DNA of 64,000 nucleotides from Chiloscyllium plagiosum (Eukaryota). The first letter of the stretch is position 1; each line of letters starts with the position of its first letter. Location: assembly GCF_004010195.1 (NCBI RefSeq), contig NC_057753.1, forward strand, positions 15,013,345 through 15,077,344. The letters are read 5' to 3'. Made by a program: the position numbers and the translations under genes. The notes below the pieces were generated by a model. It searched no databases, was not told where the DNA came from, and worked only from the letters and a program-made list of their open reading frames with translations. Shown one piece after another: positions 1-64,000 of the stretch.

Positions 1-141
1 ATGACATGATGAAAGTATTTGAAAAAGTAAATGGACAAAATATCTTTATGATTGCAAATCACACATTTTCCTATGATTGTTAGTTCTCGAATATATGTGT
101 GTTCATTTCAATCGCTGTTCTCAGTAACTCTTATTTTGCAG

Positions 142-459
142 ATGAAAATTGGGCGCTAAGACTAGTGAATGGAGAAAGCCGCTGTGATGGCCGAGTTGAA
201 GTTTACTCTCATGGAAGCTGGGGCGGAGTGCAGGACACCGTGTGGGATCAGAATGTTGCCAACGTTGTCTGCAGACAGCTGGGATGCGGTTATGCCTCAG
301 AAATATATAATTCTTCAAAGTACGGGGAGAGTGATGGTGGTTCGTGGGTACATGTTGTCCAATGTCATGGACATGAATCACAGCTCCAGGACTGCAGGAT
401 CTCCAACACATTGAATTCGTCTGACATCGAAGGCAGTAGCATAGGGGTCCTCTGTTCAG
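142..459 (+). CDS. Gene A exon, SRCR domain (paralog of B SRCR4); 6 Cys, lacks the C2/C7 pair
   Basis: ttttgcag|AT...TCAG|gtaagc, 318 nt; LRLVNGESRCDGRVEV..W..VVCRQLGCG..C..C..GVLCS. Confidence 0.93.
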
Positions 460-673
460 GTAAGCAGACTCTTCACATTTAAACCAGCTCAGATACATTA
501 AGACAAATATTCATCTGCTAAGTAAATTGAGGATGTACACCACTTGCTTGTCAGTGTCACTCAAACTATTTATTCATCGTTCGGATATCAGCAGACCTGA
601 GGTGGGCGGCGGGTGCAGATGGATGAATATGAGAAATTGACACCATTGTGTTGTGAGATACAAGCATTACGTG

Positions 674-838
674 GCAGGTCAGGTGAATTGACTATGCTAA
701 ATTGCGCAGAGTGTTATTTGCATTAGTCAGAGGGAAATGGGTCTGGGTGGGTTAAACGTCGGAGGGTTGGTGTGGACTGGTTGGTCCAAAGGGCCACTTT
801 CCACAATGTAGGGAATCTAATCTTATCTAATCTAATCT
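674..838 (+). mobile_element. HE1/V-SINE, 3' half
   Basis: End of V-domain (GCAGGTCAGGTGAATTG..ATGCTAAATTG), GGGCC..TTTCCAC 3' end and (TCTAA)n tail. Confidence 0.8.
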
Positions 839-842
839 GAAG

Positions 843-1163
843 GGGCGGCAGGCTGGGACAGTGGATAGCACTGCTGCCTCACAGCGCCAGAAACCCGGGT
901 TCAATTCCCGCCTCAGGGAACTGTCTGAGTGGAGTTTGCACATTCTCCCCGTTTCTGCGTGAGTTTCCTCCGGGTGCTCCGATTTCCTCTCACAGTCCAA
1001 AGATATGCAGTATAGGTGAATTAGCCATGTTAAATTGCCTGTAGTGTTAGGTGAAGGGGTAAATGTAGGGGAATGACTGTGGGTGGGTTGCTCTTCAGAG
1101 GGTCGGTGTGGACTTGTTGGGCCGAAGGGCCTGTTTCCACACTCTGAGAAATCTAATCTAATC
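843..1163 (+). mobile_element. Full-length tRNA-derived HE1/V-SINE
   Basis: A box (CAGTGGATAGCA), B box (GGTTCAATTCC), V-domain GGAGTTTGCACATTCTCCCCG..GGGTGCTCCG, CR1-like 3' end with TCTAA repeats. Confidence 0.9.
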
Positions 1164-1214
1164 AGTAATCTAATTACAGTTTCTTAACCCAAAAGTACAG
1201 TTGACACACGTTCA

Positions 1215-1960
1215 CAAATTATACTTTTAATGGTAAGGTCCAGGGGATTGTTGCCAGACAATGAGACCTCGGTGTGCAGACTCGAAGTGCATTGAAAATG
1301 GAGGCATGGAGAGTCAGTGCAGTGAAGAAGGTGATTTGTACTCTTACATTCAATGATCCGTGCCACATAATACAAGGGTTCTAAAGTCATGCTGTGGCTG
1401 TACATTGGTTGGCCACTTTTGGAATTATGTGGATCATTCTGGCCACCCTTTTAGAAGAACAATGCTGGGAAACTTGAAAGAATTCAGAAAAGATTTGCAG
1501 TGATGTTAGCAGAGTTGGAAGGACTGACTTATATGGAGAAGATGAACAGACTGGGGCATTTTTGCCTGGATGGTCGGACGCTGAAGGGAGACCTGACAGA
1601 AGTATATTATATCAGGAGGGGCATGCATAAGGTGAATAGACAAGGCATTGTCCCCAGGATAGTGAAATCCGAATCTGGAGGGCAGAGGTTAAAAGTAAGG
1701 CGAAAAGATTTCTAATGGAACTGAGGGACTATGTTTGTCACAAAAGAGGTTGTACATATGAAATATCTTGACAGTGAGGTGTTGGAGGATAGTACAGTTA
1801 CAACATTTAAAAGGCATCTGGATTTGTGAATAAATAGGAAGGGTTTAGAGATATGTGTGCGGAATGTTGTCAAATAGGAGTGGATTAATTTAGAATACGT
1901 GATTGACATGGAGGAGTTGGACTGAAGGGTTTGTTTCTGTGCTGGACATCTCTAGGACTC
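1215..1960 (+). mobile_element. CR1/HER1 LINE 3' fragment
   Basis: Decayed ORF2 C-terminus (LEGLTYMEKMNRLGHFCLDGRTLKGDLTEVY) and 3' UTR. Confidence 0.85.
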
Positions 1961-2689
1961 CATTACTTGAAATGACCGCATTTCTTTCAATTAGTCGAGC
2001 TTTTTATCTTCTCTGAGAAACTTTTGATCTTGTGCAGCATTGCAGAGACTGAAAGCGCAGTTTGAATTTCATAGAAATTGAACGAGAGATGGATTCCATA
2101 CAAAGCAAGTGTCTTGAGATGTTTCACATGCGAAGTCGCCGCACTGGAATTATATAATATTTTGGGAGTCGTTGTGCGTTATGTATCTCGGAATGGTGAT
2201 GAGACCCTGAAGGAACGCTTTCATGCTCATTGAAATGTCGAGGCAATGGCTTCTTGGTGATTGTGTGTAAAGTACTCATCTCGAATTACAACCGGGGACA
2301 TTGGAACAACATTGGAATGCTGTGCGGTAGATATAAGCAACTGTGTGACTTGTGATCAATCAGAAAAGCAGTTTTCAAGCAGTGAGCAGGTCCTCTCGTG
2401 TCAGGTCCAGCTCACAAGTTGTCAAAAATTCCATTGTGCAGAATAAATTACAAACAGGTGTTATGCTGTTGACCTGATGGAAGCTTCACTTTTCCTCTAT
2501 AAAGATCATAAAATGGTTCGTTAGAAGCCGAAGACAGTGTTTTAATGGCGCACAAGTTTATTCTCAAATTGCAAGAAGCATGATTTAGACCAGAGCAGAA
2601 AACCGTGTGCAGTTAAGAAATCCACATCAGAGGATGCATTTGACAGTAATGGAGACAATGCAGGGGGCAACGTATGAGAGATTTTCTTG

Positions 2690-3130
2690 AGATGAACAAC
2701 ATTTAGCTATGTAGACAACTTGGCCAGATTTGGATTCATTTCCTTTGAACAGAGTCGACTGAGTATGGGCAAGATTGAGGTGTATAATAAGCAAGAAGGA
2801 ATCTTTCCCCTATGTTATGCAATTGCTTACCTTGCGGCATAGAGTTCAGGTGATGGACAGAAGGTTCAGAGGGACCTGAGGATATTCTTTTTTATCCACG
2901 TGGGGCGGGGGAGTAGTCTGGAACTCATTGCCTGTAAATGTGGTAGAGGCAGAAACGTTAGTGAAATCTAAGATAGATTTAGATGTGTACTTATAATGCG
3001 AAGGAGTTAAGGACGAACCCAAGTGCTGGGAAATGAGATTAAAATATTTTGGAGCTTGTTTTTGACAGAAACAGAATTGGTGGGCCGAAGGTTCTTTCTC
3101 TGTGCTGAAGACTTCTTAAATCCGTGATTC
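2690..3130 (+). mobile_element. CR1 LINE 3' fragment, degenerate
   Basis: Similar to the CR1 ORF2 end and the GGGCCGAAGG 3' UTR motif. Confidence 0.65.
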
Positions 3131-3711
3131 TGTGAATTAGTTCTGGACCTTTGTATCTAAGTACACGTGATAATAACATGAAATGACTTTTCGTCCCCTT
3201 TCAGTATTTACACTTCTACAACTACTCAAAGTGCTATTGCTGTCATGCTAATATATATGTTGTCTTTCAGTTATATTCTCGTAAGGTATAGTATTCTCAT
3301 GTGCGCTGATGAATGAAAGCTGAGACGGTATTTATATTGGACAAACGTACAGTTATGTGCACTATAAAATAGGTTGAGAATTAGACAAAGTAACGCGTGG
3401 ACAGACATAAATGGAGTGACAGGAAGAGAAAGCACAAATGCAACTGTTTGCAAAATATTTCTCGGAATGTTCAATATAGAAAGGGAAACTGAACCTGGCA
3501 GTACCAGGTGCAATAAGATATTTTGAAACATTTATGTGCTGTACATTCTTGCTAAAAGATTACACTTGATCGATTAATTTTGTAAGAAATTATGTTTCAG
3601 CACAATAAGTATTTCTCATGAGAACATTTAAAACGCTCTTTCCTGTACCTTTTCACTATGTTGTCCTGAGTGATGAAGGGAATGTGCATTAAATGTGTAA
3701 TTTTTTCACAG

Positions 3712-4029
3712 ATCACTTTCAGTTAAGGCTGTCAGATGGTGGAAGTCCTTGTGCTGGTCGAGTGGAGATTTACTACAATGGAATATGGGGCTCAGTTTGT
3801 GATGATTCATGGGATGTGGTAGACGCTGACGTCGTTTGTAAACAACTGGGTTGTGGAAAAGCACTGGATATGACACTCCCTTCCTCCTCTGGACCGGGCT
3901 CAGGCCACATTTGGTGGAAGGACGTGAAGTGTTTTGGAAACGAATCATTTCTCTGGGAATGTCCTTCAGTCCCATTGGGTCACCAAGACGACTGTTCTCA
4001 TAAAGAGGATGTGAGAATTATGTGCTCGG
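3712..4029 (+). CDS. Gene A exon, canonical 8-Cys SRCR domain (paralog of B SRCR5)
   Basis: ttttcacag|AT...TCGG|gtgagg, 318 nt; [22 protein letters not shown]...[12 protein letters not shown]. Confidence 0.95.
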
Positions 4030-5094
4030 GTGAGGCCATTCTTCAATGCTTTTACTTTGCTCGAATGTTGTAGGTGAGACGTCATGCTGACATATGTTCA
4101 CTGAATTCGAAGGAATGTAGAGCAGCGGCAGTAATTTAAAGAAACGATCTCTGACACTTACATGTACACAAAAAGTGAAAGAACAATTCGTTTCTCTAAT
4201 CTAACTTGCTTTTCTGTCAGTTTTTTTCACCTTCTATTGATACAAGACGCGTTTGTCATGAAAAGTGTCATTTTTGATCTGTTGTCACCACTCCAAGAGG
4301 ATGCCAATATTGTCCTGATAGTCATAAAAGGTTTATTAAAAATTAATTCCAAATTTATGATCTTTACTTTTGTATCGATCCACCAGAAATATGAGACCTG
4401 TTCGTGTGTCTATCGAACTATTTGTGACTCGAAAATGAAGGAGTGACTTTTTTTCTTTATGTTTCCGAGCAGACTTCACTGTATCAGACACAGCTCCTGT
4501 ACAATTGTGTCAGACCTGTACTGCCTGTTTATTACTGTGCACTTGCGGTTTTCATGATTTTTCAGAACAGTAAAAATATTCCGTAATTTGCTTCCAACTG
4601 AGCAGTTTGAAACTTCCCTGGTGATACAAAATTAAAATTGATTGCATATATATCTATATATATATATAATTGAACAGCCATGATATCAGAACCCGTTCCA
4701 GTGGATCATCACTTCTGAAAAGTGGACAATTTACTTTTAACACAGGCTTTCTGTTTTCTGTCAGTTTCTGCTTCTCGACCATTTCGGGTTCTCAAACAGT
4801 TCGCCAGATTCTAGTCGTGTCTTGGTCAAGTCCTTCTAAACTCCATGCACGATGCACATTTGGCTCATTCCTTTTTTCATTGCAATATGTGTCATGAAGA
4901 AAACTGAACACAACGATCCGCGGATGCAGCGGGACCTGAAGATTTGTCTGTGCTTTCTCTCTTCACAGATTCTGTTGAGTTTCTCCAGCAATTCCCTTTG
5001 TTCATATCATGCATCCTGCTCGTTTCGGCAATCACAGGACACACCAGAGATATGAACAATCTAACAATCTGGATATATGTTATTGTTTGAACAG

Positions 5095-5412
5095 GACACA
5101 AGGAGCTGCGGCTGGTGAATGGAAAGCATCGCTGTGAGGGAAGAGTGGAGGTGTTCTACAATGGGACCTGGGGAACAGTGTGTTCAGACACATTGGATTC
5201 ACACGTTGCCAAAGTGATTTGTAAACAGCTTCACTGTGGTGCGTTCCAGTATGTTGAATACGACGCTCAATCATTCGGAGCAGGAACGGGAACTATTTGG
5301 CTCGATGAGATGGAGTGTCTGTCACACGAGTCGACACTGTGGCAATGTCACACAGATCCGTGGGGTCAACACGACTGTCAACACCGGGAAGATGCTGGTG
5401 TAGTTTGTTCAG
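5095..5412 (+). CDS. Gene A exon, 8-Cys SRCR domain (paralog of B SRCR6)
   Basis: gaacag|GA...TCAG|gtaaca, 318 nt; LRLVNGKHRCEGRVEVFYNGTWGTVCS...CQHREDAGVVCS. Confidence 0.95.
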
Positions 5413-5495
5413 GTAACATGACAAGCCTTCTCAATGTTCGGGTCATACTCAAACATGAATTCCCAATAGACTGAGCATCTTTCTCCTTCCACCAG

Positions 5496-5552
5496 AGAGC
5501 AAAGTGACAAAGGAGCAGTCCCTCAGTTCAACTTACTGCCATCAACAATTAG
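5496..5552 (+). CDS. Gene A inter-domain linker exon (ESKVTKEQSLSSTYCHQQL)
   Basis: ccttccaccag|AG...TTAG|gtgcgt, 57 nt, phase 1/1; same size and sites as 47405-47461. Confidence 0.8.
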
Positions 5553-5633
5553 GTGCGTCTTCTTTCTCTATGAGCGAATTCTTGGAGATTCTGCTTTGCA
5601 CTGCATTCAATAATAATCAGTTCTGTACCACAG

Positions 5634-5951
5634 ATACGCAAGACAGTGTGCTCTTGCATGGAGGAAGCAGCAACTGTTCTGGAAGAGTGGAAATCATGTG
5701 CGATAAACGCTGGGGAACGTTGTGTGGCAATTCCTGGGATATAACTGATGCTAATGTTGTCTGCAGAGAGCTGGGATGTGGCTTCGCTCGATCAGCCCGA
5801 GATGAGGCCGCTCTCTCCCAGGAGAAAGATGTTATCTGGCAGAATGATGTGAAGTGTAAGGGAAGAGAATTCTCTCTGTTGGACTGTCTCTCCGCAGCTC
5901 CAGCTAAAAGCAAGTGTAACCACAAGGAAATTGCCAGTGTAATGTGTTCTG
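5634..5951 (+). CDS. Gene A exon, membrane-proximal SRCR domain (9 Cys)
   Basis: ccacag|AT...TCTG|gtaaga, 318 nt; GGSSNCSGRVEIMCDKRWGTLCGNSWD...CNHKEIASVMCS. Confidence 0.94.
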
Positions 5952-6061
5952 GTAAGATTGATGCTGACTGACGTGCGGCATTAATGTTAAAAATCAGGGC
6001 AACTATTTGATTTGCTAAGTTACATTGCCCTTTATAATTATTCGTACTTTCTGTTCCACAG

Positions 6062-6103
6062 GATCCGAGTTGGTGACGGTCTCCCCTTCACCTCCACCTG
6101 CGG
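6062..6103 (+). CDS. Gene A Pro/Ser-rich stalk exon (GSELVTVSPSPPPA)
   Basis: ttccacag|GA...GCGG|gtattt, 42 nt; paralogous to 47985-48026. Confidence 0.8.
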
Positions 6104-6287
6104 GTATTTATGACTGATATTATTATTAGTATTTGTGTTCGCGTTACTTTCCTGAAAAGTGACATTGATGCTGTTGACATTTTCACGATTTGGATGCGAG
6201 TGTCATTGTTTCCTTAATGATGATTATTTACAATTTTCCATGGCAGACCTTAACTATGCTAAACCCATTTGTACTCCCTCCTTTAAG

Positions 6288-6404
6288 GACAGGAAAGTCC
6301 GTCTATTTCCATGCCAGTTGTCGTCTGTTCATCTTTGGGAGTCTTGTTAATCTGTGAGTTAATCGCATTACTGGTGGTCATGCAAAGAAAATTGCAAATG
6401 AAAG
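6288..6404 (+). CDS. Gene A transmembrane exon (GQESPSISMPVVVCSSLGVLLICELIALLVVMQRKLQMK)
   Basis: ctcctttaag|GA...AAAG|gtaagc, 117 nt; hydrophobic helix then basic stop-transfer residues; not in the ORF track. Confidence 0.88.
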
Positions 6405-7759
6405 GTAAGCATCATATCTACCAACTGAGATAACACTGCGTCACTTTCACTGTTGCATATGTTCTCGGGGCTGTACGTTTTTATTGCACTTTTCGAGCAT
6501 TTGACTGAGATGGTCACGATTGTACGGCAGGTCTTGGCTGTTTGTTTTCTTCGAGGGACTTTGCCCAATGAAACGCTAAGTTTTAATAAACACTCAGATA
6601 AATGCATCAAATCTGTAAATAGCAGTTAAAAGAATATTCTAACTGTGTGAAGTATGCATCAAGTCGCTCAATATATTTGGAGAGAAACTGAATTAACGTA
6701 TAATGTGGAGTTGCTACAGTCATTATCAGTGGGAAAGAAATATAATGACTGCACTTTCTTATCTTTCAGTTAACATATACATGACATTCCAGAGCAGGTC
6801 AATGACGGCAGCAATATGTCTCCATTTCATTGAGTTATTTGCAGACTGCCTCTAAATATTTCTTCATTAGTTACTATTATTTATGGTTCTTGAGTGTCTG
6901 GGTGCTGCTACCACAACCCAAGATCATTGAGAGGATTAAGGGTCCTTTTAAGGGAACTTCCAGTTAGGCAACAATTGGCTTCCCTTGACTGAGCAAATGA
7001 TACTTCTGTACTTTGCACAATAATTTAAAAGCGTTTGCTTGGGAACCATTTTCCACGAGTTGGCAATGACAATCAACACTAATAACAATCATTTTCTATC
7101 CTTTCACATGCTCTTAATTTTCCTTTACATATAGCCATAAAAACTAGGCACTTAGTCTATCACGATCAAAGTCATCAAGGTGCACCTTATTTCATTCGTC
7201 TCACGTTTTGGTTTTTAACTAATTGTCATAATTCTGCAATTGTTTAATGAAAGTAGTCCAATTCTAACAACATTATTATCAACCTTGTTTGTTAGCACCA
7301 CGGTATGTTGAACATTAATTTGTAATCTCCTCAATGGTATCAAGTTTTTTAAAAAAAATATAGGTTATTAGCATTTTCGTTTTTTCATTGCATGAAAGAG
7401 TTTCATTTTCTGCACTCAACATTTTCACTCACATTTACGAGCTGAGAATTTTCTTGAATAGATGTTTGAATCAGCAAAATTAGAACAAAATACCCAAATT
7501 TATACCAACAAGAACGTTTGGCTCTTTCTGTTTAACATACTAGGTTCGGGAACTGATGTGACATGGAAATTAATCATGGCCTGTTCACTTGTTTTTCCAA
7601 TATGTTCTCCCTTCAGCGATCAGTTAATGTTGTGTGAAGATTCTAATCTACAGCATTGTGTGAACTCGTTCTTCTCTCCCCTGGTTCTTCAGATATAAAC
7701 ACCTTGTTTCTGCGAGTGTTCAGCTACAAATGCTGACCAGTCTATTGTTTATTCTACAG

Positions 7760-7867
7760 AACTTTACCTTGGTGGCAGAGGCTCACGCCTTGGTTTGTAC
7801 CAAGGAATTTATGAAGAAATTGAGAATATTCCCCCTTGCAAGAGGACGGATCACAAACATGGACCAG
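7760..7867 (+). CDS. Gene A cytoplasmic exon 1 (ELYLGGRGSRLGLYQGIYEEIENIPPCKRTDHKHGP)
   Basis: ttctacag|AA...CCAG|gtatat, 108 nt, in frame; YEEI motif; paralogous to 49604-49681. Confidence 0.85.
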
Positions 7868-9134
7868 GTATATATTTCCTATTTTATCGTGAATCATGAC
7901 TGGATAAGTGTAGCTTCCATTTAATTTGCAGTCTTCCGTGATCAATGACTGAATGAACATGATTATTAGTTAAAACACAGTCGTCGTGTGTGGGAAGCTA
8001 TCTCATTAACTGTGTCTCTGTCCGCTTTTCGTGAGATGAAGAATTTCAATATGATAATTCCCACTGGCCTACATTCCTGATAGATTATTTCTGGCATGCA
8101 TTTGAAAATGCAAACAGAACTATCAATTTCACTTCTACCCTGGTTCCACCCTGACCCCTTCAGATGGCTGGACAACTAATCAATTCGTCATTGATTTTAA
8201 AATAATATAACTTTTGCAGTAAGTATGGATTAGACAGCACCAAAGAGCGGAAGCAAAATTGAGGAATCAATGTATAAACAAATATGATGAATCACAGAAG
8301 ATGAGTGGTGCTGAAAGTGTGCATATGACTCTGAAACTTTGCAGGTGTTCAGATACAGTGTAACTGAATGGAAAGAAAATGTCTGGTAGATGATAAATGT
8401 GAAATTATCCATCTTGGTTGGAATAAAATTAGAAATGACTATTATTTGAACGGACATGGCCTGAAAAGTACAGATAGCAGATTTAGGACCAAATTGAGGA
8501 GGAACATTTTCACCCACAGGATTGAGAATTTATGGAATTCCCTGCCTCATCAGATGTTTTTAGAACTGGGGTGAATAATGTTTTGAACGTTAAAATCGTG
8601 AGTAAGTCGAACTGAAGCCACGAAAAGATCAGTTATGATCTTATTGAACGGCGGAACTGGCTGCAACGGTCAGATGGAGTACTCCTGCTCTTAGATCTTA
8701 TATCATATTCCTTCCCGCAGTGGGTTCACTTGAAATTATTCCAGATATTTCTACAGGCACGATTAAAGAACAATACTTTCTGTTGTCACCCTGCAATTAA
8801 TAACATAAAACCTTCATCTACAGTCCATAAGTCTACGACATACAGGATCAGGATTAGATCATTTGGCTCATCGAGTCTATTCTGTCATTCAATAAGGGCT
8901 GATGTGCTTCTCAACCACTTTGCGTTGCCTTCTCCTTGGATGTTTTTATCCCCTTATTAATCAATAACCTTTGTATTTCTGTTTTAAATACACACTGATT
9001 GGCCTCAATAGCCATCTGTGTTCCATAGATTCGCAAGCCTCTGGTTGAAGAATATTTGCCTCATTCTAAATCTTATTGATCCTGGCTTCTCTTGGAAATC
9101 GAGTTTGAAAATAACTCTCCATTTTTATTTTTAG

Positions 9135-9248
9135 TAATTTATGCTTCCATTGACTCACTCAATCGCATTGAATACTACACCAGTCACAACTTGACTGACT
9201 ATAATCCCGGATCTGAAAATCTTGAGGTGAAATCTAACAGCATTCCAG
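9135..9248 (+). CDS. Gene A cytoplasmic exon 2 (VIYASIDSLNRIEYYTSHNLTDYNPGSENLEVKSNSIP)
   Basis: tttttag|TA...CCAG|gtgtgt, 114 nt; same size as 51260-51373. Confidence 0.83.
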
Positions 9249-10436
9249 GTGTGTATAGCATCACTTTCTGTCAATTAATTTTCGTTCCACACCCTCTAAG
9301 CTGTCCAAATCTTAACGATTGCAACCCTCACAAGGTAGTGTGACCACTGGAATATTTGTTAAAGAGAAAATCGCTGTTTTGATACCACATGATCATGGAC
9401 ATGATCTGTCCGGCTGTCTTGTTGCTTACAGAGATTGTAGAGCCTATGGCCTCTACTTGTAATGTGCAAAGAGACGTGCGTTCGATGTCGTTGCTTTCAG
9501 GAACTGCACTCACACCCATTCCCGAAGAAGAATGCGTCTCCTTAAGCTGAACATTACAAAAACAACCAGGTTATCATTCTAATCGCATTTTTCCAGCACA
9601 CCTTGGCCCACAGCCTTGTATGTCTTGACATTGTAAGTGCATCACTGAATACGTTTTTGAGCGGGTTTTGCCTCTATCACCCTTCCTGGCAGAGAGTCGA
9701 AGATTTCCTCTTTACTTCTCCCATCACTTCTCTGAAATGTATGATCCCTGATCTTTGATCTCTCCACCAAAGAGAAATGTTTCTCCTGTCTTCCCCAACT
9801 ACTGTCGTCATCATTTCATGACTCATCGCAGGCATGCCAGCGACTCTGCATGCTCAGCTCCAAGTCAATCAATTGCAAAACAGATACAGCGATAGGTCTC
9901 TCAGCCCTTCGTAACTCTTCCTCCTTTCAATGAGATAATTCCAAACTATGATGTGGCCTAAATCCAGCTCCCTACCTTTGAAGCATGTCCATAAATACCT
10001 TTGATCAGCAATAATCTCGGCCACATTTAAAATTAAGAATTGATCAGACATCAGCTAATTTTTGGGAAATATATTTCCAAACCCTGTACAGCTTTATCCT
10101 TTCTTGACATCTTCCCTGAACGGTCTGGCATTAATTCTGTGTATTACACCTCGAGCTAAAATAGTCTAATCAGTTGAAGTAGTTTACTTTATGTTCCCTG
10201 TCTTATGCGGGTTATTATCTTGAATAATTCAATCAGATAATCTTTCACCTTCTCATTTCCACAGAAAACAATCCCAATTTGCACCAACTCTGCTCATTCC
10301 GTAACTTCAGAATTATGACCTAACTCTTCTGGTCTCAGTTTCCAGCACTTGCCTTATCTGAGACATTCGTCTCGTTTTCTAGTTTTCGTTGTTGTGTATT
10401 TCAATTTGTATCAGTGATGCTCATCTTTCTCTCCAG

Positions 10437-10568
10437 GTCGAATTCGTGGTGAGTATGACGATGTTGAGACTGAAGATGCAGAATGTCATGATGGAAAGTT
10501 ACAATTGGACAGTGATCCTGATGAACCACTCACACTTACAGATGATGACAGTGGTCTTTGTTCACTCG
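10437..10568 (+). CDS. Gene A cytoplasmic exon 3 (GRIRGEYDDVETEDAECHDGKLQLDSDPDEPLTLTDDDSGLCSL)
   Basis: ctctccag|GT...CTCG|gtcagt, 132 nt; acidic, YDDV motif; paralogous to 52664-52792. Confidence 0.83.
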
Positions 10569-12343
10569 GTCAGTTGAATATCTTTAACCACCTTTCTGTG
10601 CATTCACACTGCCATAATTCCTTTCCATTCCATGATAATATTATATTTACTGAAAATCCAAGAACAACGTCCAAACCTGTGCCTCATTTCCACAGCTTGT
10701 CACTGAGAAAGCAATGTATTATTGGAGAACGATTTTTATTTCAATAGCATGAAGAACCGTCTTTAAAATTGAATTCGATGGTATTCATCATACACTGCGT
10801 TTTGTCAGTTCTTCGAATAGTTGATGTTCACCTAATTTTGGAATTATAAATCTACAAAATTGCTGTTTCAATGCGTCATCAACTGGCTGTATGGAGAATA
10901 TGAAAGATGGGGTTTTACATGCTCAACAGTTTGAACGGTTTAGTTCTTGTAGCTCACATGGAATACAGAGCCTAGGACCTTTACTTGTAATGTGCAAAGA
11001 GACGTGCGTTTGATGTGGTTGTTTTCAGGAACTGCACTCACACCCATTCCCGAAGAAGAATCCGTCTCCTTAAGCTGAACATTAAAAATGCCAATAACTC
11101 ACGGTTGCCTTTGAAACCCAGACTATCTGATCAGCTGCATTACCATTTTAGTGTTTTCGAATGGCATTTTGGAAAAGAAAAACTGCTCCATTGTTCCTTG
11201 TATTCCCAGTTAACCGCTTCCATTATTCTTCACCTTCTCTCCTTTTTCACAGAGAGTTCTTTAATTACTGTTGTGAGTACTCTCCTGCAACATGTAACAG
11301 TCACCACACTAACAACCAAGGTCCTATGTTTCATTGAAGAATGCTCACCGGGCCTGTAACTTTAACTTTGATGTCTTCCAAACATGTGTCCAGACATGCT
11401 GTTTTATTTCTAGCAATTCCCGTTGTTTGCTTCTGATTACGAATGGCCAAATGAGCTTCCCTGCACTGCATGATTCGATGGAACTATGATACAGCCATTG
11501 CCATGTTACCTCTGTTGTCCAATCAGAAAATACATCTGACTTCCCCTGATAACTCGCATATTGGTGCGCCTTCACTGTTGACATGCACTGGATGTGCGAT
11601 CCAAAATTTTACAACGTTCGCATCAAACCCATAATTGCTACGTTTCCCTCTGAGTTCCAATGTTTCTGATGCAGAGGAGAGAATGGGATGCCTCGGCTTT
11701 CTGGAAAATTCTGAAATATCTTGAGCATTATGTAATGTTGAAAATCATCATGAGAAACTTGACATTTATTTTTAAGTTAAACATTTGATACATGCATGAG
11801 GATTGTTTAAATTAATGAAGAAAACCACTTTTATTCTTTCACAGATGTGTATTAAATTATTTTAGAAGAGCGAAAGAAACCATAGTTTTTTTTTTGTCTT
11901 GCACTTCCAATCAACATCTTACCTGCAAAATCGTGCATGGCCAATGACATACTTTTGAACATTTCATAAGTACTATATTTTAGGATATTGCACAGTCAAT
12001 ATTCGCACAAATCAGAGGCGATAATTATTATGTAACACTTTTAGTGAGCTTGTTCTTTGCAGAATAAATATTGGCCCAGTGATCACTTGCTGCACACATC
12101 TCTGCTTCTCTTCAGAGTAATTTCCAGGCTGTCGTTTGCATCCAGCTGAACACACAGAGAAACATGTCAATGTGCCTTCCAAATATGGCCCGTCATCAGT
12201 CTGACATTGCAGAGGCAGAATTAGGATTGTCCCTTCTCCATGGAGTGAGAGCTTCAGCTAGGGATTTGTAGTTTCATGTGCTGTGAATAGAGCCAGAGGC
12301 GACTTGAACGCGTGGACTCAAATTATTTCCTTTATCATTTCAG

Positions 12344-12354
12344 GTAGATTTTAG
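12344..12354 (+). CDS. Gene A probable terminal coding segment (G-R-F-stop), start of last exon
   Basis: tttatcatttcag|GT AGA TTT TAG. The same acceptor and an in-frame TAG occur in gene B (55127-55137), and both are followed by conserved AATAAA sites. Alternative acceptors exist at 11253 and 11675. Confidence 0.45.
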
Positions 12355-12564
12355 GAGCTATTTTATCATGGGACGTCCTAATATTGCGAGAAGTCGCCGA
12401 CTATCGTTTTGAATCTGCAAAATATTTTTCTCAATACAAGGTGCAACTGGTTGTAATTCAGTAGCATTTACTTTGGCATTGAAATGTATATATTTACATA
12501 TATATATCCTTTTGAAATGCATTTGAATAATTGCATGTTGTGTGTTTAATGAGTTAAAAGTGGG

Positions 12565-12886
12565 AATAAAGAGAGTGCATCGAAGTTTTTTTTTTATGTG
12601 TGCATATATTACGTAATTCATTTCTCAGTGTAGATTTATGAACTCACAATAGTGGACGATGGTCCTGTGGTTTGTCAATGAGGTATTGAGGAAAGTCCAT
12701 GTGAAATTGCTTTGCTTTCTCATACCGCATGAAGGAGGCTTTTAAACTTGGCAAGCCAAAGAATTCTATGAAGTGCTGTTTTGCTGTTTTTTGAATGAAA
12801 TGTTCTCTCCATTAACATATCGTCCATGAACTGGGAATATTTCTGAAAGTGATGTTACAAAATGTAGAATACAATTCATCAATAAA
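12565..12886 (+). terminator. Gene A candidate polyadenylation signals (AATAAA at 12565-12570 and 12881-12886)
   Basis: Both hexamers are conserved at the homologous gene B positions (55340, 55656); the distal one is followed by GT-rich sequence. Confidence 0.55.
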
Positions 12887-13079
12887 AATGCAGTGATTGC
12901 AAGTTTGTTTTGGGATTTTGAGTCCGTTTGTTGATGTCAGTGCCACAGTATATGTGTGTGAGTGTCAGTGAGTAAGTGAGAATGGTTGCAATTAGCTGTG
13001 CTTGTGCAATTGTATCTCTGAATATGAGAATACTTGTGCTATTGCGATTACATTGGAAAGCTTATTGCAGGAGGGAAGT

Positions 13080-13780
13080 ATACTTGGAACGTTAACATGC
13101 AGAACGATCTTGTCTTACAATCGGCATTTGCATGAAAGTTGCAACGCAGGTGGGTAAGGTAATCAAGGAGGTACATGACAAGGTTTCCTGCATTAGTCAG
13201 GAAATACGTCGTATAATTTTTACGCAGTCAGGTTGCGATGTTATCGAACTTTAATTTGGCCACATTTGGAATATTAAACACAGTTCTGGTTGCCACTCCA
13301 CCGAAGTGATATGGAGGCTTTGGTGAGGCTACAGATAAACCAGATATTGCCTGATTTGGGATGTATTATCCACAAGGAGAGATTGGGCAAATTTATTTCA
13401 CTGTCACTTGAAATTCAAAGGCCGACAGACCGATCTGAAAGAAGTTTGCGGAAGGGGCTGAGACACGTTTAGATTGTAAAGCTGGAGTGTTTTCTTAGTT
13501 TAGCAATGTCAATTACTATGCAACATAGGTTTAAGATAAAATGGATTAAGTTTTACCGATAAGTGAGAGGCAGGTCCGTTGCACAGAGGATGGCATGTGA
13601 CTTGAGTGTGCTACCAGAGGAATTGGTGGCAAATTTGGCAGACTTCTTGACAGATACATGAATAGGCTGGGGGTAGAGGTCGACAAACCAGGAAAGCGTA
13701 AAATTGAATTTGTAAGGTATCATATGTCAGCATTGACTTGTTGGCCAGAAGGCCTAGTTTTGTGCAGGACTGTTCGTTGT
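13080..13780 (+). mobile_element. CR1 LINE 3' fragment (shared with 55960-56720 in the second unit)
   Basis: Decayed ORF2 C-terminus (PLHRSDMEALVRLQ..HKERLGKF) at the homologous position downstream of both genes. Confidence 0.75.
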
Positions 13781-14574
13781 TCGCTGATTTGTTTTGTCGT
13801 GGAATCGCCTTGATCCGTCTATCAGTAACTTCACCATGTTGACCCTCATTACCTAGAAGTGTTGTCCTGAGCTCTAAATACATACAAAAATAAACAACAA
13901 GGACATTCAGAATCTGTTAGTCTGGAAAATTCATTATTGCTTAAAAAAAGCGTGCAGCTGTGGGACCCTGAAAAGGACGTGGTTCTAAGTCAGCATGCTC
14001 TGTTTGGAGGGGCATGTTTGGGGTAGGATACCAAAGTTGCGAAGGGGAACAAATTGTGGAGTCACAATTATTTTTGGGGGGAGTTGTTAATTTTGAACTG
14101 GCAGAAAGGAGGAAACTTCAGACGGGTATGAATTGAGGCACGTCATACTTGAGAGTTAGAAATGTGTGGGGTAATATTTTAAGGTCTAAACAAGAAAGGA
14201 GGGGTGGGTGGGAGAACCAGAGTGAAAAGGTAGAGACAGATATAATAAAAAAACAGATCCAGAGCTGATATCTGTGACTTTGTCTCCGTGCAGTGGAGTC
14301 TCTGTTTATTGGAAATGTTGAATCTGTTGAAATAGTGTTAAACCGCTCCCCACATTCTCTCAGTCATCTCCCTTGTTCAAAGTGATATAACGCTGATGAT
14401 CATGTTGATGAGAGTTTCCATATGTGTGTCTTTGCATTTTGGTGTGTTTGTATCAGTGTGTTTGTATCAGTTAGTATCTGCCTGCAATGAGCTACACTTT
14501 GTCTGAGAGGGAAGTTTGAATGAAATAAGAAGGGTGAGGCATCGGATTGAAGTTTCTCTCTCATTCTCTTTCTC

Positions 14575-14616
14575 CCCCTACCCCCCCCCCCGCCCCCCCC
14601 CCCCCCCTCCACCCCG
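14575..14616. repeat. Poly-C tract (G-quadruplex-capable on the minus strand)
   Basis: CCCCCTACCCCCCCCCCCGCCCCCCCCCCCCCCCTCCACCCCG. Confidence 0.8.
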
Positions 14617-15159
14617 CCAACCCTGCTCTCGTCTCGTAGTCCAAGTGAGACAATGCTACCCAATACCAATGCATAGGTGGCAGATATTTTTTTCTTGAAA
14701 AAGCATTCAAGCCTGTGAATCTCTTAGGTTACATAGTTGCTTCCTTCTTCAAACCATGCGTTTGTAGAAGTTTTATTCTTTCGTCACCTAGAATCTGACT
14801 CAGTAGATTACACAGAACTGTAAATTGCTCAAAGTGCAAGAAAATGAATCATGTCTCCTTACAAAAACAATTCACTGGGAGGTGCCTGAATTCAGTTGCC
14901 AGGCAAATGTTTGATACAATGTGTACAATGTCAGGAAACAGACCAAAGATAAATCAATTCCACATTGCAGAGGGAACTCGTGCATTTCTCGACATGACCA
15001 TCTTTTACTCTGAGGGAACCCGAAACACAATTGCAATCATCTCCATAGTGTGTGCATGTCTGTGTGCTTGTGTCTATGAGGAGTGTATGTGCGCCAGTGT
15101 GTCTATGTGTGTGGGAATATATATGGGTGTCTTTATGTATCTGTTGATGCTGTTGTGAC

Positions 15160-15562
15160 CTGCTCTCTTTCTCTCTCTCTCTCTCTCTTTGACGGTATGT
15201 CTGATGGCTTTCACGCTGCATCAACTCCTGTGCAGTGGCACGGGTAGGCCAGCAGAGGGGGGCATTGTATCACTTTCAACACAAGGGAGCAATCGGGAGA
15301 GAGACATTTGTCTTCATCTCTTTTTCTCTCCGTCTTTTCTTCTCTCCCCTCACTCCCCATCTCTCTCTCTCTCCCTCACTGTCCGACTCTCACTTCGCTC
15401 TTCCTTCCGCTTTCCTTTTCTCCGTATCTCTCTCCATGTCTCCCTCTCTCCACTCTCTCTCCACACTCATTATCCCTCCTTCTCCTCCCTCCTCTCCCTC
15501 ACTGTCTGTCACTCTTTCCCTTTCTCCTCCCCCGGCCCATCCTGTCCCTCTTGGTCTGTCTC
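15160..15562. repeat. CT-rich low-complexity region
   Basis: (CT)n and degenerate pyrimidine tracts; explains the spurious Ser/Leu/Pro ORFs. Confidence 0.85.
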
Positions 15563-15749
15563 CCTGAGGAACTCATTCGCATGCACTTGAGGTGATATAC
15601 CGCACATCCACCAAGCATGACCATCTTCCTACATGTCAGGTTTTATTCCAACCAGTGGCGAGTTTGAGTCTGATATCCATTGTTTCCAAGTTTGCTAGAG
15701 CTCCTTGATGCTGGACTTGCTCCAATGTAGTTTTACTATCAGCATCTAT

Positions 15750-16100
15750 CACTCTCACCTCACTTTTGAAATTCAGCTCTTTTGTCCATGTTGAACAAAG
15801 GCTGTAATGCGGTCAGGAGCTGTTTGAACTTGCCAGAACCCAAATGGGCGTCACTGTGCACGTTATTGCTGAGCAGGTATTCCTTGATAGCACTCTTGAT
15901 GACACTTACCATCACTTTACACATGATTGGAAGTAGGCGTACGGGGCGGCAACCTGCCAGCTTGAATTTGTCCTGGTTTTTGTGTACAGACGTATCTGGG
16001 CAATTCTTCTCATTGTCGCATAGACACCAGTATTGTAACTGTATTGGGGCAGCTTGGCTCGGGGATTGACAAATTCTGAACGACAAACCTTGACTCATGT
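15750..16100 (-). mobile_element. LINE (CR1/L2-type) reverse transcriptase fragment
   Basis: ORF 15760-16098: CRPVRLLPIMCKVM..IKEYLLSNN..DAHLG resembles the YRPISLLS..KV.E...QFGF RT N-terminal motifs. Confidence 0.7.
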
Positions 16101-16254
16101 TCGCAGAATCTTGACAGTGTCCATAAGGTGATGTTCTTGGGACATTGCATCAGATATGGAAGGATGAACCCCAAGGAAGCTGAAGACGATGTCCATCGAG
16201 GAATGTCCACGAAACTCCTCGAAGAAAGAGTTGCTTTGACTATTTGAATTAACT

Positions 16255-16670
16255 GTTTCTCTCAGTCATTTGTTCCAAACTTCAGCAACATAGTAGCACC
16301 GTTGATGGATTTACTAAAGACGAACACAAAGTTTCGGTGAACAGAACAATGCCAGGAGGCATTTGTGATTTTAAAAGCAAGATTAACCACTGCCCAAATT
16401 TTATTTACACCAACATTTTTGAAACCTTTCAAAGTTGCAATCTATCCTGGCAATATAGAAGTTGGAGCTGTAATGCTGCAGGAAGATGATGATGGAATTG
16501 AACAGCCAATTGGCTCAATTTTTAAAAACAAAACTCAATACTCACCAAAGAAAATACTCCATCATGAGAAAAGATTTTTTGAGTTTGTTACTGGCCTGAC
16601 AACATTTTAATATTTAACTGAAGAACAATGCTGTTGTGTACACGGGCCACATTACTCTCACATTGTTTGA
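16255..16670 (+). mobile_element. Gypsy LTR retrotransposon pol fragment (RT connection/RNase H)
   Basis: FVPNFSNIVAPLMDLLKTNTKFRWTEQCQEAFVILKARLTTAQILFTPTFLKPFKVAI..VGAVMLQEDDDGIEQPI. Confidence 0.85.
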
Positions 16671-18119
16671 AACCTTGGGTCCGCAGTGATGGAATTCATC
16701 CACCTAACGATTCTAATCCAATTTCCTAGCCCTTCGCAGATGTCATAGCCTGCCTTTGGATCGCATTACTTCATTGACCTGATGATGGTTTCTGCCTCTT
16801 GCAGGTACTGAGTTTCAGTCTGCCACCCACCCTAATTTTTCTTTACCTGCACTCTACTAACTTTCCTGCTGTTTACTCTTAACCTATGCCCCCACACAAT
16901 GATTCCTCCGTTAAGTGATAAAGTTACTTTCTGGCAGCCATATCTATGTCTCTCACAATTTTACACATTACAATGGTCTCCCCTCTCGTTCTCCTCTGCG
17001 TTGACGAAAACGACCCCAGTCTTTCTACTCTTCCTCCATGAACAAAACTCTGTAGATGGGGCAACATCCTGGTGAATCTTCCCCTGCCTCCCCTACAGTG
17101 CTATCACATCCCTATTATTGTATTTCTGACACTCCTCTGAACCGTGCATTCAAAAGTTTGGATTTAAGAAGGGAACTGGAGCGAGATATAGGAAGAAAAA
17201 ATAAGAATATAAGGGAAATTGACTTGAGAATGGTTTCCACTTGGTATCTGGGAGGTCATTCGATGTGAAGACCTGGATAATTAATAGTCTGGCAGTACCT
17301 GACCAGGAAAAGAAGTCCATAGGTCTATGAGGGCAGGCATGATGTATAAAGCGAATGAGTGGAGATGGAGGGGGGAGTTGGGCGCTCAGAGGGAAGTGGT
17401 TGGTACCCAAGCGTGAAACGGAATGCTTTGGTCGCATCAGCAGACAGAAAAACAGACTATTGTGGTCAGCAACCGGCTCAGAGATGCGTGATCGTTTCAT
17501 AGCCGTGTCCGCCTTAGGAAAAGCATAGTCAGCCCATGCTCTCTGTCAAGGAAAAGCCACTGTTTCAATCCGACTTTCACTCGATTCCTTGACATTGCAC
17601 ATTGAAATACTTCCTCAATGTTACACGAGTTAACGACTCCCTGCAGTCTATGAGTTAAGGACAGAAGTTTCCATGGTCCCTGTCAAAAGCTCATCTTCAA
17701 GTTTGTATTGAAATCAAACTTCCAGCACCTACAAATGCAGGACGTGAACCCAGCTACTTCGGAACATTAACTGGCACTTTCCAGATGAACATCCCATGAC
17801 AGTATCACTGAGTCATTGCCTGAACTCAAATACGTGCGAGAATGAGAGAGTTTTATTTTCTTAATCAGGGAAGGGAATCGAGGAGAGAAGGCAGGTAAGT
17901 TGAAGAGAATCAGGTTTGTCATTGAATGACTCAAATACTCCTTCTCTTCTGTGGTGTAGATCTGTATGTTCCTATGTCTGATGCTCTTATGGTGCATAGG
18001 GAGTGGTGTTCGGGTTATCTCTGGGAAAGGGATGCTCGTGTTCAGAAAATATGGATAGGGGAAAGCAGCACTGGAGTTAACAGACTGCACTTGGAACTGA
18101 TGGGTGGATGATAATTGAG

Positions 18120-18670
18120 TCATAGAGTCACACATCACGGAAATAAATATTTCAGCTCGACTCATCCACGTCCACCAGGATTCCCAAACTAAACTAGTCC
18201 CATTTGTCTCTAAACCCTTCTGACCCATATACTCATCTAGATGTCTTTTACATACTGTAATATACCAGCCTCCACCACTTCCTCCGACAGCTCACTCCAT
18301 AAACGAATCACATGAAAAAGCTGCCACTCAGTTCCTTTGTAAATCTTGCCCCGCTCACCTTGAGCTCATGCACTCAATGTTTGCAATCCCCAAGACTGGG
18401 GAAAAAAAAAAAACACCTTGTCCATTCACATTACCTTTGTCCACCGTGATTTTATAAACCTTTGTAAGGCTATTCTTCAGTCCCCTACAGTCCGGAGAGA
18501 AAGAAATCTCAGCCTATCCAACCTCTCCTGACAACACAAACCTTGCAGTCATGGTAACAGCAGTGTAAATATTTGTGCTTTCTTTCCATTTTAATAACAT
18601 GCTTCCTATAGCAGGGCGAGCAGAATTCAGCGTGGTACTCCAAAGTGGCCTCACCAGATGCATACCAGGA
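18120..18670 (-). mobile_element. CR1/HER1 LINE 3' fragment
   Basis: Minus-strand LEYHAEFCSPCYRKHVIKMERK and CR1 3' UTR. Confidence 0.8.
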
Positions 18671-19429
18671 ACGCCAGTGATAGTCAGAATGGGACATAGA
18701 CGCCCTGAATAATCCAAATCACGTCCTGTACCCGAGATGTTAGAGGTTTCCAATTCTGGAAAGCCAGTAAAGGTCATTGTAGAAACTTCAATCCATTGTT
18801 GTAATTATCCTGGTCGGTTGCTCTCAGAATCAAGTCTCTTCCACTCTGTCGAGAAGTTGATTTCCCATTAGTGAAGGAGCTGGCACTTCTGCTGGCATGG
18901 CAGGGTAACACGGTGTAAGTAGTCATTCATTTTTACAGTAGAAGAGCGCCCGCCAGGTACACAGTGAAGCCATGTGGAAGTTGATGTGAATGGGAGATGC
19001 TGAACAAACAGGGTCCATTAACACGTTGCAATCCAGTAGCTGTCTACACCACACACAAAAAAGCAGAGCATCTAGCCTCTCTCATTGCCACCTGTGTGCA
19101 TCATCGAGGGAGTCAATGTGGACAGTGCAGCAACAGTAACTGTCAGAATCCTGGAATTATCTACCTAAGGGACATTTTGTGTCTACGCGATTGCACATGA
19201 GCTGCAGCGTTCAAGAAGGCAGCTCACACCCACCTTCTCAAACACAGAAACAAGCACACATATACACACGCACATATGCAGACACAGGCATGCAGACTCT
19301 CTCATAAACACGTATACATAATGTTTTTCGGTACATTCTCAGGGAAGGGGTTCATCTGTTTAATGAACTCATTCATTTGCACAATAAACTCATGTTAATT
19401 TGCGAAATGGTCCGTGCAATCACATGATG

Positions 19430-19795
19430 TACATTTGTCAACAAAAGTAGTAGAGCGAATGCAAGTATCTGTCAGTGAGCGTTAGTGAGTGAGTGTCACG
19501 AAGACTGAGTGCAGTTGTGTGTGTTTGTACGTCTGCGTCAGTTAGTGTACGTGTAAGAGGAATTATCTCTGTCAGTGTCTGTTAGTAAGAGGTACGATTG
19601 CAATTGTGTTTCTGTGCGTGCAACAATGAGTGAGTGAGTGTGTAATTGTCTGTCTTTCCATGCGAATGTTAGTTAGCGGTTGTGAGTGAGTGCATCAATG
19701 AGTGCAAGAATATGAGTGTAATTGTGTCTGAGTATGTCAGTGAGTTCGTGCAATTGAGACTAAGTGCAATTGTCTGTGCTTGTGTGAGCATGTAC
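19430..19795. repeat. Degenerate TG/GTGA-rich simple repeat
   Basis: Recurrent GTGAGTG/CAATTGT/GTCAGT words. Confidence 0.6.
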
Positions 19796-20439
19796 AATAG
19801 CAGCCCCAGTGATGAAAAATGCCATTGTGAGAGGCTTGATTAAGGATATGCAGGAAGGTGCCTCAGCACCAAAAATATTGAACTAGATTTTGACTCCAGA
19901 ATGGTTGCACAGGTCCCAAGTGCAAAATGAGGTATTGTTCTTCCAATTTGTGCTGAGCTTCCCTGGATTGCTAATGCAAGACTGTGAGAAGGACGCTTGC
20001 CAGAGAACACTGATGTTTTGAAACCTTTCAAAGTTGACATTTTAACATTCCTTTGGCTGCCCAACTGTTGTCATCTCTCACTGTGTTCCATCTCCACCTA
20101 TTGTCTACTTCTTCATCCTCCTCAATAGCTTCTCCAGCATATCTATCATCAGTTTCCGAGCTACAGACAGAATTAACAAAAATGGTCAATGAACCCGAAA
20201 CGTTAACTCTTCGTCTGTTCAATACCTACCTGACCTGTTGCGTATTTTCCAGCAATTTCTGTCTTTGTTTGCGACGAAAGTTTCAGGGCTGAACCGTTTT
20301 AGGAACAGTCATCATAGGAACAGAGAATGCAAATGATAATAGTATTTGGAAGCAACTAGAAAAATTAGATTTAGTCGACTCTTCTTTCTGGGGAAATCTA
20401 TTTTTGACAGGTGGAAGCTATTTAAAGGCCTATTGATTA

Positions 20440-22200
20440 GAATCAAGTTTCCCAAACTAAACCAATCTAATTTGCACTCATTTTTCCCATATCCCTCTGA
20501 ACATTTCCGATTCATGGAACTGTCCAAATGTATTTTTAATTTCGTAACTACCTGCATCAACAGGTTCCTGTGAGATTGAAAGCTCAGGATGACAAGAATC
20601 GCAAATTGCGAGTGACAACAGACATCGAAAGTTTAGTGAGAAGGAGAAAATAAAGCATGCATTCAGAAAGTTGAATTGAAATCAGACACTTGAGGGGTAT
20701 AAAGAAAGCAGGAAAGAAATTAACAGAGGAATTAGAAAGGCCATGTTCTTGGCAATTTGGACCAATGAAAATTATTGTTATTTACAAGAGTTAGGTGCCA
20801 ATAGATTAAAGGACAAAGGAGGGAAATTATACCTCGAGCCAGAGGAAGAGGTCAGGTCCTTAACGAATACCTCACATCAGTATTCAAAAAAGAGAATGAG
20901 ATGGATGCTGGCATGCTTAGGGAGGAATATATTGATACTCTGGTGCATGTCAACCTTAGGAGTGAAGACGGTTCGGAATTGTTCAAATATATTAGGTGAA
21001 ATTTGGTTCCGGGGCTGCAGAAATTTATCCCAGTGTACTGAAGGAGTTGGGGGCTGGGTTGATTGCTCAGGCTTTGCCAGTGATCATTGCATCCTCTCTC
21101 CAAACAGATGAGGACAAAAGACACTGGAGAACTGCCGTTGTGTTTCGTTTGTTTAAAAATGGCAACACGGTTGATTCAGGGAATTACAGGTCACTGTGTC
21201 TTACATCCGTGTCAGGTAACTTCTGAGAGACAATTCTGCAGGACAGGACTTACTCATATTTGGAAAAGAAAGGTCTTATTAGGGATAGTTGCCAAGGGTT
21301 TGTGCGGGGAAGATTTTTTGGGGGAAGTTATGAAGGTGGATGCTGAGGGTAGAGCAGTATATGTTGCTGTCTACAACGACTTTACTAAATCATTAAACAA
21401 GCTCCAACATTCTAACAGACGAAAGCACATGGAATCTATGGTTGTGAGTTGGTAAGCTGCATCCAAAATTGTCTTGGTTAGAGAATTTAGAGGGTATACT
21501 TTGCGAACTCTTTTTTTCTGACTGGAGATCTGTGACCAGTTGCGTTCCACAGGGATTTTTGTTGCGACCTCTACTGTTTGTAAAACATATTGTTGATCTG
21601 ATTAGAAAATTGCCAGACAATATGGAATTGGCAGAAATGTGGTTCGTGAGGAAATCTGTCAAAGGATACAGAAGGATATTGATCATTAGAAACGTTAGGC
21701 ACGGAACAGCAGATGGATTTTGATCCAAAACAACGGCAATTTAATGCACGTGGTAAGTCAAGAGCAAGAGGGAAGTGCTTTCCTGAAGGACAACGATTTT
21801 CATAAAGTATTTGACATAATCTCTGATGGTAGGTTCATTCAGAAGATTATGTAAGATGGTATCCATGGTGATTTGGAAAGTTTGATCCAAAATTGAATTT
21901 ACCATTGAAGACAGACAATGATCGTGGAACCATGTTTTTCCCAAACTGCAGGTCAGTGACGAGTGGGTTTTCATAACGATCAGTGGAGAGACACCTTAGG
22001 TTTGAAATTATCATAAATAATGTGAAAGTGTGGGTAGTCTGATTAGTAAGCCTGCAGACGACACGAAAATTGGGAAGTTGTAAAGAATGAAGAAGGATGT
22101 CAAAGGGAGTAACAAGTTATAGATCAGTTGGGCATTTGGATGGAGAAACAGCAGATAACGTTTAACCTGACAAGAGATAGCGATGCATTTTGGGATGTTA
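20440..22200 (+). mobile_element. CR1 LINE ORF2 (RT) fragments, preceded by a short inverted CR1 3' end
   Basis: WRTAVVFRLFKNG..GNYRSLCLTSVSG; SDWRSVTSCVPQGFLLRPLLF; ADDTKIG-like motif near 22055; frameshifted. Confidence 0.85.
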
Positions 22201-23689
22201 ACAGATGCCCAGAATGCATTACCACATAAGGTGGCATGAGCAATGCCGTGCCTTGATGAAATACACAGTGGGATTATATGGATTCTGAATTCTCGTTCGG
22301 AATTTGCATTTCTTTTACTATTTGTAGTTTTTTATTTTAAAGGATAAACAGACGGAAAAAAAAACTTGAGCACAGAATTTACCACGGTGGCAGGTGTTTC
22401 CTGTTGATTGAACAGAAAGGCACCTCACACAGTGACGGTTCTGCAGACTGAGAAGCTGTTTTTCATGCATTGACACTTCCGTTAATCTTGCGAAATTGCA
22501 AATGGCGATCGGCTGTAAAATATGTTTTCACGTATTCTCAGGCAGTACTCCACGTCTTCCTGGTTCAACAAGGGAGATTGTGCAGCATTTCTGGAAACGT
22601 AACGTATGCTCGTGTAGTTTGCTTCTCTCTGAAAAAAAATGAGAATTACTCAGATGTTTGGCAAATTTAACACAACCCATATATGTTGCGAAATTCTGCA
22701 GGATATCTGTGAGACATTACTCAGGCAATATCGTATGGACAAATAGAGCATAACAGCAAAAGTAAAACGGGATATTTTTGGTTATGGGGATAACTGTAAC
22801 AGAATACAATAAACTTCATACAGTTTCACAACCAAGATAACTCAATCAAAGTTATGAGCTTGTTGTAAGTCTGAATTAAGACCAGGAAAAGATGCAGAAA
22901 ATCGGTCGAAATATAAGGTATATTGAATGTTATTCAGAACTGAAGATGGCAGGATAATGCTGGTTTATGTATTGTTCATCTGAAATGCTCGAGGGAAAGA
23001 GATAAACAGAGTGAATAGAGCAAAATGTTTGATAGTAGTAAAGTAGTACTCTGTAAAGTAGCATACGCTAAGTATGTGTAATATTACCCATTAATACTGT
23101 AAATGGATATTAATGATAATTGTGGCTATCAGTAAGTTCCTGATCTGACCATCTACGATTTCATCCAAATCACTTATCCATATTTCAAACAACTGACGTT
23201 CCATCACTGACCCTGTTGGATCAATACTGGTCACAGAATTTGAACAAAATACACACATCCACAACTTCCTTTTGTCTTCTGCAACAAAGGCAATTTTGTA
23301 TCACGAGTGGTTTGACCCACAGTTCACAAGAAGCCATCACTCTGGGAAGAGTAACTGAACACAATGACCGTTGTTTAAATTTCTCGGTACTTTTACTGTC
23401 TACTGTCACTGTGGAAGATTGACCATGTGCGTCCTCACATAAATAGCAAGAAAAATGAAACTTCGCCAATTATTATCTAATCAGTATACTCTTCTTCAGC
23501 AATGAAGGAATTGAACAGTTCATCAGCAATGTTATCAAACAGCACTTGCAACGCAATAAATTGCAATCTAATGCTCATTCTAAGTTCCCATACGATGTTA
23601 CCTCTCAATTAAACTTAGACAATGATGAAAACCTCAGTGTATCTCGTTGCATCCGAGGATGGGGAAAACGAGTGATAGACTACTTCCCA

Positions 23690-24150
23690 CAAGCCCGGGT
23701 GGTTTCAGGTACAACAACACTCCAGCAGCTTGACATCATGGAAGGGAAAACAGCCCACTTGATTGGCATAATATGCACAGACATCAATTACCAACTCTCA
23801 GGAATAGCAATGTGCACCAATTTCAAAATGTACTGCAGTAATTCACCAAGGCCCCTCACAGCAGCTTCCAAAACACACGACCACTGCTGTCCAAAATAAT
23901 AAGTCCACCAGATCTGGGGGAACACTGAAAGTTCCCATTTGCACTAACTTGGACATATGTTGCCATTCACTGTTGCGGTGTCACACTCCAGGATTTTCTT
24001 TCCTAACGACATTGTGGGTCTGTCTACACGATATGAACTACAGAGATTCAAAAAGGCTGTTCACCATTGCGTTCTCAAGGGGCAAATAGAGATGGGCAAT
24101 AAATGCTGGCCAAGCGAGAGCTGCCCATCTCCCATTAATAACTTTTAATA
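23690..24150 (+). mobile_element. LINE 3' end/derived element (same family as 18950-19240 and 37330-37850)
   Basis: Shared CTTGACATCAT..AAAGCAGCC..TTGATTGG and TTCAA(G/A)AAGGC..CACC..TTCTCAAGGG motifs. Confidence 0.6.
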
Positions 24151-24969
24151 CTCATGAGAAGTTGGCTGCAGTGAAGTTGTACAGAACATGACCTGTATTT
24201 CCTGTTATGGCAGAACACACCAGAAAATCTGATCCGTCCCTCTTTCTGCTCCACATGCTATAAAATGCAAGCAACTGTTGTTCAAACTCTGAACTAATTG
24301 GAATTTCTCGCTCATCTTCTTTTGCATTGCTCTATCCATTACTAGGAAACAATTGCCAGAATGTAAAGATCTTAAATATGACATGATTTACATGGGCCAA
24401 CGGGTTTCCGAAGTTGAAATTCCATGTTTTGCATACATGAGGTGGTGGATGGATTGGAATGTGGGTTCTGAGGAGAGACAATGAAGGAGATGAAATTATA
24501 CTGAGCCAGTCATCCGGAGGCTCTGCAACTTGATGACAAAGCACGCCATAGCAGATGGTGGAATTTCTAACTACTTTATTATTAAACAAGAACTATATCT
24601 GACCATGAATCAAATATCATAACAATTTACCTGGTCTACTCATGTCACTGAGGGAAGGAAAGCTGCCATTCTAAATACACCTTGCCTATTTCTAAATCTA
24701 GAACCAGAATAATGTTCAGCAGTTCAATCTTAACTGATCACTAAATTCGCTCAGCAGGGCACTCAGTTCAAGGCCAGTTAGGAGTGCTTAAAAAATGCAT
24801 GCCAACCTAGAGAATTCTAAATCACATTAAGAAGAATATAAACGTATGAATAAACAATTGTGACTGGCTGCCCAATTCATTAGCATCGGATAGTTTACAA
24901 GTAAAAAATATCTACTGGGTAGTTGACTGAGCATGTAAAATTATTAGCGTACATTGGATTCACATAGAC

Positions 24970-26750
24970 AAACACAATTTAGTGTCAGCGTTAGGCTGTT
25001 CGGCCCGACAACACTGCTCCATCTTTTAAAAAGTGAGAGGAATGAGTTAATACGTGCAAGGTGTTTCATTTTTGCTTGCATTACCCGGGTTCACGGCAGT
25101 GTGAAAGGGGTAGATAGGATAGGATTTTTAAAGCGTCTCCAGGGGGTCATTTTGAGTCAGTATGTGAACTGTCCTTCTGGAGATAGGTCAGTGCTAGACC
25201 CAATAACAGGGGAATGAAGCTTCTAAAATTATTGAAGCGTCTGTGAACGAACATATTTTTGGGATAGTGACCGCAAATTTGTAAGCTTCAATGTCATTAT
25301 GGAAAGAGAGAAGAGTGCAGAAATTCAGATATCACAATTGAGAACAGATTCAATATCATTGCATAGGAAAAGGCAGACACAGACTTAGAGCAGCTGCTAC
25401 GACGCAAGTTGATGTTTGGAAAGTGGTAGTCTTTAAAAAGTGGGAATTCATGGCCGGTCTGCTTGTGAAAGAGTGGAAGGCAAGGACGTAGATCCTGGAA
25501 GCATTGGAATTATAGAAATATCGAGATTTTTATAGAATGATACGTCAGGAACAGAGCAAGAAGAACACACCAGGAGAGGCATTTCAAGAGTATGAGAGCG
25601 TGTGTGTGTGTGCGTATGTGTGTGTGTGCGCATGTGTGTGTCTCTGTGTGTGTGACTGTGTATGTGCATGTGTATGTGTCTGAGTGGATGTGAGTTCGTG
25701 TGGATAGTTGTGTGTCAATGTGTTTTCTGTATTCTTAAAAAAAATAGCTGGAAACAGAGGAGCCACCACGCATCTTTGATGTATAGAATTTAAAAAAAAT
25801 ACTCCCAAATACCACCGGAGGCATTTTATCGGTATAACACCAGGAAAAGGGGAAGAGTGCGGTGTATTAGAGATCAAAGGCGTAGCCTGTGCGTTGAGAC
25901 AGAGGACATGAGTGAGTTGCTGACTGAATACTTCTCACCTCTATTCAGAAAACGGGAAAAAAAACATTGTTGTTGGGGTAGTGAAGTTGTTAGACATGTC
26001 ATGATTAAGAAAGAAGAGGCGTTTGATCCTGTGGCGCGAATAACGTTGCATAAATCGCAGGGCCTGTTACTGTTTACCTGGCTTCTATGTGCATGGCAGG
26101 AGATTACTGGGGCCCTGGTGGAAATATTGAACACTTCACTGAAGAGAGACGAAACAACAGTGGGCCGGAGATAGCTGATGCTTTTCATTGATAAAAGCAT
26201 CAGGAATAGGCGAAGTAGTAGTAGAAAAGACAGTCCCCTGTCACAGTCAGGGAAAGTAGTGGAAAAAATTCAGAGGGGCAGAATGAATAAACACTTGGAA
26301 AGGTAGGAATTGATCAGGGATCGTTAGCATTGATTCATTGGAGAGAGATCATGTGTGATTTATTTAACTGAGTCTTTCAGAAAGATGGTTCATATATTCA
26401 ACATATTTGCCAGCGTATTGCATATGATGTGGTTTACATGAATGTCGGTAAGGCCTTTGACAATATCCCACAGGGAAAACTGATCAAAAAGTTCAATGCC
26501 CATGAGATCAAAGGTAAGTTGGAAAACTAGATTCAAAACAGGCTTGCAAATTGGAGGCAAAGAGAGATACAAAGGAGGCAAATAGAGGGTTTTTTTTTAA
26601 TGATTGGAATCTTGTGACCGTCGGTGTAACACAAGCATTGGTGCCTGAATCCTTGCTGTTTGCTGTGTACATTTTTCACTCGGTTGTTAGCTGGTCAACA
26701 TAGATATGGTGTACCGAAGTGTCTGTTTCTGTGGATTATGTATGACACTG
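24970..26750 (+). mobile_element. CR1 LINE ORF2 fragments interrupted by a (TG)n microsatellite at 25598-25720
   Basis: IRDQRRSLCVETEDMSELLTEYFS; DVVYMNVGKAFDNIPQGKL-type RT motifs. Confidence 0.75.
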
Positions 26751-27879
26751 TGACCCATATATCAACACAATTCTACATTACTTTCTGACATTACTCTGCA
26801 TTGCAAGGCAACCCAGACAATCTAGTTAACAATTTTTGACATCAGCTGGGAATACCCTGACTGCTCTCCTTCTCAAACTCGCCACTATCCTGAGGCTCCG
26901 CTTAAAGTCACCACCAGTCGCCTCTGTCTCTCTCTGTCTCTGTCTCTCTCCCTCTGTCTGTCTGTCGTTCTTTCTCTCTCTCTCTGTCCCCCCCACTCCC
27001 TCTCTCTACCCACCACCCCCCGCATCAAGAAAGCCGCCGAATGGTCATCTGGGACTGTATATTCTGCCTTTAACTTCCAACAGACTACATGCAAACACTT
27101 TCATGCCAGGAAATCTATACATCTCTTATGGAATGTATTGAACGACAGTCATCTGTGTTCGAAGATTCCACAAGCTCACTATCACCTGAGATAGGAAAGC
27201 TGTCTTCACCCTGATCGAAATAACCTGCCCCCTAATCTCAGACCGTGAAACTCTGTTTTATCTGGATACCCTAAGTCAAGTGAAACATCAAATCTGCACC
27301 ATCATACCCAGGCCTTTCATAATTAATTACATTTCAGTGAGATCATTTCTTGTTCTTCCAAACACTAATGCATTTAAACCCAGTCAATCTCATTGCTCCA
27401 CAAATCTGCTATTGCAGGTATCAGGCGACTAATCTGTCACTGCAATCATTCTCTAAAAAAGCACTGCATCTCCTACACGGTGATCAAAACTACTCACAAT
27501 ACTTCAGCTCAGATCTTGGCGAAGTCCTGCAGAAGCAGTGTAAAAAAAAATTGCTCTTGTGTGAGGTTCTTGTTCAATGAAGGCCAATTTAACACTTATC
27601 TTTCTATCTGGTAATTAGTTCCTTGATTTCAGTTGCCGGTGTACAGGGTCAGCCACATGACTTTGTTCATCACCTCATCCAAGTATTTAAACATTTGAAG
27701 AACATTATGATACTCTGTTTTCTTTTGTTTTCCCTCCAGTGTCGCTAACTTCAGACTAATCCAATTTAGATTGCATTTTGTATGTTTCTGCTCACTGATT
27801 CAACTTGACCAGAAGGCCGTGAAGCCGGTTTGCATGGTCCCCATCAGCAAACCTGACAATACCACACCTTTAATCTAAG

Positions 27880-28735
27880 GTTAAGCCTTCGGTCGCTAGT
27901 CCGAAGATAAAGAGAAACTTCTTTATCCAAAGAGTGATGAATCCATGGAGTTCACTATCACAAAAGACTGTGGAGGCCAGTTCACAGGGCATATTTAATA
28001 CGGAGATCAATAGGTTCTTGTTTGTAAAGAGAACCAAGGGTTACGAGAGAAAGCATGGGAATGTGATGAGAAAGTTATCAAGCATGACTGAAGACGAAGC
28101 AGACTCGATGGGCTGAATGGCCTACTTTCTGCTGGATTTGTCAGAACCTAAACTTTGCTAATATGGTCGACATGACCATCTACTGAACTTGTTGCCACCT
28201 CACTTGCTGCCATTAAGTGTAGATTATCAGCCCGAGGGATTGACCAACTTTCGATTGCGTTTACGTATCATAAACATGAATAGCTTAACATGTGAGGAAC
28301 TTTTGAGGCCTCTGAGTCTATACTCTGTGCAGTTTAGAAGGATGAGTGCGGGGGGAATCTCATTGAAGGTTACAGAATACTGAATGACCTTGACAGAGTT
28401 CATGTTGGGAGGATGTTGCCATCTCTGGGAGAGACTAGCGACCGAGAGCATAACTTTACATTAAAGGGAAGAGTTTTGGGGACAGAGATAAAGAGAAACT
28501 TCTTCAGCTAAAGAGTGGTGAATCTATTGAGTTCACTGTCACAGAAGACTGTGGAGGCCAGGTCACAGAGCATATTTAAGACGGAGATCAATAGATACTT
28601 GTTTGTAAAGGGGATCAAAGGTTACGAGGGAAAGCAGGGGAATGTGATGAGAAAGATATCAGGCATGACTGAATGACGAAGCAGACTCGATAGGCTGAAT
28701 GTCCTACTTTCTGGTCCTATGTCTTATGGTCTTAC
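27880..28735 (+). mobile_element. Two tandem CR1 3' ends
   Basis: AGAAACTTCTT..AGAGTGGTGAATC..GACTCGATGGGCTGAATGGCCTACT motif present twice. Confidence 0.8.
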
Positions 28736-30006
28736 AGATGTAAAATCATGGTGCATAATTTTACAGACGAGGTGTATAAAGTGGATGTCATGGAAAATTT
28801 GATATGTTACAAATTTGAACGGTCGTGGATTGTATTATAGTGCGCTGTATCAGTCACAGATAAGCCGAAAATCTAAGAAGTGCAAACAAACGTCTTTAAA
28901 ATTTGAGCCGATTTTTCAGACGAAGAGAGAAAGCAATCATTTCCACTCACAAGCGGGTTGGTAAACACATTCTATCAAATGACCATAATTGGTAAAATGT
29001 CGGAAATGTAATGGGGATGATCAATTTACCCAGTGGATAAGCGAGATGTGGAAATTACGAGCTGAACTAATGATAAAATCAGATTTTGGGGCAACTATTG
29101 AAAGTCAATTGAAAAGTCGTTTGGCGATTTGACATTTTCAGAACCACAGAAAGCAAAAATGAAATAAAAGAAACAAAACAAGTCAAGCAATGGAAGAAGT
29201 CAGTAAACCTGACAGCATCTGTGTAGAAAGAAAGATAGTTGATGTTTTGAGTAAAATGTGACTGTTGACGAATGGAGCTTTTATAATGAAGACAGGATGG
29301 AGAGGTGGAGAGAGTGGAACAGATAGTGAGTATGTCCAGAACAAAGGACAAAGGGGCTGTTAGTAATAATATAGGAGAAAAATAGGATGAAGAAAGGCTT
29401 GTAATGATTGTACCGACGAAGTGAAAATAGAACTATCTTGCAGAGACCAAGGCTGACAGGACGTAAATAGTTAAAGGAGGAACCTGCTGGATTGTAACAC
29501 GAAGGAAGACAGAGATTCTGCTCTGAAGCTGTTGGAATTCATTTTGAGTCATGAAGAGGTTAAAGTACAGAAGCATAAATTGAGGAGATGTTTTTCCAAA
29601 CGTTCTGTGTGAAGCTATATTGCACGGTGTTTTCAAAGAACCTGAGACCAATAACCTTCTGTGGTTGTGTGATTCTATGATATGGATTACAAAGTGGGGA
29701 CTCGCTTCCAAGACACAAGTTTAAACGTCATTGATCTCTCAAAGTGAGCTGGTGTTTGGAACCCTGTTTCGTTGTACCCATTAATGGTCACATTACTTCT
29801 CATTGGTGTAGAAGACAAGAGTTTACTTCACAGTGTGCACACATCAAAATCTATTGGTTGATGGAAACAAACACCAGCTGTCTATGCAAAACATGTCCAA
29901 GGAACTAACTCTTACAGAAATTAAGGACTCAGTAGAGACCTTTCATTATCTGTGAAACTGCATTTTGCTATTTTTCAGATTTCACCTGGTATTAGCAGCT
30001 TGGACG

Positions 30007-30052
30007 ATGCTTGCACCCCTCCTAAAGTTGCTTCTTCTACAGCTATTGAACT
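30007..30052 (+). CDS. Gene B start/signal-peptide exon (MLAPLLKLLLLQLLN)
   Basis: ACGATGC start, Leu-rich h-region, strong phase-1 donor T|gtgagt. The upstream acceptor tttttcag| at 29978 implies a further 5' UTR exon. Confidence 0.75.
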
Positions 30053-30286
30053 GTGAGTTATGATCTGATGAATACATTCACTTAATTATTGTTGAGTTAA
30101 CGATTATTCCAATGTGAGTTGCAATATTGTAACTAACATTCTGTGTGATGGAAGACGGTGACAGGACGTGGAATCAGAATTGCATTCTCTTCATTTTTGT
30201 CTGACTGTTTATGATACAGTTAATGAAGCCCCACACAAACTAAATCCAATCTTTCCACACTATTCCTGGCTTCTGTACAGCTCTGT

Positions 30287-30612
30287 GGGTGGTACGGTGG
30301 CTCAGTGGTTACCGCTGCTGCTTCACAGCAACAGAGACCGGGATTCTGGTTCCTTCCTTGGGCGACTGCCTATACGAAATTTGCACATTCTCCCCGTGTC
30401 TGCATGGATTTCCTCCAGGTTCTCTGGTTTCCTCCCACAATCCAAGGATGTGCAGCTCAGGTGAATTGGCTATGCTAAATTGCACATAGCGTTCGCTGCA
30501 TTAGTCAGGGGGTTAATAGGGGAATGGGTCTGGCTGGCTTACTCTTTGGGGCGTCACTGTGTACTTGTTGGGCCGAAGCACCTGTTTCCATACTGGAGGA
30601 ATCGAATCATCT
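30287..30612 (+). mobile_element. HE1/V-SINE
   Basis: GGTGGCTCAGTGGTTA A box, V-domain TTTGCACATTCTCCCCGTGTCTGCATGGATTTCCTCC, GGGCCGAAG..CTGTTTCC end. Confidence 0.85.
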
Positions 30613-33399
30613 CAAAGAGTTGTAACCCTACTTTGCCAATTTGGGTCTGTGTGAACCCATGTCTGCCAATAGTATCACAGTATGTGCAGCAGGGAAACCT
30701 GCTGAACAACATCTAACTGATTTATTTGTCAATATCTGAAATAATGCGAAAAGAAACTGATTTTTTCATTTCCTTGTAATCTGTTGTGAACTTGATTTGG
30801 TTTTGGGATTTAGCTCTTGAATCCCAAAAACATTTGCTCAAAAAAAAACTTATTTGTACTGCGTCATTCATGCCCACAGTGAAATGAGGGAGTCCTATGC
30901 CAAACTGATGCATTTTGGTGTTGAGATGGTTTTACACTTTTGGAAGTGACACAGGCAATTTAGTCATGGAAAGGAATTACAGTCATCACTGTGATAAGGC
31001 CACAGCTAGCTGATTTTTCTTGGAAAAACATAAGGGTTACTGGATAGGAAACATTCAGTCTATTTTCTCTACAGAGATGCTGCCAGAGCTGCTGAGTTTT
31101 CTCAGTAACGTCTGATTGTTTTTTCTGATTTACAGTATCCGCAGTTCATTGCTTGTATTTTTAACTGTTTTTATTAAGCTCTGTATTTGATCAAAAGATT
31201 ATTCAGAACGAGATCAATATTGATAAAGTCTTCTGCCTGTATTCAAAGATTTGTTGCTAGAAGTTCATTTGAATTCTTGGATTAGCGTTTACTCCTGAAG
31301 AGATAATACCAGTCACTCCAAACTACCAACAGTGCTGCATTGTTCAATCAGCGACAATTTGTGCTCATATTGTTGAAAATGCATTTTAACAATTGTCTTT
31401 CTGAGTCCGGCTGAGACTGTTACAAGTTGAGGCAGGGCTGAAAACAATATCATCTTGTTGGCCATGTCAGCACTACGAATAGTTTGCATCCATTTGAACA
31501 TGTTTCCTATTACTGGGTGACAGATGTGCTAATCTGCGTTTTAAAAGACAATGAAATGGGAATATCGAAGCTGATTGTTCGTTTGCCTTGTGTGGTGTCT
31601 GCTCTTCTGTTGGCATAGTGGTATCAGCTAAGGCAACCAAACAAAAAAAAAATCAGCTTTCAATTTTTTAAGATAATCTAAACAACTGGAAAGATTTTCT
31701 GTTATATTTGGGTCCACTGGAGTTTGGACAAACAGTGAACTTGGTGTCTCTAAGGCAGCGGTTAATACCATGTCTACCTTCGATTGAACTCACATACGCA
31801 TGGATATTTCTCTCAGCTTCTTCCCCCAGCACAGGTCGCTTGACTACTGTGTGATATATAATCCATAGAATTATGTTACTCTAAGTCGCTTCTCCTGTAT
31901 TCAGGAGAATAAATTGATGCAGAGCTCATATGTTTATCCTGACATTGTTTAATACTATAATTTTCATCAAACAAACCATTACCAAACCCTCCTACTGGAA
32001 GATCCAGAATAATTTTTTTGCCAAATGTATGTGTAATGATGAATGGGTGCGGGGTTATATTTGATATTAGAACATCAATACTCCGAGCTTTACTTTTCTA
32101 TTTGGTCATCAATGGCGGGATGACTGGCTTGGTCAGCGTAACTGGGAATGCGAACTTGTGGTGGTGTTCTGTGTGTCATGAACTATTGCATTTCGTTGAG
32201 GCTAGGTGTATCAACAAATCGGGAGTAAGAGAAATACAGAATTTTAATCAAGCATCAGATAAGGATATTCTGCCAGTCAGGATGCGGACTTACAGGTGGT
32301 CGTTTTTCCATTTTCTCTGTACCTTAGTTGGTGGTGTGGGTGCAGGTTTGTTCGGTTGTGTGGAAGATCTTTGCTGAGTTGCTGGAGTTAACGTGGGTAT
32401 TGCCAGTTCTGCGGCTGAATATTGGTTGTGAATGTTTTATGCTAATATACGGCAAGGAAAACAAGCTGACTCGTTTGGCCAGGTCTAATCGAGCTTCTGA
32501 AAGTATGCTGCTGTTGAATGCAGTGAGAGAACGAGCAAATATTCTGGCAGAGACGTTGCTTGGGTATTGTTGAGAGTGAGAATGTTTTGCGAATCAGAAG
32601 TGAATGTACAGGGATGTCCGGTGTTTGTTCTCCACTTGTAGCAAATAATTATAAAAAAATCCCATCTCAGATTCAGGCAAATTCCACAGCGTAGTATGTC
32701 CACAGTGTGTTTCGATATCTTGCTTTTTCTTCAAAAGTTCTTTTCAAATTTTACTCCTATTCAGTCAATGGCGTGTAATGTTCAATGAGATTTGAAGGTT
32801 TCTTGCTCTTTCGCCCATCTGTTGGAGGTACATTTATAGGTCAGCTTTTTGTTCCATAAATTTATTCAGACTCTCCCCGTTGAATACTTGTGCCTGGTTG
32901 CTTTAATTAATCACTGGTAACAACAGTTAAAATGCTTACAATCAATGGGAATTTTCCATGAGGAAATCTTCCTTGCATTAATCTGTGATAGTTCCGTACG
33001 TGTTAACTAATTATGCGCCGGAATCATAATCTTGTGTCTTCTTTTCATTAAACATGTTGCAGGAGTTAACTCAGCCTTACGAGGATGAAATATTCGAATG
33101 TTATTAATACGTGCAGATTTGATCGATCAATTTACATCCAAACCTGCTAGAAGGATTGATATTTTATATCTAGAATAGTAAGCTTATAGCAGCTCCTCGG
33201 AATTCAGTCAGAGTCCGTTATACGTCAGGTATGTGTCAGTAGACGCAAAATAAAAACCAGACTTACACTTGATTGAGGACTACGTTTCACGTCCTAGGAA
33301 TTTGATAACGCAGTAAACTATTTCATAAAATGTTGTATGAACAAAGGAGTTTGATTTATATATATTAACATAAACCTTGTATTGTGGGGATAAAGTATT

Positions 33400-33625
33400 T
33401 TTTTTACAGAAGCATAGAGTTTGGGAGAAACTCAAAAGATCTGGCAGCAAGTGTGAAGAGATAAACACAATTATCATTGCGACTCCAGTATGACTATTCT
33501 TCAGAAATGAAGAAGAGAGAATAGAGTCGTATCAGACTCCCGAAGTTAACACTGTTTCTCTCTTCAATATGCTGCTCATCCTGCTGTGTTTCTCCACATT
33601 TCTCTGTATTTATTTCAGAATGCCA
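33400..33625. mobile_element. Fold-back of two short Penelope-terminus-like repeats (head-to-head)
   Basis: GGAGAAACTC..GATCTGGCAGC on the left is the imperfect reverse complement of GCTGCTCATCCTGCTGTGTTTCTCC on the right; centre near 33505. Confidence 0.55.
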
Positions 33626-33879
33626 ATCTTCACATTATTTTCCTTTTAACCTGCTGTTTCATTTATTTTACTCTAGTTTTCTGAAGGGCTTTTATATTTT
33701 AGGAACTAACGACTCAAGAGAGGAATCATAAAGTCGTTGGATGCAATTTAATTGGAAAAATTTCTGGTTCAGATGGTAGGAAACCAGACTGGGGACAAAT
33801 GCAGGAATAAATTCGCATAGAAAAGAAGGTTGATCCGAACAATTGAAAGAAAAGGTTTTTGTGTTTAGCCTCTGAACCT

Positions 33880-34330
33880 TAGAACACAGAGCATAGAATT
33901 CTACAGCACAGGAACGGGCCCTTCGGCCCACAATGTTGTGCCAAACATGACGCAAAATTAAACTAATAATTTCTGCCTGCTCTTAGTCCACATCCCTCCA
34001 ATTCTCGTAGATTTAGTGCTTAGCGAAAAGTCTCTTAAATGCCACGATTGTACTTTGCGACTCCACTACCCCTGGCAATTCCAGAATCCTACCACTTTCT
34101 GTGTTTAAAAAAACTTACCCCTCACACCTCCGTTGAACTTACCCCCTTGCACCTTAGATTCATGCCCCCTCGAATTAGACATTTCAACTCTGGGAAAAAA
34201 AAGAGAGATTCTGACCATTAACAATATAAGTGCATCGTGTAATTTTATTGACTTCTAACAAGTTTCCCCTCAGCCTCCGCAGCTCCACAGAAAACAACCT
34301 GAGTTTTTCTCGTCTCCTCTTATTGCACAT
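33880..34330 (-). mobile_element. CR1 LINE 3' fragment
   Basis: GGCCCTTCGGCCCACAATG.. reverse 3' UTR and ORF2 end. Confidence 0.75.
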
Positions 34331-36462
34331 ATTCCGAGAAGTATTTTTTATTTCAAATTCCGCAAATCATTAAAAACTCTCAGAGATTCTAACCTGACAA
34401 GTGCACAAATCTGACAGAAATAGACTTATTAATTGGTGGAAAAGGAACCGCAACGAAGCTACAAAACAAGCCTCCAGATTTGATAGAGACATGAATGAAC
34501 TCCGACTTAGCACCCCTTGAAAACTATTTTTGTTCATTGTGTACTTTGCAATATTTCAGGTCATGAAGTGTTTAGATAGAATGGACCATCTTACTCTTTA
34601 CAACGATTGAGCTAGAATCTCGCCTCTCACCTCATCAACATTGAAAATTGTGTCCTCCACATTGTTGAAATAGAAGTATCATCTGACACAGTCAATGTTT
34701 GAAAAGTATTTCAAATGGACATATATATTCCAAACAACCAGAGTTAATTCATTACAGTATCCAGGCTAGAGTTGCAACTAATATTGCTAATATAGTTTGA
34801 AATTGTAACAGTGCTCGCTTCAGTTACAGTTTTCAAAATGATGCCACTGCGCTGCCATGATTTGTGGTTTTCCAAACTGGTCCATTTAGAAAAGTCAACT
34901 GTATTACATGAAACCAATAGCGTGGATTGCACAATCTCATTTAGACAATACCCAAGGTTGTTATTATCGCTTTTCTTCCACTAAATCAACATAGTTCCTA
35001 TCAGTTTAATGGTCTTGGCGTATATGTAACTGTGTAAAAAGTAATAGCTTTAAATTCTCACTAACATAGTAATTATTCTGCAGTATATGTGAGAGAACAG
35101 GCGATATAATGGGTAGTTTATGTAAGTCGGAAGGAGTACAGGCTGAGAAAGGGGAAAGGCTGAAATTCTATTTCGATGACAAAAGACAATACCCCAGTGT
35201 GCACGCCAGCTGGCAAGACATTTTTGTAGATTTTTGTTGTCCATTTTTCACTGGCAAGTAATTGCTATTAAAAAAAAATTAGGCATGAGGTGGGTGAATG
35301 CAAGTTACAAAAGGAATCTGGAAAGCAGCGATGAATGATTCACAGCCAACGCTGAGTGACCATGTGTGAGCACATCTGTTGGACGGTCTGTCTTGGCTTA
35401 ATGCACGACCGTAGAAATAAAATGATTCCAAGACTGAAAGCAAGCAATTAGAAGTTTACAGATTATAGAATAGTTGCATTAGAAAGAATTCACAGGATAT
35501 TAAATCTCATCTATGTTTATCATACAACGCGAGAAAATTAACTTTGTTTAAATGGAAACACGTTTCGATTCCTGCACCAACTTGGGAGAAGAGCGCCACA
35601 TCTTATCAATGAACATCATTAACATGGCGAGCTTAGCCATCACCTGAATCTGTAAACAATACGGCTTCATAATCTTCCTCTCCCCAATGTAGTTGAACGT
35701 GTGTATTAAATGCTCAGAGAGAGAATTCGATAGCAACGAGGGAAGGAAATGGAATTAATTAAGCAGTTTGTTCAAAGAGGTAGCATAGGAAGCGTGGCCC
35801 GAATGTGCTCGTTCCTTTGTTTTGAACTCCAGAATTGTTGGTCGGCAGTTATGTATTAAACAGTTTCTTTTGATCAACGGTAATAGCACAAGTCCTAGAG
35901 TTAAGGAAATAGGGAATTGTTGCTGGATATTGTTGATGACTGACACTTGAGACGCTGTTGTCATATCAACACCGAGGCAGCAGAAAGCCTAATGCTTAAG
36001 TTGACAAATGCAGCATCTGCAAAGTGTGATATCTGCCGGGTTTAGTTGTTAACTGATTACCGTTAGCTGTTTGTTGTTTTCAGTATTGATGATCGAGGAA
36101 AAATCTTAAACACTTGAATTTTTTTAATAGGGATGCCACACTTTAGCTCTGGGAAGTATTAATGCTTTATATGGAAGTCAAAACAACGTTGAATAAGTCA
36201 CCATTAAAGCAGAGAGCGGAGCAATCAGTAATTTTGTGAAATCTTCAAACTGCCAACAGATGGTTATCAAAGAGGCTCACCAAATGTCTCAGTGCATTGG
36301 GTTGACAGTGCCCCTATCTGTGTGAAAAATGTCAGTTAAATTTGGAAAACGAATATTAGGATGTGTTTTCGCTCCAGAAGTTACATTTACTGATCTGTAA
36401 GTATCGCATGAAATTAGGGTTTCACATTTCCAGATAACATTTTATTTCTCAAAGTAACTCCA

Positions 36463-36630
36463 ATTAGATTAGATTAGATTGCCTACAGTGCGGAAACAAG
36501 CCCTTTGGCCCAGCCAGTCCATACCAATCCTCCGAAGAGTAGCCCACCTAGACCCATCTCCCTCATGCACCTAGCACTATGGACAATTTAGCATTGCCAA
36601 TTCACCTAACCTGCACATCTTTGGACTGTG
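36463..36630 (-). mobile_element. HE1/V-SINE 3' half
   Basis: (TTAGA)n tail; CAATTTAGCAT..CAATTCACCTAACCTGCACATCTTTGGACTGTG is the reverse V-domain. Confidence 0.85.
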
Positions 36631-36726
36631 TCTCAGTTTCTTACCTCAGTTTTTTTAAAACAGTTGAATTTACTTTCAAGTGTTGCATTGATTCCTGACA
36701 CATCATTTCTTGTCTCTCTATTTCAG

Positions 36727-36759
36727 ACAGTCTTGTCGACACGCAAGTTAATAAGACAG
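36727..36759 (+). CDS. Gene B mini-exon (YSLVDTQVNKT): signal-peptide end and mature N-terminus
   Basis: ctctatttcag|AC...ACAG|gtaatt, 33 nt, phase 1/1; bridges the signal exon to SRCR1 in frame. Confidence 0.68.
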
Positions 36760-37329
36760 GTAATTTCTTGTTAGTTTCGTAAGGAGTGGAATCTCCATAT
36801 TGTGCTGTGCCCATTCAAAAATACTGCTGTAATAACTGCCTCCATGCATTAATGTTGTTGTTTTAACTAGCCAACTGCCACAACTGAAGGAGGATGTGTT
36901 CCTTCTAAAGGTCTCATCCTAGCAATCTCTGAAAAGAGAGTGTGAGGGTCATCAACTACACACCATTGTTGTCAGATAGAGAGACAATGACTGAGGATTT
37001 CTGGAAAGGAGGGTGTGAAGGATCAGATCCCACTCACAGTGTTGTTGGTAGATCGAGAAACAATGATTGGGGAGAGTGTTGAAGGATCAGTTCCACACAA
37101 TGTACTATTCTGGATAACATATTTAAATGATTTCACATATGGGTGATTGCTGACCTCCTTCTCACATATCCATGCATCGTGCAACATTTCTGGCTGTGAA
37201 AGACAAAAGCACCATTTCATTTTCAAATCGTCCCATGGCGGCTCCTTTGTGATTTCTCACCTGTCCGTGTTGAACACGATGGGTAACGGATCATTACTGG
37301 TCCCTTTCCTCTCAGCCTTCCTGAAGTAA

Positions 37330-37850
37330 AAGTATTTTATGACCGCTTGTCAGCGTGGGGCAAGCTCGAACAACACTCGAGAAGCTCGACAGTATCGAGG
37401 AACAAAGCAGCCGCCGATTGATTAGCAGAAATCCACAGACATCCCCTCCTCCACCACCGGCATTCAGTAGCAACACTGTGTACCATCCACAAGATGCAGT
37501 ACAAACACTCACCGAAGCTCCTCAGACTGAACTTTCCAAACTCACGACCACTTATTTCTAGAAGGGCAAGGGGAAGCAGATACATTGGAACAACACACCC
37601 TACAAGTTCTCCTCTGAGCCCCTCACCATCCTCACTTGGAAAAATATCAGCCATTCCTTCAGTGAGGCTGATAATGCTGGAATTTCCACCTGAAGAGTAA
37701 TTGGGAGTCTACCTTTGGGAGTCTACTTCTGGCATAGCAGAACTTAAAGAAGGCAGCTCACTCTCATCCTCTCAACAGGGCAAATAGTGACGGGTGACAA
37801 ATGTTGGCCAGATGGCGATGCTCACATCCCAAAGACGATTCAATGAAAAA
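37330..37850 (+). mobile_element. LINE 3' fragment
   Basis: TTLEKLDSIEEQSSRRLI resembles a LINE ORF2 C-terminus; same family as 23690-24150. Confidence 0.65.
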
Positions 37851-38099
37851 TCTTCTCATGCTAGTCCATTCAGTTAATAGTTTCTATATAAATGCTTGCT
37901 CTCTGTGAGTGAGTGTCAGTTAAAAAGAAAGCCCGTCCTCTTTCACCATATCCAATAGGTTTTCTGAGTCATATTGTGGCCGAGTGCATTTGTAGTATCC
38001 TCTCACTCCCATTGCATGGTGAACAGGGAATGTCGGCTTTGAAGGGAGTTTTCCTGTTTCTACATTGTGAACCTTAGTTGTTATTTCTGTATTTTTCAG

Positions 38100-38414
38100 A
38101 GTCGGTGAAGCTGAGATTTGAGAATGGCAACAGTCCTTGCGCCGGCAGAGTGGGAATTCATTACAAAGGACTGTGGGGGACTATGTATGATACTAACTGG
38201 GACCTGTTGGATGCTACTGTTGTATGTCGGGAGCTGGACTGTGGGACTGCAGTCGCTGCCCCACGTTTTTCTCATTTTGGACCAGGATCTGGACCCATTA
38301 TGACTGGAAATGTTCACTGCAGTGGGACTGAACGCGCTCTGCGTGACTGTCCGTCTGAAACATGGCGTCACTACAAAAAACCACACTCTAGTGATGCTAG
38401 TGTCATCTGTTCAG
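38100..38414 (+). CDS. Gene B SRCR1 (6 Cys, lacks C2/C7)
   Basis: tttttcag|AG...TCAG|gtagaa, 315 nt; LRFENGNSPCAGRVGIHYKGLWGTMYDTNWD...DASVICS. Confidence 0.93.
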
Positions 38415-38799
38415 GTAGAAATCTGCTGCCCTTTCTCCTAGTTGCATCACAACTAAGTACTGCGTGAAACTAGAAAGAGATATGATAACAGAACGACAAC
38501 TGTCCAATACTTATTAATATCAATTTATTCCGTGTCATTGTGTAACGTGTTGAATATTTGAATGTCATGGGAGACGTGAATACCTGTTATTGTTTGCACT
38601 CCAGTGAATGGGCAGAACACGTGTCCATTGCGATGGCATTTGAAGCCAAATTGAGAGAGCTGAACCACTGAAATGATCACACATACAACCTAATGTATTA
38701 TGAAATTCGACATTGCGTTGACTGACAAAAATCACTGCATAACGTATCTTCAGGCGGAATGCCGCTTTCTGTATGACCAGCTGAGGGTCATCAGTCTGG

Positions 38800-39040
38800 G
38801 GACGATTTCACATAGAGGGTGGTGCGTGTATGGAATGATCTGCCAGTGGAAGTGATGGAAACTGGAACAATTATAATATTTAAAAGGCATCTGAATGGGC
38901 ATGTGAATACTAAGGGTTTAATTGGATATGGGCCAATTGCTGGCAAATGGGGCTAGATTAGTTTAGGATATGTAGTCGGCATGGATCTTTTGGACTAAAG
39001 GGTCTGTTTCCATGCTGTACCTTACTATGACTTGATGACT
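38800..39040 (+). mobile_element. CR1/HER1 3' end
   Basis: AGAGGGTGGTGCGTGTATGGAATG..TTTAAAAGGCATCTG..AAAGGGTCTGTTTCC. Confidence 0.85.
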
Positions 39041-39181
39041 CCACGTCGACGGTGCACCAGACCCACAGAAGTAAGGGAATGTTTCACACACGAATCTTTC
39101 AGTATTCAGATGATATTCATCAGTCAATAATGTCGATTATTGCTATTTTAATTTGTAACGATGCAGTGATTTTCTTTTCAG

Positions 39182-39490
39182 AGCAAGTCATGTTAGTACC
39201 TGAAAACTCCAAGTGCTTTGGCAGACTGGAGGTTCAGTTCGGAGACACCTGGAAAACAGTGTGTGGTCTTGACTGGGATTTAAAAAACTCTAACGTGGTC
39301 TGTGCACAGCTTCATTGTGGAGTGGCCGTGTCTGTTTCAAGCTCTGCTCACTCTAGAAACAGTACTGTGCTTGCAGGTACTAAGGTCTTTAAGTGTACGG
39401 GCAGTGAGACTCAACTAGGGAGGTGCCTTCGGTCTTCAGACACTCACCATGATTGCAGTGAACATAACAATGTCACTCTGACATGTTCCG
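39182..39490 (+). CDS. Gene B SRCR2
   Basis: cttttcag|AG...TCCG|gtgagt, 309 nt; CFGRLEVQFGDTWKTVCGLDWD...CSEHNNVTLTCS. Confidence 0.93.
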
Positions 39491-41264
39491 GTGAGTATAG
39501 ACTTAATGGAGAAAGAAATATCAATTTCACTTTAGTGTTTATGAAAGTGATGGCTCTGGTATTTGTGGCATTGCTCTAACAGTATCAAATTTAAACCAAT
39601 CTTTGCAATTTATAACGTAGTCATGCACTACGTGGACCATATGCACGCAATTAGTGAAAGCTAACATGTTTCAAAGTGTTTCTGTTTGTATTGGAAAATA
39701 GATTTATTCATGTTTGTAAACTGTCTGCACTCAACACCTTTTATTGTCTAGAATTTCTAAAAGGCGACCATTACGATAACGGCAACCATGAGTTAATATT
39801 GATACATTGCAGTGAATATCGGACAATTAACTAAGCCAAGCCAACGGTTTTTTTTTTTCATTTTTATCTTTTTGTACACCGATCATATTTTTAAACAACA
39901 TTTCCAAACTGTTTGGAATTATTGAACATCACTCTTTCCAACAAATTTTTTCAAGCAAGACTTCGTAGCTCACAATAACTTATTGTCTGACCTGTATCAT
40001 CATGTTTGTTGTTCCACGATCGCTTTCTGATTCTAATATGGCGTCTAAAGGAGATTCTCTTCGTTTCCTGGCCATTCACGTTGGATTGAATTTACACTAC
40101 TCTAATATCACTGTGCATTTTACATTAGTGCTCATATTATCAGTTGTCCGATTTAGTATCATTCCAAGGCATGCCACACCTCTTGCCCTAAACCTTAGCA
40201 TTTTTGCCCAGTACAGTACTCTTCTAACAATCAGTTAGTGTTCAAGCAAGTCATATTCTTTTACACCACTATCTGCACGTATTCTATTGTTCAAAGCCAA
40301 TAGTCGTTGGCCCAGTAGAAACGTGTCGAAGGCAGAAGCATACTCGTATTTCTATTCGAGTATCGCTCGTCTGCACCTCCTCAAGTACCATGACACCCTC
40401 TGTGAATTATGTGATGCACCTAATCAGACACAGCGCTTTGCTATCGGTCTGAGGACAACTGGATAACAACTGTCATAACGTCTCTGCCTCTGCACTAATG
40501 AACTCTATTTATAAATTTAAGCTTAAGTTATATTGGTGAGTACTCTGCTAAGTATTCTGTCACCTTCAACGAGCTCAACTCTTGAATACCGAAGCCCTTC
40601 TGTCTCAGCACTCTTGTTCAAAAGGTGAACCCAGTGAATATGGATAACGTCTGCCATTCTAGTCATAATGTACTGCAGAATCCCTGACGGGCATTGGTTA
40701 ACTCCATTGGCTGTACGGCTGCGTTGTTCTACAAGGTGATGCCACCATCGTTGGTTAATTACCCTGCAGCCTCAAGTTGCCTTGAATGCCCTACTCCTTT
40801 AAGCTCACCTTTCGACTGACTAGTGTTGACCAACGTGTTAAATTACTATCAGTCTTCTTTCTATAATGAGAGTGCAGCCATATGATCATCCGGAATGTAG
40901 TGACCTCGCCTTCCCTGCATCATCCCCAGAGCCAATTAACTGTGCAAGTATTCATGGCCAAATGCAGCACAGATGCTACTGAACCATAGAGTGTTACAAA
41001 TGCATCTATACATCCTCATTACTTACATTCTCCAGGACGCCGCATAATACATTGTAAACACTATTTTGGGAAGATTCTTTCGTTGTGAGTGTTCCAACAG
41101 GTTCATGAAGTAAAAGCAAGTGTTTTGAAGAAATTATATCTGTAATGACTGGATATTGAACAGCAATGTTTAATAAACTATTCATTTTGCCTTTTGCATC
41201 TTGCACCAATACCTGCAACAAAGGAGATTTGCAAACATTTGTTTCGTAATTTACTCAAACACAG

Positions 41265-41579
41265 GAAACCATGGACCCCGATTGGTTGGTGGGGTGAACA
41301 GATGCTCTGGGCGAGTGGAGGTCCTGCATGGAGAGCAGTGGGGATCTCTGTGTGGCATTTACTTTGATTCACAAGTCGCCAGTGTGGTCTGTGAGCACCT
41401 TCAGTGCGGGTCTGTAAAGTCGGTACCCAGAGATGATCGATTTGGGAGGGGAGCCGGACAAACGTGGAAGGAAAAGTACAAATGTCGTGGAAACGAGAGA
41501 CGATTGTGGGACTGTGCAGTTTCACGCAGTGGACGTTTTAACTGTTCCCACGGAAACGTGGCCAATGTCATCTGCTCGG
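41265..41579 (+). CDS. Gene B SRCR3
   Basis: aacacag|GA...TCGG|gtgtgt, 315 nt (alternative in-phase donor after 41588, gtaggt); PRLVGGVNRCSGRVEVLHGEQWGSLC...CSHGNVANVICS. Confidence 0.93.
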
Positions 41580-42194
41580 GTGTGTCCGGTAGGTCTGGCA
41601 GATGTCATTCCAGAAGGGAAATAATTGACCAGATGAGTTATTAGTAGAATTGCTGTTGGTTTCAGTGTCACCGTTATTCAGTCGAAATTTCAGTTCGAGG
41701 TTATTCACTGAGTTTGAACTCCACCAGCTGCCATTCTGGAATGGAGGACAGTGACATTCTTTCTGCACCATCACATTCTGTCGTTTTATTAATCAAGGTG
41801 CCATGCTTGATTTAACACAACGGTGTTCTGAGATCTGAAAGCTGACTTTTCCAAAGTTAATTTGTGTTAGATCCGGTTTGTTTCCACGTTTGTGAACATT
41901 TCATGAACAACATCAGAGATGAAAATTAATTATTTTCATCTCTGCATGTATCTGATTCATTCTTCAAACGTCAAATCTCTCTGTCTTCAACGATATTTCC
42001 AGACTCACTGGGTTCTGCGAGAACATTCTGTTAGTGCTTCTGAGGCGGTGAGTGAATCCTTATTGGCATTAAATCCTCGGATACATTGGGTGCATGTTGG
42101 AGGTAGTTTGCAACGTTAGAACAGAGATGAAAAACAAAGAAATTGAGAGCATTGTTTGCTATTCTGACAGATGTTTCCTGTGATTAAAAAAAAG

Positions 42195-43500
42195 AGACAG
42201 TGAGGACTGCAGATGCTGGTGAGTCAGAGTCGAAAAGTGTCATGGTAGACAAGCACAGCAAGTCAAACAATATTCCAGAAGCAGGAGAGTTAGGTTTCTG
42301 GCATAAGCCCTTCATCAGAAATGTGGAGGGTGAAGGGACATGACAAGTAAATAGTCAGTTGGGATTGTGGCTGGTGGAAGGTAGGTTGGAAGGCGGTAGG
42401 TGGATGCGGGTGGGAGGTTCGTGGTGAGGGTGGAACAGATCATTGGGAAGGAAGATGCACAGATGAAGTGGGCAGTGCCAAGTTGAACGGTTGGTGGAGG
42501 GAAGTTGTGGAAATAATTGAAGTCGCAGTTGATGCAGTGTGGTTCTAGGATCTTGAGGCAGAAGAGGAGACATTCCCCTTCCAATTACCAGGTGGCTTTG
42601 ATTTGGCTGTGAAGGGGACTCAGAACTGCATGCCCTCGGGAGATTGAAAGGATGAATAAAAATGTTTGGCTACAGCACGGTGGAGTTGCTTGGTGTGTGA
42701 GTCCCAGAGTTGTACCCTGAACTGCTCTATGATTTGGGGTTCTGTCTTCCTCATACATAGGAGACCACAACAGATGAAGTTCTTACACCTCTTGGGTGAC
42801 AAGTAGCCATACCTCTCCGCTCACCTCCAACCAAGAACCTAAAGGATAATTGCAAATACAGCAGGGACTTTCCTGCACACCTGTTCAGCTCATCGACTGT
42901 GTCCATTGCTCTTGATGTGGTCTCCTCTATACTGGGGAGACAGAAAGTCAATTCACAAAGTGGTTCAGGAATCATCACTGTGATACACACATCAAAGAAT
43001 CCCACCGCCTTGTGGCCGAGCCACTTTTAATTCACCTCCCATTCCGTCAGGTACATGCAAGTCATAGGTCTCCTCCACTGCTAAATCAATGTAGCACGCC
43101 AGTTGGAGGAAGAACGCCTCATATTCCACCTTGAGACCCTACAATCACACGGCATCTACATCAACTTCACCAATTTCCAAACCTCCCCTCTCCCCCTCAT
43201 CTCAGATCCAACTCTACAACCTGACACTTCTGCCTTGACTTGTGTTACGTTCCACTTTTCCTTCCTACCTACTTGCCCCTCCCTCCACACCGACCTATTA
43301 CAATTAATTTCCACCTGCACTCAACTGTCGTCTTCCCAGCTATCTGCTCCCCCAACCGCACCCAACCCCAAACTTATATGGCAGCCCCCTTTACCCGTGC
43401 ACATTCCTGATGAATGGCTCATGTCAGAAACGTCGACTCTGGTGGTCCTCGCATGCTGTCTGACCTGCTTTGCTTTTCCAACACTACTTTTCAACTGTGG
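42195..43500. mobile_element. Penelope-like element remnants in inverted arrangement (minus 42195-~42740, plus ~42800-43500)
   Basis: GIY-YIG-like remnant (CVHCS*CGLLYTGETE) at about 42895-42945; LEEERLIFHLETLQSHGIYINF C-terminus; terminal repeats present in both orientations. Confidence 0.75.
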
Positions 43501-43829
43501 TAAAATTCATCTAATTGAACATGGCGGATTGGGAATCTGCAAGAAGCAAATAGATTTCCTGCTTCTGAGTTTCGAACTATCACTTGCAAATAGCCATTGT
43601 GGGCTCTACACAGACCATTTCATTTCCTCATTGTTCAAGATTAACAGGCTTTATTGATCCACATCTTTCCCAAATGGTTGGAAACGAAAAGTGATGACAA
43701 AAATGAAACTTGCTGAAAAACTGTTGGATAATCCATTTCTAATGCGTATTAAAGCTCATAAATTTTGCTTAGAGTGTCGAATTTCTCTCTTCAGTTTAAT
43801 CGTTGTTCTCAATAAATATCGTGTTGCAG

Positions 43830-44147
43830 ACGAGAATTCGTCACCAAGACTAGTTAATGGTGGAAGCAGATGCGATGGCCGAGTTGAGGTCTACTACAAT
43901 GGAAGCTGGGGCCGAGTGCAAGACACCCTGTGGGACTTGAATAATGCTCACGTTGTCTGCAGACAGCTGGGTTGCGGTTATGCCTTCGAAACGTATAACA
44001 CGTCGAAGTATGAGGCGAGTGCTCAATGTGGGAGGGTGTACGGTGTCCAGTGTCACGGGCAGGAACCGCAGCTCCAGGACTGCAGAATCTCCAGCTCACT
44101 GAATACATCGGTCTGTGACAGCAGTGATGTTGGTGTCCTCTGTTCAG
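43830..44147 (+). CDS. Gene B SRCR4
   Basis: gttgcag|AC...TCAG|gtgagt, 318 nt; paralog of 142-459. Confidence 0.94.
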
Positions 44148-44949
44148 GTGAGTAGACATTTCACAGCAAAAACTGCTGGCAAATATAAAACTATCTGTTG
44201 TGTGGAATACTTGTTCTTGATGGTCACTCGGAACTATTATTTAACACTGCGGTGAAAGCAGATGTGGGCCAGTTGGATGGGTGTAAGCAAGTGAGATTTT
44301 TTGCAATACGAAAGCTATAAGGATTTCATGATCCCAAAAGTAAAACTGACACAGATACATAAGGAATAAGGAATTCACTACGCTGAATACAAGCTCGCTG
44401 AACCCAAATGTTGGAAATTCAAGGCAACGATGGACATGTGACTATTTTCCATCACACCCATATCCATCTTGATATCATTATCTCCTACCCTGCAAACAAT
44501 CGAAAGTTGAATATACTACCAAAACCTAGAGTTTTACATTTGACGTGAATGTCAGTTTCGTGTCACGCAATCTCTAAGGTCCACTATTTGCACCATCCTA
44601 TCATTTGCAATCTTACCCTTAATTCAACTGATAGACAGCTGAGACACCAATCCATTGTCCTCCCACTGCCTTCCCTCATGCTACCATCTGACAACTTGAG
44701 GTCATTCATAGCTCTTCTCTCCATGACCTATCTGCGTCTATGTCCGATTGCTCATCTGCTATGTACACACGGCCCTACATTTCCTCCCAGTTAACATATC
44801 TAAAAACAAATCCGACCACTGTTGTCAAATATGTCCCACTTCATGTGTCTATTATTAAATTCCTGAGATACGTTTAAGGTTACAGATGGAGCTAGTAATA
44901 CGATTTCCCAAGACCACAGCTTTGAGGTTTTTCTCTGAAATCTCCAATC

Positions 44950-45215
44950 CACTGAATTGTCTGGTGCTGTCCAACGATATGCAGGTTATGGTGCATTGGT
45001 CCTGTTAAATTGCCATGTACAGGTTAGAGTGATTGGCTGTGCTAAGTTACCCAGAGTGGCCAGGTGTGTGCAGGTCTGGGTGGATTGGCCGTGCTAAATT
45101 ACCCATAGTGCCGAGGGATGTGCAGGTTCGGGTGGATTGGCCATGCTAAATTACCCATAGTGCCCAGGGATGTGCAGGTTCGGGTGGATTGGCCGTGCTA
45201 AATTGTCACGTAGTC
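44950..45215 (+). repeat. 52-bp minisatellite derived from the HE1/V-SINE internal region
   Basis: GTGCAGGTTCGGGTGGATTGGCCATGCTAAATTACCCATAGTGCCCAGGGAT units start at 45068, 45120 and 45172, plus 2 degenerate upstream units. Confidence 0.85.
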
Positions 45216-45689
45216 TCGCCTTGTTTCATCCAGAACAGCCAACACTTGGCGATGTTTTGGACAAGTCAGTGGGATTGCTGTTGATCTGTACCACGTGAAG
45301 ACTGGAGTGGTGTCGCCCCTGTTTATGTTTTGAAATGTATTATTCTGCTGTACGTCTCAGTTATAAATGTAGAGTTAATGGAAATATGAGACAGGCTTTT
45401 AATCGGACGTAGCCAATGTTATGGTTGCAGTAAAATGACAGTCAATGGGCCAAGACGTGTATTCAGATATTCATAGTAATTATCTTTTGTAACATTTCAT
45501 TTCTTCGCATTCTTGCTAAAATTAGTCATTTAACTTATCAATGCTGTCAGGTGTTCTGTTTCATTATTTTATTCACATCTCAAAAGACAATGTATAACTC
45601 TTTCTGACCTAAATCTATACGTGATGTGGGACTGAATGAAGAGGGGAGGGACAATTGAAGGTATAATCGTCTGTGTTTTTGTTTGACAG

Positions 45690-46007
45690 AACACATGCAG
45701 TTAAGGCTGACAGATGGAGGAACCCGTTGCGCTGGTCGATTGGAAATTTACTACAAAGGGACATGGGGCTCAGTGTGTGATGACTCCTGGGATGTGATAG
45801 ACGCTGAAGTAGTTTGTCAGCAACTGGGTTGTGGAAATGCGCTGAATATGACATCTCATTTCTCCTTCGGACCGGGCTCAGGTCCCGTTTGGTTGAAAGA
45901 TGTGAAGTGTTCTGGAAATGAATCATTTCTCTGGGAATGTCCGTCAGCACCATTGGGTCACCAAGACGATTGTTCTCATAAGGAGGACGTGAGAATTATA
46001 TGCTCAG
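45690..46007 (+). CDS. Gene B SRCR5 (canonical 8 Cys)
   Basis: ttgacag|AA...TCAG|gtgagg, 318 nt; paralog of 3712-4029. Confidence 0.95.
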
Positions 46008-47005
46008 GTGAGGACACTCTCAGTGTTGCTCTTCTCCTACAATGCTATGTTTGAGGATTCATACGAACGTTTGTATAGTGAACTGGGGAGTATGTAGAGC
46101 AGAAGCAGAAATGGAACACATGGGTCGATGTCGTGCTTATGTTGCGTAGAGCAATCCGAGATATTATTTTGTCTGTAATAAATAGTATTTCCATGAAAAC
46201 ACATCAATATCTGAAAAATGCCAAGCTAATGGTCAAACACGTCATTGATGGTCCATTGTCACAGCTTTGGTTAAAGTAAATATTCTGCAAAATGTTTTGC
46301 TTTTAACAAACTCTAATTTATTATCTCTACATTTGGATCCAACGACGAGAAATGTGATTCTTGTCAGTATATTGCTCGATCACGTCGGGAATCTGTAACA
46401 GTTTGATGCTTAGTTTCTAATGACCATATAATCTCAATACACTTTCTGCCAGATTTCCCCACCTTAAACGTAACTTAATTAAAATTGTACCACCCATTGG
46501 GCACCAATGTTGTCCTGTGAAAACGATGTACTTACTCGACGTCTGAGCTATTTTTTCTGTACTGCAAGTCCTTAACTTTTTGTCAATCAGAATGCTTGCT
46601 CATGCCTCGGGGTAACCAAATTAAAATCGTTGCTCGCAATTTCAAACTGCTATTACATCATTACGAGTTCGAGTGGATGAACACTTCCACTTTTCTGCAT
46701 ATCTGATATTCTCTTTTGGACTCTGACTTTCTGTTTGCCGTCAGTTTTTCTCTACTCTTTTTCTTGCTCAATAACTTCACGATGCTATTCGGATCTTGTT
46801 GAAAGTTTGCTTAAACTCCATGCACGATGCAGATTTTCTCTTCCTTCTGCTTGCTATTTCAGTAACGGCTTCCCATAGTTTTATAAGATAAATTGTAAAT
46901 CGTACTCATCCCTGACACTTGTGTTGCACATTAGAGGATTGTCACAGTTATGTATCGAAGACATAACCAATGTCTCAATCTGGATATCTGTTATTCTATG
47001 AACAG

Positions 47006-47323
47006 AGCACAAGGAGATGCGGCTGGTGAATGGAAAACATCGCTGTGAAGGGAGAGTGGAGGTGTTCTACAATGGGACTTGGGGAACAGTATGTTCAGAA
47101 AATCTGTATGGACAAAGTGTTGAAGTGATATGTAAGCACTTCGACTGTGGTGACCTTCTGTTCATTGATTATGACAGTCAATCATTCGGAGCAGGAAAAG
47201 GACCTACGTGGCTCGATGGGATGGAGTGTCTGTCACACAAAACGGCCGTGCAGCAATGTCAGACGGATCCCTGGGGTCAATGCAGTTCTCAAAACTGGGC
47301 AAATCTAGGCGTCATTTGTTCAG
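47006..47323 (+). CDS. Gene B SRCR6
   Basis: gaacag|AG...TCAG|gtaaca, 318 nt; paralog of 5095-5412. Confidence 0.94.
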
Positions 47324-47404
47324 GTAACACGACAAATCTCAATATTTGGGTGTCATTTCAAACACTGATTTCCAATAGAGTCAGCACGTTTCTCTTCTTG
47401 ACAG

Positions 47405-47461
47405 AGCGTAATGTGAAGAAGGAGCAGCCCCTCAATTCAAACCCTTGCCCTCAACAGTCAG
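47405..47461 (+). CDS. Gene B linker exon (ERNVKKEQPLNSNPCPQQS)
   Basis: cttgacag|AG...TCAG|gtgcgt, 57 nt. Confidence 0.8.
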
Positions 47462-47547
47462 GTGCGTCCTCTTAATGAGTTTGTCAAATCTCGGAATGAT
47501 GTGCCTGCTTTGCACTTTTTTCAATATTTGTCACTTTTACACTACAG

Positions 47548-47865
47548 ATTCGCAACTCACTGTGCGCCTGGACGGAGGAGGCAGCAACTGTTCCGGGAAA
47601 GTGGAGATGATGTGCAATAAACGCTGGGGCACGTTTTGCGGTGATTCTTGGGATATAACTGATGCCAATGTTGTCTGTAGACAGCTGGGATGTGGCTTCG
47701 CTCTACTGGCCCGAGGAGGGCCCGCTATCTCCCAGGGTAAAGGTGTTATTTGGCAGAATGGTGTGAAGTGCAAGGGAAGTGAATCCTTCCTTTCCGACTG
47801 TCTCTCCACAGCACGAGGGCAAAGCACATGTAATCACAAGGAAGTTGCCAGTGTTTTCTGCTCTG
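47548..47865 (+). CDS. Gene B SRCR7, membrane-proximal (9 Cys)
   Basis: actacag|AT...TCTG|gtaagt, 318 nt; paralog of 5634-5951. Confidence 0.94.
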
Positions 47866-47984
47866 GTAAGTACGATGTTGACTGGTGCCGACCAGTGGTC
47901 ATTCATGCTGCAAATTAGTATCATCATTTAGACTTACTAAATTAAGTTTCACGTTCATGAATATTTGTAAACTTTCTTTAACAG

Positions 47985-48026
47985 AATCCGAGTTGTTGGC
48001 GACTTTCCCTTCACCTCCACCAGCTG
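47985..48026 (+). CDS. Gene B stalk exon (ESELLATFPSPPPA)
   Basis: ttaacag|AA...GCTG|gtattt, 42 nt. Confidence 0.8.
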
Positions 48027-48210
48027 GTATTTATGACTGATACTATTAGTAATATTTGTGTTAGTGTCACACTTCTGACTAGTGAAATTGTTCCTGTTGT
48101 TTTTTTCACGATTTTGAAGCTTATATCAGTATTGTCTTATTCTCGAATTCTTTATAATTATACACGCAGCTCGTATCTACGCTGAATTTCTCTGAAATCT
48201 CTCCTTTAAG

Positions 48211-48327
48211 GACAGGAAAAACAATCAATTTCCGTATCTGGCGTCGCCTGCCTAACCTTGGGAATCCTGTTAGTCTGTGAATTGATCGCACTGCTGGTGA
48301 TAATGCAGAAAAAAATACAAATGAAAG
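48211..48327 (+). CDS. Gene B transmembrane exon (GQEKQSISVSGVACLTLGILLVCELIALLVIMQKKIQMK)
   Basis: ctcctttaag|GA...AAAG|gtgagc, 117 nt. Confidence 0.88.
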
Positions 48328-49603
48328 GTGAGCCTCACGCCTACCGACTGAGATAACGCTGATGAAGTTTTATTGTTCCATATGATGTGGGGTTGGACGT
48401 TGTTATTGCCCTTGTCCAACTCTTGGCCTCGATGGCGACTTTGGGAGGCCTTCTCTGGCTATTTGCTTTCTTCAAGAGTCTTTACCCTTTGAAAAGTCAG
48501 ATTTAAAAAGGCAATAAAAATAAAATACTTCAACAATGTATATAAGAGTTAAAATACGATATAAATTCCATCAAATATTTATTAAGTTTCTGAACATCAA
48601 TACAAAGCAATGGAATTGAACGTTAGCGTGGAGTTACCCCAAATCATTATCAATGAGAAATAAATGTGAAGAGTGAATCACTCTTGTCTTTCAGTTTACA
48701 TGTACATGATACTCCAGAACAAGTTACCGATAGTTGCATTGTGTCTTGAAGTTGCATTGAGACGTTTGCCCAGTGTACTAGTTATTTAATCATCAGTTAG
48801 TTTTAGGGTTCATCACTTCATGAGCGCTGTATCAGAACCCAAGGTCAGTGTAAACATTAAGTGTATCTTTATAGGTTATTCAGTCATCCAACAACTGGGT
48901 GCCCGTGAGTGATGAGATGAAACCTGTTCATTTTTTTCAGTAGATTCAAAGCATTTACCTGAGAGTAATTTTCCAGTTGATGGCCAGAACAATTCACACG
49001 ACTAACAAAATACATTAGTTCGCATATTTTTGTATGCTTTCTTAATTCTAGTTTACACGAGCAAACCGAATTTACACTTAGTTTGTATTAACCAAAGTTA
49101 ATACAGTTGACCTTATTTCACTCTCACATATTTTTGTGTCCAATTAATTACAATAACTATACACGTGTCTGATTACAGCATCTACGTTCTAACAAAAGTA
49201 CCATTATCTAATCATGGTCCTTTTGTTTTTGTTAAGTTTATCTGGGTCATGGTCAACCACATTTTTTTTGAAATTCGTCTATAAATTATCAACGTGTTCT
49301 CCATGTTCATTAAATTGGGAAATTTTAAGTTCTGCAGTCAGTGTTTTTGCTTCACATGCAAGATTGCGAGCTGAGAACTGTCTTGAATAAACTTTGTAAA
49401 ATGCGAACAGAACTGGCCATGCACATTCCAACATGCAGCATTTTCCTCTGGATATTCAAAACAATGAGTATCAGTCGTCAGTCCATGTTGTGCCAAGATT
49501 CTCTTCTCTAGGTCTGCATTAACTCCAATTGCTTCTCACATATGTAGCTTCTCTGGTGCGTGTTCAGGGACAAATACTGACATGTCTATCCTTCCTTCAG
49601 CAG

Positions 49604-49681
49604 ACCTTCACACTGGTGCTGGAGGCTCAAATGTTGGATTATACCAAGTAATTTATGAAGAAATTGATAATACTCCACCTG
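49604..49681 (+). CDS. Gene B cytoplasmic exon 1 (DLHTGAGGSNVGLYQVIYEEIDNTPP)
   Basis: cttcagcag|AC (NAGNAG acceptor)...CCTG|gtaaga, 78 nt; the donor position used in gene A is AT here. Confidence 0.75.
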
Positions 49682-51259
49682 GTAAGAAAAGAATCAGAAA
49701 CATGGACCAGATATGTATTTTCTTACTGCATAGTCAGTCGCGATTGCATAAGGATGGGTTTGTTTCAATCTCCACTTTTCAATGATCAGTGAACTGAATG
49801 ATCACATCTAGTTATCCTCGAAGTGCACTCGTGTGAAGGAAGTTATCATTGCGAATGAATTTTAGTTGGTGTTGAATGAGACGTAGTTTTGACAAGTCTC
49901 ACTGTCCTTCATTCCTGATGGATTATTTCTGACATTTTTGCACACATGAATGGAACCACCCTTTCCAATTCGATTCTGGTTGCACTCTGATTCCTTCAGA
50001 AATCTGAACAATAAATCCATTCACTGACTGAGTTTATAATTTTAAAATCTTTGTCACGAATGTTGGTTATGCACCTAATAGTGCAAGTGAAACTGAAAAA
50101 TTGAAATGCAAACAATTACAGGAATGTAAGTGCAAACAGTTCTTTGTTCCATCGTGTCTCAATTCGTTCTAATAACTTGTGCCAAAGAATAATAATAAAG
50201 CGAGCTGTTTTACTTTCATAACTTCTCTTGACTGATAATGTCAGAACAGCGGATACATAGATATGTAGCAAAAGGATTGTCACGTTTCATGTTGACTAAC
50301 ATTGGAAGCAGACCACTGGAGGATTGCCTTCTAAACCTGGTGATGGGGAATGCGAAACATCAGATGGAAAATAGAATAAAGGCAACAACGGGGAATTTTG
50401 ATGTTGACATATAAAAATGGGAAGAATTTTACATGATCAGAGTTGAAATGATTTACTAATATTTCTATATCAGAGCACCACAGAAAATAACATTAAATGA
50501 AAGCATTCTCAAAGTATATCGCACAACAATAATCAGAAGTATTTAAAGGACATTTAATATACTCAAGAAATGTGAATTACGTCATAGAAATAATAACATT
50601 TTTCATGTCAAATCAGACAACACTGAAAGAAGTTGTAAGGGAAACTGAAGGCATTCAATTTACTTTTTCATATATAGTGCAAAAATGACAGAGATTAGAA
50701 ATTAAATCATCAAACGTACTCTGTGTGTGAAAGTGTTTGCTCGATGTGAAAACTGATGTTTATTTCTCATTTCTGATCACAGTGATTTGGCATTTCCCTT
50801 TACCTTAAAGTAACGAAATTTGTGTTTGATTGCTTTCACATAATATGTTCCATTGACAGTCTTCTGTCTATTGCGACAAAGACGATAAAATAATAATGTG
50901 TTCTATTTTAACGCTCCTCCTAAGTCTATTAAGTATAAAATCAGAGTCTATGAGACTGAGAGATATAGGATTAGGATTAAATCGTTTGAACCATTCAGTC
51001 TGCTCTGCTCTTCGATCATGGCCGATAAGCTTCTCAAATGCAATGTCAAGCCTTCTTCCTGGTGGCTTTTATTCCCTTACTCATTAAGAACCTGCCTATC
51101 TCTGTCTTAAAGACACTCCATGACTTGTCCACTACAGACCTCTGTATCAATAGGTTCCACCCTCTGGCCGACAAAAAAAATCAGCTCAGTTCAGTTCCAG
51201 AGTGGTGTGCCTTCACGAGGACATTGAATTGGACATTAATTCTTCATTTTTGTTTTTAG

Positions 51260-51373
51260 CAATATCCACTTCCATTGGCTCACTCAATCACATCGAATAC
51301 TACATTAGCCACAACTTGAGTGACAGTAATTTGGAATCAGAATATCCTGAGATGAACTCCAACAGTAGTCCAG
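51260..51373 (+). CDS. Gene B cytoplasmic exon 2 (AISTSIGSLNHIEYYISHNLSDSNLESEYPEMNSNSSP)
   Basis: tttttag|CA...CCAG|gtgtgt, 114 nt. Confidence 0.83.
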
Positions 51374-51639
51374 GTGTGTAAGTGTTCACAATCTGTCAGT
51401 TCACACTTGTCTTTCAATCTATCCGCTATCCAAAGCTAAAGATGTCAATGTTCACAGTGATATAGAATGACACGTCACCAATGGTTGTTTCATGAGCATT
51501 GCCAGTGAAAAGGAAAGTTGCTTGTTTTGAGTTACAGAGAAATGGCGCATTGAGTACGTCCGTGCGAAAAGAAAAATCATCTAGTATTCTCATCCCATTT
51601 ACCTGCACTTTTCCCGTAGTCTTGTATGGCTTGGCATCA

Positions 51640-51792
51640 CTTTATCTGAATGGGTGCATGAATAGGAAAGGATTAGATATTCGTAGGGTTAATGTTGGCA
51701 AATGGGGCCAGTCGTTTTTAAGATGTCTGGTCAGCACGGACACGTTGGACTGAAGGATCTATTTCCATGCTTTTAATTCTATGACTTTATGT
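51640..51792 (+). mobile_element. CR1/HER1 extreme 3' end
   Basis: ATGAATAGGAAAGGATTAGA..GGACTGAAGGATCTATTTCC; absent at the homologous gene A position. Confidence 0.75.
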
Positions 51793-52663
51793 ACAAGTAA
51801 ATATTTCTTAAGTGCTACGAGTGTTTGTGCCTTTACCACCGTTAGAGGCATGTAGTTCCAGATTCACACTAGCCTCCGTTCAACTCATTTCCCTCACTGA
51901 CTCTTTAATTTTTCTTGCTCTAACCTTAGTCCACCTTCCGTAATATATATGACCCCCCTTCTTTAATATTGCCAGCATAGAGTAAAGTTCATTTCTTGCT
52001 GCCCACATCTGTTCGTCGTCAGTTCATAATGCTTCTCATTCATATTCACCCCCGCAAAGTCCTGAAGTCCATTGAAAAAGAAAGTAGCCCAGAAACAGCA
52101 GTCGGCCACTCATCCCCGAGGGCATGTTCTTGCGTTCAATGAGATTACTCCTGGCTGCTGTGTGTCCTACATCCAATCACCCGCGTTTGGCCCACATTTC
52201 TTAATAGCTTTCATTAATAATAATGTACCGCAGATTTAAAATTGGCAACTGATCTGATATCAACTGCAGCTTTTATTCATTGATACATCTCTCCTGAAGG
52301 CTCTGGCATTAATTCTCTGAATGTTCCCCTAGATCCTAGAATGGTTTCATGATTGAAGTGGTTAATCTTTAACTATCATGTCTTATTCTGTACATATCGT
52401 TAATATTTTAGTCAGATCACTCTTTACCTTCTAATTTCTAGAAGAAGACGTCTTAAATTTCATAGTCTTTTCTCATACTGTGACTCCTGACGTACACTGA
52501 AGTATCAAACTCATCGAATGTCTCTTTACAGAACAAATTTTACATTCCAACACGAATCTACTTTTCCACTGTTAAGTTCCTTTTTCCAGAACGAACCTCC
52601 TTTTCCAACTCTCAGTGTTGTGTGTTACAATTTGTGTCAGTGATAGTCACCTTTCCCTCAAAG

Positions 52664-52792
52664 GTCCACTCCTTGATTATGACCATGTTGAGACAGAAGA
52701 CATTGAATCTCAGGATGACCATTTACAACTAGACAGTGATTCTGATGAACCCCTCACACTGACAACTACTGGCGATGGTCTTTGTGCACATG
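52664..52792 (+). CDS. Gene B cytoplasmic exon 3 (GPLLDYDHVETEDIESQDDHLQLDSDSDEPLTLTTTGDGLCAH)
   Basis: ccctcaaag|GT...CATG|gtgagt, 129 nt. Confidence 0.8.
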
Positions 52793-55126
52793 GTGAGTTG
52801 AATTACAGATAATTGCTCATTAACTAACACTTTGCATGTTCGCACTGTCTTGGTTCCGTTCCATTTTTTGATTGATGTTACATCTGCTGTAAATTTAAGA
52901 ACAACATTCAATGCTATCATAACGTTATCTTCACAAATTGTCATTGTGAAAGCTTGGATTACTGGAGAGGGGTCTTCATTTCAAGGCAATGAAAAATGAT
53001 TTTTAAAAATGAAATACGTAGATATTGACACGACACTGCGTTTTGTCAACTCTTTGAATATTCGATCCTAACTTCACCCAAATCGTAAGGTTACATGTCT
53101 CGAAAACTTCTCTTTTAATGAATCACCATCTAGCTGGATAGAAAATATGCAAGCGGGTCCTATGTGTTTGATGTTTTCAATGTTGGCATTCTAGGTGTGC
53201 ACTGGAATGTCAAACCGTGAGGACCATTTCTTGCAAAACACAAGGAAAGGTGTGTTTGATATTTTTATGGGGAATTCTAGGAGGAATGATTCTCTCTGAT
53301 TTGAACATCATAAAAGCTATGGGTGCCCTTGCGACTAAAATTCAGACTTCCCAACCTGCTATTTATTCATTTCAAAACGTCCAATTAGCCGTTGGTAGAA
53401 CCTTACTTCAATGTTCCTTCCATTCACCAGTGATCAGCTTTCATGTTTAGTTTCTTTCCTCATCCACACTGAGGTCATTTCTGTGAGCCATTAATTAACT
53501 GTTGTCTGAACCGTCATCCAAAGTGTGCCACTCATCACACTGCCAACCATGAAGGATCTCTGGAACTTTTGCGACGACTCTGCTTGATCTCCTATAGATG
53601 CTGACAGTCCAGCTGGGTTGTGCTGCAATTTCTGCTTTTGATCCTGATTTCCAGAATCCGCAGCTGCTTTAGCGTTTTGCTTCTCCCTTAACACTTTTCC
53701 ATCTTTATCTTCACTACATGTAAACTCGTCAGCTAAATCTCTGCTAAATATGGAGTATGATAGTGTATTTCAATTCCTACACTTGCAGTTCCCAAACATT
53801 ACAATACTAAGATATCACTGATCAAAGTCACAAATGAAATTGTAGGTGATTTTGAAATTGATCGATAATCATTGCTCATCGTTATTATCCTGACCAAGAA
53901 ATAAAAGAATGTGGCACAAAATTTAGCAGAGAAACACATGAGTTCAGAGTGCATTTGAGGAAAATATTCATTACCCAGAGGCTGGTGCTTTTCTGGAATG
54001 CAGTAGTTGAGAGAATAGTTGAGGTGTGATATCTCAGAGGTTTTAAAATATGCTTGCATGCATACATGAAGTCTCGTAACATTCAAGGCTTTGTGTAGGA
54101 ACGTGAGACGATTAAAGGTATTAGCGTAGTTTTGATTCGATAGACCTCTACTGCACTGTACCATTCTTTGGTTCCAAGTTACAGCATTTGACATGGCCAT
54201 CTAATACTCCTGATCACCACACCAGCATTGTTCAGTTTCCTAGACAGTACTAAAAGGAGCGTAGTATTACTTGAAACAGTCCAGTCCAGTGCATCGCATG
54301 GGTCTGATGCCATCTGAGAAAATCCGACCTTTTCATTCTGATAACTTGCATATCCTTTGTGCCTTCAGTGTGGCTATGCAGTGAAATTGTGACAGAAAAT
54401 TTCACAAGAAATACATCAAACTGATAAGAGATACATTTTTTTCTCATGAGTTCGAACTTTTCTGATGCAGAGGACAGAATGGGATGCCCTGGCGTTCTGT
54501 CGAACTGTGATATATTTGAAGCATTACATAATCGTCACAGAAAGCACACTTTTTAAAAAGTCAGTTAAAGCAAAGGTTGCTTGTGATGGGGATTTTTCGA
54601 ATTAATCATAAATAATCAACATGTAATGACGCCACAGAGATCATTGAGGTTGCTTTACCAGAGTGAAATAAGCAAAATACTTTTCGCTACGTTACACCAC
54701 CCAACGTGGAAATACATACATGGCCAAAGATGTACTTTAGGAAATGTCCTGTCAGCGTTAATTGAGATTAAGGAACAGTCAGCATGCGCACAGCAAATCA
54801 CCACAAATCCGAAGTGATAACTTTTGTGTAACATGTTCAGTGATAATGCTGATTGCAGAATAAATATTGCCCATGGGGTCATTTGCTGCGCACTTGTCTA
54901 TTACATGCTGTCTTTTTCATCCAGCTGAACACACATATAGATACGCACCTCAATGTTCCCCTTTATAATATGGACCTTCATCATTCCGATAATGCTGAGG
55001 CAGCCTTAGACTTCTTTCTCTAGAGTGAGAAGCGTCAGCTGCTGATTGATACATGCATGAACTAGGAATAGAGAACACACTTGAAATGACCTTGAGTTGA
55101 CTCACATACTTTCTTTATCATTTCAG

Positions 55127-55137
55127 GTAAATGTTAG
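55127..55137 (+). CDS. Gene B probable terminal coding segment (G-K-C-stop)
   Basis: tttatcatttcag|GT AAA TGT TAG, homologous to 12344-12354; alternative acceptor at 54471. Confidence 0.45.
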
Positions 55138-55339
55138 AGTCTGTTTCAGCATGGGACCTCCCGAGGCAGATAATGTTACGAGAAGTCATCTACTATCATT
55201 TCGCAAATGCTGAATGGTTTTCTTAATATCAGCTTTACTTGATTGTAATTCATTTGCATTTATTTTGTATTGAATTGACCACATTACTGTTCTCTCTTTT
55301 TGATCTGATTGCGCGTGTTGTAATGAGTTAAAAGTGGAA

Positions 55340-55661
55340 AATAAACGGATTGCAGCCAGATCATTTTCGTGTGAGGATTAATCACATGATCCATTTCTCT
55401 GCATGGCTTCATAGGCTCTCGACTGGGGGCGATGTGCTTATCATTTATCATTGAGGGATTTTAAGGAATTCCATGTGTAATTGCTTTACATTTTCATCGC
55501 CTATGACGGAATAGTTAAAATGTGCCGAGCCAAATAATTGTCCGAACTGCTATTTCGCTATATAACGAATGAATATCTTCGATTCCTAGCCGTATTCTCG
55601 ATGAACTTCGATTTTTGCTGTTATTGACAATGTAGAGTGTAATTTGAATCTCATAAATAAA
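55340..55661 (+). terminator. Gene B candidate polyadenylation signals (AATAAA at 55340-55345 and 55656-55661)
   Basis: Positionally conserved with the gene A hexamers; GT-rich downstream. Confidence 0.55.
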
Positions 55662-55959
55662 AATGGTCCAGTTCATATTTTCGTTATAAGTCTGTGACTC
55701 TTTGTCGGTGTCACTGTCACAGTGAATGTGAATGAGAGTTTGAATGTAGCTGTCTGTGTTTTTGTAAATTATGTTCTGTGTCAGTTAATGAGATTGTGAG
55801 TGAAGCCGTTTGTGTTTTTGTGCATGTGGGCGGTTGTCATTGCATGAGAGTGTGACCGTAGGTGTCTGTTTATGTGAAAATGTGCGAGTGTCAGTGAATT
55901 AGGAAGAGTGGGTATAATTATCTGTGATTGTTTAACTTCATCTATGAGTGTGAATGTAT

Positions 55960-56720
55960 TTGTTTATTGAGTATTTTGGAAGGCTTAATGCAAGAGTGGA
56001 GCACAAAGTAAGCTGCAGAAATCTCAGAAACCTTAACATACAGAGGTATGTTAGTTCCCTGAAATCGGCAAAAAACGGTGGAAGAGGTGGTCAAGAAGGC
56101 GTATGGAATTCTCGTCTTCATCTGTCCGCGCAAAGAGCATATATTTTTAAATCAAGTTGCAAGCTACCAAAATTTATTGCTGTCACGTTTGGAATATTGT
56201 GTCTGGTTCTGTTTTCCACACTGTTGGAACGATGTGGGTGCTTTGGAGAATGTATAGAAACGGATCACCAGTATGTTGCCTGGTTTGGAGAGTATTAACT
56301 ACGAAGAGAGTTTGGACAAACTTGATTCATTGTCACTTGACCATCGGAGGCAGAGTGGCGACCTGATATAACTTTACAAGATGAGGAGAGGAATGGATAG
56401 AGTTGAACGCCAGAGTGTTTTTTTTCCGCATGGTAGAAATGACAATTTTCCCGGGACATGTTTTGCAGATAAAGTGTTTTAGTTTAAAGGAGTTGTGAGA
56501 GGCACCAAATTAACACAAAAGGTGGTAAGTCCTTGGAATGGCTGCCAGAGTAGTTATTGGTGGCAGAAATAATAGCAATCTTTAAGATAAATCTTAATAT
56601 AGGAATAGGCAGAAAATGGAGGGATACGGACCAGGTAGAGCCAAATGGCTTCAAGTTTGGAAAGTTGTAATGTGTTAAGTTTGTCTTGGCGAGCTGAAGG
56701 GACGTTTTATGTTTTGGAAT
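55960..56720 (+). mobile_element. CR1 LINE 3' fragment (paralog of 13080-13780)
   Basis: Decayed CR1 ORF2 end and 3' UTR. Confidence 0.75.
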
Positions 56721-58319
56721 TTTTTAATTGATGAGTTGTCTGTAGTATTGCGTAGCACTGTCTGTTACTTGGTGTCCACACTGTTGTCATGCAAGCAGTC
56801 TGGTGTGTTCACGACACCAGGTTGATCGTTTATTTTGAGGTATGCTAGGGATTATGCCTGAAACGTTGGCTCTCCTGGTCCTCGGATGTTGCCTGACTTG
56901 CTGTGATATCCCAGAGCCACACGGTTTGACAGCGCTCTCTAAATATGCGGAAAAGAAACCCAGAATCTGATTTTTCGGTGAATTCATCACTGCCGATGCA
57001 ACAGGGTACATCTGGTGGTATCCAGTTTAGTGTCAAATCACGACGGTCTTGGGAAGGTGGGGAAGGGAGGGGCGTGTTTGCTGGCGCGAAACGTTTAGCA
57101 GAACACAAATCTAGGGCTGGACGCCAAAATTGGGAAGCAGGCAAAAGTGCGTGGGTGAAAATATGAGGGTGTAACAATATTTTGGAGGAGCGCAAATTGA
57201 GAGGCGCAGAAAATTTTGAAGGGTGTGAATCGGGGTGGTAATTCTTGTGGGTAAGAGGTTTGGGAAGCAATATTTTGAGGGGCAAGAGTTGATGGGGTCA
57301 AAGAGAGACAGACTTTGTCCTGGAGGCAAGTTAATAAAAAAAAGGTAATGGAACCAAGACTCTGTCTCTCACTGTCTCTCTGTCCACCTTCTCTTCACCT
57401 CCACTCCCACTCCCGTGTTTAAAGCAATGAAATATCGCCCTGCAAAGCTATGACCACGTCACTACACAAACAGGAGGTTTGTTTGTGAGAAAGCATCAAA
57501 GCCTGTGAATCTCTCAGGTTAAACGTTTGTTTATTTCATCAAGTTATGCCTTTGGAGACAGACAGCACTTTTATCTGATCGATGTTGCCCTAAGCAGGAG
57601 ATGAACAACGCTGGTCTCACCGCCTCCAGTTTTGAATTCTTTTCTCACTTAGAGTCTGAAAGAGTACTTCACAAAACTTTACAAATTGCAGAAATTGCAA
57701 TAAAACTCTCAATGTTTCCTGACAAATACTTTTCATTCGGAGGTGCCTGAATAGAGTTGCAATGGAAGTACACTATGCCTTTTGTATAATCTCAGGAATA
57801 CTGTCCAAATACAAATCGTTTCCACAAACGTTGCAGAGTGATCAAGTACATTTCTGTATCCGAGCATTCTTCACTCTGAGAGAACTCTCAGTACAATTGC
57901 AATCCTCTCCACGCCAGAATAGTGTGGTATGTGTATGTGTACGTATGTGTGCGCGGGCGTCTGACTGATGCTCTTAGGGATTTCCCTCTCTGCCATCCGC
58001 AATGCAGTAGCTTGGGGAAGCCAGCAGAGGGTGCCACTGTACCATTTTAAATACAGGAGGGACAGAAAGAGAGAGAGCATGAAAGAGTGTAAGCGAGCGT
58101 GAGAGACATGGAGCCTTTCTCTATGTCTCCCTCTCTCCCCCACCCCTCTCACTCCCTCTCTCTCTCTATCCACTTTTCTCTGTCCGTGTCTATCTCCCCT
58201 CTTCTGGTGTCTCTGTTCAAAATATATATTATAACCTCTTGCATTCACGAACTGATCAGGATGGTAACGAAACAGAATGTCAATCCAGCGCTCACAATGG
58301 GATCTGACTTAATAATAAA

Positions 58320-58455
58320 AAACTGAAAGAAGTGCAGATGCTGTAAAATCAGATATAAAAATATAGATTGTTGGAAAAAGCTTAGCAGGTCTGATTGCAT
58401 CTGTGGAGAGAAATCAGAGGTAACGTTTTGGGTCGAGTGACCCTTCCTCAGAATT
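58320..58455 (-). mobile_element. Short Penelope-terminus-derived repeat with hammerhead-like core
   Basis: Minus strand TTCTGAGGAAGGGTCACTCGACCCAAAACGTTACC...GATGCAATCAGACCTGCTAAGCTTTTTCCAAC. Confidence 0.65.
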
Positions 58456-59370
58456 TGGATCTAATGCATCCTATTTTCCAGTCATTCGGATCATCTCGCT
58501 GATGCCTTCCACCTCTCTGAACTGCTTCCCTGCTCCCATCACCCCACGTCAAATCTGCTTTTAAACATCCTCTTTATGGTAATGTTTCTGCTCTTTCTTT
58601 CTGTCTCGTTGCCCTGTTTTGTTTTTCTCTGACCTTCTCTACCTCTGCTTCATTCTCAATACAGCTCCTTCAGTCTCACTTTCTATCTCCCTTTCGTTCT
58701 TTCTTTGTCTTCCTGCCTTGGTATTTCTCTCTCCACATATTTCTGCCGCGCTCTGTTTCTTTCTTTATGTCGTTCTCTCTACCTCTCTCACACCTTGTTT
58801 CCTTAACTTTTCCATTTCACTCCGATATTTCAAATTTTCTGTGACAACATACTTGCTTCTCTGACTTTTTTTTTTAAAATGGGTCATTCACTATGTAAGA
58901 GAGCCACTAATCAGGTCAGCATTTTTTGTTTGTTCATAATTACCCAGAGACCAGATAACAGTCAACCACTTTTCTTTGTGCCTGGAGTCAAATGTTGGTC
59001 ATACCAGTTGAGGATGGCAAGGGTATTAATGAACCATATAACCGATAATGGTTTTAGCATCGTCATTAGACACTGACGTCCAGATTATTTATGGAATTTC
59101 AACTCCTCCATCGACCGGGGTGAGATTTTAATTCGGTCCCATAACTTTAGCTGACTTTATGGATTTATAGTCTCGCAATAAACTACTAAGCCATCACCTC
59201 TTCTCGTTCACTCAGTCTGAATCTAACTTTCCTGTATCTCGATTTATGTATCTCAATTACTGCCCACATTCTGCTTTGTTTTTCTGTCTCAGCCCCTCTT
59301 CCCCGCCATCTCTCCTCTGTATTTCTATCTCAATTTTTGTCTCTTTCTGTCTCTCTGTCTGTCTGGACCC

Positions 59371-59374
<4 letters not shown>

Positions 59375-59409
<35 letters not shown>

Positions 59410-59410
59410 C
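59375..59410. repeat. (CT)n microsatellite within CT-rich flank
   Basis: Perfect CT dinucleotide run. Confidence 0.9.
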
Positions 59411-59482
59411 CTGTCTCTCTGTGGCTTTCTCTGTCGCAGGCTGTCGAGATCTGTTTCGGTCTGCCTTTGTCTGTCTCCCAGA

Positions 59483-60102
59483 TAAACAATTGGAATGTGT
59501 CTCAATATCAGGTCAAGGATATCCACCAGTTGGTCGGTGATGAGCTTCGCTGGCCATTGCAATGTGCCTTACAATGAAAACATTGAGCAGCAAAGTTAGC
59601 ACAAACGGGATGCAGGGGTTCAGAACGTTGTGGACTAACTCGAATGCCTCCTAAGCTGGAGAATTGGTAACGTGCACCCTGATGAAAATAACCAGGAGTC
59701 GTTCTGCACCCAATACCCGCCAATTAACATAAAGTACCAGAAAAAAAAATCTTTAAAGAGTTCAGCACAGACATTGTCCCAGAACCACAGCCGCTGTTTC
59801 TCACGGCAATGTTTAATTTTCAGCTTCTGGCAACAAATAGCCACAACTCGATCAAAAGTGAAGCTGACCGTGAACCAGACAGAAGTCAGTGGCTGCACAA
59901 AGCAGGACAGCGTGGCTATTGCACCCGGGAGTTTTGCGAACGGAAGTGAACTGCTCACGTTAAAACATCGGAATGTGTCTCAATATCAGACCAAGGATCG
60001 CCACCAGTTGGTCGGCCATTGCCATAGCCGCCAGGTAAAGAGTGACACTTTTGGAGAGAGCACATTTCATGCAGGATAGTATCATAATCATCAGGGCGCT
60101 AA
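59483..60102 (-). pseudogene. GPR139/GPR142-like class A GPCR pseudogene (main coding exon, TM1-TM5), disrupted and rearranged
   Basis: Minus-strand acceptor cctcacag| at 60103, then SALMIMILSCMKCALSKSVTLYLAAMAMADQLVAILGLILRHIPMF* (stop at 59960-59962), frameshift, SVWFTVSFTFDRVVAICCQKLK (TM3, DRY-like), more frameshifts, then NPCIPFVLTLLLNVFIVRHI (TM5). Confidence 0.82.
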
Positions 60103-60307
60103 CTGTGAGGAATGGAAAACAAAGAAACAAAGATGAAATTACACACGTGACCAGGATAAATTTGTGTAGTTCAATAAGAACATATTCAGTTCTTTTACCG
60201 CAATGACCTTTCAGAAGATAATTTAAATTACAATTCGCTATAATAAATTACTAGGAGTTAAAACCCACCAATAATGTTCTTCTACATCTCCTTTCATGTC
60301 TAAAGAT

Positions 60308-60856
60308 TGTGAAGATGCTGCTCTTTTTCAAGGTTTTGTTGTCCTTGGTTTATTTTCCAGACGTTCTGATACGGCTGGAAAGATCTACTTGAAGAGGCTT
60401 TTATCTTTATCTTGGAACACTTGTACAATGAAAAGAGAGTTGTCAGTTCACCGAGTTAAGATTTTTCTTCCATTTTTCTTTTAGTTTTAGCTGGGGATCG
60501 AAAGAAATAGCTCCATAATGATTTCTTCCCCCCTCACATCTTTCTCCTGTAAGAATGTATGTTTTAATTTAACTTTTAGTCATGGGGTGTCTATCTGGGA
60601 TGTTGCTTGAAATCTGAACAGTTCTTTGTTAAGTTGTGTTTTGGTGTCCGTTGCCTTTTGAAATATTTATATTACTCTAAATTCGGTTTTCTTTTTTTAG
60701 TGTGTAAATATATTTTGTATTGTTTTAAACTGAGTGGTTTGGTCAGCTGCATCACTCCTGGAATATCCACTCTACACCTGTTTGAAACAACTGGTGAAGT
60801 TAGGGCCTGTGGTAAATTTTTGAAATATTTTGAGGGTTTTGGCCTGGCCCATAACA
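60308..60856. mobile_element. Solo LTR (Gypsy-type) with 4-bp target-site duplication
   Basis: Starts TGT (60308), ends ACA (60856), flanked by AGAT at 60304-60307 and 60857-60860. Confidence 0.7.
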
Positions 60857-61199
60857 AGATTCTACGGAAGTTCAGATCCAGGTATGACTGATGCTGGAAT
60901 CCCACTCCCTTAGTAAAAGTATCAGCTTTCAACAGATCTCACCAGGAATCCCGGATCTGAGGCTGCAAATCTGACCCGACAGCCATCCGATCCCACGGTG
61001 ACCCGACCCAGCCTCAGCAGTGAATTGATTGTGAGGTGGTGAAACCAGCCCTGGACTGAACTCCGACCTTTCGCCTCATCATCTCCGGAAATGTCCTGCC
61101 CTATCTGACCCGATTCACTTATCTTCTGAAACAGCAGATTCACACTACCGACAAACTGGGGACTGCCCACATGTATGAACACTCCCAAAAAAGAGTAGG

Positions 61200-63590
61200 A
61201 CGGGCTGGTGTGACTGAAAGAACATGGTTTCAAGTGCTTCCCCTTCCCCTGGCATGCTCCTAGTTGATGTCCAAGCAGTAGGAAACAAAGCAGAAGAACT
61301 CAGCCGTGACTTACTTTACAGTGGGAGCTGTAAGACTGGTCTGTTTTATAGAGAAATGCCTGTCTCCTGCAGTACCTGACTGTACCCTGCAGGCTGATAG
61401 CTTCTCCATACACTACATGGAAGGCACAAATTCTTGCGTAAGGTGAAGGGATCTGCCTCCTAACCAACACATCCTGGTGTTCAGATGTGCTTATCCTGCC
61501 GAGTTACTGCTCACCAGAGCCAGAATATCTCACCGTGAAATGCCATCCTTACAACGAGCTGCGCAGGTTCACCTCCACCATTCTGACAAGTCTTCGTAGC
61601 ATCCCAGGCAGAGGTAGACAACGCCCTGGATGAAATTTACCCCACTACCAGCACTTCAGAAACAAAACTCCACACGAACTTATTGTGCCAGGCGATTTCA
61701 AACAGGCCAAACTCAAGAGGCTTTCACCAACTAATACCAACGGTGGTATCTGCTGCCCCACCAAAGGACCGAACACACTTGACCACTGCTACTTAAGCAG
61801 CGACGAAGCCTACCGCTCTACAGCCCATCCAAAATTTGGGAAAGCAGATCAAGGCACTGTGTCCTCCTCCCACCTCACCAGCTGAAGCTGGAACGAGAGA
61901 ACCCATTACAGAAAGTAGTATAGTGCTGGTCTGAGACAGCAGAAGAACGCCCCCCAGAACAAGTTCGAATCGGTAGACTACAGCCATATTTAAGAACTCA
62001 ATGAATAACTGCGACGACTACATTATCACCATCATGAACAATTTCATCGAGGACTGTTCCCAATAATACTCCTTGGAAGATCCGGAAAATATACTTCCTA
62101 CTCAAGGCCAGGCATGTTTCCTTCCTCAGCATCTGCCTCAGCACTGCACACTTAAATTGTCCTAACTGTCCATCTTCCTCCCAACCTATCTGCTGCACCG
62201 CTGGTTCTGACCTTTCCCCATCAACCCCCACCTGCTCCGAACTAATTCCTTCCCAGCTACCTTCACCCCACATCTACAACCGTACTCGTATTTATCATTT
62301 ACCCCCTTTCCAACACCCTCTACATTCCTGACGAAGGGCTTATACCCGGGTATGTCTACGTTTTGGTCCTCAGATGCTGTTTGACGAGCTGTGCTTTTCC
62401 AGCGCCACACTTTTGGACTCTAACACTCCAGCGTCTTCGATCCTCACTTTCTCAATGCGGGATTCACGTCCGACGACATGAACCCTGACAGGAAAACTGA
62501 AGATATGACCTCTGCAAGACGAACAAAGATGCCAGAGGTAGCACCGGACTGAGGTAGGGGCCCAGATTGTCCACATGGACACACGCCATTTGTGGCAAGA
62601 CCCGTGCGACATGACAGTAGACAAAATTTGGCAGAACACAGTAGCAGACAGAAACACATCTCACTCTGATGCGCCCAAAGTTTTTGATGCTCATTTTGAG
62701 TAGAATTCCAGCCCCAAAAGCCCTGGATGCAGCTGTTCCCTCAGTGACGCTTTTAGACGTCAGACTGGCTTCCTTTGGAGTAAACCCAAGGAAAGTGACT
62801 GGCCCAGACGGAGTTCCTGGCATCCTCACCTTGCTAAAATCTGAAGACCCCAACATTTTCAAGGAGAGCTGCCAATATCCTGGTACCTCAGAAAACACAT
62901 GCAACGTGCCTCAGCGACTCCTGCCCGCTGGCTCGGACCTCCATAATCATGACGTATTTTGAGAGGTTGGTCAGGGCCATGTCACCTCCACTTTCCTGCC
63001 TGCCTCCATCTCCTGCAATTTGCCTGGTGGCAAAACAGGTCCACAGCAGTCGCCATTGCTGTGACCCTACATTCATCCCTGAAACCGTCTCGACATTAAA
63101 GAAACCTACATCAGGCTCCTGCTCATCGACTGCAGCTCTGCCCTTAACAATTACTTCCCAAGCAAACTCATCTCAAAACTCCGAAAAACTAGGCCACGGC
63201 TCTCAACCACCACCACCCCCACAACTCTGCACCCAGGTCTTGGCACCACCCTCTGCAACTGGATCCTTAGCTTTGTGATCCACAGACTGCAATCCATAAA
63301 CACAGGCAACAACACCTTCACCGCCTTCATCCTCAGCACCGGTGCCCCACAAGGATGCGTACTGAGCCTCCTACTCTCCGCCCTGTGCACTCACGACCGT
63401 TTGGCCAAATTTCATCTGGACAACATCGACAAGTTCACTGACGACACCACCATTAGAGGCCCAGATATCACACAACGATGAGACGGAAAGCAGGAAGGAG
63501 AGAGATGGCTTCGTGCAATGATAACAACCTGTCTCTTAACGTCAGCAAAACAAAATAACTGATCATCGACCTCAGGAAGAAAGGAGACAG
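61200..63590 (+). mobile_element. Rex1/Babar-type LINE (endonuclease + RT), decayed, with a nested Penelope-like fragment at about 62065-62450
   Basis: GDFKQAKLK..CPTKGPNTLDHCY..FGKAD (APE endonuclease); NPRKVTGPDGVPG; STGAPQGCVLSLLLSALCTHD..KFTDDTTI (RT). Confidence 0.85.
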
Positions 63591-63699
63591 TCTCTGGTGA
63601 AATTAAATGTCGTCGACGTTTTTGAGGAGAAACCTGTTTTTCACAGGTGGGAGTCATTTAAAGGTCAATTGATCAGAATTTGGGATCAACATTGAAACA

Positions 63700-64000
63700 T
63701 GGTGTTGTACATCACGGGAACAGGCTCTTTGATCTACTCCCAAACTCAACGAGCCCCACATGTCTGCATTGGAGCCTATCCCTCTGAACCGGTCCTACTC
63801 ATATAACTATCCAAATGTATTTTCAATTTTGTAACAGTACCTGCATCGACATATTCCTGTGAGGCTGACAGTTCAGGATGGCAAGATTTACAAATTGCAA
63901 ATGACAAGCGATATCGAAAGTTTAGTCAGAACTAGAAAAGGAAACACGTGTTTAGATAACTGAAATTGAACAAGACCCCTGAGGGGTCGAAAGGAAGCAA
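63700..64000 (+). mobile_element. Inverted CR1 3' end fused to a CR1 ORF2 fragment (paralog of 20480-20710)
   Basis: TACCTGCATC..TTCCTGTGAG..CAGGATG..ATCGAAAGTTTAGT..TGAGGGGT matches 20549-20710. Confidence 0.75.

Follow-up and report, generated by a model that had tools for sequence, protein, structure and literature searches.

A central question raised by this locus is whether a pair of shark genes with SRCR domains, for which automated annotation offers names such as DMBT1-like, encodes signaling receptors of the WC1/CD163 type. We analyzed a 64,000-nucleotide stretch of Chiloscyllium plagiosum DNA (the window), in which the original prediction had placed two members of a tandem receptor family with WC1-type tyrosine tails. 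According to the accessible part of PMC2906472, WC1/CD163c-type receptors have been traced back to birds and platypus only, and the words 'fish', 'zebrafish', 'Xenopus', and 'amphibian' do not occur in its text. Moreover, no description of this receptor family in cartilaginous fish was found in the literature searched, which was largely open-access.

The window contains one complete gene and a large part of another (Table 1). Gene B comprises 16 exons encoding 948 aa, with 15 introns that are all GT-AG and phase 1. Gene A is represented by its 3' two-thirds, with 11 exons (616 aa, partial) and 10 introns, again all GT-AG and phase 1. Both models remain open up to the terminal stop, and the two genes are colinear, with approximately 64–80% DNA identity, down to the 3' UTR. 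The predicted span was accurate at both ends: position 142 is the first base of the first in-window exon of gene A, and 55656–55661 is the AATAAA past the stop of gene B. Of the two paralogues, however, only gene B is complete. The third domain of gene A lies 2 kb upstream of the window and is interrupted by an N gap. Neither the leader nor domains 1 and 2 of gene A were found in the region upstream of the window; the start of gene A is located past the assembly gap. As predicted, each SRCR domain of both genes occupies a single phase-1 exon. In gene B, seven such domains are followed by a stalk, a transmembrane (TM) segment, and a tail with tyrosine motifs. Domains 1 and 4 are without Cys2/Cys7 (6 Cys), and two other cysteines are present in gene B domain 4.

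Table 1. Exons of genes A and B in the window (all positions are those of the window)
Feature	Position	Strand	Basis or remark
Gene A SRCR d4 of n class with 6 Cys, first A exon in window	142..459	+	exon map, tree
Gene A SRCR d5, d class	3712..4029	+	exon map, tree
Gene A SRCR d6, e class	5095..5412	+	class by tree
Gene A mini-exon of 19 aa separating e from d'	5496..5552	+	
Gene A SRCR d7, d' class	5634..5951	+	splice 5951 to 6062 in runs X1, X2
Gene A Pro/Ser/Thr stalk mini-exon	6062..6103	+	
Gene A TM exon	6288..6404	+	
Gene A tail exon 1, Y-x3-YEEI	7760..7867	+	
Gene A tail exon 2, DSLN-x-IEYY, common to coelacanth and other bony vertebrates	9135..9248	+	
Gene A acidic tail exon 3, YDDVE	10437..10568	+	X7 piece starts at exon
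Gene A terminal exon with 3 codons, stop at 12354	12344..12886	+	predicted 3' UTR, AATAAA 12565, 12881
Gene B coding part of leader exon with ATG and a predicted signal peptide	30007..30052	+	
Gene B 33-nt mini-exon ahead of domain 1	36727..36759	+	
Gene B SRCR d1 of probable a class with 6 Cys	38100..38414	+	
Gene B SRCR d2, b/c class	39182..39490	+	
Gene B SRCR d3, b/c class	41265..41588	+	best human CD163 match is domain 5
Gene B SRCR d4, n class	43830..44147	+	
Gene B SRCR d5, d class	45690..46007	+	
Gene B SRCR d6, e class	47006..47323	+	class by tree
Gene B inter-domain mini-exon	47405..47461	+	
Gene B SRCR d7, d' class	47548..47865	+	
Gene B stalk mini-exon	47985..48026	+	
Gene B TM exon	48211..48327	+	
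Gene B tail exon 1, Y-x3-YEEI	49604..49681	+	predicted new donor 49681, alternative 49714
Gene B tail exon 2, EYY	51260..51373	+	
Gene B acidic tail exon 3, YDHVE	52664..52792	+	
Gene B terminal exon with 3 codons, stop at 55137	55127..55661	+	predicted 3' UTR, AATAAA 55340, 55656

The predicted TM exon, the Y-x3-YEEI motif, and the acidic exon with YDDVE (gene A) or YDHVE (gene B) are all present in the open models. Across all six reading frames of the window, [IV]YEE[IL] and YD[DH][VIA]E occur twice each, always within a tail exon. A 114-nt exon (S-I-x-S-L-N-x-I-E-Y-Y) between the YEEI and YDD exons had been overlooked, and the tail spans four exons behind the TM exon. In gene B, the YEEI exon has lost the donor used by A and g1 and carries a 1-nt deletion there; a consensus donor at 49681 (alternatively, the one at 49714) keeps the frame. 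The YEEI motif lies 25–26 residues past the TM segment in both genes, and a YEE[IL]-type tyrosine lies 22–28 residues past it in 8/8 shark or skate and 15/15 bony-vertebrate tails of a chosen set, a distance common to species from shark to sheep (WC1). Such a tyrosine was also found in 27 of the 43 TM-bearing proteins among 147 further relatives. When each shark tail was shuffled 500 times and scored against the bony-vertebrate tail profile, the real tail was bettered in 0–1 of 500 cases for seven of eight tails and in 6 of 500 for gene B. This homology consists of short motifs, scoring 6.8–19.9 bits, with 5.6 for an unrelated Tyr-rich control tail. The membrane-proximal Y-(Q/E)-(D/C/E)-(I/L) motif, as defined in the accessible part of PMC2906472, occurs in both genes; the same part gives it as common to WC1 and CD163c-alpha and states that phosphorylation of YEEL is required in WC1. 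The CD163A tail carries YQEM/YREM, and in CD163b, F replaces the tyrosine and the distal YDD is absent.

The domains were classified one by one. PF00530 was above the cut-off in both of the two domains scanned, and the domains are of the group B SRCR type. Raw BLAST and profile scores obtained with individual domains were discarded for classification, because slow generic domains (d, DMBT1) attract everything. By such scores, gene B domain 1 gives 127 for a vs 126 for DMBT1, and domain 6 favors d over e (118.9 bits with human CD163 domain 7, 59.0 with domain 8). A tree of 98 domains recovered the n, e, b+c, and a clades with SH-aLRT/UFBoot values of 99.1/96, 95.9/98, 99.7/96, and 97.8/90, respectively, and the d and d' clades were weak. 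FastTree on 245 domains, with named SCART1, CD163A, CD163b, and sheep WC1 added, gave 0.83 for n, 0.84 for d, 0.91 for e, 0.87 for d', and 0.98 for b/c; another tree gave 0.94 for e and 0.93 for d', and the e grouping was open in a 55-row quick tree. The a clade left musk-deer WC1 a outside in the 98-domain tree and joined sheep WC1 a at 0.78 in the 245-domain tree. Domain 4 clusters with devil SCART1 domain 5 and with bird, coelacanth, and fish n domains. Domains 2 and 3 both fall in the b+c clade and pair with each other, hence b and c are not split. The spacer between the last two domains measures 20–27 aa in sharks and 13–25 aa, with one of 45, in fish, coelacanth, platypus, marsupials, and ruminant WC1. 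A single-sequence fold of gene B domain 4 (mean pLDDT 40.5) was unusable. Collectively, the tree-assigned order of the shark domains is a, b/c, b/c, n, d, e, spacer, d'.

These trees put the shark domains, position by position, with WC1/SCART1/CD163 classes, in agreement with the proposed CD163-family membership. In the d-e-d' tree, all bony-vertebrate members form one side (98.1/100) and the sharks fall outside, which indicates that, as judged from domain phylogeny, the shark genes are co-orthologues of WC1, SCART1, and CD163A/b together and not WC1 orthologues. The tail is of the WC1/CD163c type, as proposed; by its assigned classes, the domain order with a 6-Cys n is nearer to SCART1 and the bird and fish members than to ruminant WC1.

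A tandem cluster of 260 kb with six gene-sized units includes genes A and B, as expected of a multigene family, and further relatives lie on unplaced contigs, C42 and C13. The leader exon of gene B also precedes g1, gene C, and gene D. The neighbor g2 contains stops, an orphan tail fragment lies downstream of gene B, two decayed copies lie at C44:3.69–3.84 Mb, and gene C has lost both the acceptor of the EYY exon and the YDD tyrosine. Among paralogues, dN/dS is 0.27–0.64 by exon class, and the first domain is among the most variable (0.61, partly driven by g1). The automated model P0125, named DMBT1-like, merges genes B, C, and D and skips the TM and YEEI exons of gene B, so that the expectation of misleading names was justified; that automated annotation would also miss the signaling architecture proved wrong for P0122, P0127, and P0087, whose models include the TM segment and tail. 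Models of these genes are listed in databases as DMBT1-like or M130-like, the source names of P0125, P0127, and P0087 pointing to DMBT1, and databases already name fish, coelacanth, and one shark protein 'antigen WC1.1-like'. In the neighborhood comparison, the EMG1 and FUOM families had no match in the shark genome, and a Shadoo (SPRN) match on C38 lies beside none of the three receptor loci; SPRN adjoins human SCART1.

At the transcript level, the splice from 5951 to 6062 (GT-AG, d7–stalk, gene A type) is present in contigs of the public runs X1 and X2. These runs also cover introns, their library type is not on record, and the joint could originate from an unassembled intron-less copy. The d7–stalk intron is kept in 8/8 genomic d7–stalk pairs found, no retrocopy source of the joint was found among the loci examined, and no open frame of >278 aa occurs among 150 SRCR matches. 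Furthermore, run X7 yields three pieces with ends at or near exon ends. Gene A exon joints account for 1 of the 15 joints listed of 556, and gene B exon joints for none of the 15 listed of 76. The d7–stalk junction is seen in two runs, and the TM and tail junctions of gene B are not among the joints listed. In the single-cell run X5 (about 2 in 100 reads, tissue not given), reads fell on repeats and none on A or B exons, which is no gauge of expression.

Genes A and B are probably leukocyte pattern-recognition co-receptors, two paralogues of a shark-expanded CD163/WC1/SCART1 branch, in which YEEI would be phosphorylated by Src-family kinases and amplify antigen-receptor signaling. By the example of WC1 biology, the diversified SRCR domains would bind microbial surfaces, and co-clustering with an antigen receptor would lead to tail phosphorylation by Src kinases. 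Given the binding preferences of SH2 domains, those of Src-family kinases would then be recruited to pYEEI, and an adaptor, for example SLP-76 or Nck, to the distal YDD(V/I); copies that retain differing numbers of tyrosines may tune signal strength. WC1 binds Leptospira and is phosphorylated by fyn, blk, and lyn (PMC8356672, accessible part). Expression is most likely in a subset of T cells or innate lymphoid cells. Our single best guess, albeit a tentative one, is gamma-delta T cells, and a gamma-delta co-receptor role is something we only infer from WC1 biology. In cod, the tcrg/tcrd T-cell cluster and ILC-like cells have an m130-like gene as a marker (PMC9276791, accessible part). Among the rows listed of a shark blood marker table (PMC13186322), none is named CD163, M130, WC1, DMBT1, SCART1, or 'deleted in malignant', a weak negative with fused gene models. 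CD163, WC1, scavenger, DMBT1, and SCART have 0 occurrences in the main texts of PMC10529500 and PMC13558645, and the accessible part of one supplement of the former (4,750 characters) holds no such names.

In a different reading, these would be myeloid CD163-family receptors (CD163A/b-like scavenger or pattern receptors) whose tail tyrosines serve endocytosis (YxxI) or myeloid Src/Syk signaling. In the d-e-d' tree, the sharks show the same degree of relationship to CD163A/b as to WC1/SCART1, and YEEI fits the Yxx-hydrophobic motif, an endocytic signal. In tonguefish blood, moreover, 'DMBT1-like' genes, possible members of this family, include two macrophage markers and one T-cell marker (accessible part of PMC13186322, Table S7). 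However, CD163A and CD163b are without the YEE(I/L) tyrosine motif and the distal YDD, whereas the shark tails keep the WC1/SCART1 set, and multigene arrays are the WC1/CD163c pattern (PMC2906472, accessible part). In addition, the clade formed by the N-terminal domains 1–3/1–6 of CD163A/b (0.99, 245-domain tree) contains no shark domain. We consider a myeloid identity rather unlikely.

It is improbable that the genes in the window are for the most part silent or decaying members of a birth-and-death array, with gene B disabled at its YEEI donor. The damage to g2, the tail fragment, the C44 copies, the deletion and lost donor of gene B, and the omission of its TM and YEEI exons from the database model would all fit such decay; against it, 16 B exons and 11 A exons are open with intact sites, dN is below dS in every exon class, the consensus donor restores the frame of gene B, and the A-type junction is spliced in two runs. 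Very improbable indeed is the identity implied by the automated names, namely epithelial or secreted scavenger proteins of the DMBT1 type. Raw BLAST scores of gene B domains 1–4 against DMBT1 domains are at least as high as those against WC1 domains, but no CUB or ZP exon occurs in either model, and a TM segment and tail are present. A grouping with DMBT1, which the original prediction had named among its refuting conditions, was rejected (p-AU 0.004, 55 domains), and a separate shark locus on C28 clusters with DMBT1; the domain trees and this p-AU value refute DMBT1 family identity.

As putative leukocyte co-receptors, the shark proteins are candidate markers of gamma-delta or innate-like lymphocytes in sharks, cells that have been inferred from Sox13 only (PMC10529500, accessible part), and with the corrected gene models the cell type can be addressed in single-cell data that already exist. 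With the complete cassette and tail present in sharks, a skate, and a manta, the origin of these receptors moves to the jawed-vertebrate common ancestor, the same node as the gamma-delta TCR; the 20 representatives named among the relatives include no jawless fishes, which does not speak for absence there. The shark receptors are further members of a known family, and the mechanism is not new.

Compared with known systems, the shark receptors share with DMBT1 group B SRCR domains, one per exon, and the automated name; in contrast, they lack CUB/ZP and long inter-domain spacers, have a TM segment and tail, and form a separate clade. The CD163/WC1/SCART1 family also includes the macrophage receptor CD163A. 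CD163A (M130) and CD163b (M160) are, like the shark proteins, type I membrane proteins with b, c, d, e, and d' domains, but their h/i/j/k-type N-terminal domains are absent in shark, and CD163A/b have neither the n domain nor the YEE(I/L) and YDD motifs. Ruminant WC1 forms a tandem array with one exon per SRCR domain, separate inter-domain and TM exons, and a multi-exon tail (PMC2681482, accessible part), as in shark. Both have a first domain that in shark is probably a-type, d-e-spacer-d' at the membrane, YEE(I/L) at equal distance from the TM segment, and YDD(V/A) further along. However, ruminant WC1, a pattern receptor and co-receptor of the gamma-delta TCR, has 11 or 6 domains without n, whereas shark has seven with n; neither the order a-b-c-d-e-d-b-c-d-e-d' nor a single clade with mammalian WC1 is found for the shark genes, and the shark expansion is independent of the ruminant one. 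With CD163c-alpha/SCART1 and the bird, amphibian, and fish 'WC1.1-like' or 'M130-like' proteins (a-b-c-n-d-e-d'), the shark genes have in common the b/c-n-d-e-d' cassette with a 6-Cys n, the TM segment, the proximal Y-E-(D/E)-(I/L), and the distal YDD. They are not nested within the SCART1 lineage. SCART1 has N-terminal m/l domains and its domains 1–2 group elsewhere, whereas shark domain 1 groups with class a, and the bovine CD163c-alpha tail has two exons (PMC2906472, accessible part) instead of four. Tarpon P0248 matches the shark receptors both in the order of its seven domains and in its tail.

A six-frame scan of the window revealed two plus-strand blocks holding SRCR motifs, YEEI, and YD(D/H)VE; these blocks, genes A and B, are colinear as far as the 3′ UTR. 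Based on splice-site mapping, gene B comprises 16 exons in the order leader, mini-exon, seven SRCR exons (d1–d7), stalk, transmembrane (TM) exon, three tail exons, and terminal exon, with a 57-nt spacer exon directly ahead of the last SRCR exon. Its 948-aa product contains no internal stops, and all 15 introns are GT-AG and phase 1. Gene A shares this layout from domain 4 onward (11 exons, 616 aa), and part of its domain 3, interrupted by an N gap, lies 2 kb upstream of the window. These open exon models with GT-AG phase 1 introns confirm that the two SRCR receptor genes of the original prediction are real and were correctly seen. Cys2 and Cys7 are absent from domains 1 and 4. Additionally, gene B domain 4 carries two Cys not found in its paralogues, at positions 66 and 95, which could form a new disulfide. 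The predicted tails are ~118–129 aa long, with six tyrosines in B and eight in A. In gene B, the donor used after the YEEI exon by A and the neighboring unit g1 is gone and one base is also missing; two candidate in-frame donors follow YEEI.

Among paralogues, dN/dS values of 0.27–0.64 indicate purifying selection, the loosest SRCR domain being domain 1 (0.61, in part owing to g1). The exact gene A-type splice from d7 to the stalk is present in contigs of public sequencing runs X1 and X2, two samples of one study whose library type is not on record. Three pieces from run X7 end at or near exon boundaries, and the five-letter overhang at the YDD exon is identical to the end of the EYY exon. Spliced molecules exist, unless there is an unassembled intron-less copy.

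The window corresponds to G000:C44:15013345-15077344. Six gene-sized units, all on the plus strand, lie within 424 kb around the window (g1, g2, A, B, C, and D), together with one orphan tail and one inverted YD exon. Gene C has neither the YDD tyrosine nor the EYY exon acceptor. Five unplaced contigs are ~94–97% identical to gene A at the DNA level; since domain 5 occurs on four of them as well as in the window, gene A-type copies exceed two alleles. Three more unplaced contigs and two decayed copies belong to the same group, and contig C42 carries a single, more distant gene whose tail is the same. The single-exon GPCR-like genes of the cluster are presumably GPR139/142-like; the two GPCR-like pieces in the window gave no Pfam match.

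Features in and around the locus (window positions unless a contig of the shark genome, G000, is named)
Feature	Location	Strand	Remark
Gene B	30007–55137	+	ATG to stop
Gene B domain 4	43830–44147	+	
Gene B candidate donors	49681; 49714	+	49681 consensus
g1	C44 cluster	+	intact
g2	C44 cluster	+	carries stops
Gene C	C44 cluster	+	nine domains, d1-d2 doubled
Gene D	C44 cluster	+	interrupted by gap
Orphan YEEI and partial EYY exons	G000:C44:15078789-15080426		just past window; no TM or SRCR exon found ahead
Decayed copies of the group	C44:3.69-3.84 Mb		two copies
Broken single-exon GPCR-like copy	59494–60247	−	inside cluster
GPCR-like long open frame	C44:15146292	−	
GPCR-like long open frame	C44:15159596	+	
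GPCR-like single-exon gene	C42:12724239		ahead of C42 family member
Retroelement remnant	16341–16610		RT-type RNase H domain
Retroelement remnant	63083–63481		reverse transcriptase fragment
Second array	C13, 59.86–60.45 Mb		
Candidate shark DMBT1-type gene	G000:C28:43.10-43.17 Mb		SRCR exons grouping with mammalian DMBT1
Further SRCR receptor family	G000:C32:3.08-3.17 Mb		domains group with alligator ones

Automated database models already exist for genes of the group. In Chiloscyllium plagiosum, P0122 (‘M130-like’) is g1, with TM and tail included, and P0127 is the C42 gene. P0125 (‘DMBT1-like’) joins B, C, D, and GPCR pieces into one model and omits the TM and YEEI exons of gene B. No gene A model was found among 12 database protein matches (lengths 846–2694).

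To place the genes, single SRCR domains of shark and relatives were compared by FastTree (253 domains from 25 proteins and genomic exons) and IQ-TREE (98 of those), on short alignments of only 105 columns; class letters follow the available text of PMC2906472, with reference domains assigned by position and trees. In both trees, the shark domains sort by position. d4 joins the 6-Cys n domains of bird, turtle, coelacanth, and fish (FastTree 0.99; IQ-TREE 99.1/96), d1 joins a-type domains (0.86; 97.8/90), and d2 and d3 join b plus c (0.84; 99.7/96), with b and c not separable. d6 joins class e (0.94; 95.9/98), contrary to raw scores, by which it is nearer d, and the e grouping was left open in a 55-row quick tree. 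d7 joins d′ (FastTree 0.93) and d5 joins d (0.87), both weakly in IQ-TREE. The pattern was unchanged after adding named SCART1 (Tasmanian devil), CD163A (marmot), CD163b (lemur), and WC1 (sheep); devil SCART1 domain 5 falls in the n clade. Relatives including those of tarpon, caecilian, and pintail also have the order a-b-c-n-d-e-d′. Ahead of the last domain, shark members have a spacer in common with those of fish, coelacanth, platypus, marsupials, and ruminants; the honeyguide, turtle, and one coelacanth model lack it.

Mammalian DMBT1 groups with a different shark locus, on C28. A DMBT1 clade for the window and C42 domains was rejected in the 55-row quick tree, at a cost of 64.7 log units (p-AU 0.004). 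A d-e-d′ block tree (26 rows, 327 columns; root assumed, not inferred) excluded six proteins that lacked an intact block or were outgroups. It places every bony-vertebrate member on one side (98.1/100) and unites the C44/C42 group with skate and sawshark proteins (100/100), with C13 standing apart from this clade. This topology makes the shark genes co-orthologous to WC1, SCART1, and CD163A/b, with the shark and bony-vertebrate arrays having arisen separately. Collectively, the sequence comparisons identify the window genes as CD163 family members with a WC1/SCART1-type tail, and not strict WC1, SCART1, CD163A, or DMBT1. The WC1/CD163-like identity first proposed stands for family and tail, refined by the d-e-d′ tree to co-orthology with WC1, SCART1, and CD163A/b together.

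Six C13 segments each contain part or all of the same domain cassette, with a TM exon in all six and a P-x-YEEI exon in four within the sequence examined; a genome search gave seven matches to the P-x-YEEI exon. Two further SRCR groups lie in the same C13 region. The C13 TM and tail sequences differ from those of C44 (P-x-YEEI; EYDD then stop), and the array groups with a manta protein.

The Y-(E/Q)-E-(I/L) tyrosine is positioned 22–28 residues past the TM across all 23 tails that were compared. The middle tail exon motif DSLN-x-(I/L)EYYT is common to shark and coelacanth, with a looser version in a lemur-cluster protein, and YDD(V/I/A) lies further along the tail in shark, fish, coelacanth, bird, and mammals. 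When a profile from 15 bony-vertebrate tails was scored against 500 shuffles per shark tail, 0–1 shuffles matched or beat the real tail for seven of eight tails and six did for B, absolute scores being low. Among 147 new relatives from a representative search, a TM follows the last domain in 43, 27 of which carry the tyrosine motif. Two lemur-cluster proteins named M160-like, P0142 and P0049, end in b-c-d-e-d′, TM, and a WC1-type tail (YQEI, PYY, YDD), unlike true CD163b (P0141); degu P0257 resembles them. Strepsirrhine primates and some rodents may retain WC1-like genes. Among birds and crocodilians, many ‘DMBT1-like’ proteins (e.g., P0001, P0031) combine 11–16 SRCR domains with a TM and a short tail that lacks the tyrosine motif.

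No description of CD163/WC1-type receptors of cartilaginous fish was found in searches of open-access literature. According to the available text of PMC8356672 and PMC2906472, WC1 SRCR domains bind bacteria, and WC1 tail tyrosines, phosphorylated by Src kinases, raise gamma-delta TCR signaling. Since the shark genes carry every sequence feature of the WC1 design, they probably encode pattern-recognition co-receptors on lymphocytes; the main alternative, a myeloid receptor, seems rather unlikely. In cod, as far as the accessible text of PMC9276791 goes, a gene named m130-like marks tcrg/tcrd-positive T cells as well as ILC-like cells. Expression of the proposed lymphocyte co-receptors specifically in gamma-delta T cells is possible, though somewhat doubtful. 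In contrast to the shark tails, CD163A (YQEM) and CD163b (F replaces Y) both lack the YEE(I/L)-type motif, an absence that agrees with the available portion of PMC2906472.
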